From: Balanoglossus misakiensis
Lineage: Eukaryota > Animalia > Hemichordata
Assembly: GCA_040954595.2 (NCBI GenBank)
Contig: CM082594.2
Span: 11,226,276-11,290,275 of the forward strand
Reading direction: 5' to 3'
Length of the DNA: 64,000 nucleotides
The translations under genes and the position numbers were made by a program. This document shows positions 1-64,000 of this stretch, piece by piece. The notes under the pieces were generated by a model. It was given only the letters and a program-made list of their open reading frames with translations, had not been told where the DNA came from and made no database searches. Positions within the stretch are counted from its first letter, which is position 1; each line of letters starts with the position of its first letter.

Positions 1-2106
1 TGATGACCATTAGCGTGGCTGCATAAATGAAAAAAGTGATTTGATGGTGTCCTATTAGATTGCATATGCCCGCGAAAAGGGAAAAGCCTGGCAGATAAAA
101 ATGTTACACAAAGATGCACTTTTCAGATCAAATACGAGACCGCCTTCAAAGGAGACCGTGTTTCATCGGATACTCTCACATTGGATTTGAACAATGCTGG
201 ATTCTGTCAACGTTAAGCAGTCAGTCTCAACATGTACTTTGCCACCTGGAAAGTTGATAACTATGCCACAACCCCTCTTTACATGGAGGATATAAAAATA
301 CAACATTTTAACTTTTCTTCAGATGTCGGCCACGCTAGATTGGAAACATAGAGATATCTTAAAGATAAACTGCTTAAGTTCTTAGCGCTGTTCATATGCA
401 ATACTTGATCGCAGTCTTGAACGTCACTTTAATAAATGAGTCTTGCTGCTTTCTTAATCCTTTAAAATGAAAAAAACTTAAATATATTATTAAACATAAT
501 GCAATGATGATAGTGGCATTGGAGCAGAAGAATATATCGCCTTCGGTATTGCCAAATCCCCAGCCATGCTAAAGTTCCTACAGACAATCAAACTCGATAT
601 GTTTAATACCGAAATCCATTAGATTTTGTATAATATTCAACGCGATTTGCATGCATTTATAGTAACGATAATGCGTTTTGACATCCAGTAAATCTAAAGT
701 TGTCAAAAAAACTGCAAAGCCGGGTGCATGCTGCGTCCAATAAGCCCGAGGTGTGTGAGTGCTGGCGTTTCACAGAATCAGGCAGCTGTCTTTGGGGACT
801 CATACACTAATCGGAACCTATTACCGGTATTCCCCATTAGCCGTTATGCCCCGGGTCGACAAGTCGTTTATCCCAGTTCTGCAAATTATTTCACAGACTT
901 TAAATTTCGGCTCAGTCGACGAGAGCATTTCAGTCATATTTTTATTGATTCGGCGCAGACGCAGGCCGTTTCATATAAGGAAACTGATTGATATTCCCTC
1001 CTTCTGGTGCGTCTCCGGAATTTATCAAACTGTTTGTTGAAGACAAGAGATTCACACGAGTCAACAAATAGATGTTCGCTGGAGACAGATACCATAATGC
1101 GAGAGTGTGTGAATGAATATTCATGAGTTTGAACACGTCCCTTTGTACTCTGTTCTTCGATTTCTAAGTATTGTATATTTTGTGTTCTTTCGTGAACGTG
1201 CATTTTCTTGCATAGATAAAGGTCTCGCTTGATAGAATTAGGTTTTCGCGACTGAACAGATCCATTTCAAAGAGTAAGAGGGTGAATGGTTTAAGTACAG
1301 ACTGAAGCCATTGATGTGAATAGCAAAGTAACATTTGTGAAAAGGTGAAACATCCACTAACACCCTCTCTGAACTGTTAAAAATTGTCAGGTTAAAGATT
1401 TTTTGAGAACTTAAACCTTGAACATATCCTTCTCAAATCTATTTTGTAACCATGGTATCATTACTGCATTGTTTCCAAAGCCTTTGGGTTTGAAAGTCAA
1501 GCTGATTTAAAGCGTATCTCCCTGGGCAGTGTGCATGACACCGGAAGACACACGCTCATTACCATGGAAACACTGTATGCGTTAAAGTCTCCCTACCTCT
1601 CACATTAGATTAGTTTGATTGAAAATCCACCGATACAAGAAAATATAAAGAAGATGCTGTTATCCCACTGGAGCAAAGATGTATTTGGGGCATGAATTTT
1701 GTTAAGGGAACCATCGGATTCACAGATTCATACCACATGAGTTTCAAAATATTTCTGAGCATTTATGATAGTTACTCACTGAAGATGAGCTACACTTAGG
1801 AAATAGAGCTAGCTTAATGTATCTAACCCAAATTCTACATCTGTTGATTGACAGTCATGAACAAGAAACCTCAAGCAAGAGCTCTTAGCTCTGAAAGACC
1901 ACTGAGTTGTCCTGTATTGATCCAAAATAAACTGAAGCTTTTCGAAATTCATGGGAACGAAGACCGCGATTCGGTCCATGTGACCTAATCAATACAAGAT
2001 AGACGTTCAGGAAAAGGTCTTTCATTCCGTTGATTTGTTTCGTTTTAAACGCTGTTCGCGAGGATACATTTCCCTGGGCAAAGTGTTTATTATCAACTCT
2101 TTCTCA

Positions 2107-2208
2107 ATGGTATATCGTGTCAGATGGTACATCACGTCAGATGGTATATCGTGTCAGATGGTACATCACGTCAGATGGTATATCGTGTCAGATGGTACAT
2201 CATGTCAG
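2107..2208. repeat. 17-bp minisatellite, 6 units alternating A/B (34-bp higher-order unit x3)
   Basis: ATGGTATATCGTGTCAG and ATGGTACATCACGTCAG alternate; the last unit is ATGGTACATCATGTCAG. This repeat explains the repetitive ORFs 2030..2239 and 2035..2265. Confidence 0.95.
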
Positions 2209-2380
2209 ATACAAGGGCAGAATAAAACCTCTTGTCTGAAAGAAATCATGTCCATGCATTTGTAACGTTTGAGGAAAATTCCTGCCTGACAGTCACAGAA
2301 AGAATGTAGGTCGCTCTCAGAGTAGCAACTGACGATAACATAAGGCTTGTAATCAAACGGGTTCCAGGAAAGATTTCTGA

Positions 2381-2551
2381 TGACGTAAAGTAAAGTACTT
2401 GGTGCGTACGTAAGTGAACTTGTAATGAAGCTGCCCGGGAACAACAACTTCAGCTACCCACAATGTCGGCGCGATCAGAGACTTTTGCAATATTTGTTCT
2501 GTTTTGCCTGGGAAAGTAATTATCAGACTTTAACACTTATTACTGTATAAG
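2381..2551 (+). promoter_or_regulatory. Putative proximal promoter of gene A (CRE-like site and TATA-like box)
   Basis: TGACGTAA at 2381-2388; TATAAG at 2546-2551, about 110 bp before ATG 2660. Confidence 0.45.
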
Positions 2552-2659
2552 TCACATGCTTCAATCAAACAGGTGTCACGTACTACACTTCTGTCTGTAC
2601 ATTTGCAGGACAGTCCCGAGGGCTCGTGAGAAAACAACAAGACTGAACACAAACCAAAA

Positions 2660-2800
2660 ATGAAGACTAGAATGTGTGTGCTCTTCTTTATAATTTCAAC
2701 CTTGTACACTGTTTTTGCCGTTCCTGTACATTCAAATGAAGAAGACGATCTGGAGAACAGGATTGCAGTGATTGTCAGAGAAGTTTTGAACATTCTTCAG
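2660..2800 (+). CDS. Gene A (amidated neuropeptide precursor, AstA-like) coding exon 1: signal peptide and acidic pro-region
   Basis: AAAAATGA start context. Translates MKTRMCVLFFIISTLYTVFA|VPVHSNEEDDLENRIAVIVREVLNILQ (basic n-region, hydrophobic core, VFA cleavage site). Phase-0 donor CAG|GTGGGT at 2801. Confidence 0.85.
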
Positions 2801-2998
2801 GTGGGTATCTTTAGTCTTTACTTATCTTAAAGTGATTCGGGGAGACAAACGATGACAAGTCAGCCCGATGCATAAATTCATTAACATAGATAGATAATAA
2901 ATTCATGCACTGATACGTGCATAGATATATAAGTTGGTACATGCCACGTGTTCACATACAAGTTTTAATTTCAGTTGTTCATTTATGTCTATATATAG

Positions 2999-3041
2999 GA
3001 AAAACAAAGACTAGCCGTCCTTGAAAGTGGAGTTACGGGAG
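2999..3041 (+). CDS. Gene A coding exon 2 (pro-region)
   Basis: Acceptor ...atgtctatatatag|GAA; 43 nt encoding EKQRLAVLESGVTG plus 1 nt; consensus donor G|GTGAGT. Phases 0 and 1 join exons 1 and 3 in frame. Confidence 0.8.
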
Positions 3042-3234
3042 GTGAGTGTAAATGAAGCTTAAAAGATGATTGAAAAAAAATGTTTTGTTAATTGCTTCTG
3101 TAAAATCAGCAGCAACATTGCCGTTTTATTTGGGTTTACTTATTTTAACACAATGTAGGATTTTAATATAAGTATGCACTTCGTTCTATGTCATTGTGTT
3201 TGTATACAAAGATCCTTTTTGACTTTTCTTTCAG

Positions 3235-3335
3235 ATGGTGAATACGTGCGTAATGGTGTTACAAGAGACGCTGAAGGGAAACGAGGCCCAGACCATGCAA
3301 AGACTTATTACCACTTTGGAGTTGGGAGGCGTTAG
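3235..3335 (+). CDS. Gene A coding exon 3: mature peptide GPDHAKTYYHFGV-amide
   Basis: Strong acceptor ttttgacttttctttcag|. Reads DGEYVRNGVTRDAEG-KR-GPDHAKTYYHFGV-G-RR-stop (TAG 3333-3335). Spliced CDS is 141+43+101=285 nt, 94 aa. Confidence 0.85.
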
Positions 3336-4976
3336 GTAATTATGTCATTAACATATATCCAACGCTGCTATTTGCAGAAAGGAAAGAGTACAGCTCTAGG
3401 TAGAAGTATGCAGAGCCTAGCTCAGCTAAACTGGCAACATTTTGGGTGGGCAGACCACTAGACATGACAATCTCCATAAAATCAAATACTGCAGTTTTGA
3501 TTTACGACACACTGAATATACTGCGCGTATACTGCTAATGGCGCCCACAAAATTGTAATTGCAAAAGCGAAATTAAGCTCTGATTTGAAATGAAGTTAAA
3601 AATGATCGCCTTTGCAATGCATAATAAAATGACACGAACAGACTCTCATCGCTGATATGATTGAATAAACTAGCTCGAAAACTTGTATGGCATATACCCT
3701 GGAGATTTAAGTGGAGCCATATGAATTTATTGCAAGCTATTACTGGAGCTTGATCCTCTTATGTGAAATGTTGTTTGTATAAATCGATCATTAAGAGTAC
3801 TACTGAGAACGTATATTACATAATAACATTATCAAGAGATCATAAGGTTTAATTATCGAGCTACAGGCAATACTGGTCACCAATCTTGGAAACGTCCTAC
3901 ACAACAATTTGCATGCGTTAATTTCTCTCGCCCACTAGAGGTTGAATTCTCTCTGGGATGAAGTGACGAACAACACAGGACTACATGTTACCTCTGAAAT
4001 ATTTCCCCTCGTCACAGAAATTCATCCACAGTGTCTAAATAAATCGTATAAGCTTCTAACTAGTGAGAATCTAAACACTTCTTTTCGGTTTCGGTAGACG
4101 TGAGAAAAATAATCTCTAATTGGTCGCCTGTTGGATTGTAGAATATACGAGTTATCCTACAGCCAGATTTCTTTCTAATTTATTTGAATATTTGATCTAT
4201 ACAGTGTTTCGTGGTGTCCCCAAAGACCTTTCATAATTGACAAGTATTGCCACACTCACTAGGGAGTATTTGCGCTTGTCACCAGTTGTGTGTCAGGATA
4301 TACTTCACCAAGTGCAATTTTTACAAACCAAATATATTGCTTGTCAACAGTGCTGGGTATTTTTAATTCGCGTGAACAGAACTTTCGAAAATGTCAAGTA
4401 CGGTCGGGGAAAAATAAGAAAACGGAAACTAGCGTCAAATTCGTTTGAAGAAATGTTGTCTCTCTCTGCATCTTGCTTCCGCGGGATGCGTTCCTATTTT
4501 CCCTTGCCATTCCCTAATGAAATATGTGGCAGAACACACACTGACATGTGAATGAGAACCTGCTTCACAAGATGCCTTCTGGCAACGTCTTTTGATTATT
4601 GTTAACTTTATGATAAAAATCAGCCAACCGCTGACATGAATACTAATATTGAAAGAGGAATACTTGTTCCTGTCTGAATAAAGAACTTTGCCCGACAGCC
4701 TATTCATGGTGTTCTATGTCATGTCTCGCATTCTCGTTGCCTGGAGATACTTTTACGGCAAAGGCGTCTATTGGCAAATGTTTTCAACTGAGCCAAGTTG
4801 GCTCCAAATTTTTATTGTTTCTCGTGAACACACAGCAAAAGTAAGTAGACCAATTTATCTGGGAAGAATGGAACCTACAAAAATCCGTAGTAGTCACACA
4901 TACATGTAGGTTTGTTAAATTGTGCACTAGTTACTGGTAGATTGATAATTTCTCTCTCTCTCTCTTTCTCATGTAG

Positions 4977-5374
4977 AACAAACCAAGCCTTTGAAGAGTT
5001 CATTTTTGTTGGAAGCGTATAGAAAAAAAGAAATATCAATTAAGAAGACGATAGCTATGTTGCTCGTTTGTTATTTGTTGACTCTTAATATCATTTGGAA
5101 CCAAGAAAAAATACATTTGATGTTTTGAAGTGATTTATTTGAATAGAAAATAATATGCAGTTGCAGCTGACATGTCTTGAATGCCGCGGCCAGCATTGCA
5201 ACATTTCTGTTTTTCATTTATGTTCAAGAAACACGATTTCAGTCAGAAAATCTTCCATGATTTATTTTCACAATTATGTCACGTTAATCATCTTTAATGA
5301 CTATATTAACCACTGTTAACAACCACGTATTGTTATTTCCATATAATTTTTGCCTGTCTTGATTTTGAAATAAA
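4977..5374 (+). other. Gene A probable non-coding terminal (3' UTR) exon
   Basis: Donor TAG|GTAATT immediately after the stop; acceptor (TC)n-tttctcatgtag| at 4951-4976; AT-rich sequence; AATAAA at 5369-5374. Confidence 0.55.
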
Positions 5375-6735
5375 TAATTGAAAGTTCACTTGTACATAAT
5401 GAACGTCTCTTTGAAATGCTCTGTAAAAGCATTCAACATGGAGGCTCTACCGGTCTTTCAAGGATAAATTCCACAACTGTCCAATCCCCATAGTTTATTC
5501 ACATGTGTAGATTTAGACACCAATAGATGTTGGCAGAAATGCAGTTTACTGAGAACTAATAAATTTATGGATCGGCAAGTAATGAAGAGACCCTGCGTGA
5601 CTTCTTAATTGCACCCGATTGTGTATTTTGCCTTCTGCATACGATGTGAATTGCTTTAATGAACGATTTTCAGCTCTGCGGCTAGGCGATCCTAACAGAA
5701 TTGAAGTCATTTGTCAAATTCCACTGCAAATATGTCACTCGGCGAATGAATGCTTATAATTGTAAGGGCAACTGTGCACGACAACTAATGCGCAGACTCG
5801 GACAAGAGATTCAACCAACCATGCCATAACATATCAAAGCCGTCAGAACAATTTCAGCTAATCAGAACATCCGCCAAAACAGAAACAGCAACATCTTTTG
5901 AATATTCACACAACTCTATACAGTGTCATACGATCGCGATGTTTTCTATGCATGAACATGACATCTTACAACGTAGGCGAATGTGGGAAAACGCAATGGT
6001 GGGATTTTAGTAATCCCTTGCTATCAACAGATGTTTCCTGAAACTTGTCTCGAAGCGTCTTTTAATTGCCCTGAAACCTAAAGTTTGAATGTGACGTATA
6101 TTACTCTGGCTGAAGCCAACGTTGCCTGCTCCTTTTGAATATCGACAGTACTAGTAACTCCTAAATGGAACTTAATGGGGGAGAGGTGTGTGAGTGTCTG
6201 GTTTACCTCAAGTCTAAATACTACTACAATTTTACAACTTTTCGGACAACTTAAAATTTAGAACATGCAAATTTTTGCCCCTGCTTTGTCCGTTAAGCGA
6301 AGTTCAGGCAAACAGTGTTAACTCACACATCAACTAGCTACTCTTCCGTCGATATTATTGATTAGTGATGCACCTGTCTTGTCTTCTCAAGTGGTTCAAA
6401 CACGTTGGCTGCATACACTTTTCACTCTCAATCTATTCTAACGGAACTCGGGCATGTCACCTCCCTGGGACGTGAACTTTCTGACTCAAAACAAGGTTCA
6501 ACCTGAGAGAGACAAGATTCACAGTGAACTATTCGGCCGTCTTTATAAAAAGGGCAGTAGTTGTACCACCTGATACTTTTTTTAAGTTTCTTAACATTGT
6601 ACCATCTACCATTCCTTTTTTCTATTTCCAGATCATGTTGAAATTAAATTATTCCTCTCGACAAGATTACTGTGTATGTGTGTATTGTACGTATGTTTAC
6701 TGACAACCGAATTTGAGAAAAATTCACGTTGGAGG

Positions 6736-6757
6736 GTGTGTGTGTGTGTGTGTGTGT
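6736..6757. repeat. (GT)n microsatellite
   Basis: About 11 GT units read directly. Confidence 0.95.
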
Positions 6758-9700
6758 AGGTCTTCTAAAATTCACTGTCGATTTACGGCATGACAATGTT
6801 CGTTGTTAGAGAATGGGGAGAAACGTCAACGGGATAGCGCCCTCTTAAGTTGATAAATAAAGTTACCAGGGAGTGATAGTTGGTACATTAATATTCCCTC
6901 AGCATTAATCACTCAGAATTGATCGCATGCTGGTGTAGTAGTGATCATTTGGTGTCTTTTATTTGACTTGACGTTCTGATTTTGTAGGTGACCTTGCAAC
7001 ACTGTAACCTGCAAAATCGTTGAAATCAAAAATCAATATTTTGCGGGAAAGGCAACAACAGAGTGACACCGGAGACGGCTACATTCCCACAGCTACATCG
7101 TAAAATAACAAAGTAAACTTTCAGTTTTTATGAGGGATTATAGGAGTAAGTCGGTCATGTTGAAAGTGACCCCTGTGGCGCTTTGCTTAAATAGTACGTG
7201 ACCATCCGTCAATCCATAACCCAGCCAGAAGTTTTTTACACGAAATCCTCCAATTGGGACTGACTTGAAAGCCCTGTCAGGTGACTAAATGGAGTGCGCC
7301 CTCTCATGAAGACTTTTTGAAAAGTGGATGGGTGCGTTTGCCAGCTATCCAAAGGGTCCTTATCTAGATCCACGCATAACTATCGTACACTTTCTATCGT
7401 ACAAACAGATAAAACCTGAACGTAGAGGGCAGTTTTTCTTTAGTCCTGGCAGTATAATTAGCAAATGTGGTTTGTGGGAGACAAACGACGATATCCATGA
7501 TCAGCAGAACGTCTGACACTGGGTGATGTCATCGTCTGTCGCTATGGGAATCGTCGCCAAATATTATCCTTGTGGCGAGCATTTTGGTTCGTCTACAGTG
7601 GGGGCATTTCAAAATGATGGATTCTCTTATCAATGTTGAGACTGAAATGTCTGTGATGTCTTGCTCTAAAGTATCATCTTAGTTTGCGTTTCCTTATTGT
7701 GAAATCACATGAGATTTCATCAACCATATTTCCCCCGAGCTCAACTTAATCGTAAAAATGCATCCATGTCCCACGTGACTTAATTAACGGCAAGGAACGC
7801 ACATGTGACTTTCGTTCACGCTTTGTGCAAATCGTTATAGATACCATTGTAAATATTGATACAGTGTGACGTTGGTATAAGACAGAAGTTCAAGTCATTT
7901 AGGGATATCATGTTCATCAATATTGCTCCATTTCCATCATCGTGTTGAATAAAAAAAAGGACTGAGGGATATCTTTTCTCATTACCATGGTACACAGAGT
8001 CCATATTCTTGAGGAAATAAAGCGTAGAGCCTGTCATGAATAAAAGAGAGCGAACACTCCACTGTAAAATATAAGATCCTCTCACTTCATCCAAAATAGA
8101 CTATCTGGCAAATTTAAGTAACTGTGACTCTTAGTGTGTCCGATTTTATGTAAGACAAACAAGCCAATGCAAGTGGTTGGAATATGAGATGCACGCTTGA
8201 CGACACAGAATCATAAATTTTCTCTCAGTGTCGTTGTCTTGAGTGTGTGAAAGCGCTTTGCCTGGAGTAATTGCTGCTGGTGTGGGACTGTAAAGATTAA
8301 GTATTAATCAATTATTAAGTCTGTGTAACGGCTTTAGTACATGGCCATTGCTAGTTAAAAGGACGTCCACACTCCCATAATTGAGATTTACTGCATTTAA
8401 GCCATTGTCCCCTCAATACCGTCTGAGTAGGTCATTATCATATCACGAAAGATTCTCAGATGGGGAAAGTCTCTATCTCAAAGTGGTAAGTAAGAACTCT
8501 GTTCAGTTGTTTTGCAATCAGTAACAGTAATAAACTGTGACTTCAAAAATGTAATATCAAAGTATAATAGTCAATGTACAATTTTAATGTGAATTTCTGC
8601 CACACAATAAAGTGCATATTTTTCTAACAATACAATCATTTAAAAGAAACAATTGTCCTATTTGAGATGTCCAAACTTCCAATTTACATATTAAACACTA
8701 GGCATTGGAAGGATTACTGATCAATTTACAATCAAGAGGCCTTTAATTTGAATGTAAATAAGTCCTTGCAAACACAATGAACAAAAGAATGAAATGGAAA
8801 GACGAGCATATTCCTCACTAATGTTGTTGTAAGTGAAAGGAGATGGACTAAATTGAACGCCATCTGTTTGCTGTGTCATCTCCAGAGGGCGTGCTTATTC
8901 AGGATATCATGATGTGGCATGACTGATTATTGTAAATAAAATAGATTTACACAGCAACAAGCTTCAGAAACCGACCAATTAGAATAAATCATAACCTTTG
9001 AAAATTATTGCCAATATTCCAGTCTGTTTTATTCTCACTTTTCTTCATCTTGCTCGAGGTTATCCTTCCTGATGCAAAAGGATGACACTTGACGTGCCTG
9101 CCATGACATTTATGCAGTGATATTTTGCAGGAAGTGTCACTACAGGATACAGTAGGCTACATAGTTGTACCACTAATGACGCAGTCCATGTTCTCGTGTG
9201 TGATCACCGGTCACATTCAAGACACAGATTTTGTCAAATAAATCCCTGAGGAGTATCTTCCAGCAGTTCAATCAAATCAAGTTTTAGTTGATTGTAGAAG
9301 TAGCCTTCAGAAGGAGCATGGAGCATCAGTTTACAAGTATACTTCACATTTGCTCTATCACACGGTCATGAAACAACGCTGGACATTTAAGTTGATATAT
9401 CCTTTGTTCTAAGGTGTTGATCACCTACTACGAAAAATCAGTGCGTGATAGAGGGACTGTGTATACTTGAAGATAAAAGGTTTGTTAAGGTTTGTGACAA
9501 CAGATGTTAAATCGCAAAATTCTCGGTCAGATAAATTGTTCATATCAAAAACCTAAATATCAATGAAAAGCACTGCCCACGCAGTTTATTAAATTTCAAT
9601 TACTAAAAGTTTCTGTTGGATTAGGCCTTGAAATTACAGCTGTGTTAAAATTTATGTCGCAAGAACGAATTAGGTTTTTTGTTCATATAGTCGCCGATCT

Positions 9701-12156
9701 AAGTTTGAATGATCACTTTGCCATTACTTATCACTGTTGTTTAATTAAAGAAGCAGCTTTATTCAAGATAGACACTGTGATGTTCTTTGGGTTCTACCCA
9801 GTTTTGAATTATTCGGAAGTGAATCTGTTGCAATATCACGGTAGCCCCTTTGAAGATAACCTCAGAGTCAATAACACAGCGCGTACTTTAACCACCAAAC
9901 ATATTCACACAATATAGTGCAATCAGGCTTGATGCAGTGAATTCAAAGCCCAATGCCTGTTCTTACGTTTGAGTTACCGGTGCAGCTGTCCCTGAAATTG
10001 CCTGATGTTTTCTGAAGAGCTGGGAACCTGCGAACAGACAGAAACACCATTCTGGGGCTGTGTTCTGTTTTCTCTGACTTCAAGCCGTCAGATAAACCCT
10101 CGCTGACTGTAACCAAATACAGCGTAACGAGAATGTATCCGTCCACGTCAGTAAGCCTTTGTTGCCATGCAATCAAAGCTCGCCATTTCAAAATAGACGG
10201 ATGCTCTCATGGGCGAAGAAATATAGATAATAGGATGAGCAATTACTCTCTCAATCTGTACAAATTTCATTTTTGTAAGAATTCTTGAGAGAGACAAGAA
10301 AAGCGAAACGTGCCCACGAGCAGAAGTGACTGATTCTGTACCAGCATAACTCTCCTGTTCAGTGAGATGACGACTAGCATGTATAGGTAGATCTACTTCT
10401 GTACACTTGGAATGAAATAAACAACTATGGCAATTTAAGATGAAATTTAGAGGTACTTATGGTCTCCTAATCGGAGTACAACCACTTTTATCCCTTGAAA
10501 GAGAAAATCTGACTAAAATGTGTCAACATTTCTTAAAGGAATCAGATGGCTGTATTTCCGACCGGTGTCTAAAAACGTGAAATGTGAAGGGTTAAAACTG
10601 CTTATACGTACAATAATTTTGGGTAAACTTATAGAGATACAAGGGTCTCTGGATTTTAAAAATACAATGGACCATAACAGACCACTTCAAAAAAAAAACA
10701 CCGCAAATGTTAAACAAAGCCAGATCACGTTTTCTCCCGAGCAGAGGGGGTTCAACTCCTGTTAATGATGTACGGTAGAAGGCCAGACATTGTCTCTATG
10801 GAACGTGTCACAAAGTATGTGACACGCGCCACGATGTTTTACCTGCAGACGTCAACCGACGCGGGTGCAAAAATAGCAAACGAACATCTCCGTTAACAAT
10901 GATAAATACGCAAATGGCATAATGCTCCGGAAGCGTATTTCGGATGCATGGAAGAAAATGACCCCAAAATTAATACTCTAACTGCATCTAAGTGGTCTTT
11001 ATGTGGCTGATGATCAGAAAATTACCTAAAAATTAGAGTTATCATTAGTCTTTGCCTTTAGTTAGCATGTCGAAGATCAGAATCGTCCTGTTAATGGCAT
11101 TTCCCCTCAATTCATAAGACGTACAAAGGGCCCATGAAATGTAGTAATTATTTTCTTTCCATATTACGTCTTTGTCCATCTAACTATTCTTTCAGTATTG
11201 CAAAGACTGTGAAAAAATGGCGTCCATATTGTGGCTAAGACACAAACTGTAGAACTGATCAATGTATAAAAGAATTTAAACCAAAAGGGTCTGAACAGAT
11301 ATAAATTCAAATGGTACAAGTAATGGCTGAAGCATTAGGATGGGAACACCCTGTTTTCTCTTTATATTTGAATTTAAAATTTATATACCAGAGATAAAAT
11401 ACTAAAAAAACAAGAAGAAAAACTCAAGTATTTCTAGAGAATGGAGACAGAACGTGGGCAAGAACAGATCCAGTAAAATTCAGAGCTGACGACATTTTGT
11501 AGGCTGGGTGACTCTATGACCAAACTTGGTATTAAACTGGATACTTCAACACTACGCAGAACAACAGCACTGACAACTGGCTTCCCTTCGAGACATGCTA
11601 TTCCCGAATGATATAAGCCACAAGGAATGTTGCTCAAAAGTGCATGAAAAAACGCATGAAATATGCCTGGTGTGGTGAAAGCGACTTTTTGGCATTATGA
11701 AATCCTCCACTCATGCTTAGTGTTGTGAAATGATGTTTCAGACCAGAACCGGTTTATGCCTAGATGAACAAATATGAAGAAGCCGACAGAATTTCACATG
11801 GAACCCTTTTCTTGTAATCTAATCTGCGGATTTGCCTGCAGTATGGCATAGACTACATGCGTCAGAGCAAAGAATAGATGCATTTCAGTGAGTTTAGAAC
11901 AGCAGGGCCGTACCGGAGGTAACGCTTGTATATTTGTAAAGAATACACATATGACGTCTGACGTATTTACAGATGTCAAGATATGAACCCCTTATAATTA
12001 TGTGACTGTGGTTGGACATAAAAGGATGCGCATTATTTAATGGAGAGATTTTACGCTGTAAGCTTTTGTATATTTTTATCGATGGACAATGTTGTCATAC
12101 ATTCAACCAATAAACAGCATAAGCGGTCTCAACATGCAACACCGGGCGGTGTTGGG

Positions 12157-12220
12157 TCTATCTATCTGTCTGTCTGTATGCCTACCTATCTTTCTATCTA
12201 TCTATCTGCCTGTCCGTCTG
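12157..12220. repeat. Degenerate (TCTA/TCTG)n tetranucleotide repeat
   Basis: tctatctatctgtctgtctgtatgcctacctatctttctatctatctatctgcctgtccgtctg. Confidence 0.85.
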
Positions 12221-14275
12221 ACGTCTACTTATATTACCCTATTTCTATGTTTTTTGCTTAGTAACATTTATTCCAGAAACCTTGATAGAAACTAGCAGAT
12301 GGTTAATTTGATGGCAAGTGGTTGAGACAAATTGGTTTGGGTTTGGCGCTATAGAGACTTATGATAATGATCTCACCGCAGATACTGATGGCTTTTGTTA
12401 TCCAGAGTGGAAAATGGTGGAAATTTTACTTCTGGTTAGCATGTAACTCCTTGATATCTCTGAAAAATCTTGCCACAAGTATGATGATGGCAGACACAAT
12501 GTTCAGTGCAAATCATCACAGCGATACGGGGGTTGACTGATACAAGCCTCTTTTTGCTGAAACTTCACATTCACATCCGGGCAATCACGGCAGATTTGCA
12601 CTAGAACCACTCAGCATGAGTAATTTCCGGGCACGTTTGAGTGATTTTCCATACCATGATACTTGTGGGTTTCGATAGGATAAACTTGTGATAGCAGCAA
12701 ATGATGCTTAAGACCGCAAGTAATCGGCTAAGGAGTGAATCCCCAGTATATTGTGTGATTGTGATCAGTGTTCACATAGCGCAGAAATAAACCCAGAAAG
12801 TGATCGCAATTTATCGTTCCTTTTGTCAAAAAGCTGCTTTGATTCAGACTATACCAACTGTAAAATTACAATACGACTATCCCTATCATTCTAAGCCAGC
12901 CTAAGATAATTTTAAATGACGATGGCATTTTAATTGAAAGAAGATGAGTATGTACTGTAAACATAGCACTTTAAAGACCAATGCAAAAATAACGACACAC
13001 AGAAACGGTTTCAAGTGATTACTGGAATTTGAGCACATCGTTTACAGTATAAAGTCAACAAGAACATGAAATCCAAGAGTTAATAACGCGAACATCGCTG
13101 GATGAAACATAAGGTATCTACAAGTACCACTGAAAGCAGGTTATGTTGTATTTCTGGCTACCTCTTATCATATCTGCTCATCTTGGTAATAATTGGATTG
13201 AGAATATTACAAATACTGTAGTTATTTTCGTGCTCAGAAATCAGCATTGGTTTGTTGAACTCAACGGCATTTTATCATATGCTCCACGTCTGCCAGCCTT
13301 ACGATATTACACCAGTGCCAAACCTGAATGCAAACGAACATTCCGTAAATTGTATTCTGCAAATCCGTGCAGGTGCGACTGAGAATTCCGCTTAAATTTT
13401 ATCACTTTTTCAGATAAGCCTAAAAGGAGCATTAAAATCCGCAATAACGATCTGATGGACTCGTTAACGGTGACCCAGCTTGTAAACCTGCGAGCTAAAT
13501 GCGGGCCATCCACGCAATAGGGGTTGCAAAGGTGCTGGGATATTTCACTTACTGTGCCTGAAAATTGATCGTTAAGTAAGGTCAAATCAATCGATTTCAC
13601 CCGAAGTATAAAAAAAAATCAAAACCTGATGCGTGGAGCAATGAACGAAACAACAAGCCACTACAGCTATTATTTGTGTTTTTAGAGCTGGGGAAATCAT
13701 TTGTGAACGGAAGAATCGTAAACAAGCCTTGATTGCTACAAGGATGATGCCCTAAGCGACGGGACTTTAAATAACTTACACGATTGTTTAGACATTGCCA
13801 TTCTTTCGATTAAGGTGAAAGTGAAAGCGATGGACACAGCGGGTTCTTTCTCCTTGCTTTAGGGGGCGCAACGAGCTAATCAATTATTTAAACGATGAAA
13901 AATTGACGTGAAGACAAATTGACAATCGAACAGGCAGATAATCGATCTGTGACCAGTGTTAAATAAAAGCAAACTGAGAATCAAAAGGAAGACAGATTAC
14001 ATATTCATTAATGTGCCTAATTGTCAAAAAGAGACATCCAAGCAAATTATGTGTCTGGGAATTAATTTCAAATCGTCATGGCATTAATAAATATGGATGG
14101 GTGAATGCAGACACCTTTTCTCAACCGAACAGCATATTTTGCGCCAATGCAGACCAGTCCAGTGATTCTCGCCAGATTTTCACCATCTGAATTTTTCTGT
14201 TGCCATCAATGGTCAGAAGTATTCGTTGAAAAATAAGTAGTATTTGCTGATGCTTTTAATCTAGCTTAAAACATG

Positions 14276-14336
14276 CACACATACATATACACACATACAT
14301 ACATGCATACTGACAGACAGACAGACACACACTCAC
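14276..14336. repeat. Mixed (CATA)/(CAGA)/(CA) simple repeat
   Basis: cacacatacatatacacacatacatacatgcatactgacagacagacagacacacactcac. Confidence 0.8.
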
Positions 14337-15390
14337 ATTCCCGGTACATACATCATAGCTTAACACATGACAGCTCGGGCATTGCAATAATGACATTAGC
14401 AATATAATAATCTACATCAGAGATTGATCTGATTTGATGGCCTCGTTCATCTTGACCTATAAAAGTAACGACTGGATTTTCACAAGTAACCCCCAGAGGA
14501 CACAGCACCTCAACCTTATTAGGATTTAGATCGATCCTAAAGCACACAAGATTGTTACCTGGAGACACCCTGGCTGAGAACATCCTGCAGAAGCAAGTCG
14601 TTTGACGTTGAACTGTTCCGTTCAGCGCCAACTCTGTGCGGCCACTTCCACTTGTTTTATTACATATTCGAGAGAATATTCACTACCATGTTAAACATGT
14701 ACATTGTGCTGCTCATAGACGAGTTAAATCGACAACATATCCGGGTTTCCTTCTTTCACATCACAAATAATTGTACACATGAGGGATATATACAAGACAT
14801 TAAACTTGCTATTTCCTATAAATGCAAGTCAACCACAGAGAGAAGTCAGCCATTGCGATGCAAAGACATTAACACAAAGATCGGCCACATTTACATGCAA
14901 ATCATGCAATCTTTTCCCAATCTTCATTCCTTACACGGTCTGTCTAATAATAATAGAATCGACCCCTAGACCTCCACAAACACATATCTCCGAGTTGTAA
15001 ACGTGAACTTGATGCCTAGCTTGAAGTCACAAATGAGGTGGTTGTAAATGTTAACTTTTAATGAAAGTACTTTTTGAATGGCGTTTATGAGGGGCATATT
15101 AAATGACATTTTTATCGTTTAAACTGTGCCGTTCTGTTTGCTGATTTGTTTTTGGAATCACGTGATACATGTATGTAGTAGGGGCTGGGTGATGTTTGTA
15201 AAGTTCCGAGTAATTCATTCATTGAGAAATTGACTCATAACAGTTCAAATAGATAATACATCATACACATCTTGTGCAGAAAACAGTCTCGGGACATTCT
15301 GTTTAAACCATTTCTCTCTGTTTTGTAATGTCCACAGTCATTCAAATGTTGCTTGTATTCTTATCATAGCCATCTATATGGTTTCTCAAC

Positions 15391-15820
15391 CCGGAAGTAG
15401 ATCTTTTTTAAGAGAGTGGTCCCGAGAGTGATTAATCGTGTCGAAGAGGTAACGTACTTTGTGACGTCACCATGGCAATGCGGGCCAATCAAATTAATGG
15501 TTCTTAAAATACAGAGCGACAAGCAATCAATTGAAAACATACTCCCTGACCTACGGAACGTACACAATGACCACCGTTTAATCCACAAGGTTGCGGAACC
15601 CCACGGGAAACATTACAAGCGGACGTTTGAATTGATCAAGCGAAAGAAGTTTGCGACAAATTTACTGTCGTTGTCGACGGAAGTGAGAGCCGAGTGAGAA
15701 TATTAGCTGTTAGTGTTATTTTTGAAAGGTAATGAAACCGGAGGCCATAAAATAATGCGGAGAAAACGGTAAGGTGACGGCAATTACTGTGATTCAGGAA
15801 AGAGCAGTGACGTGATTGGA
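15391..15820. promoter_or_regulatory. CpG-enriched promoter/enhancer-like island
   Basis: ETS-like CCGGAAGT (15391) and CGGAAGTG (about 15678); perfect CRE TGACGTCA at 15462-15469 overlapping an X-box-like GTCACCATGGCAAT; CCAAT at about 15485; TGACGTGATTGG at about 15808. Confidence 0.4.
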
Positions 15821-17270
15821 GCATTCGCGCATTCGACATGTTATTCGAATTAATTACCATCATGCAGAGTCGCCACAGAATCATGTTAATCGAAAGAGTA
15901 AAAATTATGAAAAGCGAAAATGTTGACCTTGGCCCCACCAACACAGGAAGGCTGAGGGTCCACATTCCTTTCTGATGTGACTAGGTTTTTTGTCCTGTAT
16001 GATTTTTTCGTTTCATATAATTGGTGCAGAATATTATTGTTTTTTCTTTTGGAAAAAGTGAGAATAGAGTCTGCATGTTTAGAGGCTTGACGGAGAAAAT
16101 TTCCTGTCAGACACCCAGAACTTTGTTGTAGACAAACGTCTGCTCACAAACTTTAAAGGAAAAACAACCTCCCCTGACTGATGATACATTCTGTCCGAAT
16201 TTTGTTTGAATAGTCGGTCATGCCCATGATAATGGATATTAACCCAAATCCTGACATTTCAGCAGGGTTGGGTATATTCATCGCTTCTGCATTAGAAAGC
16301 AGTGATCTTATCGATTGCAAGAACAGCGGAACAACACAGTTCTTATCTTGTGAAACACCCAAAGGCTGATTTAACATGGGTTAGAGATCACTGAACTAGG
16401 GATTACTGATGTAATAACTGTGTTTGTAACCATGGATTCCTCGTCTTTTCAGGTGAGACTAGAAAAAACCCATGGCCTTGGAAGTTTTTTCTCTCAGGGT
16501 TGACAAGTTGCTGATCATGCGTAGACTGTTGCCGTTACATGCCACGGGGCATAACTGAGCCAAGTTCAGTGGTCCAGTGGTCCTCACGTCATTTGCAATA
16601 ACTTCTGCTTTAATTTCGAACTGTTGGTAGAGCGGTATTTGTTTAATATTCCGGTTTTCATATCGTTCATATTCCATTCTGGGTTCAACGGGTCGGTGTA
16701 AAGGCAGATAATCAAGTTATTATCAAGGCCAGGCCTACGCCTACGGAGTACCCCGTCTCTCTTATGTCCATGATCCAATCCAACTATCTACCCCACCCAT
16801 GTTTGCATTTTTGCTGCATTTTTGTTCACTCCTATCACTCCTATAGCCTCTATCAATTAATAAAACATCAGATCCTACAAGGTGAAATCATATACCACAC
16901 TATCTTTCCCTTGGAACTGGATTACTTCATTCGAACATATAACTTGCCTCTGAAGAATCATGGAATTTTCGCACAAAATATCACGTTCTGGGTTATTGTA
17001 ATTGAACGCAGGCTTCAGAGTAATTTTATTCATACGTTATAATATAACTGGAGAGCTTGCAAGCTGTACATTACACTGAATAAACATTAGCATGTGAGGA
17101 AACTGGTATTGTATTACAATAATTACATACTTATTCTATCTTACCGGCCCCGGGATGTGATTAAGGAGGGGAAACTGATATGTTCTCATCAGAAGCCCCT
17201 TTGAAATGTGCTTTCGAAGTCCTTGTAGATGTGGAAGTGAGCTTTTTAAGTAGTATGTCTTCGGACTTCA

Positions 17271-17590
17271 TCATTTAAAATTTATGATTTGACTTAGGCT
17301 CTTTTGCGGATAGAGAGAGACCTGAACAGTAGCAACGTCGGATAGTTGAAGTTAACGATCATGTTCACCAACAGACATGCACACATCTGTCGACAAACAC
17401 CTGTATGGAAACACATTTTCATTCACATGTGTACATGTGTCATTTAAAATTAATGATTTGAGTAGGCTCTTTTGCAGACACAGCAAATAAGAGAGACGTG
17501 AACAGTACAGTAGCAACTTCGGAAGATTGAAGTTAACACTCATGTTCACCCACACATCTGTTGATACACATTTTCCTTCACGTGTGTTAC
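17271..17590. repeat. Diverged tandem duplication, about 170-bp unit x2
   Basis: Both copies read tcatttaaaatt.atgatttga..taggctcttttgc...gagagac.tgaacagta...gcaac.tcgga...ttgaagttaac..tcatgttcacc...cacatctgt...acacattttc.ttcac; starts at about 17271 and 17440. Confidence 0.9.
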
Positions 17591-18324
17591 ACACGTGAGT
17601 GTCACAGTGCGTGTTGACTTGGTGTGTACGAGTTCTCTGGTGTATTTTACTGTGCGTAAGTCATTTAGGAGTTGCTGTCGTAAAACGTGTCATACGAAAA
17701 AAAACAAGATGTGCTTCACGTCACATGATTTTGGACTGACAGACACATGGCCTTAGGGTTTGTTGACGGTCGGCAAAGTTGCGTTTGTTCATCAAAATAA
17801 GTCTTAAATCGATAGCACGTTCTTTCAAATTTCATCTGAGGTAGAAGTGGTTTTTACAGATGTTCGACCACTAAGTTCTGATTCGTACATCTGTTCCTGG
17901 TTGTCACTGGTTGTTTTTGAGATAGCGGTGTGAAATCTGCTTTGGCAGATTAATTGGCATGACGTGGAAGTCGAGAGAATATAAAATGTACGCACAATTG
18001 AGTTGAGTGACATTGCTTGTGTTTGGGTACAACAAAGAAAGGTTATGCTCTGAACCCTTTGATCTGAAGTCACCTTTGACAACATCACATTTGATGTTGC
18101 GCATGTGTTGGTGACACTAAAATGAATTGAATGTTTTTGGAGGAAGCAGATGGCCGTTTATTTGCCATTTTTATTGCACGTGACCAATGGTTGCAAATGC
18201 CACTAAAGAAACCCCATTGCAGCTTGAAGATAAGTATTTTTTTTAAAACTGAATTCAACATCCGCTTACTTCGCTGTAAATGACGACCTTTCCAAAACCC
18301 ACGCTATAGCAAAAACACACTGGT

Positions 18325-18329
<5 letters not shown>

Positions 18330-18361
<32 letters not shown>
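18330..18361. repeat. (GA)n microsatellite
   Basis: About 16 AG units read directly. Confidence 0.95.
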
Positions 18362-18364
<3 letters not shown>

Positions 18365-21300
18365 ACAATCGATCTGAAAAGAGCAATCAAGATCACTCTG
18401 CTCACATCTGAAAAGACCATAAATCGTCTTACAAACGTAGATAAAGTTATTCCTAAAGGGAAGATGGCGCGGATGTGCATTGAAATGCTTCGACGTCTTT
18501 GTTCGTTATGACTTTATTTTTATTCGCATATATGTCACAAGAACATGTTTCGTTATTAGTATGTGGAATCAAAAAGTATGTTTTACTCAAGCAATTCATG
18601 CTTCACAATTAATATCACTCAGGTGCGGGCACTTCCATTGATTTAGACAAGCTTTGTGTAAAATCTTTTCTTTCTGTAAATTTTAAGTACTGTATTTACC
18701 CAAAGAACGTCGCCCTGACTACATGAAAGTACTTGACCCTGGTTGAAGTTTCCTTCTCAGGCGATCGTCGACTCCAGCATGTCTGCCGTTCTCATAGTTA
18801 CCAATCTTTATTTTGGTAACAGGTTGAGTGGACTAATGGACTGAGTTACAGGATAACGCTCAATCATGACGGGGACCAACATTTCTCCCCCTTGGTACAT
18901 TTTTAACAACCAAAAAAGATTCCCCTGAAATGTTAGATGCAGCAAATAATAACAGCTCGATATGATCACAGCTGAAACCTAGGCTATTAAGTTAACATCA
19001 GATCTAGTTTAATCTATCCGTCCTAGTTATGTCCCTGTATTCTTATCATAAGCATATGGTTTTCGATTACATTGCTTACTCTCAATAGCATATTCGATTT
19101 TTAAATATCAACCATTTTATATGCAGAGACTGTGTGTTTCAGCAGCTGTGCGTTTGTCTCTAAGGCTTGAAAATATTCCTGCTTTCTGCACGCTATCATT
19201 CTGAAGAGGACAAAGTTCACAGATGCCTATCTTGATGAATATACAGGCCTATATCAGACATCTGTCGTTAAATCAAACTCGCATATGTGAGTTTTCTTAG
19301 GTAACGGTTGTCTGCCTCGTCAATGAAAGAAGTGGATGCCTTAATGCACTTTGTAGATTAAACGCTATTTGATTAAACTGTATTCCATTAGAACAGGTTG
19401 GCTTGGCAATGATGGAGGTTTAACAACATTTCAAGCTTTGCGTCACTGAAAGGAAACTCATTTCAAATTCAAGTCTTGCATTAGAAATAATTGTACTTCA
19501 ACACCCAAAATGTAAACATGAATCATGTTTATGGCTAAACCAGAATGTTTCTGTTATTATAATTATGCTTTCTTCTTATCTAAGCAATTGGTGGGTGGGT
19601 CGGGAGAACCTGGGGGAGGGGGGGAGGGTTCACACCTAACATGATAATTAGCTAAGAAGCTTCTGCTATGCAGGCTGCCTTCAGTTTTAGCCGACGCTTG
19701 AGAAGTTTTCTTAGAAATAGCAGAGTACACATGTATGTACTCGCGCGTTTGGCCAAAGAAGACTTGTGATTTTGACTGCGAACTACTCTTCACGTATTTC
19801 TCTGTTGGTTTATGATCCGAGTTTATGACCCGAGGAACAGAATGTTTTTCTTCTTTTCCTGCTTCCCCCAGGGAGTATTCCGAGGCTGAAGCACAATGGA
19901 AACTGTCACACACTGTTAACAGCGGAACGAAAACAGGGAAGAACAGTTGACTTTTCTTTGCTCTCATAGCAGATACTTTTCTATTTATAATAAAACCCCA
20001 TGGATTTTGTCTTGTAGGTAAAAAAACGAAAATAGTATCGAATTTCACCCCATCTGCCGTGTTGCAATTTGAGTTTAATGTTTGGTCATGATTTACTTTT
20101 AAGCACGCATTCTGAGTACGTCGACCTCCTTGCCAACGTCGGCGGATTGCCATGGTAACAGAAAGATAGGCAAGAAGTGAAGGTTTTATCCAGAAGTTTT
20201 GGAATAATTAGCGGTCATTTTCAAAGTATGCAAGTGGTAAATTATTGGAGTGTCAATCACTATGTGTAATAAGTACATTCTGACGTGAATGTCGTAATAA
20301 CTAATATTAGGGAGTGCTTAGTTATAACGAGAGAGGGTTGGAGGAATCTGGGTAGAGGGTCACATTTACAAACTTGTCTCCAATGTGACATCTAACATGT
20401 GGGCAGGATGGTTAAACTTTGTAATTTCAACAATATTTTGGAACATTTCTCGCAAAAACCATAGTGCCATTCTTACCAAATACACTGAGCTAACATGACT
20501 GCCATACTCCTTTCTCCAAAAAGATCATGGTGCCAGAACACTAAGTCGGTTCGGCGCGACAAGGAACGTTTATAAAATAACTAGGCTAAGAACATCAAAG
20601 AAGTCACCGCACTATAGATTCTAATTTCGTTTTAACATCTGATTCGGTTATTTAACAATTTGTCCAGTGTTTGAAAGCTTTTAACGGGGAACATAAATCC
20701 GAAAACCCCTTGAAATGCTCATGAATCAGTATTCCCTAGACGCCAAACCGGCGCATGGGGTTAACTCCAACACCGACACCAATAAATCTTGTCCCGGTTA
20801 ACTGCTTGAGTGACGTTAGAAATTTGTGTTGATCTACACCTGTTAACGGGTTTAAACCACGATGATGTCAAAGGACAATAAGCCACCATTTTTTAGTTTT
20901 TTAATCATTAGGTTTTATAGATGTATTGGTGTTTAATATACTTTTGAGCAGTTTAAGATTTTATTTCTATTAACTGGTATATATAGTATAGATGACAAAA
21001 ATTTGCATGCAGCAAAAATCGGAAAATACAAATGTTTAGCACATTTTAGGTTTATCCATTTTAAGTTTATCCAGTAAACTTAGAGAGTGGGTGGGGGGAG
21101 TGTTACTTGTATACTATGTGCTATGGTCATAATATCATTTCAAAGTTCAAAAAAATTATATCAGTTCTGCTGAATGTTAGGCCAACGCAAGTCCACCGGG
21201 TACATTAAAATTATATTTAATTTATATAAACCCCCAATTCAACCTTTTACAGAAATGAATGATCCAACACTTTCCAATATGCTGTAACCGTGATAGCGTA

Positions 21301-24300
21301 TATCCCCTCCAGCATATTTTAGCATGTTGCTTATATGCAGTTGGAAGCCAACAGGGCAATCTACACTTGAAGTAGAGAGAGACGGGGAAATGGTGTTTGA
21401 GAACACACAGCGAATCACGGCTGGAGGAGCAATTTTACGAGAAAAGAGCGATAGCATCCATGCAGAACATAAAAAGGTCTGAGTTACTTTTATATGAACA
21501 CGAAGCTGTAATGTTTAAATTTAGAAGAAAAAAAAAGCTTCATATTTTACAAATCACTGCTCCTCTTGATTTTCAAATGCAGTTTTCAAGGTTGTATGTC
21601 AAGCTTTTTCGGGAAACGACACAATGTTTCATGCACTTTTGTCAGCGAATTCAACATCCAGAACACCAGCCACTGTGACTAAGGGGAAGAATATGTTTGC
21701 GGCACTGGGAATTTGCTCTATGTGTTGCTGCTGTACACATTCAATACTTTCAGCTGCTTGAAATATCCCTGCATCAACAACATCTGGCATATAGCCAGAG
21801 ACACTCACGGAATAGACTCAAATTAGATGATTGTTGTTGAAGTGAGACAATAACAGAAATTACTTAGAAATCAGGTTAATTAGAAGGCTCTCTGTCACAG
21901 GCCACAGGTCAAAATCATGTCAAATCTCAATATACAATGAAATATGATGTTTAAATTACAGAGAAAATATTTTTACCACCACCACCATCCAACACAGCAA
22001 GGGTGATGCAAGTGCATACATCTGAAGGAACGAAAAATTCGGTTGTCTATTCTTCCGAATAACAGACATTATTTCACAAAAGTTTGATGAGCAATAAGTA
22101 TCTAGTGAAGTTAATGGTGGTCTACCTTCTGTATAGTTAGCTCTAATTAGGAGATGAAAGACACGTACAAGACAAAGAGGAAAGACATTGACACGGATAT
22201 TGTAGTGAAAAGGCAAATGATGGAAACATACATGTCACTCAAACTTCATCACCGAGAACTACACATAAATGGATTGACACTGAGGTTTGCATGGAGACAT
22301 CTCTGCCTTCCAAACCAACCCAACGTTTTTAACGAGTGAACAATCATGAATTCAGGTCGCGTCGGGTCAGGCAGCCGATTCTTTTCCCCGCAGTAATTAG
22401 ATTGCGAAAATGTATCTACCTGTGGACTTCTTGCAGCTCTGCCGGGTTATATGGGTTAATAAGATTTTCATTTACCGCGTATTAATTTGACATAGATGTG
22501 AACCTATTTCCTTTCATGAGGGATGTATATTAATAACACTCATTACATCGAATCAACGGACAAAAAAAGTAACCACGCATACGAGGATGATTGAAATATT
22601 GGGTAACAACTAAGCTTTCCTTGTGAATATCACAATGGTTTAATCTTTCTGTGCTGAAGTATTTTGATATAGCACATACGCACCAGTGCATACTTCATTT
22701 AAAATACATATTTGCATGATATCCCTGAAAGTAAATGTGTTCTCTAAATGGGAATCAAATAATTATGAGTATCATCTTTTAATTTTGGGACAAAGTACAC
22801 AATTTTTTACATAAGAAATACACGTGTATTAATATGCAAATTGACCATTATTTATTTTTCATAAAGAGTGAGCGATCCTGCTCCAAATGAGGCGCCCTCA
22901 AACACAAACAGTCAGAAGGTTTCCAAGCAGAAGAAAGACTAAAATCCAACTCCATCACCGGAACATCAAACTTCATTTTAGCAAATAAAACATGGCAGAT
23001 TCAAGTACAATGTACTTGTTTCGTGCGCGTACGCAGATGTCGTAGATGATATAATCATTTTTTTCTGGGATATCGAGTGTGAACCCATGACTTTTAAAAT
23101 TAAACAATTTGTGTTAGCGAAGACAAGGGTGGGGAATTCCATCCATATGGTTGACATTATCAACTGGAATGCCCAAATATGACTTCATTACTGGAAAGAG
23201 AGTGCCATCGGGCTAGCGTTACGCTAGCTCTGTGTTTTTTTCTTGGCTACGGGCATTCACCGCCTTGTCGCAGAATCAGAAAGAACCGTCTCCCACGATC
23301 CGATCATTCCACTTTGTGAAATCCGAACCCGCTTCCTTGCTTCGAGCAGTAAAACGAATTTTCGAAAATTGGATAGAATTGCAGAGTCTTTAATGTGTGC
23401 AGAACAGCACTGCAAATTATTGAACCATTCTTCAGAGAATACGGATTATGAATATACAGGTTGTTGTCAAGTGCCCTTCTGAAATGTTAAGTTACAAAGT
23501 TAATAAACACACTCTCTGGTTATTAGACATCGTGACTATGGCTTGCCTTAATATGGTTATAGGTGTATTACACGGTGGGTTGATTAGCGTACACAGATGA
23601 AATACAATGGCATAATGGATGAGCATAACGTCACAGAAATGTTAATTCACAAGTCAATCTGTTAAACATCTTTCAAGTTCTGTATGACTATATATGTATC
23701 CGATAATATTGTGCAATTACGACTGACCAGTCATTTGCGACCTTGTAAACCACTTTTCAATTTGCGTAAAAATGCCTTCCTTTGTCAATTAAAATTAGGT
23801 AATTAGTGCATCTTGCATATCGTGCGAGGCTTTCATTGGCAGTTTTAGATTAATAACACATGCGTATTGTATGACAGAACGTCATAGACTATGACAGTTG
23901 TGGTTGTATGTTATATCTGCAACTGTGCAAGGAAGGCTAGTAATCCACCATTTAGTAACCAGACCAGAATGAACAGCATAAAGAAAAGTTGACTCAAATA
24001 ACATAAAAAATTAGCGACTTGTCTAGACATCCTTTTTTAATGTAAGAAAAAAACCTAGCGTTCAATATCATCACAGATTGCGTGTATGGTGATCTTGGTG
24101 GGAAACTTGACCATGCATGTAAGCTTTTAGGTGGCCAGATGAAAATTCTCAAAGTAGCTCTTGTTCATATTGCACAGCCAGGAGAAAAAGGTCAACTGTA
24201 TCATTCTTTGCAGTGAAGTGCTGACGCGTTTGCTCTAGGCACAAGAAAAGATGATCGTAAACTTTAACCACCACTTATTCAGACAGCCTTCACATTTCAC

Positions 24301-27300
24301 TTAATTTGGAGTGCTAACTCATATCATGAAACGCCGCTGGAAACCATGGAGATCGAACTACTGAGTTGAACGAAGAGAAAAAATATGTAAATTCACATAA
24401 GATGTTCACCAAGCCATCGTCAAATGTCTCGATTGCCAGTTTCCTAATAAGGTTGAAAATTAACTAGGTGTATGTTACGTCAGTTTGATTAATACCCCGA
24501 CCAAACAATTGCAACGATCTGTCATCATTTTCGTCTAACACATGAGTTAAAGAGACAGTCTCCCACTGTTTCTATAATTTTGAATATTTCAGCTTCTCTT
24601 GATGTATTGCTTATGTTGGTCTGTTTACTGAAATGTGCTCATTGACTGATTGTCAAAACTCAACTCACACTCCTGTGCATGGACACAATTAACATGCGAA
24701 CGCTTCTATCAGTATATTAATTATTGTTGGTAGCCAAGTTGCATCACACTAGTTAACAGATGTGAGTCGTGTTGTAATAACCAGTGACTGAGCATGCGAC
24801 AATGAGTGAATTAAACAACATCAATAATTTATCAAGAGAAACTAAACCAACCAAAATAAAGTCAAAAGTGAGCGACATTCTCCCTTTAAATCACAAGCTT
24901 GCATTTGATTCCAAACAAAATCAATCATCACGGTTCCAAACATTTTTGACTGAAACAGTCTAAGCTACTCCAAGGCCGTGACTTGAACAGAACATATTAC
25001 CAACATTCAGAAAAGCGATGCTTCATGTACTATAAAAAGTCACGGATACTCTCTCATGTATATCTGCTGGAGTGTTCCATGTTTGAATACATTCTAGGAG
25101 TGCTTGTTCTGTACGATCTGTATCAAAAGTACACCCAAGGGGTTAAACAAGAATACAAAAAGATGGCAATCAGAGGGAATCTCTTTTGCCTTCAAATGAC
25201 ACAAAATAAGCAGTTTTGAATGAACGCTGTGTATTTGCATGAAGCCGTGCTTCACCAGAAGACCTGGCAGTAACAAGAGACTACGCTTGGAGGAATGTTT
25301 TTTCCACAATCCCATCGCGCTCAAACACACACAATGGAAGCCTGCATGGCCATAGCATTTGCCAACACAGTCTCATTTGCTTTTGGGACGCCATTATTAT
25401 TATAAATAAAATGTCATGAGTTGGTATCATTCCCATCTGTATTCTTTCACTATTTATCCACGGGCAAGGATTAATTGTTCAAAACAACTGCGGTCACGAA
25501 ACGTCGGTGACATCACATTATGCACCAACTACCGTACTTCTAGCTTCAAAATAGTGAGTTGGTTTCAATTCAAACACTTGACATTTTGTCCTTCAGACGC
25601 ATAAAACGCACGATCTGTTGTACAAAAAATTGTTGATAATCGTTGCGTGAAAGGACGTATTTGCAGTTCTTTCGGATGATTTATTGATACGTCATAAGTT
25701 ATTAGAATCAGATTTGACCGTATGAACGACTCCACAAAAAGCGAGGAATGGACGCGACACAGTAAAAAGACAAATCAGCTAATTTTGTACCACAAACTTC
25801 AATGAGTTTATGTTATTGTCAATGTATTATAGCTTTATTTTCAAAGCAAAGGTAAACGACCGCCCCTTTCACGTGTCTTTGTCAAATTCGTGATATTATG
25901 TCGCTTGCTCAAGGAATAGTGAACGCCCCATTGGCTAGTAAAGTTGACCGTGACCTTTGTGAAATTTCTTTGTCGAATATTAAAATTTAAACTTGGATTT
26001 CAGTTGTGAGTCTAACAGTGGGAATGATGCATGTGTTGGTAGTGGTTCTATCGCATATAATGGAAGCCACAGATGTGGGATATAGGCCGATTGGAGTTTT
26101 ATCTTCTTTGGGGATAAACGACGGGTGGATGAATCGGAAATTATCCCAGAATCGGAATGTTTCCGAATTTTAACTAATTCCAATGCTTAACGTTTAACCG
26201 TGAGAACGTAGAAAACCATGCAAAGGAAGCAGATGTGAACTTCGTTCACTGGGATTTGTGTGTCAAATTCTGAACACAACAAACGAGGCATGTTCACTTT
26301 TCATCGGCTACAACCGGGCAGAGTTTGCGGTGATATCTATATGCTGTCTAGTTGAACATCTGCTTGGAATATACAAAACCTTCTTATGCCAATATTCTTG
26401 TTATTACTATTTAGGTTGTACTTAATAATAACAAATTTTTGCCTTCTCTCAGTCTTCTCATGCACTATGGACTGGAACGAAAACACAGATCAGCTGACTC
26501 TATAGAAATGAACACAAGAGGGAAAACATTCTTCCGAAATGAAATGTATCAGTGGAAATCGGCATTGCGGTAGTTAACCGCGCAGCGCTGTTGAAATGTC
26601 TTGAAGCGCAACCATTCACAACAAATTGAATAAGGTATTGCAACGCTAAGTACCGTACGCACTACAATGCAATTATTGGTACTATTACTTATGTGATTTG
26701 CTAGCCTAACTAAGGTAACCGCATTTTAAACAAATGATTACTTCGGAGACAAAACGAGGCACACAAGACGAAACTTCTAGGAGTTTTCAATTAGCGTACT
26801 CGAATACCTATAGATAAGACTTGAAATGAATACGGCGGTTAAACTCCCCTCCGTTATCAGCTGGAGATTCGTCATCAGTAATTCTTTGGCCGGGTACGGT
26901 GTTTGTTTTGGCCGCTTACGTCATGCAATCAAACCTACACAAATTTGATTGTTCCGTCGCTTAATACGATTCTTGTGAGGAAGAGACGAGTTGTCTGAGC
27001 GCTCAGCCTCTAGAGTATACAACTCATCATTTCACTTGACAATTAAAGACCTTTTATATTTCGTCTCCGCCGAAATATCAACAGGGAGAGGAAGATCGTG
27101 GACTTATCTGGAAGAAAAATCAAGCAATCGACTCCGCCAAATCGCACAAATTAGACCGTAAACGTTTTAACCTGTGTTAAAAACATCCTCATAGGCGATG
27201 TTCTGTGACAAATGTGTTCCGAGTAGAGCATATTGGAATACTTGGAACAACAAGAAAAAACCCAATTGTGCCATTATTCATGTGAAAAGTGATTAGACAT

Positions 27301-28084
27301 ATTGTTATATACAGACGGCATAAATCATAGACACTTTGGTTAGTTGGACGCGTCACATTAAGGTGGTTGGTGGCATCTACCAGCAGGCGTCATCACTGTA
27401 CATTAGAGGGAGTAATTATTTGTATATTGGCGCAATATTTATATCAATTAAGAATATTACTCGCTAGCGGCGCGGAAAATATAACCAATTCAACTCACAC
27501 CACTCTCTAATTAATTCAGTATTAAATATACGGCGATTTTGAGCCCTTTGAAGGAGAGTGCGACGTTTTCACGATTTTTCACGCGCCATTACTTTTTGCA
27601 ATTATTTTATAGTCGCGCCATGCGGATATCTCAAAAAGTCAAACACCGACGCACAAACATCAGAAGTAACATTAAAATATTCAAACGTCATCCAAAAATG
27701 GCATTTAGCAGAGTCACGAATTTTCATCACGAATTCCCCTGTAACAATAATCGTCAGATATATACGCAAATATTTTATTGAAATTTTTATTTTAAGAAAT
27801 GTTTAACGGCATGACTCCACTTTGCAGGCGGGAAACGACTCGGATGCAACCATTGCAAAATTAGGGGTGTTCTTCATGACATTGTCTTTCTCACTGTCTC
27901 TCAGGTGCACAGTGAAATAAAATAGGCTGAAATCACCAATTACTCTTGTCAAACTTTTTTTTCTGTTTCACTTCTGAACGACTCTCTTCGGAATCTTTGA
28001 AAATGAAACCTCGTGGTCGTTACCGTCACGCGCATTTGTCAAAAAATTATCTCGCCATTAAGGAAAGGCATTAGGTCTTACTCC

Positions 28085-28201
28085 TGCGTCACATTGGTGA
28101 ACCGATTTGAATATAATGACCTAATGAGCTGAAATGGACCAACCCCGCGTATCTTCCCTGGAATCGTTAATTTATCGATCTTCTCTCCCCACCTTATAAA
28201 A
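28085..28201 (+). promoter_or_regulatory. Putative promoter of gene B
   Basis: CRE/AP-1-like TGCGTCA at 28085-28091; inverted CCAAT (ATTGG) at 28093-28097; canonical TATAAAA at 28195-28201. Confidence 0.6.
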
Positions 28202-28224
28202 GTCGGAATTCCGCGCCAGTACAG

Positions 28225-28350
28225 GAGTTGAGGGAAACATCACGCTGCAGGACCCCGCGAAAGATAGCATCGTAACGGTCACGCCAACTTCGCCGATCAT
28301 CTTTGTTCAAAGACTAAAACTGAGTTGACAGAGAGATAGCTGGGAGACAG
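28225..28350 (+). other. Gene B probable non-coding first exon (5' UTR); start approximate
   Basis: Begins about 25-30 nt after TATAAAA, contains no ATG, and ends at a strong donor CAG|GTGAGC (28351). The matching acceptor is ttttcttctacag| at 31799. Confidence 0.6.
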
Positions 28351-31300
28351 GTGAGCTACACAATCATTGTTAACTTATTTTACATTCGGTACAGCATATA
28401 TCCAAACTTATGTTATAAAGGCTCCATTCAATCTATTGATGTCTTCCTTTTTAAAAACATTTATTGTTCTGGTGCAGTCATCTTGTACTTAACTAGGGCG
28501 TCTTTCAAAATCTACAAATCAACTTTCGTGTGTTTGTTTTTCAATCGCATTTCGCGACAAATTCGAATCAGCTAAATTGAACAGAAACACATCAAGAACG
28601 CGAATGCATCTTACAATCATTAACTGTTTGTAAAAACTGGTACGTTTTAAAAAGAGTTAGAAAGGATTAACTTTAAAAGATTTCATCTTAGCCGTCTTTC
28701 AAGACCTAGTCTGCAAACTCGTCTAAATGTTCCAGGTCTGCCTTTTGAATGGGTTATCCATCAGACAATTGTAATACCCTACTGAGCCGCAGAACTACCA
28801 GTAGAATGTAGTCGCGAATGAAGATGAATAGAAATTACAGAATAGACATACAAATATAACTAACTTGAATACATGTTAACTTCAAAGTTTACACACACGC
28901 AGAAGTAGGATACAAGTCAACATGAGTTTTTTGATCATCGGAGCAAATATATTTAAAAGGAAAAGGTTACGCGACACTTCTGTCTGAGTGAACGTTTTGA
29001 GAACATTTCCTTTCATGCTGTGTAATTCGCCAACAGCTATGCGGATAGATTTCATGTGTATAAAGGTTCAAACAGCCTAAGCGTGTCTAAGGAGTCGTCT
29101 TACAGTTTGCGTTTCACGTCATGTATTACGTGGCCCGTGAGTTTTTATATGGGCTTCGAACACTCAGACAAATTGCCGTCTAAAATTACAAGGAGAGAAG
29201 TAACTGACAGCGCCTTTACTGTAAAAAAAACTATAGTAAGGTTACAACAGTGACTTGGTTCTTGTTCAATCTCCACAGACTTCAACAGCTTTCAAGATAA
29301 ACCGTACACAGGCTAGTCATTGTCGTGAATCAGATGTTCGGTTGAATCTGTTTGTAATAGCTATAGGCCTCGTTTCAGCAGTTTGCCGGTTTTCTGTAAG
29401 GTGTTATTTTATGTTACCAAAGTTATTGTATTCATTAATTGGCACGTTTAAAACAGACTCAGATCCAAGCATTAAAAACAATAAATTGAAATGTAATTTT
29501 CCTGTGAGCGAAAACTGAAGACCATAAATCTCTCCTATACTGCAATTGAAAGATGTTTTACGACTGCGGATATACGCAATATCAAGTTTGATGGTGCAAA
29601 CGTTTATGGGCCTCTGTATACTGATCGCATAGAAAAGCTCTGTGATAGCTATATTCTGGTGCGTGACTCCAATCTGATGTTTAATGATTGTATCTGATTT
29701 TCAATATTAATTCAGATGGGAACTTGGAAGACACTATGTCAAACGGATTGTCGTCAGAGTACTTAATTTTTCTGGAAATGATGTGCCATGAATTGGTTAC
29801 TAAGTCTCATTATTATTTCGGTGTGTGCTTGGTACAATGCAGAGCGAGGCGATTTTCCACTTGAAGAATTTCATTAATAGTCCAACAGTTCTCATAAACC
29901 TATTCCATATGGAATGACCTTTTGAGGTAAACGTGTTTTCTTGGAAATTCGTGCGAGTCAAATGTCGTTGTATTTACTTTTAAATCTGATAGAGTCTAAC
30001 GTGTGCATTCTGATTATTTCTTTCATTCCGGAATCTGCAAGAAGTCCGAGATACGTGTTTTCCTGAAAACCGCGCGCTCCGCTTAGCTCTACTTTAAACT
30101 AGTTGTTGTATCATCCTTTCAAACTTTTGAGACAATTTACTATTCCTGTCACGAATTCTGCCATTGAATTCGATTTCCACGTTATAACGTCGTCAAATTC
30201 TTGCGGCCAAATGGTGTCTGACAATCAATCGAGATGCCAGGGCAGGTTTTCATGATCGGTGCAAGGGAAACTTGTACACATAGAGAATTCGATGCTTCAA
30301 ACCATGTTCTTTAATCACAGTGCACTGAAATATTCATATGAAGTGACAACTACTTTTAGTGATGAATTCATCTCGTTTACGAAGTGTGATTAAAATAGTG
30401 TTATAGCACTCACTCTTCTTTTCTTCATATGTTTGCAAGCAAAATATCATTAATGAAGAACCTGATTTGATGAAATGACATGGATGTTCCATTCGATTAA
30501 CATATCTTATTTTGTACTTGGGCAACTTTGGACACAGCGTAATTCAAGTTTCTGATTCCATAACAAGTAAACCATGTTGCTGTACTTCAACACTGAAAAA
30601 TGAACGACAATGAAACGCGCCTGAAAAAAAAGGGAAAACCAACCAGTATTGTTATAGTTTCTTTAAACACCGAGTTGCTCTAATGAATTGCTCATTTAAC
30701 TCCATCTGGTTGTCTGTAACATAAAGCCTTTGCAGCGTGCATGAATTCTAACTAATAATAAAATCAATAATGAAGGAATTCAGTACATTGATGTCGAAGT
30801 TGACATTACGACATACGAACTTTACAGCACAACTGATCATGACCTCCGTTATAACTTAATCACAGAAGCGTGTTTTAATTCCCAACGTTATTAATGTTCG
30901 AACACAGTCGTTTGAACTCTATACCGAGGTAATCGGCGCCCTGCTGTATGAACTGTCACTCTTAGAAAATACAGTTTGCTCAGATCTTGAAAGGGGACAT
31001 CTCCTGCCTGCTTTAGCGCCCACACGCACGCGATTATAAATCAAAAATGATGAAACGCCGTTTTAATCACGACGACATGCTGAGTGAGGTCTTTAACGCA
31101 AATCTACCACAAGATGTGTACTTTTTGTAGTGTCAATTTGTTATGAGTGAACGGTTTAAGCAGAACCACAGCAACATGACAGTTGGAATGTAAAATGTCC
31201 TGGTACCAGAAAGAAATATAGTTGTCTAATCAAAATCGGGATAAGCAATCCTTACATAGACAGCCAACTCGGTCTTTTTATTGTGTAGGAAGGGGAGTAG

Positions 31301-31849
31301 CGTTAAAACACAGCTCATCAAGGACAGATTGTTTGCACAGTCCAAGCAAGTGCTTTCAAGATCTTAATGGCAATTCCGGCTTTTAACGCAAAATTACTTC
31401 CTCAATTCTGGAGTATGTGAGGGTGTAGTTTTTCACGCGCACTCACGGCAACCAGCGCTTTGCAGAACTCAATCCTTATTTGTCCATTATGCTCATTATC
31501 TTTCCAATGTGAGAAAAAATGATTTTTATTTTTCTCTGATGTGCAAGAAATGGTTAATGTTACCGAGACCACTTTGCAGCAACTAAATGCGGCATCTATC
31601 AATACTTGTCAGATAGTACCTTCATGTACTCACCATCATATGGGTCAAATATATCACAAGTGTATGTTAAAATATACTTCTGTGATTTCTAGGTGTATAA
31701 AAGGAGGTTACATTGTATAGATGCATATTTGAAGGGTTTCCAACTGGAAATCCTGCATGTAAATGGTGATACCTGATATTCTACGCTTTTCTTCTACAGC
31801 TTAAACAACAGCATTTTATACCTTAAGACACACAAACTCCTTGCTCAAG

Positions 31850-32122
31850 ATGCGCCAAGTAACAATGCTTCTGGCCGGCTTCTTTGCCGTGTGCCTGCTC
31901 GTACAGACCGTGAGTGGAACTGCAGCCAGGTCGGGGAAACTCCATTCATACCAGAACTCTGGATTCAGTATGTTCGGCAAGAGGACCCCAGATTACCCAG
32001 CTCCAGCGATGGAGATTGAAGAGCTGCTCACAAGATCTATTGGAAACCTCTTAAGCCTCAAGAAACTCTTCGACGACGTTATAAATGCAAACAGCATGCC
32101 AGAAAAAGATATTCAAGAATAA
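31850..32122 (+). CDS. Gene B: amidated neuropeptide precursor (SALMFamide/kisspeptin-like), 90 aa, single coding exon 31800-32127
   Basis: True ATG is at 31850 (CAAGATGC); the ORF track starts at an upstream TTG. MRQVTMLLAGFFAVCLLVQTVSG (signal) | TAARSGKLHSYQNSGFSMF-G-KR | acidic C-terminal pro-peptide TPDYPAPAMEIEELLTRSIGNLLSLKKLFDDVINANSMPEKDIQE. Flanked by an acceptor at 31798-99 and donor AAG|GTATTG at 32128. Confidence 0.92.
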   Translation: MRQVTMLLAGFFAVCLLVQTVSGTAARSGKLHSYQNSGFSMFGKRTPDYPAPAMEIEELLTRSIGNLLSLKKLFDDVINANSMPEKDIQE

Positions 32123-34771
32123 AAAAGGTATTGTTTGTACGAATGCATGCTCTATAATCAGAAATTAAGACTTCAAAAATAATGTCTGTCTATCTCTTTG
32201 TCTGTCCATCCATATATCTGTATGTATGTATGCACCTACGTACGTATATGTACTAACCCGATTTTGTCCGAGCTGCACTGATCATTATGATCATCATCAC
32301 ATGTTTGTCACAAAGCATTAAAAGGGAAATTTAACAAAAGAAGACATATCGCTATATTTGAACCGTTGATTAAAGTTTGAATAATCATGTGTCAGGGGGA
32401 GATACAGAAACATCTTTATCACCAACGTGTGTTGACATATGTACATCGATGCACCTGGCCGCTCTAATTCTGTATAAACTATATTAAAGGGTACATAAGT
32501 GTGTTAAAAGTCGGGAAATAATCAATATTTGTCTGTGGCAACATTTGACATTTCCAGAGAAGGGCATGGTGTTGATTTGTGGAGGATATCGATTTTCTAG
32601 TCACTGTATATTTCACACAATATGAAGCTTATAAACACCACACTTCTTACAAAAACATCAATGGCTTCTACATTTAGAGATCTAAGGCAGCGTAGTCAGC
32701 AAAGACAGCAAATTCTCAAGCAGGATGTTAGTCAAAATGTGTTAGAAAAGTCGCTAGGAAATCTTTATTAGTACTACCCCAGAAAGAAGACAAGCTTCCT
32801 GTCAAACCACCTTAGTTTTTTTTTAGGAAAGAAGCTTTGTCTGTGTGCTGATAGTTAGCCTGAAAAAAAAATGTTCTCTGTCAAAATTTTTGAATTGCCA
32901 CCAAAATGTCATGGTAACACGTAAAAGCCACAAAATGTGTTATTTTAACGTTCACAGACGTAACAAGCTGACGAACTCGATGATCTTCATTGAAATTAAA
33001 TTGTCATCCCTCAAAGAGAGATACACTTGGGAATGGTTCGTGGGAGTGCATTAGTGAACCATAGCATTGTCATGTATTAAACGGTTCATGACATGGCGAA
33101 ACACTGTGCAAAATATAAAATAGAAAAACCGCATTTGCCAAATTATCAACGGTCTGTCAGCGGCATAATTGCAGCCTTTCCTCCTGACTACCGCAACGAC
33201 GAACAACTTCACTGGTAAAATTCAGTCGATTCAAACACTGACAGTGCTTCAAATTACACTTCCATCATTCTCGCGTTAATGCCAACAGTAAATAAACGCT
33301 CCGCATCAATTTGTCAAACGTAATTCAATTGTCACATGTTCAATGAAGTGAGAACAGTCACAGATGGCGAATTTCCTGTCTTCAAATGTATTTCCAAGCA
33401 GTGAAAACACCTTCTATAATCTTCATTTCAAGCATCAATTAACAATCAGTTTAAAGTGCGACTCACAAAATTGATGTCCGGATTAACTCGCAATATTTAC
33501 CTTAGCTTTACCCACCTTTTGTGACATCATGAATGCGTCATTTTCCAGCAAACAATTTTGTCAAATATATAGATTTGATTTTAATCTTTCCATTTTACAA
33601 ATGACTGGAGGGGACTGGTTCACACGGAATTTCTGAAAGCCCACAGTTGTAAGATCTAGTCTAGACAAATTAATTCCCTCACTTCAACTATATTTTGATG
33701 AATTTGAGAACGTGAGCACAAGGGGTTACAGACAACCCAAATATCCCTTCACTATTATAACATGAACCAGCGGGATCAGAACTGAATATTTATAAACCAA
33801 CAGAACCTGTGCTTCATATGCTAGATATTATAGGTGTCTCACAAAGGTGTGCAAAAACTGACGTTTTAAATATTTAATGTTGATACATTAAGCACGGTAA
33901 CGTGACTACATGTCAAACAAAGTTTTGCAAATATCACAAACCAATGTATAATACGAATGTAAGGAAGGACTCTTCTATGCTATTTTCATCATTCTATTGT
34001 ACTTGCTTGAATTTCTTGTATTTGCTATATGCCATTGAAAAGAGATGTTCGTCTTTGAGGTGCCGACTGCACGCGCGTTCTTCACTGCCAGCGGAAGAAT
34101 TAGTCGTCAGGGCGAAATAAGTGAAGCCAATCTGCACGAAACTTTTTGGATCTTTCAGCGAGCGTGGTATTTTGAGCTTACTTGGGGAAAATCAAATGAC
34201 TATCCGGGAGTAAAAGACTCTAAAACTCTTCTAATTTTAATTCCAAGCGAGGCCGAATACGTGAATTGTGGCTGTTTGAGACACCATTAGACTCCAACCA
34301 ATCGCCTTGTAGACTGCCGCAGCGGGCAGACGACACTATTAAACGGCATAGTGGGTACGGCGTTTTCAGATTGAAAAGTCTTGTAGTTAGCTTTGCCAAT
34401 AATAGCGAGGGTCCCCTGTGAAACAACTGCAAAGAAAGGTTGATATTAGCTGACGGCTACCTACGTGTGGTGAATGAAGACATATACGCAACTATCGATG
34501 ATGATTATTATCCAACAGTCTTCGATCACTGTTTCAGTATATCCTTATGGACAGACACACCACGAGTGAATAATTCTGGTCAACTTTGGTAATTCTTTCA
34601 TCACCTGTCTCTGTTTGCTTTACAAGGACATAGTCAGGAAGCCGGTGTTGACCAAAGAGTGACGTGAAAAGCCATTTCCACTGTCAGATATAAAGCACGA
34701 ATGTTCATGAATTTTTTTTCGTTTTAGTGAGAGAGCACCATCTGATTTTCCCTTCTTTTTTTTCTCTACAG

Positions 34772-35154
34772 ATAATTATCATCAGTGGTTTGCTGTTTCA
34801 CCAGATGTCTTTGTTTTGACTGCTGCATGCTGATCACCATATGCTAATCACTTCTTCGGTTTGATTACACCACAAGTCAATGGCAGCCCTCTCCTCTTGA
34901 CCAGAAGGTCACGGAAGGGTACATCGAATGGACCGTTCGCGGGAGACCTTTTCATTGTGTGATCACCGTATCATCACAACGACAGAGCACCAAGAATGAT
35001 AATACACAGTACAAAGGACTCCGCTTCACAATTGGAATACAGTTCATTTCTTTACCGACGCGAACACTTCATTTATCACATTTTTGTTGTTTTGTTCAAA
35101 TTGTAATTTTTCCACCTCTAGTGTACATTAGAGAATTTGGCTGTATACAATAAA
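34772..35154 (+). other. Gene B probable non-coding terminal (3' UTR) exon
   Basis: Very strong acceptor ttttcccttctttttttttctctacag| ending at 34771; AATAAA at 35149-35154. Confidence 0.6.
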
Positions 35155-38100
35155 TCCCTATGGCTTCATGTACATAAAATAAGCCACTGCGAGTGTTAAC
35201 TGTTAGTTGTTGATGTGTCATTGATTGCCCATGGGCATGCAACTGAGTTCAAGTAGAATGAATGTTTTCAAAAGTCGCCGGTTTGTCGGATGTGAGAGTC
35301 AAGCGACCTGAGCGACTCCTTCCAACTGTCGGGACAGTTTAAATCTGAAAGATAAGAGTAATGTTAGTGCTGTCTATTTTAAAAGTGGAAGACAACCTTA
35401 CACTTTATTCTCTAACACTTTCCAGTGGATCAGAGTTTGAAAAAATATTTGAGGCTGGAACTTTATGATATATTACTGAAACAGGGAGCATACTATTTTA
35501 AAATTCAAAATGGCCAATTGTTTTACCAACGATCATAGTACTTTCAGTCTTTTAAAAATTGCACTGTATCAGAAAAAAAATGGCTTCTAATTTGGCTTTG
35601 ATCACTCATTTTGTTCGTAAAGACTACAACTGTCTCCATTAACAACTTTGAGTCTATATCGGTGAAGCAATCTTGTAAACCAGAATATAATATTAGCTAT
35701 ACTAAAGATAAACAGAATTTCATCTCATAACAGTTAAAGGTATAATGGGAACGACTTTTGAGATAAAATCCGAGAGCGTGCTGAATCAGATACGCGCTTC
35801 TAGCGCACCGGCAGTGAATTTTTACGGCAACATTTGTCTCCAGTGCAATAAAAACCCAGTCTCTTTCAATTTGGAGCAAATTGCTAGAAACACCCAAAGC
35901 AGGCTGCTGGCGAACATTTGTCCGTAATTGCGGTTTTAAACGAAATCATGTAAACTTGATGTCTTCATTCTCGGAAAAGAGAACTTTTTATAGACTTGAG
36001 TTTATCCATGAAATATTTACGACCAGTTTACTGGCTCGAAGGAACGGTATTCTAAATTTCATCAATGATTAAATACACGGGGCGAGAATGTCTTTTCATT
36101 AAACGTTCCACAGAAGTGTATTTTATGGCAGAGATTAAGAGAAACATATTTGTTGATGATGTGTCATTAAACTGAGTTAAAACATCAATTGATGAACGTC
36201 ACAACATTTGCAGATTGAAATTTGGAATGAATTCAACTGGCTTTTATGAACATGCACATGTACTGGCACTGAACATAAAGGATCCTTCATCTCTGTTTCT
36301 TCACGTAAAAATATAATCACGCTACGAAGAGGAAAAACACAGAACGCGACAACACAAGTTATTTTGAAGGGTGTTGTCAAGGATTTGTCAATGTTCATTT
36401 GACATTTTAGATAAATCTTACTTAATCCGAGTTGGAGCAACGATCTGATAGATTGATGCCCACGGCTAAACGCAACACTGGAAAAGGCTGAGTGGATAAT
36501 TTATTTTTGGAAAGTACATTATTTAACGTTTTAGCGGGCTAATAATCTCACTCTATCACTCCAGGCATTAAACTTCTCCTACAAGAAATCACGCCTGCTA
36601 GGTGTAGTCTCTAGGTGACCTGAGGCCTGTTATGGTGAAGCACGTCGCTGAGGTTATTCGGAAAGCATAACGACAGAGATCTGACCTGCACAATCAATAT
36701 AACCTTTGCCCTGCTTAGGCTCACCCAACAACATCGTCGTGTCGATAAAGTTTAAACTGAACCGAGTAGATGACGATTTTTATCGACTTTTAAACCTGAG
36801 AAGTAACTGATTCTAACTATGTTCTATTTACGACAAGTCTTGCAAGACTGTAGAGGTTATAGCTACTCAATTTTGAAGTTATTTCTGGTAAAAAGCCACC
36901 GCTGCTTTACTTTCCGTGAAACGTTTTTCATCCCCTTTTCTACTGATTTCTCATCCTGGTTCTGTCTGTATCACTGACTAAAAAGAATCCATACTATCTA
37001 GTTATGTTAATATCACAACATCGATACCAATATTTCTTTGTTTGAATGTAAGATTTATGAGAAGCTATAGGTGATCAATCTATTTCCCGGAAGTGGTAAA
37101 TGCAAACATGCATCAAAGTCAACACCAGATATTCGTAATGGACGTGTCCCATGACAAGTGAAGAATTACTTCCTCAGTTACAGCTGAAACAGAAAGTGTT
37201 TCCGTTAACACAGCTTGTACTTGAAAGCGAATTGCCTGAAGACGTCCTTGCTTACTCATTCCCAGTGAATGAAAAAGACCTGAACTTAGTATGGAGCCCT
37301 TAGGAAACTCGTTAAATGAGTTTTCCAGATCCCTTGTGTATTTGAAACAAATAAGTAGAAAATAATACAACAGAAAAGGAAATGTTATTTCTGCCTTGTC
37401 GAAAACATCTCTGTCGAGGTTCTCCTTTGAATATCAGAAAGTCGCATTGTTTTCAAATGTTGTGTGTACTTTGTGTGTGTATACATGGACAGAGAAAACT
37501 GATCATTCCTACTCACTGTGGTATATATCGTAAGTGAACATACAAAAATGAATGTGTATTTGTGTTCGCATATTGGAAAGCTAACATGGAAAGTTAGAAT
37601 TCATTCAGCACTCACAAGAAATAGGCTTGATAAAGTTTTTTTTAACAACAGTGCCACAATATTCTTTACATATGTTGCAGAACTCAATAACGATTGAAAC
37701 AGATAATCCTGACCTGAAGGTTTGAAGCGACATGCCATGAACATCGTTGTTCGCGTTTATATCTGCTCCGCATTCGGGAGTCTTGCTGATTCATTTTATA
37801 ACGACATTTTAGGCCAATATTGTACAACGACATTTATAAGCCAATTTAAGGCAGCAGGATTTTCTCGTCAAAATATATTGCCAAGGATAAATTTACTGAG
37901 CAGTACGGCTGTCGTAAATGTGCTAAGAAATGGCGGCAAGGTGTAAATATGCGAACGTGAGCAAACCCGATTGGTGGCTCTCAGCTCACACTCTAAATAT
38001 AAAGTACATGCACGTTTGTTTGAAGAGAAAGAGAGAGCGAGAAAAATACTAAACACGAATACGTGTTAATAGCGAGGCGAGTCTTGAGCATACTGATTTG

Positions 38101-41100
38101 ACGCATGTTTCGTATAACCACACACTATTGCCGAGCTTAACCCAGTTGTTGGATTTCCTGACCTCGCTGTGCTGGTACGACGCAAACTTTCTTAAAATAA
38201 CCGATGTCAAATGGGCAATCTCTGCTGCTGACATGCAATCACAGACAAGCTCTCCCAACCACCACCTGGGACTCAGAACATGTGTCACATAATTATTGAA
38301 CTGACGTTCAGTGTGTGTTGAAACGTCGAAATTCATTAAGGTCATTGTATGTATAGGAAAATGTCTCAACGCTCATGCCTTGTAGGTCTTTTTATATTTT
38401 GCCGAGAGTAGGCAGCTGAGGTACACTGGGAAGAGGGTGGGGGAGGGGGTCACTGAACGAGAGGTGGGATTTTTGACAGAATTTGTTTGGGTCATGCGAA
38501 GATACAAGATTGTTGAAAACTTCGAGGGAATTGAATTTGCAGTTTTGAACCAATTATGGAGGCCTCGAAGTGTGTTCGGTGATAACTCAAGTCCAGGCGA
38601 GCTGAAGGCGGGAAAATAATCACCCGCCGAGCGAAAGTTCTCAAACACTTCATCAAGTATTGATCTGTCATTGATATTAGGTACTTACACGCAAAACGTA
38701 CAACATACACAGCAGTCTAATGCTTACATTAAGGGTCTACATGACGAATTACCGACTACATCAGCGATTAATACGTTTACAGTGGAGTACAGAGTAGTAC
38801 AAGTACACTTCATGTACATGTAGATGACAAATTAGACCAAGCCCTGTAGCAAGGTGTGTAAGTTGGTAAATCAAAATATTCTGCCATCGGGTAGGTTATC
38901 TTCTCTCAGAAAAGTCTCTGCCCTGTTATTATGTTTGAAAGATCTTCACAGTTGATTAGGTGGTTCAAAGGAAGTTAAAACGTTCAGAACAAAAGATCTT
39001 TTTACATGTATATCTTTCTCTGTATAGTAAATTTTAGAAAATTTATTACAGACTCAGTGTAACTGTGTTTTATTTTCCACTACTGACGTCAGCAGCAGAT
39101 TATTTCAATGGTAATTTTAACCAGAATCAGTTTGAAAACTGCCTGTTCTAAGTCAACTGCATAATATCCCACATGTACATGTGTACAACACATTTATAGT
39201 AATTGTGACTATTTATCAAGAATTCAGAGAAATGAACTGCAGACCAGTAAACGTCAGCAAAATACATTGAAAGGCGCCACCTATAGGCTTGGGTGAAACA
39301 AAGGATTATTAAGAATGTCCTCCTGTTGGCAGACTAACACTAAATTCGTATGTACGTAATCATTGAACAACAGACATCACAGATTATACAAGGCATAACA
39401 GTCTGCATTCGTGAGAAGGTGCATATGTAGCTATGGAAACGAGATAATGGGCGTGATATACTGTAAAACTGGACATTTTCGCGACAGAAAATGTTCGCAA
39501 TATCAAAAGAGGCAACTGTTACGCGAGATGTAAAATGAGGGTTGTTTCTCTCGGGAGATACCCCAAGTGGGCATTGTATAAGGACGATTGGCATGTCTGC
39601 AGAAATCCTTGCATTCACCTTTTCCTTTATCATCAAATAATAGCAAAGACTTCATCCTCTGACACAGCGCCCTCTTTGACGCTGGAGTACAAACACCCAC
39701 GCACTCTTTACTGACTTGCGAAACTTTAGTGACCACCTCAACAAAAAAGGACGCTGTACTCCCTTTTTGATTCACATTGAACCCTAGGATTAAAACATTC
39801 ACCACCTACGACATCCCACGAAATGTCATTGAAGTCCTGGCATGTACATGCAATTGTTTGAGTAATCCTTACTTAAATGGAATGACGTACATGTACATCA
39901 TTGTCGTCAACCATGTTTCTCAGACAGGCTATTAACATGTGAAAGTTCACTTTCTTTAACTATTTTCTCTTTGACCATCTGATGTACAGATGTCTAGCCA
40001 CGTCATGTTATCCAACATCTATGCATGCATTCAGATTTCAGGATCATTGTGCAACCATTGATGAAAATAAGTCATATGACGTAAAATCAAGCAATTGTTG
40101 GTGCTTATGTACCATCTATCTAAAGTGGAATTCGTGATCACCGGCTTTTGAGAGTCATTTGCGACATTTATGAGGACATACGCATAATCAGGAACCAGAT
40201 ATTCCACAATTGCATGATGTCTCAAAGCGGTTAGGGGTGGGTAATCCGTTAAAAGCCACTATAAAACATTAATTCATGGGGCAAAGGTGAAGATAAGCAG
40301 AACGAAACAGTACAGCAATGTTCGTTGCCCTTCTTTTTCAGGTTTTCTTCACCATGACCAATGAATCTGATTGTTTTGGTGCTTTGCTTTGCACTCAAGA
40401 AACTACAAATAAATTAGCCCCATTTCATATTCATAAAATGCAATTATCTGCCGCGAAAGAGGCCATGAAATTATTAAGTAAAGCTTTACAGTTTCTATTA
40501 CAATTTAACAGCTTATCCCTGCGGGAAATATGTTGTCTTAAATTTGTTGAAAGGGTGTTTTTTTCAATAATCTCATCGAATTCCATACCAGTTGCTTAAA
40601 AGAGTCTTTTAAATATATTTTTGTCTGGTTAGAAATTTTGTAGAGGTGGCAAAACAGATGCAAAAGTTTATTTGTTAGGCAGATTAAACTATGACAAATA
40701 GTAAACCCCTTGACGTATGACAGGTACACACATTTGCTTGCGCATCAATGAATATCTGAAAATACCTCAAGGATCTTCAAACATGACGTACATTGGCTTG
40801 TGTAACCGATTATGGTTAAGGCAGTATTGCTGTCAGACATCGTATCGACGTACGTATTAAATCTGTGTACAAAAACTTATGAATATGGCTTGCATTGAGC
40901 ATTTGGTCGGAATGGCAGTTTTGTTTGATATACTTTAATAAGTGATGGATACCGAAAACAATTAACTTATATTCATATTCATAAAAATGCAATTATCTGG
41001 CATGAAAACTAGGACGCTTTACGATAAGTAGTGCAATTAAAACGTTTATAGCCCGAAGAAGAAAATCTTTTCTCTTTATTTTGATGAAGGCCAGTTGTCT

Positions 41101-41328
41101 TTATGTGATCACATCATGGAACACAACTTTCTCTTTTGGATTATCTGTCTAGTAATTTCAAGGTGTACACGTACAACCCTGAAAAAGGACCATAAGGAAA
41201 TGAAGACGCAGCAAGATAGCTAATTGGGAATCACAAGGTCACTTAAGACAAATGTTAAGTATGATCTTACGCACCAGCTGAGTGTGTGTGACATGGCGTG
41301 ATGTTAGAAGAGGCGCTAAAAATAACGT

Positions 41329-41623
41329 TTATCATGTGGAACATGGGAATAGTGGGTTTGGTCAATGGCCGACAATGCGCAATGTTAATGATCGACATGC
41401 ACTCGTCGGCCCAGCAGAGCATGCATTGACCATCTGCCAACTTGAATGCAATGAAGTTCGTAGCAGCGACCTCAATCCAGTCCAAAACGTATCAGTAGCT
41501 ACTGAGGCATATATATTGATAAAAGGTGTATCATGTGAAAATACACGTGGGGATAGTGCACCTGGTCAATGGCTGACAACGCACAATGCCAGCACTCCCA
41601 AGAAAGCTTTGACCAACTGCCAA
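41329..41623. repeat. Diverged direct repeat, about 200-bp period, 2 copies
   Basis: tatcatgtg.aa...ggg.atagtg...tggtcaatggc.gacaa.gc.caatg...ttgacca.ctgccaa at about 41329-41440 and 41529-41623. Confidence 0.75.
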
Positions 41624-44537
41624 ATATAATGAAGGATGGGTACACATTTAGCCCCCCGCCTCTTATATAATTTCGTAGTCGCTGTCGATTCGTCTATACT
41701 AAATGATTAAACTTTTGACTGTTGTGGGTATGTTTATATCATTTTGATACTGAAATAGGTAAATGCGTATTCTATAACTTAATTTATGGGCAAAAAACTT
41801 AAGTTTACAGCCTCAGTTGAATTTTGATTTTACAATGACACCTAAAATTCAGAGCATGTACCAATCCCATCTATCGACAGTCCCAGTCAAATAGGCGTAA
41901 GTAGAATAATGGTGAACATTCTTTATCGTCAGCCCAACTTACTTAAATACTGCTGGACCACATCAACATCATTCATCAGTAGTTTTTTACACTTAGAGAT
42001 CATTTGCACAAACCACCAGACGGAGAAATGTGATGTGCTTTGTGACTGTGAAAGTTACGTGAACTCGAAAACAAAATGCTGATAAGGAAATTTATAAGTT
42101 CATGTCTTGCCAGCTGAGTGAGGTATTTATTATAAGAGAATTGTAAAAAAATCCATCACGTGCAGAATGTTGAGAAGTTCAGCTTGAAGCATCGAGATCA
42201 TGAGGACCTTCGTCTGATCAGGAAGCACTTAATGTTTCCACCTCAGTATGGATCAGGTGTTGTGTTACAACACGTACAGCGCATGAGCTAAACGACATCT
42301 CCACGTGCTCATGGTGATGTACAATGAAGTGGACTTCCAAAGTGTGAAACACTAGAATGCAAACGTGACCCCCTAAATCTCAAATTTTCAAAGTTCTCAT
42401 TGCTGGTCATATTCACAGAAAGATTCTGTCACATGTTAACAGCAAGGTTTGTGACAAATCAGACAGCATGTTGAACATTTCGTGCTGAAAGCGTTGGGTG
42501 AGGTCACGTGTTTTGACATGGTGATGGATCCCGTACCCATGTGACTGTGCATGTGAATTGACAGTGAGAATACCGCTGTTATTCTCGCACCTTCTATTTA
42601 GATATAATTGGCAGCCATTTTTTATCTTCGCGTCATTTTTGATCCCTGTTTTGAACAGCAATTGTTAATCGATTATACAAGCCAAATGATAAAATGACAA
42701 TCGTGTCTAAAACAGCAAGAACGTATGTCATCGTTATTACCACTTTTAGCAAAAAAAGTAAAATTACAACATCAATAAAAATAACATTATCAATTTGCTT
42801 GAAAAAGGATTTGCTAGAAAAAGGATCAACAAAACCTTCTATCAAACATTAAACATAGAGCACTTCTGAAATCAAGCGACAATACACTAAATGTTGTCCC
42901 CTTATACCTCCTGACTTTAATATTCGGTCAGAGAGTAGGCATCAGACGGCAAGAAAGAAAACCTTTCGCTAGCAGCGAAAAATACAAATTAAAGTTTTAG
43001 GTTGCCACAGGATACGGTGCAAACCAGAATTCTTTATTAGAGGGGATTTATGCCAAGATTTGTCATTTTATAAATCATAATCCTGACATTCAGAAGAAAT
43101 CCCTTTAAGTGGCGCAAATCCGAATGGCGGGATATAATTGCCCGTCAGGCATGGTAATTTAGAAAGCAAGCTGCCACGTTTCCTTGTATAGAATCAGCGT
43201 TATTTCTTTACAATTCCGGTAACAATGCACTTTATCGCAATATGAGAATTTAAGAAAAAAATTCCTATCTTATATTTTCTGTATAGTCTTGATGTGTGGA
43301 GAAATTAACGAGCACTTTACTGGTTCAGATTTCATACACTTTCTGGAGTAGTTCTGCGATTTTTGAGTGGTTATTTCCGATCGGGAAAGAGAGCGGGAAT
43401 ATTTACTTCCTGAACGAATTCCAGATTTCATATAAAAATAGTGTTTTACCATTAATGTATCACCATCTGTAACAAATCCAGTTAATAAAGTACCAAATGT
43501 CGGAAGAATTTCATTTCTTCCTCATATTCTGCTTTTTCATGTATTTCATTTGTAGCATTATATAAGACGGATTTTGTGGACATCAGTTGCGGCTCAGTTG
43601 TACTGTTCCACTTAGAAACGATTCTACAGCGAACACGGCACTTATCAATAGGAGGTAAAGGGTTTCTAATCCGTGGATATTGACATAATGACGTCATGTT
43701 TGCCTCCTTCAAGACCAAGATCACTATTGAGAGGTTGTATCCTTTTGAAAAACGTTCGATATGCCACACACTCCATTTTCTCTGGGAGTGAAAATTGGTT
43801 AAGTAACTCTCCTAAGGTCGAATGAATTAAGTGCACATTTTGTAAAAGCAATTCTTCCTGGGAAGTACAGTTCATTGTCTCGAAGTACATCTATATTCCA
43901 AAAAATTCACATTGAGAGTCCCAAAAATGTCTATTACACATCGCTAAATTGTGTATCTTTGCTGTGGTTGAAAAGAGCAGACCAGGCTGATTTGCGATAC
44001 ACTTTCTACTTTCAGAAAATACATATGGTAGGTAACACAAGCGTTTACCTATCTGTACTGTCACTATTTGGGTTTGCTTTGAAGCTAATAACTCGTGCTT
44101 AGGAACAAACAAGCGCAATAAATCGTGGGTCCATTACTTAATTAAAATAATAGCTCAGAGAATAAAGTGAAGGCTGCTACTCTCGCCCACATGTGGGATA
44201 ACGTACGTATTGTCTTATTAGAGCTGTCAAAATATCACTGAGTTTAGAGGGAGTCTACAAATGACGCAATATGACACAGTGGAGAACTCAGATGTTCCGC
44301 TCGCCCACACTATTCAGAATTGCGAAATTTCTCTGACAAGATCCACACAGAACAAAAAGATATCAGGAAATAAATCCCCCTTATTAAATCAATGTATCCT
44401 GGTAAAACATAGGAATAGTCAAAAACAGTAAAAGATATAAAGTTAATTAGTATAAATCACAATTCACACTTCCAGTGTGTCAAATTTACTTTTTATGTGA
44501 GATACAAGAATTTGAAATGATATACGTTTTTTTCCTG

Positions 44538-44541
44538 AGAG

Positions 44542-44592
<51 letters not shown>

Positions 44593-44604
44593 GGGGGTGG
44601 GGGT
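44538..44604. repeat. (GA)n microsatellite followed by a G-run
   Basis: More than 20 GA units, then ggtggggggggggtgggggtgg. Confidence 0.95.
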
Positions 44605-45102
44605 GGAGAAGAGATACAGACAGATGTTGAGTAAGTTGTTAATTAGCATTTGCACAATATGCTACAGTCTTGGTAATAACACTTCAACGACCAAAGAAGT
44701 TGTAGTTGGTGGATCCACGTGACTCTGGGCAGGACCCGCATCTAATTAACAGTCGTGGGATCCCACTGCTTACGACAGCAAATGTTGTTAGCGAATGAGG
44801 GAGAGGCACGAAGCTCTTATGCAGCACTCGGCATTAACAAAATACCCAGGAAGTTTACGGCTTAGCAGAAACAACTCCATTAAGTATCTCTACTTAAAGG
44901 CCTGAAACACCTGTGACCATTGAGACAGTTGTCATTTGGACTTGCGAGAGGGAACAGTACACGTATCGTGTGAGACGGAAAAGGAAGGAAACACAGGACT
45001 TAAAAAAAAGGACGTCTTGAGAAGATTACAAAATCGAAGTTCGTGTGAAAGAAGTGATAGTTTGGAAGACGGAATATCTTCCATTAAGTGACTTGGTTGA
45101 AG

Positions 45103-45115
45103 ATGGCTAAAACAG
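45103..45115 (+). CDS. Gene C coding exon 1 (MAKT plus 1 nt)
   Basis: GAAGATGG Kozak context; donor CAG|GTACGT at 45116; phase 1 matches the exon 2 frame (G+AC = Asp). Confidence 0.7.
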
Positions 45116-45317
45116 GTACGTACTTTAACAGGAATTTGACATTTTCGACGTTTCTCAAAACTTTGGCAAGGGCAGAACTTGCAATTAGCCTCCATGTAAA
45201 CGTCTTCACACATTTATACAAACCGGATACATATTTGCTATGTTCATGTAAAGACCAAATGTCATTTTAAAAATGTGGACACACTCCAATGTAATATTGT
45301 TCCATTTTCCCTGGCAG

Positions 45318-45566
45318 ACTGTCACCACATACTCCTGTTTATAGTGCTACAACTTATAATACTACATGCAGCTACGGCGTTTCTATACAGAAATCAAGTC
45401 ATACGACTGGGCAAGAAGTCCCCACCATACTCGTACCAACCAAAGAGCCCCTTTACTTTCTTCGACACCGATGGAGACGGACAATTATCACAAGACGAAT
45501 ATCAACGTGTCCCACAATTTAAACTCACGGCAATGTTAGATTCATTTCAGGATGCAGACCTAGACG
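45318..45566 (+). CDS. Gene C coding exon 2: signal peptide, candidate amidated decapeptide, EF-hand 1 and start of EF-hand 2
   Basis: Acceptor ccattttccctggcag|. Reads (D)CHHILLFIVLQLIILHAATA|FLYRNQVIRL-G-KK-SPPYSYQPKSPFTFF-DTDGDGQLSQDE-YQRVPQFKLTAMLDSFQDA-DLD(G). Donor G|GTATGT at 45567. Confidence 0.9.
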
Positions 45567-46194
45567 GTATGTGTTGTGTTTTTAATAATGATTTTCTTAC
45601 ACCATCTGGAAAAAAAACCCCAGCTCATTCTTATACCGGTACATTATATTGATATTTGAGGTCAGGGTATATAATTCATTTGCCTGCATGAAAAAAAGTT
45701 AAACTTGTTCATACTTTCTCTTAGAAGACAATCAATCAGTATGCGCATGTAGCTGCGGATACCAAAAGCACAAAGGAATATCTTGAAATATGTAACCAAC
45801 CCTGATCAATTTTGCCTGTTTGTAAATTTGATGGCACATCATTGTTCCACAGAATCATCGATCTTTTATTGATTTTCTGTACAGCTGCCTTATAGGTTAT
45901 TAAATCTGGTCTCTTCTATGCATCTCCGGAATAATCAATAGCAAGATTACTGTCACACTACAATGGGATATTAACATATGGCTTTAAAAGGTGCTCAGGT
46001 TGACAAAATTGATTCTCGAGGAAGCACTAGCGTTTAATCTTACGACAGCTATAACCCTGTATTAGATATTCTAAAGCAGAACCTTTGTTGAAAATTTTAT
46101 AGTACCTAATATACACCCACCATTTTTGAACCCACCTGTGTAGCCGAATGTGCCAGATTTCTCATTCTGAAAACTAAACATTCATAAGTTACTT

Positions 46195-46287
46195 TTAACC
46201 CTTTCAACCCCATTTCCCTGAATAGAGGACCGACTTCACCATAAAGAACAATGGGTTTGGACCAAACCATGGTGATGAAAGGGTTAA
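46195..46287. mobile_element. Short TTAA-flanked MITE (piggyBac-like termini), copy 1
   Basis: TTAA-CCCTTTCA...TGAAAGGG-TTAA terminal inverted repeats; homologous to the reverse complement of 50383-50472. Confidence 0.75.
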
Positions 46288-49200
46288 ATTGACATGATAG
46301 TAGGAAAGATTTATGTTTACATTCTGTCTTCATTGTGCTGACAATTTATTGTTCGGAATGACATGGCTTAAGACCCATTAGTAAAGATTTGCTGGGTAAG
46401 CGCTCTGACTCCTCGAAAGACACTTATAAGCGATAAATCACGGCATATTAACAAAATAATGGGGGTTCATTTGCAGAGAGAAGGATTCTGTGCTCTTTTC
46501 AATGATTTATGACTGTCCATTTTCATGTTTGTGGCAAAGGCATACCTACTCCACTTAAATCAAATCTTGATATTTCCACGACTTCAGAAATGGCACCCAT
46601 GGGAAGATGCAAGGCTGAACATTGAGACGCGATCATTTCAGTCTGAAAAGAACTTTCTGTAATTCGAATCGCTTCCTTCGTAAAGCATTAACTGTTTGAA
46701 CAATAAAGCAGCGCGGGGTAGGGCATGCCATGAGATTTTGACCACTTCAATACATGAACGCACGAGCGCTAGAAATGGTCAAAATTGGGAGGTCTACCGC
46801 TCTCTGGGTTGTTTTATTTGATGTTATATTTTACCAGTCTATTGAAACAGTGTATAAAGCACGTTTTCAAATAAATTTCGATAGTTTCCCAACTGATGTT
46901 CAAGCCCAGTTTTTGAGGCTTGAGAGCAAGGCAGTAAAGACGTCGGTGCTATGTTTTTTCCCTTCAAAATCTAGTCAACTACCACCGAGAAGTCATAATT
47001 ATATGCATACATAACTAATGAGCTGCTCTTACATTTAATAAACTAAACCGTTTGCGCGTACGAAATGTGATGACACAAGACACTGCATAAATGAAGTGCA
47101 AATTGAACAGATATCGTAAAATCGTAGGATTTGCCAGCTTTGTCTGAGCGGGTATGTCTCCGAATTTAATATCTGAGTTTCATTAATGTACAAATCGATT
47201 ACAAACAAAAAAGTTGAAAAATAAATGTTCTACACAGTGTCCAGACAAACAAGACAACTAAACGTTATTCACCATAAAACCTTCATGAGAGACGGTTGCC
47301 CTGCATGCAGTTTTAGAGTGCAGCAAAATGGGCATTTGTCATCAAATATAATTCCGCTAGGATGTGTGTGCATTTTCTCGGTGCCGACGATTAGGCGGAA
47401 AATAATCTTCGTGCGAAGAAACTGCTTTTAATAGATACTCGGTTTGACTTTTCCAAAACCCATAATGGCTAAAGACTCTCTCTCCAATATTTGAGGCTAT
47501 CCGTTCAGAACAAGACAATGGCACAACATAATAAATAAACAGGATAGGCTGTTTTTTGCGTTACTATTGGGAGGTAGCAACTCTGACCTTTGGCCTGAAT
47601 ACAAAAAGTAGCAATCTTTTGGATGGATCATAGTCACGCAAGGAAATGACTACGCGTCTTCGATAGGATGTGTTAGTACTGTGAAATGCATTGACATATT
47701 GACAGAAGGCAGGAAGAATACTGCCATCATTTTATCTTTTATGAAGACCATTGAAACATATCATAAACATAAGACATGAACGATAAAGATATCTATGAAA
47801 CGCATCATCAATTCCCTTCAAACGCTTCTCGACTTATATCATGGGTTTAGATGTGTTATTTTCATTGAGTAGTTCCCTAAATCATTAAAATTTGAATCAC
47901 ACAAGCCAACTGAAATAAATGTCAGGAATAGAACCACCACAAAACGATAGTTCAAAAAGGCATTACTTGGGATAAACGAGTTGTAAGCGACTTACAAAAC
48001 TTCATACCCATGCCTAAGCTTATAGATTCGTAACTCTTTCATAACCTCAACTATTGACAACCGCGACGTGTTAAGCGTGCCACCTCATATAACGCCAATG
48101 CTGTCGCTAAACCGTACATGAAGCAAACCCTCTCTGGTGAAATGCTTAAAATTCTGTCGATTTTTGCAGGCTACTTTGTGCTTATTTTTGTTTTGATCGC
48201 TTTAAAAGTCTTGTTGTCTGTGATAACAAAGTAATCACAGAGGCGTGAATTTACCATCTGGACACGAAAGGCTCTTTTAAAATGGCGTTAATGTTTCACA
48301 GATCACTGTAAATCATGAATAAGCATGCAGGGCTTGACGAGGTTAAACTTTGTCACTTTAAACTTTAACATGAGTCACGTGCAGTCAACATGGCTTACTT
48401 TGATATTTAGATAAATGAAATAAAGCAAATAATTGCACGTTGGCTGTTTTAGTTGCTTTTTGTATAATATACTGGACAACAATTGGTGAAAGCAATACAT
48501 ACAGGATAAATGTTCCATTCGTGAGTCCCAGTACGGCTAGCCTACCATCCAGAGCAACTCCATTAACAAACCACATTTCATATACAAATCTAACTTCTCC
48601 TCAAATCCCCAGGTGAACTGTGACTCCATGAATCACACATTACTTGTACACAAAATTTAACATTATGATTTACATGGTAACATACACTTATGGTTAACAG
48701 TCATATACCTTCCAGGAGAAACGTTAGTGCGTCATTAGAGAGCATGAATCAAATGACATCTTAGTTCTTTCGGCAGATCCGCAGGGATCTCTGTTTTTCC
48801 CTATCCTGTTTATTATAGACATAAACGATTCACCTATAAAACATACAACTATGTACCTGTCAGCTGACAATTCCAATTTCTCCAGACAAATTGAAGCTGA
48901 CTCTTCATGTTAGCAAATAAGGATGCTCAGAGTTAGGCACTGTTGCAAATTCCAGGAAATCAAACATGATCATCTAGTTCCTTTCATAGGTCTTGGAGAT
49001 CTGTACTAATCCATATCCTGCTGTTGAGTCAAAGAAGAATTCTGTTTCTGCCAGGCAAATTTTATGATAGTGACACATATAACAATATTTCTCTTAAGTG
49101 TATGTTCGAGCCCATAAGCTTGGGTAAGGGGGTATTCTGTCCTAAGTCCCAAAATAGGGCACGATAGTGTATAGTACGTTACACTGAACCTGTTACACCA

Positions 49201-50382
49201 AAACTATTATACAACTACTGACACCCTATTGTTTTATAATCACAGGCGAATATTGTAAAGTATGTCGCTGTGTACATTCTCTGTGGATTTTGTCTAATGA
49301 AAGCTATCGCTGTTAGCACTGACAGCTGCCTATCAACTTCAAAGTCAGATTATCCAGTCGGAATACAGCATACTTTCTTCTCCTTGTTTATCTTTAAAGG
49401 ATTGGTAGATACCTTACCCAGAAATGTGGATTGAAAACGAATTTCTAGGTTAAACCCATTTTCGACGGATAATGGCTAAAAAGAGATTGGATGGTACATC
49501 CCTACGATTTGTGCGTTTCCTCCATTTGTATCTTAGCTCAAATCCCATGTGAACCAAGGTCTCTGACATTTTCACCAAATTGCAGATATTGTGTTACTGC
49601 AGCAGTCAATAGTGAGTCCAATTTCACCATCCACTCTACATTGAAATATTTTATAATTGCTGTAGTAATCGTTTTATTTCGTTGCAAGTATACTGACCAT
49701 TTCCCAACTAAGCCATATAATGTACTGAATTTTCGTGTTCCAATAAACAGACCGCATAGTTGCCCCGACGGATTTTTTAGTTTTCACAGAAAGTGTTGTA
49801 GAACCATTAATAGACATCTTCCTGCTTGCCTCGTATTTTATTCAGTGCATTTGTCACATGCTTAGAAAGAGAATATCTCCTTGAAATGTATCGTCATGGT
49901 AACGAGTTAAAGCTCTCGAAGCTAGAATTGGCACATAAAATTGAGATGCCCTCTTCATTAATTAGCAAAGATGGGCAGATGTGTTTCTTTGTGAAACGTT
50001 TTATTATTCCTTTATAGCTTCATGCGAGTAAATCGTCGTGTCACGTTCTGCAGACTTTTTAAAGGAGTGTTAAACGGTCTAGAAGGAAGCCATTCACATA
50101 GCTCGCCTTGAGCGTCAACTTTGTAAAAACACAAGCGAGGAAGTGTGACAATATGCCAGTGTATTCCGCCAGTTATTATATTCACTTAGTTCACCCCTTC
50201 AATAAAGATTTACAATTACGTAATCTGAGCGCAGATTTTGTAGTTTCCAGTGTTAACATTTTATCACGTCTGTCTTTTGTGGTCAATTTGCAAGGCAGGA
50301 TGTTAAGATTTCAACTTAAACGGCGCATATGTACTAGGTGGGTATCATAATGAGAATTGAGCTCCAAGAAAAGCAGGAAACC

Positions 50383-50472
50383 TTAACTCTTTTACCACTA
50401 TGGTTCTTTCCAAACCCCTTGTTTTCTGTAAGCCTGGACATTTACACAGGGAACTGGGGATGAAAGGGTTAA
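50383..50472. mobile_element. Short TTAA-flanked MITE, copy 2 (opposite orientation)
   Basis: TTAA-CTCTTTTA...TGAAAGGG-TTAA; the internal atggtt...tccaaaccc.ttgtt...cagggaa.tgggg aligns with the reverse complement of copy 1. Confidence 0.75.
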
Positions 50473-50795
50473 CATAAGTCAATATTTAATATTAACCACA
50501 CTCTCTTGCCATCTCTTCTAATAAATACTGTTAAATATTCAAAGAGTCTTGCCACTTTCGCTAGTAATAAAGTAACACATAAGAGTGTCTTGTGTGAGGT
50601 TTAAAGGCACAGACTTAATATAACATAAGGTCTGAATATCGGGTTCTGCTACATTGTTATTTTAAAATTTACTAAAGTATGAAGCTTAACATAGATCACT
50701 GTTATATCATACTGGTATTTTCTGGTGATGTTTTAATAATTCTTACATGATTTTTAATTGAACGACTTTTTAACTTTGTTTCATTTCGATTACAG

Positions 50796-50887
50796 GTGAC
50801 GGACTTGTCAATACCTTGGAGTTCTTTTCAAAGATGGCCAAAGTTCGATACGCGGTGCAAGAGGACACGCAGAATATTTCCAGCTAG
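50796..50887 (+). CDS. Gene C coding exon 3: completes EF-hand 2
   Basis: Acceptor ctttgtttcatttcgattacag|. Phase 1 gives (G)DGLVNTLE-FFSKMAKVRYAVQEDTQNISS-stop, completing the loop DLDGDGLVNTLE. AATAAA at 50924-50929. Spliced CDS is 13+249+92=354 nt, 117 aa. Confidence 0.88.
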
Positions 50888-53800
50888 AAGTCACTGCATC
50901 GGGATTCAACGCGGGCCTCAGTGAATAAAGCATATCATCAAAGACAGTCAGACAAACCAACCAACAACCAAATCAATGCTTTTATGAGTTACTCAAAATG
51001 TTTCTTTTTCGCCATTATCCATTTTAAACACATGTACTTATTCAGTGTGAACAAAGACAGTGGGCATACTTTTGTAACTATTTTCTATCGTCACCATTTG
51101 GTGTCCATGGCTTAAAATTATAACACGCTCGCGTGAATCAGTGGTTGCGTGACCAAACAATTTTGAGACACAACTTGACAAGAAGACATGTCTTATAAAA
51201 CGTTTTGAGTTGCCTTATAAAAAATTTCCTTTGCCAACATATATATCTGTCGGGTTATGATACGTTCAGATCAGACTTTCATTTCCTAGAGCCACTTATT
51301 TTTCTCAGAGTTACTTATTTTGTGCTTTTCACATTTCAGTGCTATAACGAGACCCTATAAAGTGTTTTCCTGAAAAATAAAAACAGAGAACTCATCTTGT
51401 GATAACAGTGGCTCCTTTCCAGTGTCAGTCACCAACTAATACAAATCTGTTTGTGATACAAGCAAATTTTTTGTTCAAAAGTTTCCAGTTCAACTTAGTT
51501 TGTATGAAGCATAAAGACTTTAAGTTTGTTCTACATCCTTGAAATCCATCCACATTTTATGAACGACTGTCAGACAAATGGGCCGAATTTATATGCCTTA
51601 ATAATCTCCCAATGTATGTAAAATTTCTTGGCAATTAAGTTCAGAGAAGGGAGTTAGTATTTAGGTCTTAAGTGATGAAAGAATGAAGTAATCAAAATAA
51701 GCCGATGTGATTGGTGGGCATTTATTGATGGTGCAGGTAGTAAGCTTAGCACATATGGTACATCGATCTTTTACATATGAACAGAAATAATCTTGGGTGA
51801 TACACAGAAAGATGAAAACACAAATTACTACCGCAAATATCAAGAATATTCCCTTTTACACTTTATCATCAACTATATAAACACAAAATAAAATGCCACA
51901 GTACCGGCACTAGATTTCCCGCTTTGCAGATACAAAAATTAACCGTCCTAGATATCACTGTGTCACTACACCAGTCTTTCACGCTGCTTTATGTTCTGAA
52001 ATTATGGAAATCCAAATAAACTGAACTACACTACTTTGCACGCTCGATACTATATTACTGTATATACGATAGTCTTTGCGTAATATAGTTGTAACTATAT
52101 TTCAGTTTTATCAATATCCCGCCAAACGGAAACGGCGCATTGACGGTTTGCGTAGAATTGTTATAATTTGTCCACATACTGGTTAGATTGGTTTTCACAT
52201 GGAGTAGAACGATATTAACATCCTCATAAGCGAAAAACATAGATGAAGACTTTCGGATGTATCTTTCTGAGAGATGTATTTTAAGTATTCACCAAACTTT
52301 GACGGTTACAATAAACTGCACGTTGCATTACGAATTTTTTAACCAATCTGTCCACTGTGGTTGTTTGCTTGGTTGCTTAAGAGTACGACGTCACATATCT
52401 AGTGGCGGCCATTTAATCACGTGATCATGCATGATAATGGCTGATAGGGGCAAACACTGATTGAAAAATATACCAACAGGCTAAGACACACGGCAGATAG
52501 AGTTACATCGCTCGTGAGAATGTTTCACATAAACTTGAGCAAACATTTTAGATTTTGTGACATTTCCTTTAATCTTTGTTACAGAAATATTGAACTGTTT
52601 AGTTATTGTAAGACTTCCAAGATTCTTCAGAGATTCAATCAAATAAACGTGCCACTCTTAACAGCTGTTCGTTTTATGCCCACAAGATTTCCTGCAAGTG
52701 AATCTGCAAAATCTTGTAGCCTGCTAGTCCAATCTGCAAACAGACATAAGGTCTTCAAAGAAGGCATTTAGCTGCATTGTTCATCGCCTGGGGCTATAGA
52801 CAAACCTGCCTAATAAATGAGGTGGGCAGCCGAGCATTTTTGCAAAGGGATTATGAGATACCGTACATTGACGCCATCGATAATGACTGCATCGGTGCTA
52901 TGATTGAGTGTAAGGGTTTGGGGAAGAACATTTAAGAAAACAAACAAAATACAAAATCATTAACCCGGTTGTCAGGTGCGGTTCTCCTTGCCAACCAAAC
53001 TTTAACCATCTACATAAATTAAACCAGTACTGGTTTAGTAAAACAACAGTAAATTTATGATGCAGATTTTTATTCCAATCACAATTTATATAAAAAGTTC
53101 TGTCACAAAAGTCGTTGAAAATGTCATTAAAAAAATTCCTGCCGATGTCAAACTGGCACGGTTGACAATTATTATCATATTATAATCAAGGGCATATTGT
53201 GTCAAACATTGCAATTGTTCAATCATGTTTTCCTTAGAAAGATAAATGAAGGTACTGGGTGGCCCTGAATGAGAACTAAAGATCGACTGCTGTCCTACAA
53301 ACTCTGAACAAAATCGTCACCCCTGGCGAAAAGCGACCTTTTATGTTTCAACCAGATTAAAAGGGATTCACATGTTCTCGTACCATCGAATTAATTAAGT
53401 TCAATGATTCGCAGGAGAAAATGCTCTTAAGGATGGCGTAGCTGAATATACCATAATGAAAATAGATAGGGATATTGACTTAAATCCCCTCTTAATACAG
53501 GAAGCAAGGTTGTAAAGGAGAAGTCGTTGTGATATCGCTGCGTCATTAGGGACTGGAAAATATTGAGACTGTAGCCCGATTGGCAATGCATCAGTGTTTT
53601 CCTTGAAAAAAATGACGCACGCTAGCCATGGACAGTAATGATTATTTGCCCCCGGCTAAAGACGGCTATATTCCCTCTTCCCGTACTGACTATCGTGTCA
53701 AGCGCTTTCAAGTATATTAGATAATTGCCGAAAATATCAATGAACTACATGAAAGAAACGCTCCTCTGAAGAGACTACTGACAATATGGCGTCTTGTTGG

Positions 53801-56800
53801 ATGCAAATCTTGCGTGGAACCGGCTTTATGTCCCAAATCTGTCACGGAAGTAATCTGTATCTTGCTTATACCTATTTGACTATGCGTTTAAGCGCGTTTA
53901 GAGATCTATCCATGGACAATGTCTCACTACTATACACAGTAGATGGAACATTCATAAAACCTCTAAGCCACACCACACCGCGCCTCACCAGGACGAAATA
54001 CAACACAACACAACACAACTCAACGCATTTATATCTGGCTGTATTCATTTGGAATCATTATCATAAGAATGATTTAAATATGATTCTTAGGTATACTGAT
54101 GATTTCCTGTACTTTTTCGTAAACTCTGAGAGATATAACAGTGAAGTAAAGCACTTGGAGCTCAGTCGGCCTGTGGTTTTATAGAAACATGAATTTCGGC
54201 TTTTACGTACACATGAAGTCAAATTTCTTAACACATAATTGTATCAACATACAGGACCACATTCCATTCACGTCTGGGTTACTCCAGCTTAAAACATACA
54301 ATAATGTATTCTTTAAAGGAGGTAATCCAAGTGGCAAAGGCCTCATTCAGTCGAGTGGACTATAATGTTATTGACAAAAACAAGTAGTTTAGTGCTCTAT
54401 TTTTAGAATTAATCATAGATAGGGTAAGAATTCTCGCTCAGTAGTGGTTCAGTTTGTGCTAATTGACATTACACTGGAAAAATCTTGGATTAGCACACTT
54501 CCACACTATTCCAATTTGCACTTGACAATATATACATGCTTCAGGATGTGTGATGGTATTCAACGCCAATACGATCTTTCCCTGGGAAGTGACTCGATTT
54601 GAACACACACTTCCGACTACACATAGCCACATTTTGACAGCCATTTTGAGATTTACCATTACACATTACAGTTGCCCGACCGAGTGGCTGAAAGATATAG
54701 TTTTATCAAGCCAGGTTTTGAAAGTATGAACAGAGTAAATAAATTTCATCAAAATGTATTTGCCCAAAAAATACTGCCTCTTCCCAAATGCTTGGACACA
54801 ACATCTACTGACCCTCCCTAAACACTTGTATGAAAGATGCCGACCCTTTCTCATATCACACCAGCCCTCTTCTGTTATTTCTGTCCAGGCCCTTAGTAGG
54901 TTTTTAAATAGCGCCACTCTCTGCCGACTACATTAGGCAATGAATATAAATTTGCACTGTCAGTTTGCATTAGCAAAGTTGTTGATTTAAATTTGTCGAA
55001 TGGGGCATCATTTAACAATTGCGTGTCGCTATCCATACGTTATACAGGCATAGTAGTGTTTTACCAGTATTCGACAGATTTTTATCTAATGTGGGTTTAC
55101 TTGTCCAAATTAGAGGGGACACTTAAACTTAACATTCTGTCGTTACTCTTGCAACAGATTATTTGAAAGTGCAAAATGAGCTATGAACGATCACGACTTC
55201 CTCTCTGTATCGACAAGTAGGAAAGCTGTTTTGTTTCTACCGTTTGAATTTCATGGTACCCTAGAATTTAAAGACAGAGAATTTCATCGATACACTTGTC
55301 AGGTGGGCCTATAGTCAAGTCACGTGGCTCAGTCGATGAAATGCCACGAGTTAAGACTGATGGTTAGCTTTGGTGAAAGACCATTTCATTATTCTGGTCA
55401 AGCTCAGAATAAACTCTGCACTAAACTCCACCACTACCGATACTTCAGACCTCTCCCAAAATGTATTTGTCTAATCAGTGATTTGTCACCCATTCTCTCA
55501 TTCAGTGTTTCCTCCCAGACCACCCCTAAGAGCTCACTGACATTTTGCGCATGATTGTAAATTTCCACGCCAGTTTACATGCTTCGCGACTACTTGTCAT
55601 TGGTTAGGCTGTAACATCGTGATGCTGAACACCTGATGACACTCCTTCAAAACTGTCGCCCCGGCTTTTCATCATCACCATCTGGCAAGATTTTTTCAAG
55701 TGCCACTCAACGCGAATTGTTCGAGTACCACAAAGAACAGAATCGCCAACGTCATTCTCACGTTGCCTTGCATGTGCACGAATTATCCATCAAGTGTTTT
55801 TCTCTGGAAGAAAAATTGACCATCAAATAACAATGGGGCAATGGACATTGCCAAAGAGTAACAGTGATTGCCGACAGATATATACATGGTAAAATAATAT
55901 GCAAAATGTTAACATCATTCTTTTGAGCACACTATGGAGTGTTCAGTCCCTCAATCAAATGGCAGAGTTGTAAAGAGTACGTGTTCCAAGCCTTGTTACA
56001 TGGTTTTGGCACATTAATCCCGTTTGGTCATTTGTCCGGTCGCCTGTAGCTTTTGGTGAAAATCAGATGTTCCGTTTCATAGTGAATAAAACTGTACTAT
56101 AAGGAGAACTTCCTATACGATACTTAACTGTATTAAATTCCCCATCTTCAAAATATTGCAAAAATAATGACATGTGTTGGACCCCAGGTGTAGAATTTAA
56201 ATCCGTCTCCCGATATAATATGAGAAAGAAACCGCGATAAGGTAATATGAACAGTTCTCAAGAATATTAAGAATAAAACTCAGCAACTGTGCACAAATCT
56301 TATCCAATTTATATCTGTTTACATTAGGGTTCGATAATCTGACATTTCCATGTTCATATACAGTCAAAGCATTCTTAAGGAGAAGATGTACAATGGCATT
56401 AACAAATCCTGCTTCACAGCCGTAGAAAAAACCCACAATAACATGCACGTACGCCGAAATCATTTTTACGACAACATACACGGTAGACCAGGGTGTTCAT
56501 GTGAGAGGTTGATGGTGAACACTTAGTAAGCAGCACTACAATCAGAATGTATTGATGTTGTTCATTCAAGCTATTTTGTATGGCATAGCAATCATCAAGC
56601 TTGTAACATATATAACATGTATGATATGTAGTTTAAATTTGAAAAGGTACAACTGATTTTGTGATAGTTGACACTAGGTGGCAGTATGGCAAAATAGGAA
56701 GCATCCTTCTGCAGAAATTTGCCTTTTGTACCCAGGTTCAGAATTTGCAAAGATGCTAGCGCCCTCTCTCACCTCTAAGAATGCCAGAATTGCAAAGAAA

Positions 56801-59800
56801 ATATAAGGTTGCATTGTACCGTATATTATACGGCTACACTGTCTATCTGATAATGTGTTGGGACATTTACAATCGAACTTTCACGTATTAATTTTGCCAA
56901 TATTTTAGATTCAAACATTGTTGTGCCTGGATTTAACAGTCAAGCATACATCACCATTTTATTTCATTGCATTCAGAATATACCCCATTTTAAACACCAG
57001 CCAATAATTGCGGAGGCATTGAAGGTAGAGCCAATTTTATTCGGTCTCTATATAGTACACTAGATTCTCAAAGACATGCAGTTTAAAAATGTGGAGGTAC
57101 AGGGTAATTTTTTTTCTCAAGGCAAAATGTAAATTATGGTCTTTTTACTTATTAAGGTTGAACAAACCTCATCACATGCTCTGAAGGCATTAGGCTCGAC
57201 ATTCGTTTGGAGTTCCATTGACGCAGAATATGCACAGCGTGTCTTCAAGCGACGGGATTTGCTGTATATTCTAGAATGTGGTCAAAGATGCTGAACGGAT
57301 ATGACACCCTTTCCAATTGTGTTGCACTTACGCATGTATCTTTCTCTAACATTTCGGAGTTAACTCGACGAAAATTTCACTTTAGGCATCTCGGAAGGTA
57401 TATATTCGACAGAGCAAGTATCCATACGCGGTCAATTTTAAACAGCAACACCAGAGGGCGTAATCAACATCAGTTCAGTTCCCTTTTCATGCTTGGCTGT
57501 GAATTAAAAAAAAACGCTCAGGAAATACAGTTTGACGTACGCTTCAACTCAAGTTTAAACGCCGTGGCAGAATCAACAAAATTCTAAAAGAGAAATAGCA
57601 CTCAGATAAATGCACCTAATCTGAGTCGCGATTTAAAATATCAAATTGCAGCGCCCCAAACCTTTCAATAAAACGTTTACCATCATATTATACGCTGGAC
57701 GCTGACTACAGAGGCAACATCTCCATGTATTTCAATGATCGTTTAGGAGAAACTGCCAGCAGAGAGATCAAATTTTGAGCAATAACTCCTATAACATGAC
57801 TGCAATTGTGTCGCTTACAAACTAATAACTGTAATAGCAGACTTTATTTATTTCCAGCAGGGATCTTAATTCGTCTCAATAGCAAACGTTACTCACCAGG
57901 TATTGCTTTCTAGCACGCATGCTGTGTTATTAATGGGATTGAAGCAGCTCTATAGCAGCAAGTCAAGTTGGACATCTTTTTCAATTTATTCACCTCTCAT
58001 CAATATTTTGCAATTAAAAAATAGCGTGTTGCCGTTTAACTGCTGTTGTATGTCTATCCTATGCTGAGACATGGTCAGCGTTTTTAAGAAGGTAAAATTA
58101 TCATAAATATAGCTAGAACAGAAAAGTCTATATTTTTTCTGGAAATAGATTCACAGAGTGCATCGTAGATAAAGTGTAAATTCTGCCTTTATCACAATTC
58201 CACAGAGATCAGACAAAGAAGTCTGCTTTCATGGTTTTCAAGATAATACGATAGGTGGAATGAGGGAACATATGGGCTGATACATTAATAGCAACCAAGT
58301 TGTATGCTAAGCTCTTTATGCAGACTGTATTTATTTGAGAAAAGCTTCCAACCATAATCAGATCAGATTAGAATATGGCCAAAATACTTGATAATGGGAC
58401 GATTCTGTTCTAAACGTATTTGACATGCATTAACATTTGAAACCGGTGCAACGTAGAAAATGGGTACTATAGGCATGTGATAGAGAAAAAGAACTAAACA
58501 CACTTTTTGATTGTTAGTCCATGGGAGGCGCTTGCTTTCATCACATGAGTCTATTTTCCATCTATCTTCGCTGTCAGATCGTAGTGCAAATATTTTGGAG
58601 CGACAAACATGTGCAAGTAAAAAGCAAGAGTCCACAATATTCAATTTCCTACCACCACCTGACTTCATGAGTGAATTTCATGTACGCGATATGCACAAAG
58701 TATGCGGCGATTTGCTAGCCCATCTTTATACTCCCTTGCGATGCAGAAACCAGTCACTTTCTAAACACCAACTCCCGCTTTCACCACATATCTGCAGCAG
58801 CCGCATCGCCCTGACCTTCTCTGGAATTACACATATTGTAATGACATGTGCCTTTCGTTTAAAGCTACTTGAAATGTAAACTGACTTGTAATTTGCCTAA
58901 AATGTTCTGAAACCATTACCAGGTAATGACACCATTAGCACCGTATTAGACTCTACGCATGGCTGATCTTATGGTGATACACCTTCATTCGCTGAGATAA
59001 AAGAATGCAAACATTCATAAGAGTTTTTCTTCTGTTAATCTTTTCCTTGCGGTGTCTTTCTGATGAATTTCTCTCAGAACTTAGATTCCTGTGTTAGCGC
59101 CGCTTCTCCACTAGATTTAAATGTCATCGCGCGCAGATATTTTCTGATCTGCAAAGTTGAGTACGGCACCAACTCTCAACATTCAAATGATGCGACTCTA
59201 TGAAAAACAGTCGCAAGTAAAAAAAAACCCTGAAAGTATACAAAATGTATCGAGTTCCCACAAGGTGCGTTTTGTGACTAATATACTTTAATTTACTGGG
59301 GCGAGCACTACCCATTTATGTTCAGACAGACCCACCATTAGCAATTGCCTTGAAGTGCTGGCGGCCATCTTCCTTCCTTTTTCTATACGGCATCTGTAAT
59401 TATTTTTAATGTTTCTATCGAGTCAACCGTTGCTTCGAATTCGAAACCAGAATGGTCAATGAAAAGATAGATGGTTTTATCAGCTACGATATTTAAACTC
59501 AGGAGTAAATACTCTCTATCTGTCTGTCTGCCATTGTTTTTAGTCATGGTAATTAACTTAAGTTTAATTCTGCGAAAACCCAGTGTTTGTCCATTTTTTA
59601 AAGATGTTATGGATATTCACGAATAGCGTGGGACATTTCTGCAATTCAACAAATGGAGACACAATTCAATGTTTAGATGCGGCAACACTTCACTGAAAAT
59701 TATGTAGCCTCCTTGCTTGGCAAGTTTCTAATATTCGAAAGAGGATGACACATAGGCGTCATAAACGTCTCTATTTCAATCAAAGTTTGGGATACTTTGG

Positions 59801-59976
59801 CATTTTTAAAAAGTACTTTAGTACAGTACTTGTTTTCAGATTACTTTCATACTGATATATTTGAAACATACAACCCTGGTTAACAGACATTGACGCAATA
59901 AAAATCCCTGAAAACTCATTTTCTTTGTCAGAGAACAACATTCCTGTTCGATGTAGTATTCCGACTATTGTCAAGA

Positions 59977-61248
59977 TAATTGGGGGCACAAGCGCCCTCA
60001 GGCGGCTTGTGCCCCCATTGTTATTGTTGGAATTTTTCTTTATTATTATTATTCTTCTTCTTCTTCCGAGAAAATCGGCCAGGTAGATCTGGGAAACCGC
60101 TGCACCTAGGGGGCTGAAACTTGGTAGGGTGGTAGGGGCCAATGAGTAGACGTGCAGTGGCTCGTGAATATTTAATTAGTCACGTGACCTGGCGGCCATA
60201 TTGGATTTCCTGAAAATCGTTAAACGAGTCCTTCTCAAAAGCTGCTGGGCCGATCGAGTTCAAATTTGGTGTGCAGGTAGCCTACCTTCTGTCCATCATT
60301 TTACCCCTTGAAATCATGACGTCACACATAAAGTTTTTTTGCTACAATTGTTTTTCTGAAAAACTACTTAAAACTTTAAAAATCTTCTTCTCCAGAACCA
60401 GCGGTTACCGAGTCTCGGGATTTGGGATATGTGGTCACCTAACCTATGTCTATCAAGTTTGCGAAGCGCACTGTGATTGGTCGATCATTATGGCGGCCAT
60501 GTTGGATATTCGGAAAACCATTGAAAAGTGATAATTCTGTTTTGTAGCCAAAATGTTGACAGCATGGAAATTCTTTTTTTGGATATGAGTCATCATATGA
60601 CCGGAAGTTGTCACAATTTTTCGGGGCAATTTTCACATGACCTTTGACCCATTTTAAACAACTAATTATATATGCATAATCCCCATACCTCCTCTTGTCA
60701 AAGCACCACAGTCATGAATTTTGTGGACATGGATACCAATGCTGCCAGGACATGACACAAATATTTTGGTATTTTTGACAATGACCTTTGACCTATTTCT
60801 GAAACATAATTTTTCTGCATATCTAATTCCATGCTACCCAATAGGGCTAGAGGTCTGGTATTGGTTGGACATGGCCCACTCTGGGGTCAAAATTTTATGC
60901 CCTAATTTTGGGTGACCTTGGGTGACCTTTGATCTACTTTCCCATATCTCAGCATCCAGAGCAGTTAGAGCCCTGGCTTTTATGGGGATCGAGCACATAA
61001 TGGAGTCCTACACAAAACCTCATTAATTATGTGCATACCTAATTGCAGGCGAACCAATAGGGCTAGGGGTCTGGTTTTTTGTTGGATCTAGACTAGTATG
61101 GGGTCCAAATTTTTTGACCAATTTTGGGGTGACCTCAGGTGACCTACTTTCCCATAACTTGGTATCCCCAGCAGATACAGCCTTGGCATTTGCTGGTCAC
61201 CATGGGAACCGCTTGTGCCCCGCCAACGCTGCTTGCAGCTTTAATTTT
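59977..61248 (+). mobile_element. Non-autonomous Helentron-associated (HINE/DINE-1-like) element
   Basis: 5' sub-terminal GGGGGCACAAGC (59982-59993) with an adjacent inverted copy GCTTGTGCCCCC (60005-60016); (TTA)n(TTC)n microsatellite; internal duplicated blocks (ccaatagggctag.ggtctggt at about 60838 and 61054); 3' sub-terminal CGCTTGTGCCCC (61210-61221); 3' hairpin GCTGC-TT-GCAGC (61228-61239); T-rich end. Confidence 0.8.
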
Positions 61249-63383
61249 AACAATTATTTCTGTGGACCATGATATAAATTCTTCATTTTACAAGTACGTA
61301 TATCTCATTAAATGAAAATAAATAAATACATAATTTGAGCTTTTAATTTAAATAATAAAATTTCAAAGATTCATTATTGTGACAGCCATGTTCTGTTTCG
61401 GTCAATATGAATCAGAAATTTAATGATACCGCTTATGTCGACCTTTATTCCACAAAACAAACGGAAACTATTCATTCGCGCAATTTAAAGACGTCATAAT
61501 ATGTGCCTACGTGTAACGTGCTTGACATATGGGTGGAAATAATCGTAACCTAATAAAAGTGAAGTTGACACTACAAATGAGAATGTTATAAGTTCAATAA
61601 ATTATCCAACAGCTTCTGATCCTTTGATGTTCTGGACAAACATGGAAAGTGGAAAGCTATCCACAACCTAAATGTACGCCAAACCTTCACATCCAAGTCA
61701 CAGCATGGCCCAAGAATAAGAAATAGCCGACGTTAAATTGGGCCATGCCTGCTTTTAAGGATTAAGAAATCTGGCTCCATAGAGATAATGTAGCGGTACA
61801 TATTCTTAAGAATTTAAAGTGGATATTGAACAATGGGGAAACGGTTCGCAAAACTGTTTCATGTACGAACTGATTCATTGTGTAAGGCTGATGCCGATGC
61901 CATGATCATACACAAGTTACTCGCAGATCAAATTTTGTATCTTATTTTTCTTCAGGGAAAAAACAATGTGATGTACCGATTGTGTTTTTGACTTCACGAA
62001 GATATCCAACCAGGCAAGCACAGTGTCATTTCACTCCGAGACAAAACCTGTTCGGATGAGTGTCTGTACGTGTTTCTTTCTGTTCTGCCAGCACTCTTTT
62101 TAATTATTCGCTGAGATAACACCCAAGGCGAGAATTGAACAAAGTTCTTCACTCAGCTTAAAATATCTTTGCTTCGGCATAGCAGTGCTACTCCATACCT
62201 CGAACTTTCCCCCTGGAGAGCGTTGTAATAACGTGGAATGTGTTCGCTAAGCTGAACACTCCAGTGATTTTACGCTTGAAATGCTCTCCAAAAAATGCTG
62301 GGCCCTTGTCTCATCCTGCCGCAGTTTCCTATTCTGGAAATTTCTGGAGGGAACTGTTGGTTGCACATGTTTCGTCGGGTTTCTATTAGGCCATTCAATT
62401 CGTATTTGTTGTATAACGTTTTCTACTAGACTACAAATACAATGCTACTAAACATATTTAACTTTATTTAAGACTTGCATGTATTATATAAATGGCTTCG
62501 GAACATCCTGTTTGGCGTAACTGTAGAACGGGAAAGGTCTTCACAATGTGTTGTTTTAATTGGTAAAAATAAAGTTTTGTCTCGCATGAATCTCATAGCA
62601 TTGAGGGATGTCAGTCCATACATACATACGTCAAAATAGCATGTCTAGCCAGATATGAATTCTATAAGTATACAAGTACATTAATATGTATGATTTACAC
62701 CAGAGAAAACAAAAAGTGAAAAAATTAAAGTTGCAATGAAGTGGGTACTTCCCACTTAATACAGATTGTTCATTTTGTTTGAACGCTCAAAGACATTGGC
62801 ATCTACAGACAATGGTTTTCATGAAATACTTTTCATAGTGCATTTAGCATTAAACAAAATATGGGAAATTCAACATCCACAAGTTCCCACGCATACATTT
62901 CCTGCGGCGATATAGCAACGCAAACAAAGTATTTAGAACTGCATCTATCTTTCTCTGATGACCAAGTCAAACCACACCCTATAAGACACATTCACCTTCA
63001 CGCCAGACTCCAGCCCCACTGTTCCACCCAATGGCTATTACCTTTGACATTTAAATTAATCTCAGGAATAATCTTATGAACAGCAATCGTGGATGCCGAA
63101 TGACGTGCGCTGGAAATCGAGATAATTTTCAATCGGAAGAACTCATTCATCACAATCTTTGAAAGTAGAGACAGGGAACCAGCAAATGAAATTGGGCTGG
63201 CGTAATGATTTAAACGCCACGATTGTTCTCACGCAAATGAATCAACCTAGAGCCTGCAAACTTGTTTTCTTTGAATTACCCCCCTTTTCTTCCTTTTGCA
63301 TTTAGCTGACTAATTTTCCTCCTACACGATCCATAAATTTCAATTTCTGCCAAAGTTACGGTAGCTCTTTTAGCCAAGTATCG

Positions 63384-63432
63384 TTGTCCATGGAAACGGA
63401 ATAACAAATGAGCACCACAAGTCCATATAAAA
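63384..63432 (+). promoter_or_regulatory. Putative promoter of gene D (X-box-like site and TATA)
   Basis: GTTGTCCATGGAAAC about 30 bp upstream of TATAAAA at 63426-63432. Confidence 0.5.
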
Positions 63433-63516
63433 CCCGGTACAGTTTCCCAACACCAGTCTTTTACAAGCAAGTCTGTCGAAGATACTGTTACGCACTATCG
63501 GCAAGTTTCCGGCATA

Positions 63517-63532
63517 ATGCAGAAGTTATCAG
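63517..63532 (+). CDS. Gene D putative first coding exon (MQKLS plus 1 nt); the rest probably lies beyond the window
   Basis: First ATG after the TATA box (CATAATGC); strong donor CAG|GTAAGA at 63533; phase 1, as in gene C exon 1. Confidence 0.45.
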
Positions 63533-64000
63533 GTAAGAAACATGCCATGTATTCTTTACTTTTTAAACTACCTCTTTTTGTTAATCCAGTATGGAGTATT
63601 CTGTAACGCACAAAGCATTCAGAAAATCAAGACCTTTGCATCAAAAATCATGGCTTAAACACTAATGATTAGTTTTACTGTGGATAATAAAGCACAGCAT
63701 AATCTGACATATAATCATAATCTCTCAAGGTGTATTGATATGTCTGAAACTTGGCGTAATATATCGTGCAGACTGTGAAACTATCTGTCGCCATGACTAA
63801 AGTTCTGCACTTGCCATGTTTACGGAAATACAGAGGACTGCATATATAGTTGTGCGTCGGAAAGATAGAAAAATTCAGATTTCTAGCTTATGTGATCTTG
63901 CATTTTGTCGCAACTTACAGAAAAAAAATGTAAAGGGGCGGGGGGAGAACGCTTGCAGCGAAAAAATTCAATGGTCTGTGCTGCCTGATGTCTGAGACAT

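Follow-up and report, generated by a model that had tools for sequence, protein, structure and literature searches.

Three small genes with predicted amidated peptides, among them kisspeptin-type and allatostatin-A-type candidates, in a hemichordate genome

The window analysed here, a 64-kb stretch of hemichordate DNA, contains three small genes for putative secreted proteins (A, B and C), each with one predicted amidated peptide. Our preferred, tentative reading, to which we assign a probability of roughly 45%, is that B encodes a kisspeptin-type peptide, A a peptide of the allatostatin-A/kisspeptin group and C a peptide of some other family. As an earlier sequence-only reading had proposed, all three genes lie on the + strand and possess open frames, signal-like N-termini (called with a hydropathy rule and by visual inspection) and a short peptide followed by Gly and basic residues, the sequence-level signature of amidated-peptide precursors. 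Splicing is likewise predicted for two of them, A and C each comprising three coding exons separated by canonical GT–AG introns (Table 1). The co-orientation of A, B and C has a chance probability of 1 in 4 and carries no weight.

Table 1. Coordinates of the three genes and their exons in the window.
Feature	Position	Strand	Description
Gene A, whole	2660-3335	+	three coding exons, end ...YHFGV-GRR
A coding exon 1	2660..2800	+	signal peptide (about residues 1-20), acidic/amphipathic pro-region; then phase 0 intron
A coding exon 2	2999..3041	+	14 codons, predicted; then phase 1 intron
A coding exon 3	3235..3335	+	KR 3279-3284, peptide 3285-3323, GRR, stop
A candidate non-coding 3′ exon	4977..5100 (end approximate)	+	predicted from acceptor 4976
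B candidate TATA box (28195) and non-coding first exon	28195..28350	+	donor 28351, predicted from sequence
B coding exon (single)	31850..32122	+	90 aa: signal peptide, peptide, GKR, C-terminal region
B candidate non-coding 3′ exon	34772..35160	+	predicted from acceptor 34771; AATAAA near 35149
Gene C, whole	45103-50887	+	three exons
C coding exon 1	45103..45115	+	four codons, N-terminus same in P. flava orthologue; then phase 1 intron
C coding exon 2	45318..45566	+	signal peptide, predicted peptide FLYRNQVIRL 45380-45409, GKK 45410-45418, EF-hand 1 (loop from 45464), EF-hand 2 loop start
C coding exon 3	50796..50887	+	remaining EF-hand 2 and tail

The proposal that these are the only convincing genes in the window agrees with a Pfam screen of the 150 longest of its 207 stop-free frames (at least 62 aa), in which the frame of C alone passed the cut-off; genes made of small exons only may escape such a scan. 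No Rfam match was found in the window, nor any extra copy of A, B or C within its 64 kb. A weak Pfam Orexin match on the – strand (15889-16143) was discarded, being below the cut-off and devoid of both signal peptide and cleavage site. In bombesin-type genes, the peptide-coding sequence is interrupted by a phase 1 intron (PMC12002301); this identity was rejected for A, B and C, each of whose peptides lies within one exon with no such intron inside its coding sequence.

Gene C is confirmed from outside by a RefSeq orthologue (XP_070536172.1) of the same length (117 aa) in Ptychodera flava, with which it shares 100 of 117 residues (85%) across all three exons. The orthologue also substantiates the assumed invertebrate deuterostome setting and points to a hemichordate, likely a ptychoderid acorn worm. 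Peptide, GKK and linker are identical at 25 of 25 positions, compared to 75 of 92 elsewhere, and an AATAAA at 50924 follows exon 3. About half of C corresponds to an EF-hand pair with two canonical 12-residue loops: exon 2 passes Pfam EF-hand_5, the P. flava protein contains two EF-hand stretches (E 7e-12), and calmodulin matches lie near E 1e-8. The sequence-only reading of C as a peptide precursor stands as far as frame, signal, GKK and orthologue are concerned; it did not mention the EF-hand pair. Membership of C in the allatostatin-A/kisspeptin family is not supported, C being an EF-hand protein that matched none of ten reference peptides. C is an EF-hand-bearing precursor and likely a member of another family. 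In the language-model Atlas, allatotropin precursors occupied rows 2 and 3 (0.85, a lead only) and mollusc EF-hand proteins were among the nearest clusters. In bivalves, nemerteans and brachiopods, pleurin is a single-copy peptide located directly behind the signal peptide; a pleurin/PRX-amide identity for C was rejected, its peptide ending in I-R-L-amide and not P-R-X-amide. Beyond A and B, C provides a peptide precursor that is conserved, carries an EF-hand pair and as yet has no name.

The predicted peptide of B, (R)SGKLHSYQNSGFSMF (31928-31975; N-terminus uncertain), directly follows the signal peptide, ends in ...YQNSGFSMF and precedes GKR (31976-31984) and a 45-residue C-terminal region. 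Acceptor 31799 and donor 32128 flank the frame, and the acceptor of the candidate 3′ exon shares first place in pyrimidine content among 1654 YAG sites. Searches for a B homologue among proteins of 49-158 aa returned none at E up to 10, and metagenome contigs gave no match. Three matches in a 1.84-billion library were rejected (a 3390-aa leucine-rich-repeat protein, a repetitive 643-aa frame and a 694-aa coiled-coil protein); PDB returned two rows at E 0.86. Pfam gave no family for either B or A with E allowed up to 10, the Galanin, GMAP and Spexin models included. Named peptide-hormone precursors filled 9 of the 10 rows listed for B in the Atlas, led by spexin-2 (0.93) and galanin (0.92), the Atlas itself flagging its top family as probably wrong (3 of the 10 best agree; recognition 2264, below the bar of 2300).

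The C-terminus of the predicted B peptide reads F-S-M-F, with Asn at –6, Gln at –7 and Tyr at –8. Amphioxus kisspeptins end in W-S-x-F in three of six cases and in F-S-L-H in a fourth; in ungapped comparison, B matched BfKP1 at p=0.012 when the last Phe was left out. A rule given for chordate kisspeptins (PMC4062910) places Phe or Trp at –3 or –4, followed by a requirement for Asn at –5 or –6; B has Phe at –3 and Asn at –6. Asn at –7 or –8, a criterion likewise drawn from chordates, is replaced by Gln and Tyr. No match was obtained between B and vertebrate KISS1 (p=0.19) or KISS2 (p=0.35), nor, without gaps, ArKP2.2 (p=0.38). The kisspeptin layout, in which a phase 1 intron separates the signal exon from the peptide exon and the peptide lies close to the C-terminus, is also absent, as B has no coding intron and an N-terminal peptide; its single coding exon is like that of starfish KPP2. 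SALMFamides S2 and S1 were matched at p=0.005 and p=0.019 (uncorrected). B ends in S-M-F-amide and contains no L-x-F, F-x-F or G-x(x)-F end, and it combines a single copy with the lack of a coding intron, as opposed to the multiple copies and phase 0 intron of SALMFamide precursors. Of the original label "SALMFamide/kisspeptin-like", the kisspeptin-group part is retained and the strict SALMFamide part is not supported. The likely product of B is a kisspeptin-type peptide, with SIFamide/NPFF, galanin/spexin and GnRH as competing families, and its predicted Phe-amide end would be expected of SIFamide/NPFF-GnIH peptides, too.

For A, the predicted peptide comprises 13 residues, GPDHAKTYYHFGV, directly before GRR; it is present in a single copy and is the last element of the precursor. 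An acceptor (2608) lies 51 bases upstream of the ATG and a donor immediately 3′ of the stop codon, the acceptor of the candidate 3′ exon has 18/20 pyrimidines (among the top 5 of 1654 YAG sites), and omission of exon 2 breaks the reading frame. Exon 3 with eight flanking intron codons retrieved no homologue among proteins of 71-2000 aa, and A had no match in PDB. No A or B homologue surfaced although the P. flava C protein sits in the searched collection; in P. flava, A and B may be unannotated, fast-evolving or absent.

The YHFGV end of A agrees with [Y/F]xFGL-amide at four of five positions, Val replacing Leu, and all three allatostatin-A peptides compared were matched (p=0.003-0.007, uncorrected). 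The multiple copies typical of allatostatin-A are not seen. As in kisspeptin/KPP1 genes, the peptide lies near the C-terminus and a phase 1 intron precedes its exon; A carries an additional phase 0 intron, and the likeness is one of intron phase. The peptide lacks the Asn of the kisspeptin core and did not match KISS1, KISS2 or BfKP1. A helix predicted just behind the A signal peptide is similar to the corresponding one in the sea-cucumber L-type SALMFamide precursor (motif picked by eye; p=0.007 when the hydrophobic pattern is preserved). Of the initial "allatostatin-A/galanin" designation, the first half has the end motif in its favour, while the galanin half is not supported, with no resemblance seen and no Pfam match. 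A likely encodes a peptide of the allatostatin-A/kisspeptin group.

These p-values are uncorrected, with 21 comparisons in the peptide scoring, and the reference panel did not include SIFamide, galanin, spexin or GnRH; the helix, BfKP1 and ArKP2.2 motifs were chosen by eye from 21 precursors, and scoring against published kisspeptin and SALMFamide precursors covered short motifs only. Convergence of short peptide motifs is frequent (PMC6188537). The matches of A and B are short, partly eye-chosen and only suggestive.

In the preferred reading, and as prohormone chemistry would predict, the signal peptide would be removed, a convertase would cut at KR, RR or KK, and trimming by carboxypeptidase and amidation by PAM would follow, giving GPDHAKTYYHFGV-amide from A, ...LHSYQNSGFSMF-amide from B and FLYRNQVIRL-amide from C. 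The EF-hand pair of C would remain in the secretory granule, as a pro-piece that binds calcium. Judged by motif and layout only, B would target a kisspeptin-type GPCR and A an allatostatin-A-type or kisspeptin-type receptor. The adjacency of A and B would likely stem from a local duplication, early bilaterian or hemichordate in age. Hemichordate kisspeptin ligands were undiscovered as of February 2026, and an allatostatin-A-type receptor has been reported in S. kowalevskii; the literature upholds the sequence-only reading's premise of orphan receptors of the allatostatin-A/galanin/kisspeptin group in hemichordates, for which A and B provide two definite short candidate peptides.

A serious but less probable alternative is that A and B are neuropeptide precursors of other families in an incidental neighbourhood. 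B would then be the missing hemichordate SIFamide/NPFF-GnIH ligand, or galanin/spexin- or GnRH-type, and A a hemichordate-specific peptide with an FGV end convergent with allatostatin-A. Arthropod SIFamides have an S-I-F end resembling the S-M-F end of B. The Atlas groups the layout of B with spexin, galanin, neuromedin B, GnRH, PrRP and corazonin, kisspeptin being absent among the rows listed, and a ligandless GnIH/NPFF/SIFamide-type receptor was described in S. kowalevskii in 2014 (PMC4062910). Moreover, A and B show no detectable similarity (DNA p=0.78, protein p=0.085), and a likeness between their 5′ untranslated parts (p=0.05) is not relied on. Set against this, B agrees with the amphioxus kisspeptin end at several positions, A combines three traits of the group (end motif, layout with phase 1 intron and pro-helix), and unrelated neuropeptide genes would be somewhat unusual neighbours. 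B would fill a named gap if either of these two leading readings is true.

A bolder version of the preferred reading, which we consider rather unlikely, would make A the first deuterostome allatostatin-A precursor (an allatostatin-A-type peptide in a kisspeptin-type layout with a SALMFamide-type pro-helix), B the missing hemichordate kisspeptin and the pair a trace of the duplication that split the ligands. A true allatostatin-A in A would link a protostome family to the kisspeptin/SALMFamide group.

It is improbable that the genes, C above all, encode secreted peptides of a non-neural kind (epidermal, mucus or antimicrobial), the EF-hand pair serving as their calcium-binding pro-piece. The peptide of C is short, basic and hydrophobic, mussel mytimycin precursors have a C-terminal EF-hand, and the mollusc EF-hand proteins near C in the Atlas would fit as well. 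However, the allatotropin precursors in rows 2 and 3 for C (again as a lead only), the Atlas placement of B among neuropeptide precursors and a neuropeptide gene reported to include an EF-hand region in a snail point the other way.

Quite improbable, too, is that C alone is real and that A and B represent defunct genes or frames open by chance, as the lack of homologues in protein searches might suggest. When the window was simulated 200 times with a fourth-order Markov model, two copies contained the single-exon precursor pattern of B, three the spliced pattern of A and none both together, figures that are optimistic, because the filters were fixed after the genes were seen, and that do not cover C. 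Furthermore, the frames of A and B are intact, with one splice site ~50 bases upstream of the ATG and another at the stop or closely 3′ of it, and the language model reads B as a peptide precursor.

Very unlikely, finally, is that all three genes form a tandem array retained from the bilaterian ancestor of allatostatin-A, galanin and kisspeptin genes: they are adjacent with no gene detected in between, local duplications have been proposed for vertebrate SPX, GAL and KISS (PMC9174643) and allatostatin-A and KISS/GAL gene regions share synteny (PMC4489612), but half of C is EF-hand with 0/10 reference peptides matched, A, B and C are unlike in intron pattern, no pairwise protein similarity is detectable among them, and in starfish KPP1 and KPP2 lie >5 Mb apart and the SALMFamide genes >13 Mb apart on a chromosome other than that of the KPP genes.

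Compared to known systems, C resembles peptide precursors with an EF-hand region, such as the one reported for the snail HCS2/pleurin gene, in its order of signal peptide, one short predicted amidated peptide directly behind it and EF-hand sequence. Clusters of allatotropin precursors are among the nearest to C in the Atlas; C differs from pleurin and allatotropin precursors in its two canonical EF-hand loops and shows no sequence match to them.

B resembles the amphioxus kisspeptins BfKP1, BfKP3, BfKP4.1 and BfKP4.2 in its predicted aromatic-Ser-x-Phe-amide end and Asn-Ser core, and BfKP1 also in Tyr at –8, whereas the first Asn of chordate kisspeptins is replaced by Gln. With gaps allowed, it contains the His-x-aromatic-Gln..Ser-Gly of ArKP2.2 (echinoderm KP2-type), but has one residue more than KP2 peptides between Gly and the last Phe. 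SALMFamides S1 and S2 have Asn-Ser(-Gly) and Phe-amide in common with B. Vertebrate spexin, galanin, GnRH and neuromedin B precursors are alike in layout and language-model features; they show no Pfam or sequence match to B, and the Atlas leaves the family unsettled.

A is similar to arthropod allatostatin-A in its Y-H-F-G-V-amide end, which has Val in place of the final Leu; arthropod precursors contain several peptides (four or more), whereas A contains one, in terminal position. Echinoderm SALMFamides differ by their L-x-F or F-x-F end, not seen in the single-copy A. Yet several starfish L-type SALMFamides have, by eye, Y-H-x-G-[L/V] in common with A, and echinoderm SALMFamide precursors are like A in the helix that follows their signal peptide and in having a first intron in phase 0.

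The window, with a G+C content of 38%, is animal-type DNA in which repeats are scarce. Canonical splice sites permit three plus-strand gene models, and all three genes of the sequence-only reading (A, B and C), each with a signal peptide and a Gly-basic site, could be rebuilt from sequence. In gene A, the signal peptide is followed by an amphipathic pro-region of acidic character; KR then precedes the 13-residue peptide, whose YHFGV end is followed by GRR and the stop codon. The gene B peptide ends in YQNSGFSMF and lies between the signal peptide and GKR, with a 45-residue tail behind. In gene C, the signal peptide leads into FLYRNQVIRL, after which come GKK and two EF-hands. In all three precursors, a small residue and Pro directly follow G-K-[R/K] (GKR-GPD, GKR-TPD and GKK-SPP, respectively), and the site in gene A would amidate the preceding pro-fragment as well.

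Positions of genes and other features in the window
Feature	Position	Strand	Remarks
Gene A	exons 2660-2800, 2999-3041, 3235-3335	+	94 aa; sequence-built model
Gene B	31850-32122	+	90 aa; sequence-built model
Gene C	exons 45103-45115, 45318-45566, 50796-50887	+	117 aa; sequence-built model
G-K-[R/K] + small residue + Pro	3276-3296 (A), 31976-31996 (B), 45410-45430 (C)
Untranslated layout	2609-3341 (A), 31800-32133 (B)
Acceptors	4976, 34771		very pyrimidine-rich
TATA box and donor	28195-28351
Tandem repeat	2107-2210		34-base unit, 3.1 copies, upstream of gene A
AG/GA microsatellites	18330-18361, 44537-44585
Diverged local direct duplications	17271-17554, 60805-61191		~75% alike
Inverted pair	46195-46287 with 50383-50472		in second intron of gene C

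The untranslated parts of genes A and B are arranged alike: the acceptor lies 51 and 50 bases 5′ of the ATG, and the donor 0 and 5 bases 3′ of the stop, respectively. Common descent could explain this, as could a habit widespread among small secreted genes. Judging from sequence, the two pyrimidine-rich acceptors likely belong to 3′ exons of A and B, and the TATA box with its donor likely marks the first exon of gene B. The local direct duplications and the inverted pair are likely remains of mobile elements.

Among the 150 longest of 207 frames of at least 62 aa, the gene C frame alone passed the Pfam cut-off, an Rfam search of the window gave no match, and neither coding sequence nor a known RNA family was detected in the long stretches around the peptide genes (3336-28194 and 50950-64000). 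A weak Pfam Orexin match (15889-16143, minus strand; E 0.0066, under the cut-off) was inspected and judged to be chance. In 200 simulated windows, the gene B pattern arose twice, the gene A pattern three times and both together never, figures that are optimistic as the filters were tuned on the genes themselves. Gene C needs no such simulation, since a Ptychodera flava protein (XP_070536172.1) of equal length is identical at 100 of 117 residues; peptide, GKK and linker agree at 25/25 positions. This conservation points to an acorn worm as the source of the window, one related to the sequenced P. flava but likely distinct from it.

A full-text literature search found no hemichordate precursor of kisspeptin, SALMFamide, allatostatin-A or SIFamide in the available portions of papers including PMC5818035, PMC6425005, PMC12002301, PMC4772807 and PMC8557429, and an excerpt of PMC13020265 states that hemichordate kisspeptin-type ligands are undiscovered. 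The A, B and C peptides are likewise absent from the named S. kowalevskii peptides in the accessible parts of PMC10508912 and its supplements. The candidate ligands encoded by genes A and B are real and, so far, apparently undescribed; their putative family assignments have about even odds.

Gene B had been proposed as SALMFamide/kisspeptin-like; its end, which lacks the L-x-F or F-x-F that defines SALMFamides (PMC9400282, sections 7 and 8), its copy number and its gene structure all contradict a SALMFamide; an Asn-Ser-Gly core and Phe-amide are found in both gene B and the echinoderm SALMFamide S2 (p=0.005). Amphioxus kisspeptins appear the closer fit: three of six end in W-S-x-F and a fourth in F-S-L-H (PMC9400282 Additional file 13), compared with F-S-M-F in gene B, whose final nine residues align ungapped to the amphioxus peptide BfKP1 (p=0.012 without counting the last Phe). 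Gene B also follows two of three chordate kisspeptin sequence rules (PMC4062910, section 15). Scoring against vertebrate KISS1 and KISS2 gave no match, and the N-terminal position of the peptide counts against kisspeptin. A serious rival is a SIFamide/NPFF-type ligand, as the layout and S-M-F end of gene B may be reminiscent of SIFamide. A SIFamide/NPFF-type receptor was an orphan in S. kowalevskii in 2014 (PMC4062910). Atlas, a protein language-model resource, groups gene B with single-copy peptide-hormone precursors (9/10 rows among those listed, led by spexin-2 at 0.93 and galanin at 0.92), with the family flagged as unsettled and the recognition value below its bar.

Gene A combines an allatostatin-A-type end with a kisspeptin-type layout. 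YHFGV fits the allatostatin-A motif [Y/F]xFGL-amide, as given in the parts available of PMC6188537 and PMC4489612, except for Val; the peptide matched 3/3 allatostatin-A peptides tried and 0/4 from the kisspeptin and SALMFamide families. As in kisspeptin genes, a phase 1 intron precedes the peptide exon and the peptide comes last. The helix that follows the signal peptide is similar to its counterpart in a sea-cucumber L-type SALMFamide precursor (p=0.007 in a test that kept the hydrophobic pattern; p=0.06 for a second motif). By eye, Y-H-x-G-[L/V] is also found in starfish L-type peptides, two residues before their end. These motifs were picked by eye from 21 precursors and none is therefore significant alone after correction. 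That offset equals the offset of the FGL common to allatostatin-A and kisspeptin, as far as the source excerpts extend. The suggested galanin-like character found no backing, as no likeness to galanin was seen.

Gene C likely does not belong to the family proposed for the cluster: residues 51-100 form an EF-hand pair, and its peptide matched none of ten reference peptides. In Atlas, gene C comes closest to a mollusc family still uncharacterised (0.86), followed by allatotropin precursors (0.85); both fall below the bar of 0.9 and are leads only. According to the available text of PMC8398477, the pleurin orthologue of a snail is a neuropeptide gene that includes an EF-hand region, but gene C lacks the P-R-X-amide end. 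Allatotropin and hemichordate orexin precursors are reported to share a conserved C-terminal domain, which might be EF-hand-derived. Gene C may have a non-neural role; the reading that fits best is an amidated-peptide precursor, conserved and as yet without a name, that includes a calcium-binding pro-piece.

By established prohormone processing, signal peptide removal would be followed by convertase cleavage, carboxypeptidase trimming and amidation; the processing enzymes are expressed in hemichordate neurons, according to the accessible parts of PMC10508912 and bioRxiv 10.64898/2026.04.13.718258. We infer receptor assignments solely from motif and layout. That SALMFamides are ligands of kisspeptin-type receptors was confirmed from a published paper.

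The three genes had been read as a retained ancestral tandem array, a claim from which gene C should be removed. A, B and C have no detectable likeness to each other, a result that leaves ancient duplication neither supported nor excluded. Local duplication of vertebrate SPX, GAL and KISS, cited in its favour, is indeed published, though as speculation (PMC9174643, section 6). Kisspeptin-type and SALMFamide genes are unclustered in starfish (PMC9400282), and no orthologue of A (exon 3 query) or B was found in the protein collection that contains the P. flava gene C protein, so the array stays an unproven hypothesis. In amphioxus, the kisspeptin precursors BfKPP1 and BfKPP3 bear consecutive accessions (XP_002608257 and XP_002608256; PMC9400282 Additional file 13), which suggests adjacent kisspeptin genes and a precedent for lineage-specific tandem pairs.

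Follow-up and report, generated by a model that had tools for sequence, protein, structure and literature searches.

A three-exon acorn worm gene, found in a 64,000-nucleotide stretch of Balanoglossus misakiensis DNA (hereafter the window), is by its sequence very likely a real, unannotated-looking hemichordate neuropeptide gene, and we somewhat favor the reading that it yields a single-copy amidated 13-mer that would act on a receptor of the allatostatin A (AstA)/galanin clade. Acorn worm AstA/galanin-type receptors lack a reported ligand, for which the 13-mer is a likely candidate. AST-AR genes have been reported from hemichordates, chordates having lost them (PMC4489612, PMC9263205). A third paper describes galanin/AstA, leucokinin, ETH, QRFP, PTH and NMU/CAPA receptors in ambulacraria and reports that matching precursors were not found in ophiuroids (PMC5627052). 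Ambulacrarian AstA/galanin-type receptors have been reported, yet brittle-star ligand searches failed. With a named hemichordate peptide, one synthetic product and a small set of cloned receptors would be enough to put the question of the AstA/galanin ligand to the test, and the sequence provides a query for seeking echinoderm and amphioxus counterparts.

Joining the three coding exons by their coordinates (141 + 43 + 101 = 285 nt) gives one open frame that encodes a 94-residue precursor plus stop codon. The first-pass annotation had proposed just such a model, with intron phases 0 and 1 and the peptide at the position given in Table 1, and the joined sequence bears it out. It had also remarked that the exons are missing from the track of open reading frames (ORFs), which is true of the list of ORFs of at least 100 aa. 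Both introns are GT-AG. Exon 2 carries the gene model because skipping it causes exon 3 to be read in another frame, with loss of the 13-mer. The gap from 2801 to 3234 could accommodate 45 open middle exons bounded by AG and GT, among which the one chosen here is best on splice signals alone, and its donor is the sole AG/GTGAGT in the 128 kb formed by both strands of the window. A compatible phase says little by itself, given that the required 3n+1 length is present in 20 of the 45 candidates. The acceptors of the two introns have pyrimidine fractions of 0.70 and 0.80, values that can be compared with 3300 YAG sites, 240 of which reach at least 0.70 and 96 at least 0.75. The start ATG has an A at -3 and is one of seven ATGs in the window (third by score) that pass a crude signal-peptide filter.

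Judged from the splice signals, the rarity of the motif described below and the start codon filter, the precursor gene is very likely real. The opposite view, that this is a chance chain of exons or an unexpressed relic from which no peptide is made, strikes us as very improbable. In its favor, the gene model has no supporting transcript or protein record, and searches with exon 3 returned no protein from Ptychodera flava even though the orthologue of a neighboring EF-hand gene (XP_070536172.1) is in the same collection. However, the exon 3 queries of 32-40 aa have low power, and small three-exon genes are commonly overlooked by annotation. Furthermore, the frame is intact, the consensus donor unique and the acceptors strong, and these features share a span of 680 bp with a predicted signal peptide and an entire cassette for cleavage and amidation.

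Table 1. Coordinates of the precursor gene and its predicted features, in window positions.
Feature	Position	Strand	Remarks
Likely 5' UTR part of first coding exon	2609..2659	+	Inferred; acceptor-like site before it
Coding exon 1	2660..2800	+	47 codons, encoding the predicted signal peptide and an acidic/amphipathic pro-region; donor CAG/GTGGGT in phase 0
Predicted signal peptide	2660..2719	+	Residues 1 to about 20, cleavage after residue 25 being the alternative; from hydropathy and the -3/-1 rule
Coding exon 2	2999..3041	+	43-nt spacer; phase-1 donor GAG/GTGAGT; splice signals rank it first among the 45 possible middle exons
Coding exon 3	3235..3335	+	Carries the peptide cassette and the stop codon
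Gly-Lys-Arg	3276..3284	+	Putative convertase cleavage site preceding the 13-mer; its Gly might serve to amidate the end of the spacer
Mature 13-mer GPDHAKTYYHFGV-amide, predicted	3285..3323	+	From likeness to AstA-type peptides
Gly (amide donor), Arg-Arg, TAG stop	3324..3335	+	Followed by donor-like GTAATT
Candidate polyadenylation signals, two AATAAA hexamers	3623..3669	+	Sequence match

Further exons without coding sequence may flank the gene on either side, since a donor-like TAG/GTAATT falls exactly on the stop codon (3335/3336) and an acceptor-like site, consisting of a pyrimidine tract and CAG at 2606-2608 (pyrimidine fraction 0.70), lies 51 nt ahead of the ATG. An upstream non-coding exon and an intron in the 3' UTR are both possible on these signals; no strong donor was found upstream of 2609. 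The region upstream of the gene also contains 3.1 copies of a 34-bp unit repeated in tandem (98%; region 2107-2210), the CRE-like half-sites ACGTCA and TGACGT (region 2381-2413) and a TATAAG at 2546.

The translated product has the features of an amidated neuropeptide precursor. A predicted N-terminal signal peptide, called by the crude methods of hydropathy peak, -3/-1 site and ATG filter, is followed by a 57-residue spacer with 12 acidic residues and then by the cassette KR-GPDHAKTYYHFGV-G-RR-stop. The KR (residues 77-78) and RR (residues 93-94) that flank the peptide and its C-terminal Gly (residue 92) are the only basic pairs in the precursor. By standard neuropeptide processing, the precursor would enter the secretory pathway and be cut by a convertase at both pairs, after which trimming and conversion of Gly92 to an amide would release one amidated 13-mer. 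PC2 and PAM are expressed in Saccoglossus kowalevskii according to a passage in PMC10508912. We found one copy of the peptide in the model and no paralogous exon within the window. The first-pass annotation had additionally raised a second amide ending in RDAE, which the upstream G-KR does make possible; nothing further supports it. The fragment is acidic and without an aromatic residue, and it is more likely the end of the spacer than an amidated peptide.

We compared the frequency of the motif and cassette with 60 order-3 Markov simulations. The pattern [YF]xFG[LIV]G[KR], which was chosen after being seen, occurs once in the six frames of the window against 0.033 expected per window. For the strict form of the cassette, KR..G[KR]R-stop, the count is again one, against 0.12 expected. 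Looser patterns occur at chance levels (G[KR][KR]-stop, 4 against 4.2; loose cassette, 2 against 2.6).

The C-terminus of the 13-mer, Y-H-F-G-V-amide, resembles that of AstA peptides. Canonical AstA peptides end in Y/FxFGL-amide with 4 to over 20 copies per precursor in arthropods, and Y/FxFGL-amides of this type have been reported only from panarthropods (PMC9263205). The 13-mer shares with the arthropod peptides a Tyr at -5, a Phe at -3, a Gly at -2, an aliphatic amidated end and dibasic flanks, so that three of the four fixed positions match. It differs from them in that Val replaces the final Leu, in that there is one copy rather than multiple paracopies, and in that the host is a deuterostome. 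With its terminal Val and single copy, the 13-mer is not a canonical AstA. It does possess the broader AstA/buccalin-type ending, aromatic-x-hydrophobic-G-(L/I/V/F)-amide, as do spiralian sequences annotated as AstA. The initial suggestion that YHFGV-amide is an AstA-type C-terminus in a single C-terminal copy stands. It had been called notable if the host were a deuterostome, and the host is indeed an enteropneust hemichordate close to Ptychodera; a nearby exon that encodes an EF-hand shares 89% identity over 82 aa with an uncharacterized protein of P. flava, its sole match.

The fit is also closer than was realized at first. Among the peptides annotated "allatostatin A" in the PMC8557429 supplement, FGV-amide is the ending in brachiopods and YHVGL-amide that in phoronids; such spiralian labels are the authors' annotations, and a review notes that molecular and functional proof of those orthologies is lacking (PMC9263205). 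In an ungapped, C-anchored comparison the 13-mer is identical to one phoronid AstA copy at 5 of the 10 C-terminal residues, and to a brachiopod copy, whose FGV-amide end is the same, at 4 of 10. Unlike the 13-mer, both come from multi-copy precursors, and the phoronid peptide has a Trp at -7 that is absent here. The score of the phoronid match was reached by 13 of 100000 shuffles (78 of 100000 with the terminal GV fixed) and that of the weak brachiopod match by 318 of 100000 (6413 of 100000 with GV fixed), figures that are optimistic by about a few dozen-fold because both copies were picked after viewing a few dozen. None of 314 other window 10-mers preceding G[KR] reached the phoronid score, the best of these scoring 24 versus 25.

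Such likeness could also arise by convergence. In that case the peptide would be a real but lineage-specific neuropeptide whose receptor belongs to another clade lacking a known ambulacrarian ligand, for example a leucokinin- or tachykinin-type receptor, which we consider unlikely. Short aromatic-rich motifs converge easily, and 40 peptides compared with 30 family motifs (assumed numbers) would give 0.05 to 1.5 chance family fits, the upper value with an assumed aromatic-rich composition. On the other hand, the chance of the AstA motif is low for any one amidated peptide (4e-5 to 1.2e-3, by assumed composition) and the phoronid match extends over half of the ten residues compared. Leucokinin and tachykinin C-terminal motifs fit the 13-mer worse than the AstA motif does, which counts against convergence. 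The possibility draws further support from the absence of any homologue of exon 3 in protein searches, and from the supply of other receptors. Leucokinin, ETH, QRFP, PTH and NMU receptors are likewise among those without ophiuroid ligands in the account cited above, echinoderm tachykinin ligands had been unknown (PMC9400282), and leucokinin-type receptors of S. kowalevskii are listed in the supplement of PMC8557429.

On the favored reading of the 13-mer as an AstA/galanin-clade ligand, likeness to AstA suggests that Y-H-F-G-V-amide would be the receptor-binding end and an AstA/galanin-type GPCR the target. By analogy only, its action might be inhibitory on gut or feeding muscle, inhibition of such muscle being a basal role proposed for AstA/buccalin.

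Vertebrate galanin and spexin have in common Trp2, Thr3, Tyr9, Leu10 and Gly12 (PMC4764904). No sequence conservation is said to exist between the AstA peptides of insects and the galanin/spexin peptides of vertebrates (PMC4489612). Counted from its N-terminal cut, the 13-mer has two of these five residues, Tyr9 and Gly12, and both follow from a YxxG motif plus the length of the peptide; Trp2, Thr3 and Leu10 are present in galanin and spexin but not here. Dibasic flanks are shared as well, and the spexin 14-mer is close in length. Galanin is longer than the 13-mer, and galanin message-associated peptide lies after the galanin peptide while the pro-region here lies before. A possible resemblance between the pro-region helix and galanin message-associated peptide found no support: no Pfam match to it was found in four pieces of exon 1 and none in the Atlas, with the helix spanning the junction of exons 1 and 2. 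Tentatively, the 13-mer may possibly be the first deuterostome AstA-type ligand and a link between the two families, combining a protostome AstA C-terminus with the Tyr9/Gly12 register of galanin/spexin in a single-copy peptide. It would then show how an ancestral peptide with Y-x-x-G gave rise both to the multi-copy AstA peptides and to galanin/spexin with their single copies.

Receptors of the kisspeptin type are closely related to those for AstA and galanin, and the 13-mer might be the ligand of a hemichordate receptor of this type, an assignment we regard as quite unlikely. Hemichordate kisspeptin-type receptors occur in all three clades with their ligands undiscovered (PMC13020265), and FGL is common to AstA and vertebrate kisspeptins (PMC4489612), the latter sharing an F-G-aliphatic core with the 13-mer. 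Another shared trait is the phase-1 intron ahead of the exon that encodes the peptide, present in KP1 and vertebrate kisspeptin genes too. However, the 13-mer ends in FGV-amide without the core Asn, whereas KP1, KP2 and SALMFamide peptides have a C-terminal Phe- or Tyr-amide, and the echinoderm ligands of kisspeptin receptors described in PMC9400282 (in part) end in LxF-, FxF-, GxF- or GxxF-amide. Furthermore, the KP1 genes described have two coding exons, as opposed to the three here, where there is an extra phase-0 intron.

Two echinoderm peptides were considered as relatives and rejected. The sea cucumber KIamide-9, an orphan myoactive peptide (PMC3432112, in part), has a K-T-x-Y core and ends in G-(I/V)-amide, like the 13-mer, but the alignment needs gaps, and its score was reached by 366 of 20000 shuffles but by 5734 of 20000 once the terminal GV was fixed. 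The starfish Arnp24 precursor has a similar layout but yields a two-cysteine peptide.

Homologue searches were carried out with the exons singly, the short queries having the low power already mentioned. A 40-aa stretch with exon 3 gave no candidate homologue among proteins of 71-2000 aa, and the 32-aa exon 3 gave two matches among 1.84 billion representatives, both repetitive unrelated proteins. In Pfam, exon 3 matched nothing at E up to 0.05 or up to 10, the HMMER filters dropping most matches above about 0.1, and exon 1 matched one sub-threshold DUF. Neither exon had a usable match in the Atlas, and none was found in the PDB. The families KCNJ, PPFIA, GOLT, GYS and CMAS, given as syntenic with AstA in the sections available of PMC4489612, were not seen in 148 of the 233 ORFs of the window, which at 64 kb is far too small for such a comparison.

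Strings from the peptide end and the N-terminus had no match among the papers listed from the literature searched, which mostly lacks subscription journals and in which a divergent orthologue would escape; none of the literature matches listed describes an AstA/galanin ligand from a hemichordate. In the supplement of PMC8557429, of which 3.9 million characters were covered, HFGV occurs six times, all in unrelated proteins, and FGVGR does not occur, while FGVGK is found in 24 places, the first two of which are brachiopod AstA. FGVG is absent from the supplements of PMC5627052, PMC6586643, PMC4772807 and PMC9793003 as far as they were available, and occurs three times in that of PMC6188537, where the two occurrences viewed are acoel. 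The string search of the PMC9400282 supplement covered 12 of its 20 files.

The window contains further genes of possible peptidergic nature. A second predicted neuropeptide precursor of 90 aa is encoded by one coding exon at 31850-32122 (+), with an acceptor at 31799. Its signal peptide is followed by a peptide ending in YQNSGFSMF-G-KR. By eye the precursor is like ophiuroid NP27, in which YQTG..F-G-KR comes directly after the signal peptide with an NLL helix behind; NP27 came to light when SIFamide-type peptides were being sought, and its homology is described as unclear. No database homologue of the 31850-32122 precursor was found. From its sequence, it is possible that the product is a hemichordate NP27/SIFamide-type peptide or a ligand of kisspeptin receptors (a Phe-amide of KP2/SALMFamide type).

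Pfam was scanned with 148 of the 233 window ORFs of at least 60 aa and with exons 1 and 3. The single match above a curated cut-off was an EF-hand in the ORF 45200-45649, which belongs to a secreted two-EF-hand protein with a P. flava orthologue (exons at about 45103-45115, 45318-45566 and 50800-50884, +). Right behind the hydrophobic leader of this protein is QVIRL-G-KK, identical in the window and in P. flava, from which a short amidated peptide could be released ahead of the EF-hands. At 15889-16143 (-) there is also a weak match to prepro-orexin over the mature-peptide region (E 0.0066; 16.8 bits versus a cut-off of 22.6). A stop lies just upstream of it, no Gly precedes the basic pair and the number of Cys is just two; sub-threshold matches below E 0.01 arose in 5 of the 150 sequences scanned. 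The prepro-orexin match is likely due to chance, though odd beside two or three peptide genes.

Follow-up and report, generated by a model that had tools for sequence, protein, structure and literature searches.

A transcribed hemichordate gene for a predicted YQNSGFSMF-amide precursor, a likely relative of brittle-star NP27

The 64,000-nucleotide stretch of Balanoglossus misakiensis DNA analyzed here (the window, in which positions count from its first letter) contains a real and apparently undescribed hemichordate neuropeptide precursor gene, whose product is predicted. The reading that we favor, with somewhat better than even confidence, is that this three-exon gene encodes a secreted precursor of 90 residues that yields one peptide ending in YQNSGFSMF-amide, that the gene is likely orthologous to NP27 of brittle stars, and that the peptide would act on a GPCR (G protein-coupled receptor), most likely of the kisspeptin type. 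The gene does not represent a new type of system; that SALMFamides and kisspeptins are related is already established. It supplies a concrete candidate peptide for hemichordate kisspeptin-type or SIFamide-type receptors. The hemichordate ligands of the kisspeptin-type and neuropeptide FF (NPFF)/SIFamide-type systems have been named as undiscovered, and as necessary for resolving the evolution of both systems, in papers of 2014, 2022 and 2026.

Gene structure and transcript

Three sequencing runs (X1, X2 and X3), all from one sample that is possibly the window's own, cover the stretch. In X3, the smallest of the three, a single contig of 891 nt corresponds to 28234-28350, 31800-32127 and 34772-35193, with GT..AG at both joints; 24 letters at its end match nothing in the window. 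The cover of X3 extends to 5 of 30 bins and is confined to the exon, whereas X1 and X2 each cover all 30 and show no comparable loose (splice) ends among the matches listed. Because the exons are covered and both introns are skipped, X3 is read as RNA despite its label 'DNA?'; the run search returned no RNA-labelled run covering the stretch. The read evidence thus comes from one sample and is silent on tissue and expression level. The gene has the following elements.

28195..28200, + strand: putative TATA box-like element (TATAAA), 39 nt upstream of the point where the observed transcript begins (sequence)
28234..28350, + strand: exon 1, non-coding, with donor AG/GTGAGC (spliced X3 contig; its 5' end is the contig end, not a mapped transcription start)
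28351..31799, + strand: intron 1, 3449 nt, GT..AG, in the 5' UTR (spliced X3 contig)
31800..32127, + strand: exon 2, carrying the whole coding sequence (spliced X3 contig)
32128..34771, + strand: intron 2, 2644 nt, GT..AG, beginning 5 nt past the stop codon (spliced X3 contig)
34772..35193, + strand: exon 3, 3' UTR, with AATAAA at 35149-35154 (spliced X3 contig and sequence)

The coding sequence is an ORF of 90 amino acids at 31850..32122 (+). Its start codon is the first ATG of the transcript, upstream of which there is no other, and the sole base difference between contig and window (31975 C>T) is silent. A filter for ORFs with a Met start, at least 80 amino acids, a signal-like core and an amidation site returned one match in the real window, the focal ORF, and none in 150 second-order Markov windows, which keep the trinucleotide make-up of the real one. 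Since the filter gives no match in the simulated windows and the ORF sits on a spliced contig, it is not a product of chance.

In X1, one difference-free contig at full depth (31751-32126) runs across the coding exon, and the intron stretches that flank it split into allelic bubbles among the matches listed. The undivided coding exon, set against its bubbled flanks, gives a weak hint of constraint.

Predicted precursor and processing

The precursor has the general features of amidated-peptide precursors, namely a signal peptide (by hydropathy), a Gly followed by a dibasic site, and a transcribed gene. Its parts are as follows.

31850..31918, + strand: signal peptide (predicted), residues 1-23 (hydropathy; cut site by eye)
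31919..31975, + strand: mature peptide (predicted), residues 24-42, with a YQNSGFSMF-amide end (sequence)
within 31919..31975, + strand: possible shorter mature forms, from Arg27 or Ser28 (sequence)
31976..31984, + strand: Gly-Lys-Arg, amide donor and convertase site (sequence; role from established knowledge)
31985..32119, + strand: C-terminal associated peptide, 45 amino acids, 0 Cys, two amphipathic stretches (hydrophobic moment)
32009..32068, + strand: NP27-like tail M-x-x-E-E-L-L-x4-G, then N-L-L-S-L-K-K-L (by-eye comparison with a 28-row NP27 alignment; shuffle tests)

The preliminary description of this DNA had already placed the ORF and the peptide, followed by GKR, at these positions and had taken the gene for a single-copy amidated neuropeptide precursor; the sequence, the predicted signal peptide and the transcript bear this out. 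The hydrophobic core extends from about residue 4 to residue 18, with a 9-residue hydropathy of at most 2.83; the signal peptide was judged on hydropathy alone and its cut after Gly23 placed by eye. Hydrophobic moments are at most 0.59 and 0.68 in the two amphipathic stretches of the C-terminal peptide.

The length of the mature form is less clear. A 15-mer had been proposed to arise by monobasic cleavage, and the Arg needed for it (Arg27) is indeed present; however, monobasic sites usually have a second basic residue 3-6 places upstream (PMC8557429), and Arg27 has none. The 15-mer is no more likely than the 19-mer, or than the 16-mer that would result from signal peptide cleavage after Ala26. 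The computed monoisotopic masses are 2087.00 for the 19-mer and 1687.78 for the 15-mer.

In the proposed pathway, the signal peptide would be removed in the ER after Gly23, a PC2-type prohormone convertase would cut at Lys-Arg with trimming of the basic residues, and PAM would convert Gly43 to the amide. The amphipathic tail probably aids sorting and would not itself be amidated. The peptide would be released from neurons, and its C-terminal aromatic-amide end would engage a rhodopsin-type GPCR. Both PC2 and PAM exist in S. kowalevskii, where they are expressed in neural territories (PMC10508912).

Similarity to brittle-star NP27

The closest counterpart is Ovnp27 (GenBank MF155251), an orphan precursor of O. 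victoriae (PMC5627052; preprint 10.1101/129783) that was found with a SIFamide hidden Markov model (HMM) at a high E-value and whose peptide adjoins the signal peptide (PMC5627052). The comparison was made by eye on the sequences of the PMC5627052 supplement and carries no formal alignment score. The two precursors are of similar length (about 84 residues in NP27 and 90 in the focal precursor), start with M-R-x-[IV]-T, and have one F-amide peptide directly behind the signal peptide, followed by GKR. The peptides, G-R-I..Y-Q-T-G-Q-I-F-GKR in O. victoriae and G-K-L..Y-Q-N-S-G-F-S-M-F-GKR in B. misakiensis, share the pattern G-[RK]-[IL]..Y-Q..[TS]-G..F-G-K-R. Behind them, both tails lack Cys and contain, in register, an acidic segment M-x-x-E-[DE]-[VL]-L-x4-G, as well as a helix motif N-L-L-x-L-x-K-L whose first Asn is followed by another 13 places later; the motif begins 18 residues past GKR in NP27 and 21 in the focal precursor. 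The four common elements stand in the same order (by eye).

By-eye counts found the tail motif N[LM][LM].L.K in 23 of 28 NP27 rows (one of the five misses is truncated) and in a single one of 43 O. victoriae precursors, NP27 itself. Plain shuffling of the focal tail (200,000 rounds) produces it in 0.068% of cases and shuffling that keeps the hydrophobic pattern in 0.19% (567 of 300,000), and it occurs twice in the 127,996 six-frame residues of the window, the focal gene included. The motif was, however, chosen after the match was seen, with about 43 families and a few motifs in each open to matching, and taken alone it is therefore only suggestive (roughly 0.1-0.2). NLL by itself is frequent, being present in 4 of the 43 O. 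victoriae precursors (by eye) and in 4.5% of shuffles, and precursors that are unrelated also have Leu-rich helices behind GKR. A regular expression for the peptide (8e-5) was shaped to fit the focal peptide and is thus not a fair test. The case for NP27 rests on the combination of the tail motif with the layout, the peptide and the acidic segment.

There are also differences. The focal core is two residues longer (YQNSGFSMF versus YQTG[TQ][FI]F): of the NP27 core I-P-V-R-Y-Q-T-G-x-[FI]-F, present in all 28 rows, it keeps Y-Q, [ST]-G and F-GKR, while I-P-V-R is replaced, with H-S standing where NP27 has P-V-R, and two residues are inserted. The focal precursor exceeds NP27 by five residues after GKR and falls four short before NLL. 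It lacks the second G-R site, which the NP27 authors took as a second amidation site; this site is also missing in 2 of the 28 ophiuroid rows (by eye) and so is not strictly defining. Finally, the two animals belong to different phyla, one being an ophiuroid echinoderm and the other a hemichordate.

On this comparison by eye, the gene is probably the hemichordate orthologue of brittle-star NP27 and likely the first NP27 relative outside ophiuroids. The literature searched reports NP27 from brittle stars only, and the sea cucumber and crinoid supplements searched did not contain it. The sequence of a crown-of-thorns ApNP27 was not found in the six supplements of the paper in question, and that name may follow another numbering. 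If the orthology is correct, the peptide would trace back to the ancestor of echinoderms and hemichordates, its receptor would have been kept in both phyla, which narrows the receptor search, and NP27 would become a candidate for five orphan starfish kisspeptin-type receptors.

Database searches

No family was returned for the focal precursor by Pfam at E<=10, and a word-based protein search (lengths 49-158) gave one candidate and none at E<=1. No orthologue was found among the proteins of Ptychodera flava and Glandiceps talaboti. A representative search of 1.84 billion proteins gave three matches at E<=0.001, NP27 not among them. The two of these that were read (P0004 and P0005) are repetitive and unrelated; the third is of 3390 amino acids (17 stretches). 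The exact focal sequence is absent from the protein collection searched, none of the 591 pattern matches in a metagenome scan was confirmed, and two matches among PDB sequences (E about 0.9) are noise. Within the window, there is no focal paralogue (best other tblastn match E 0.13). The focal precursor matches a relative of gene C, described below, at E 0.048, which is not significant. A text search of the literature on the focal peptide motifs returned unrelated papers only. Ajnp9, Ajnp23, Ajnp25, GLRFA, GN19 and Arnp21-24 are unlike the focal precursor, judging from their sequences or descriptions. These searches returned no database relative, and the closest match by eye, NP27, belongs to a family that was not considered in the preliminary description.

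Language-model neighbors in the ESM Atlas, at 0.90-0.93, come from a mixture of neuropeptide families (spexin at 0.93 and galanin at 0.92, besides neuromedin B, GnRH and PrRP), the same family appears in only 3 of the best 10, and the recognition value is 2264, under the 2300 mark of the tool. Unnamed clusters, including 'Kisspeptin 2' at 0.87, all lie below 0.9 and serve as leads only. The neighbors support a short neuropeptide precursor of the single-peptide type and no particular family.

These searches bear on the foremost alternative to NP27 orthology, in which the peptide is hemichordate-specific, or the ligand of some other orphan ambulacrarian receptor, and the likeness to NP27 is convergence between short precursors. 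It is consistent with the lack of a sequence relative in any database search and with the mixed language-model neighbors, which point to a general layout only; KP2 peptides, moreover, have twice been misassigned on sequence likeness (PMC9400282). Ambulacrarian receptors of the QRFP, galanin/allatostatin-A, tachykinin, leucokinin, ETH and neuromedin-U types have no known ligand according to PMC5627052 and PMC9400282, although for QRFP a peptide of 25 residues ending in RF-amide is expected (PMC4062910), whereas the focal one has at most 19 residues and ends in MF-amide. Against convergence, the peptide, acidic segment, Gly and helix motif line up with NP27 both in order and in distance. We regard this alternative as unlikely, though it deserves more weight than any of those discussed below.

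Candidate receptors

The receptor is the least certain part of the proposal. If the gene is the NP27 orthologue, its receptor should exist in both echinoderms and hemichordates. Kisspeptin-type receptors are numerous in both groups, and 5 of the 11 in A. rubens are without a ligand (PMC9400282). Those of hemichordates fall into clades 1, 2, 3.1 and 3.2, and a paper of 2026 lists their ligands as still undiscovered (PMC13020265). SIFamide/NPFF-type receptors, in contrast, are reported absent from echinoderms (PMC4062910, PMC5627052), an absence that a SIFamide-type receptor for an NP27 orthologue would have to explain. Both receptor types had been named as the ones to assay in the preliminary description, a choice in keeping with the reports that the hemichordate ligands of both are undiscovered.

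In spacing, the NP27 end Y-Q-T-G-x-[IF]-F is an exact counterpart of starfish ArKP2.2, F-Q-S-G-G-I-F (PMC9400282), which activates ArKPR3, a chordate-like receptor of clade 1, and is myoexcitatory (PMC9400282). More generally, the ophiuroid NP27 pattern aromatic-Q-[ST]-G-x-x-F-amide (PMC5627052) matches the KP2.2 spacing (PMC9400282), and NP27 may be an unrecognized kisspeptin-type ligand; a link between NP27 and kisspeptin-type receptors was not found in the literature searched. Because of this spacing, the many orphan kisspeptin-type receptors and the reported lack of SIFamide-type receptors in echinoderms, we lean tentatively, and with less than even confidence, to a kisspeptin-type receptor for the focal peptide. 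A SIFamide/NPFF-type receptor seems only about half as probable, and the remaining weight falls to other orphans (QRFP, galanin/allatostatin-A, tachykinin and others).

The possibility that the hemichordate GnIH/NPFF/SIFamide-type receptor has its missing ligand in this peptide, with the protostome SIFamide layout retained, deserves separate consideration. S. kowalevskii has this receptor, whose ligand was described in 2014 as 'anticipated, but remains to be discovered' (PMC4062910). As in SIFamide precursors, a single peptide adjoins the signal peptide (PMC5627052); the S-M-F-amide end resembles S-I-F-amide (PMC6200920, with which the SIFamide motif quoted in the preliminary description agrees); and NP27 itself was picked up by a SIFamide HMM, at a high E-value (PMC5627052). 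The NP27 authors nevertheless judged that likeness convergent, since echinoderms lack the receptor (PMC5627052). To arthropod SIFamides, the likeness consists of the single peptide behind the signal peptide and the S-hydrophobic-F-amide end, and neither N-G-S-I-F nor an RKPPF core is present in the focal peptide. Arthropod SIFamide precursor tails carry a Cys pair, which is missing from the focal tail (0 Cys). Molluscan FFamide shares the layout, with the peptide behind the signal peptide, but its NSLFF core is not found in the focal peptide, which also differs from the N-S-L-F-F end of oyster FFamide; only S-x-F-amide is common to the focal peptide and the SIFamide and FFamide ends. A SIFamide-type ligand is therefore a doubtful reading, although it and NP27 orthology could both be true; echinoderms would then have retained a receptor that was overlooked, or NP27 would have switched receptors. 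If it were true, the brittle-star orthologue would show that echinoderms did not lose that ligand.

A broader and comparably doubtful scheme would combine these elements into an ancient ambulacrarian NP27 system, in which the acorn worm peptide, with its SIFamide layout, activates the GnIH/NPFF/SIFamide receptor and the KP2-like end ties the system to orphan kisspeptin-type receptors.

SALMFamide and kisspeptin precursors

The preliminary description had seen in the peptide a 'missing link' intermediate between SALMFamides and kisspeptins. The sequences it quoted for starfish S1 and S2 and for human kisspeptin-10 agree with PMC9400282, and the N-S-x4-F-amide spacing of kisspeptin that it noted is confirmed in the focal peptide. 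A literal intermediate status is not supported: the gene lacks defining features of both families, and the link is not missing, since work of 2022 established SALMFamides as ligands of kisspeptin-type receptors. Judged by defining features, the gene is neither a SALMFamide nor a kisspeptin precursor. Position -2 of the peptide is Ser, neither Leu nor Phe (the end is S-M-F, neither L-x-F nor F-x-F). A phase-1 intron separates the signal peptide from the peptide in kisspeptin and KPP1 genes, and a phase-0 intron does so in SALMFamide genes; the focal coding sequence has no intron and thus neither of the two. Among the precursors listed in Additional file 13 of PMC9400282, none has a lone peptide directly behind the signal peptide.

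The resemblance to chordate kisspeptin and KPP1 peptides lies in the N-S-x4-F-amide spacing. With Asn at -6 and Phe at -3, the focal peptide has two of three chordate kisspeptin features (Asn at -5/-6; Phe or Trp at -3/-4); the third, Asn at -7/-8, is absent, these positions being Gln (-7) and Tyr (-8). The peptide differs in lacking Leu at -2 and in having Gln for the second Asn, and the precursor in having no phase-1 intron and an N-terminal peptide. A KP-type precursor of S. kowalevskii (GI:187123982), proposed in 2016 and known here by description, contains two peptides, whereas the focal precursor has one.

KPP2 is in part the better fit. The KP2 peptides end in G-x-F or G-x-x-F with an aromatic core (PMC9400282), and those of crinoids have H-x-F. 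The focal peptide is similar in its His and aromatic core (H-S-Y versus H-x-F; PMC9400282, PMC9793003), in [ST]-G, and in a small residue at -2 and a hydrophobic one at -1 ahead of the F-amide. The single coding exon, also shared with KPP2, is a weak character, common in short genes. The focal peptide differs by G-x-x-x-F, whereas KPP2 has G-x-F or G-x-x-F and NP27 itself G-x-x-F; moreover, KPP2 precursors are of 150-260 residues, with their peptides behind a long spacer.

A true SALMFamide-type precursor, or a SALMFamide-kisspeptin intermediate, acting on a clade-3.2 receptor, is improbable on these grounds. The peptide does share S-G, S-aromatic and N-S-G with S2 and M-F-amide with S1 (PMC9400282), its L-H-S recalls ArS1.5 and SpS1.1 (PMC9400282), clade-3.2 receptors exist in hemichordates, and ArKPR5 has been predicted to have SALMFamide-related ligands that are still undiscovered. 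However, the likeness to S2 takes three gaps across 15 residues, the focal peptide is one residue longer than SALMFamides, and it is present in one copy, at the N-terminus, without L-x-F or F-x-F and without a phase-0 intron in its gene; none of the SALMFamide precursors compared (PMC9400282, PMC5627052) has the focal tail.

The weakest reading takes the gene for a processed copy in DNA, or for a non-coding transcript whose ORF arose by chance. It could appeal to the 'DNA?' label of X3, to the lack of a protein record of the focal sequence and to the peptide being so far without detection, and is scarcely credible given that the X3 reads lie on the exons and leave out both introns at GT..AG, that the ORF starts at the first ATG of the transcript, that no comparable ORF arose in the 150 simulated windows, and that the lone transcript difference is silent.

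Neighboring genes and repeats

Two further predicted genes for amidated peptides lie in the window.

2660-2800, 2999-3041, 3235-3335, + strand: gene A, predicted neuropeptide precursor, about 93 amino acids, three coding exons (predicted)
about 45103-45115, 45318-45566, 50795-50887, + strand: gene C, secreted peptide and EF-hand pair (predicted)

Counting the focal gene, one strand thus carries three genes predicted to encode amidated peptides in a 50-kb stretch (2660-50887), between which no other protein-coding gene was recognized (12 ORFs put to Pfam). The three peptides are too unlike for a paralogue call.

The predicted product of gene A begins with a signal peptide, followed by an acidic spacer. 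Its one peptide is C-terminal, KR-GPDHAKTYYHFGV-GRR, which ends in Y-H-F-G-V-G-R-R and stands behind a predicted phase-1 intron. The peptide end is near the allatostatin-A xFGL-amide pattern and its start is like sea-urchin KP2.1 (G-P-H-A..Y). Ambulacrarian galanin/allatostatin-A-type receptors have no known ligand according to PMC5627052. A homologue search with the first coding exon gave five candidates and none at E<=10. As in the focal gene, there is a splice donor directly after the stop codon.

Gene C is predicted to carry F-L-Y-R-N-Q-V-I-R-L-G-K-K right behind the signal peptide, followed by the EF-hand pair; its EF-hand exon (45317-45568) matches Pfam EF-hand_5 (E 5e-7). The exon has only two relatives (both of the two candidates), in P. 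flava (89%) and G. talaboti (68%), each annotated as 'uncharacterized' (XP_070536172.1 and XP_077993093.1). On this one gene, the animal would likely be placed near Ptychodera among the enteropneusts. The 13 residues FLYRNQVIRL-GKK are identical in both, and since they are invariant while the exon is only 89% or 68% alike, conservation of the amidated peptide is suggested. This layout of a peptide plus EF-hands recalls that of molluscan sensorin precursors, a link for which no support was found in the literature examined. X3 gives no cover of gene C, which is uninformative.

Several repeats were also seen: a short tandem repeat with units of about 40 nt at 2100-2210, a GA microsatellite with a G run at 44532-44614, and, at 59780-62450, motifs of the kind usual in dispersed repeats or in non-autonomous elements (an impression from translations). 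A short repeat at 46238-46290 is present in many X3 transcripts (>70 contigs).

What the first reader, a model, noticed from the sequence alone, without database searches (positions are those of the whole stretch)
45103..50887. Secreted precursor fusing a candidate amidated peptide (FLYRNQVIRL-amide) to a two-EF-hand calcium-binding module
Seen: 117 aa made of a 25-aa signal peptide (ending AATA), FLYRNQVIRL (45380-45409), G-KK, a Pro-rich linker, and two canonical 12-residue loops DTDGDGQLSQDE and DLDGDGLVNTLE. The second loop is only completed by splicing across a 5.2-kb phase-1 intron, which strongly supports the gene model. There is no KDEL/HDEL. Established: peptide-plus-EF-hand precursors exist (NUCB2/nesfatin; mussel mytimycin with an EF-hand C-terminal extension), and neurophysin shows that a co-encoded folded domain can chaperone its peptide. 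Inference: the EF-hand pair may be a Ca2+-dependent carrier or sorting domain for a short cationic RL-amide neuropeptide or defence peptide. Automated annotation would call this merely calmodulin-like. Caveat: KK is a less efficient convertase site than KR.
Basis: partly seen in the sequence, partly recalled or inferred. Interest (0 to 1): 0.82.

Follow-up and report, generated by a model that had tools for sequence, protein, structure and literature searches.

The report
Acorn worm ETH-like peptide with EF-hands
This acorn-worm gene encodes a small protein in which a predicted export signal, a strongly conserved ten-residue peptide and two calcium-binding-type EF-hand loops sit in a row; the peptide is likely cut out as an amidated nerve signal and may be the so far unidentified deuterostome counterpart of the insect moulting-trigger hormone.

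Summary
The gene is real: three exons, 117 aa, with full-length orthologues in three acorn-worm families (Ptychodera, Glandiceps, Saccoglossus), all annotated only as uncharacterised or kinase-like. It is most likely an amidated neuropeptide precursor (about 0.75). Peptide-plus-EF-loop is not new: allatotropin, MIP and NPF precursors in a published set carry one loop; an intact pair is the unusual part. The new point is family: the peptide resembles ETH/pleurin at both ends, sits directly behind the signal peptide, shares a late phase-1 intron with pleurin genes, and lies 13 kb from a second, unconfirmed precursor ending in S-M-F-amide, echoing the SIFamide-ETH gene pair seen in a mite. Hemichordate ETH-receptor candidates are published without a ligand. 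But the defining Pro of PRXamide is Ile, so it is not filed as a member (ETH/pleurin orthology about 0.45). Cleavage, calcium binding and the carrier idea are untested.

The parts
45103..45115 (+). coding exon 1 (first 4 codons + 1 base)
   Evidence: same N-terminus in P. flava orthologue
45116..45317 (+). intron 1, 202 bp, phase 1, inside the signal peptide region
45318..45566 (+). coding exon 2: rest of signal peptide, decapeptide, G-K-K, linker, EF-hand 1, start of EF loop 2
   Evidence: orthologues
45103..45379 (+). predicted signal peptide, residues 1-25, ending A-T-A
   Evidence: hydropathy peak about 3.2 then polar c-region in all 4 sequences; cleavage site inferred
45380..45409 (+). 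candidate amidated decapeptide FLYRNQVIRL (FLYKDQVIRL in Saccoglossus)
   Evidence: 8 of 10 positions invariant in 4 sequences
45410..45418 (+). G-K-K: predicted amide donor and dibasic cleavage site
   Evidence: invariant in 4 of 4; use in vivo untested
45419..45451 (+). variable linker, residues 39-49
   Evidence: 4 of 11 invariant, one-residue indel; low pLDDT in model
45464..45499 (+). EF-hand loop 1 (12 residues)
   Evidence: Pfam EF-hand_5 above cut-off
45567..50795 (+). intron 2, 5229 bp, phase 1, splitting EF loop 2; 50 residues after the dibasic site, 30 codons before the stop
45557..50821 (+). EF-hand loop 2 (spliced, residues 85-96)
   Evidence: two EF stretches in each orthologue
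50796..50887 (+). coding exon 3: end of loop 2, conserved basic helix (8 of 11 invariant at residues 98-108), stop
50924..50929 (+). AATAAA polyadenylation signal
31850..32122 (+). neighbouring single-exon ORF, 90 aa: predicted signal peptide, peptide ending NSGFSMF, G-K-R (31976-31984); candidate SIFamide/NPFF- or kisspeptin/SALMFamide-type precursor, unconfirmed
   Evidence: highest-GC 120-base stretch among 520 open frames; no homologue found

Best explanation
The gene encodes a 117-residue protein conserved across acorn worms that is predicted to enter the secretory pathway, where it is likely cut at Lys-Lys and amidated to release one ten-residue neuropeptide or hormone that would act on an ETH-type G-protein-coupled receptor. 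Shown: gene model, conservation, two canonical EF loops. Inferred: signal cleavage before Phe26, convertase cut at K-K, amidation from Gly36. Inferred with less support: that the peptide is a diverged ETH/pleurin orthologue (Pro replaced by Ile, hinge shortened). The acidic EF-hand pair is likely co-stored and co-released; the role I think most probable is calcium-dependent packing or sorting of the precursor in secretory granules, which is untested. The neuropeptide reading as a whole is about 0.75; the confidence given here is for the reading with the ETH/pleurin assignment.
For: Decapeptide + GKK 11 of 13 invariant vs 40 of 91 elsewhere (Fisher p=0.007) and 15 of 46 in non-EF parts (p=0.001); three families. 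PC2 and PAM are expressed in Saccoglossus (PMC10508912 section 12). Single-copy pleurins are signal + one peptide + G-[KR]R in 105-129-aa precursors (PMC8557429 text and supplement); a mite ETH has the same layout. Peptide ends match: ETH consensus FFLKASKNVPRIamide (PMC9853942), scallop pleurin IFYTNKEGNDFPRI, versus FLY[RK][ND]QVIRL; in mosquito ETH the N-terminal Phe/Lys and the C-terminus matter and the middle is a hinge (PMC9273798). Pleurin genes have one phase-1 intron 24, 26 and 29 residues before the stop (3 of the paper's 4 genes seen; counted by hand); here 30. Mite ETH and SIFamide have consecutive gene ids, tetur22g02000 and tetur22g02010; here the nearest recognisable upstream ORF ends its peptide in S-M-F-G-K-R, with no Pfam hit in 130 of 133 open frames of 40 aa or more between the two. 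The ETH-receptor data set of PMC6660194 lists 5 Saccoglossus and 3 Ptychodera sequences while the paper found no ETH ligand outside panarthropods. The snail pleurin gene HCS2 is titled as encoding 'an EF-hand motif region' (reference title only).
Against: The defining Pro of PRXamide is Ile in 4 of 4 sequences. The peptide is 10 aa against 12-15. None of the 9 pleurin precursors read shows an EF loop, and this gene has an extra intron in the signal region. No sequence search returned an ETH or pleurin; the language-model search ranked an unnamed mollusc cluster and allatotropin clusters first, at 0.85-0.86, lead level only, and gave nothing for the N-terminal half. Short-peptide likeness is cheap and was judged after the fact; the N-terminus also resembles slug FFFRPAPRG-type NMU peptides. 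Phase-1 introns are common. The neighbour has no found homologue, lacks the two C-terminal Cys of the SIFamide precursors seen and fits kisspeptin/SALMFamide features as well. I could not read the receptor tree topology (string cut), and the paper's text does not name hemichordates among ETH-receptor holders. K-K never drifts to K-R, which a structural role would also explain.
Confidence: 0.45

Rival explanations
1. An amidated neuropeptide precursor of another or lineage-specific family (for example NMU/pyrokinin-related, a diverged allatotropin/orexin paralogue that kept both EF loops, or a hemichordate invention); the ETH resemblance is coincidence.
For: Same processing evidence. 14 of 19 allatotropin precursors shown end in one EF-type loop (counted by eye; the other 5 stop short); allatotropin clusters rank 2-3. 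PRX motif not met. No orthologue outside hemichordates among 1878 candidates.
Against: Allatotropin peptides shown end in HG[FYN]-amide-type motifs and follow a spacer, unlike this peptide; a separate orexin gene is already described in Saccoglossus. Does not explain the intron match or the S-x-F-amide neighbour.
Confidence: 0.3
2. A secreted EF-hand protein that is not cleaved; the conserved segment is a structural or binding helix of the mature protein.
For: K-K-S is invariant rather than exchanging with K-R; both AlphaFold models run one helix through residues about 6-37; the C-terminal helix is as conserved as the peptide (8 of 11).
Against: The helix prediction includes the signal peptide and is expected for such a sequence; Gly directly before the dibasic pair, followed by a length-variable, low-confidence linker, is the prohormone signature.
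Confidence: 0.11
3. A mytimycin-like defence peptide precursor whose acidic EF-hand pro-region neutralises a cationic peptide.
For: Mytimycin has signal + peptide + dibasic site + anionic EF-hand extension (PMC8004829 passages); the C-part here is acidic (-1 to -5).
Against: Peptide has no Cys, side-chain charge +1 to +2, hydrophobic moment 0.22-0.29, is near-invariant across families, and one sequence per species was found, unlike variable multi-copy antimicrobial families.
Confidence: 0.07
4. An uncleaved membrane anchor with the basic segment and EF-hands facing the cytosol, acting as a membrane-bound calcium sensor.
For: A 19-residue window scores -1.4 to +0.6 kcal/mol on a crude, recalled insertion scale and is followed by basic residues, as the positive-inside rule would want.
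Against: Gln16 and His21 are invariant inside the hydrophobic stretch, the Saccoglossus c-region is polar, and small residues at -3/-1 are kept in 4 of 4.
Confidence: 0.05

Closest known systems
Pleurin / HCS2 precursors of molluscs, nemerteans, brachiopods (PMC8557429, PMC8398477)
   Same: Signal peptide directly followed by one amidated peptide starting with hydrophobic/aromatic residues and ending R-[IL]-amide; 105-130 aa; a phase-1 intron 24-30 residues before the stop; HCS2 reported with an EF-hand motif (title only)
   Different: Ile for Pro; 10 vs 14-15 aa; K-K vs R-R/K-R; intact EF-hand pair; extra intron in the signal region; no alignable pro-region
Arthropod ecdysis-triggering hormone (ETH)
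   Same: F-hydrophobic-hydrophobic-basic start and V-x-R-[IL]-amide end; peptide right after the signal; neighbour of an S-x-F-amide precursor (mite gene ids)
   Different: No PRX; two residues shorter; no EF-hands seen in the ETH precursors read; animal does not moult
Allatotropin/orexin precursors with the C-terminal conserved domain
   Same: Amidated peptide + dibasic site + C-terminal domain ending in an EF-type loop
   Different: One loop rather than two; unrelated peptide; peptide not directly after the signal
Mytimycin (Mytilus)
   Same: Signal + peptide + dibasic site + anionic EF-hand extension
   Different: Mytimycin is a 54-aa, 12-Cys antifungal peptide, variable and multi-copy
Nucleobindin/nesfatin (NUCB2)
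   Same: Peptide released from the N-terminus of a secreted EF-hand protein (recalled)
   Different: Much larger protein, long non-amidated peptide (recalled); not hit in any search here

Membership tests
Amidated neuropeptide precursor (general) | N-terminal cleavable signal peptide | tested here: met
   hydropathy and -3/-1 residues in 4 of 4; no dedicated predictor available
Amidated neuropeptide precursor (general) | Short peptide + Gly + dibasic site, conserved more than its flanks | tested here: met
   11 of 13 invariant vs 40 of 91
Amidated neuropeptide precursor (general) | Mature amidated peptide detected; neuronal or endocrine expression | not testable with these tools
   needs peptidomics and in situ data
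PRXamide (ETH/pleurin) | C-terminal Pro-Arg-X-amide | tested here: not met
   Ile-Arg-Leu in 4 of 4; therefore not filed as a member, only as ETH/pleurin-like
PRXamide (ETH/pleurin) | [quoted passage not shown] | tested here: met
PRXamide (ETH/pleurin) | Pleurin gene structure: one phase-1 intron in the C-terminal part | tested here: inconclusive
   intron 2 matches phase and rough position but an extra phase-1 intron is present and the flanks do not align; ETH gene introns not checked
PRXamide (ETH/pleurin) | Linkage to a SIFamide-type gene | tested here: inconclusive
   mite ids consecutive; identity of the window neighbour uncertain; linkage in other hemichordates could not be checked
PRXamide (ETH/pleurin) | Activates an ETH-type receptor | not testable with these tools
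   candidate receptors listed
EF-hand pair | Two 12-residue loops with D1, D/N3, D/N5, G6, hydrophobic 8, E12 in helix-loop-helix units | tested here: met
   both loops in 4 of 4; Pfam EF-hand_5 above cut-off with 2 stretches in 3 of 3 orthologues; model pLDDT 81.7, fold hits all EF-hand proteins but none at E<=0.001
EF-hand pair | Binds calcium | not testable with these tools
   inferred from motif
Allatotropin/orexin | Allatotropin-type peptide (HG[FY]-amide-type end in the spiralian sequences shown) | tested here: not met
Allatotropin/orexin | C-terminal conserved domain ending in an EF-type loop | tested here: inconclusive
   EF loop present; homology of the domain judged by eye only
Mytimycin | Cys-rich mature peptide | tested here: not met
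   no Cys in the peptide
SIFamide (neighbour gene 31850-32122) | N-G-S-I-F-amide end and C-terminal Cys pair | tested here: not met
   N-S-G-F-S-M-F-amide predicted; no Cys after G-K-R

The most novel reading that the evidence does not exclude
This is the missing deuterostome ligand of the ETH-type receptors, and with its S-M-F-amide neighbour it preserves a SIFamide-ETH gene pair inherited from the last common ancestor of bilaterians; the EF-hand pair would be an old calcium-binding pro-domain of which allatotropin, MIP, NPF and snail pleurin precursors keep one loop.
Probability: 0.28. Interest if true: 0.92.

Novelty: new variant of a known kind. Interest (0 to 1): 0.74.

Why it matters
ETH-type receptors are reported across bilaterians, but their ligand is established only in panarthropods (PMC6660194) and lophotrochozoan ETH receptors are still orphans (PMC8557429). 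A named decapeptide and named candidate receptors in Saccoglossus and Ptychodera make the origin of the moulting trigger in non-moulting animals testable with one cell assay. Even if the ETH link fails, this is an unannotated, deeply conserved hemichordate neuropeptide precursor that pipelines mislabel because of its EF-hands, which suggests that other short secreted 'EF-hand proteins' hide peptides.

Tried and rejected
No whole genome held, so paralogues and synteny elsewhere could not be checked. No RNA holder listed. The exhaustive HMMER search with exon 2 showed 150 of 592 hits: 1 orthologue, the rest long multi-EF proteins; short distant relatives may lie in the unseen 442. PDB sequence search gave calmodulin/centrin-type hits only. 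First AlphaFold run on 4 sequences was uninformative (pLDDT 57); the second used an alignment padded with 30 unrelated EF-hand proteins whose extra EF-hands misalign on the N-terminus, so it speaks only for the EF part. No complex prediction was run: the peptide is below the useful size. The neighbour is not a paralogue (hhalign probability 0.5%) and has no Pfam or database hit. Peptide strings and the Saccoglossus locus id in full text: 1 unrelated paper; 0 hits in the supplements of PMC6188537 and PMC8557429; searches showed no description of this precursor. Subscription papers (Mirabeau and Joly 2013; Bogdanov 1998) and most supplements were not available, so prior mention cannot be excluded. 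Rfam: 0 matches in the window. Pfam scan of 135 of 520 frames window-wide plus 97 more between the two genes found only the EF-hand exon.

Full report
Observation. The three-exon model is in the sequence as described: 45103-45115, 45318-45566 and 50796-50887, 117 aa, two phase-1 GT-AG introns of 202 and 5229 bp. Only 1 of 964 downstream AG sites completes a canonical second EF loop. The bare pattern of a hydrophobic stretch followed by Gly-basic-basic is not above chance (2 in the window, mean 1.0 in 40 simulated windows), but an EF loop is (1 against 0 in 40).

Orthologues. Searches returned three full-length orthologues: Ptychodera flava XP_070536172.1 (117 aa, 100 of 117 identical), Glandiceps talaboti XP_077993093.1 and Saccoglossus kowalevskii XP_002735340.1, from three enteropneust families. 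The window is therefore from an acorn worm close to Ptychodera. They are named 'uncharacterized' or 'calcium-dependent protein kinase 2-like'. The other 136 of 139 hits (117 of them listed) begin at E 2.6e-8 and those listed are generic EF-hand proteins covering mostly the C-terminal half; no echinoderm or amphioxus orthologue was listed, within the limits of a word-seeded search of 46-205-aa proteins.

Conservation pattern. In 4 sequences the decapeptide plus G-K-K has 11 of 13 invariant positions against 40 of 91 elsewhere (p=0.007) and 15 of 46 in the non-EF parts (p=0.001); the signal has 5 of 21, the linker 4 of 11 with an indel, the final helix 8 of 11. Both EF loops are canonical in all four, pass Pfam's cut-off and fold as helix-loop-helix units in a model built on a padded alignment (pLDDT 81.7; fold hits are EF-hand proteins, none at E<=0.001). 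This is what a prohormone looks like: a conserved short peptide starting at the predicted signal cleavage site, Gly, two basic residues, then a free linker. PC2 and PAM are expressed in Saccoglossus (PMC10508912, section 12 read). G-K-K-S sites separate copies in nemertean FMRFamide precursors (PMC8557429 supplement passages), which softens the K-K caveat. Cleavage and amidation remain inferred.

The architecture is not new. In the same supplement 14 of 19 allatotropin precursors shown end in one EF-type loop (by eye), as do two nemertean MIP fragments and one brachiopod NPF. Mytimycin has an EF-hand extension after a dibasic site, of unknown function (PMC8004829 passages). [quoted passage not shown] What is unusual here is an intact, conserved pair. 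A language-model search likewise placed the protein between neuropeptide precursors and EF-hand proteins, at lead level only.

Which family. Four independent but individually weak lines point to ETH/pleurin. (a) Layout: single-copy pleurins and a mite ETH have one peptide directly behind the signal. (b) Peptide ends: FLY[RK][ND]QVIRL against ETH FFLKASKNVPRI (PMC9853942 passage) and pleurins such as IFYTNKEGNDFPRI and VFYTKSDDNDYPRI; mosquito ETH needs its N-terminal Phe/Lys and C-terminus, with a hinge between (PMC9273798 passages). (c) Intron: pleurin genes have one phase-1 intron 24, 26 and 29 residues before the stop and 37-66 residues after the dibasic site (3 of 4 genes seen, hand counts); here 30 and 50. 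(d) Neighbourhood: an earlier AI note (e1-9316920) claimed an old SIFamide-ETH pairing in arthropods; I could check it in one species only, where published headers give the mite ETH and SIFamide consecutive gene ids. In the window a second precursor-like ORF lies 13 kb upstream on the same strand (31850-32122), with a predicted peptide ending N-S-G-F-S-M-F before G-K-R, and 130 of 133 open frames of 40 aa or more between the two were scanned without a Pfam hit. The receptor side is open: PMC6660194 (passages and supplement file 2) found no ETH ligand outside panarthropods, and its ETH-receptor tree files list 5 Saccoglossus and 3 Ptychodera sequences; the tree string was cut, so I did not see their position, and the text does not name hemichordates.

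Against. The Pro that defines PRXamides is Ile in 4 of 4, so the peptide is not filed as a member. It is shorter, none of 9 pleurin precursors read has an EF loop, there is an extra intron, and no search returned ETH or pleurin. The likeness was judged after the fact on ten residues; NMU-type slug peptides share the N-terminal pattern (PMC7749107 passages). The neighbour is unconfirmed: no homologue, pattern within chance, though it has a Met-led signal and the highest GC of 520 frames. It lacks the SIFamide Cys pair and fits the Gly-X-X-Phe-amide and Asn-Ser features listed for echinoderm kisspeptin-type and SALMFamide peptides (PMC9400282 section 7 and passages), whose hemichordate ligands that paper calls unidentified.

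Mechanism and odds. Export, cut at Lys-Lys, trimming, amidation, release of one decapeptide acting on a GPCR: about 0.75. Of that, ETH/pleurin-type 0.45 and another or lineage-specific family 0.30. Uncleaved secreted EF-hand protein 0.11, defence peptide 0.07 (charge +1 to +2, no Cys, near-invariant), cytosol-facing membrane anchor 0.05.

Print status. The peptide strings and the Saccoglossus locus id gave one unrelated paper in the held full texts and nothing in two supplements; searches showed no description. Also consulted as passages only: PMC5627052, PMC5818035, PMC5860471, PMC6188537, PMC4772807, bioRxiv 10.64898/2026.07.28.741146. Subscription papers and unseen supplements may list the precursor.

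Verdict. A real, conserved and apparently undescribed hemichordate neuropeptide precursor; a new variant of a known kind, with a near-even chance of being the missing deuterostome ETH-type ligand, which one receptor assay can decide.

Noticed in passing
window 31850-32122 (+): Single-exon 90-aa ORF with predicted signal peptide and a peptide ending NSGFSMF before G-K-R; candidate hemichordate SIFamide/NPFF- or kisspeptin/SALMFamide-type precursor; acceptor-like site just upstream (about 31799); no database homologue, no Pfam hit, string not in print in the searches run.
   Followed up: partly
window 50822-50854 (+): The basic helix after EF loop 2 (residues 97-107) is nearly as conserved as the peptide (8 of 11 invariant); it may be the exit helix plus a binding surface.
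   Followed up: no
published supplement of PMC8557429: EF-type loops end many allatotropin precursors, two MIP fragments and one brachiopod NPF precursor; the main text of that paper has no occurrence of 'EF-hand'.
   Followed up: partly
window 19566-20207 (-): 214-codon stop-free frame, the longest in the window; no Pfam hit, no gene-like features seen.
   Followed up: partly
window 44538-44605: GA microsatellite followed by a G-rich run about 500 bp upstream of the start codon.
   Followed up: no
window 1-64000: Gene-poor: apart from the two peptide-precursor-like genes no Pfam or Rfam match in the frames scanned (232 frames).
   Followed up: partly
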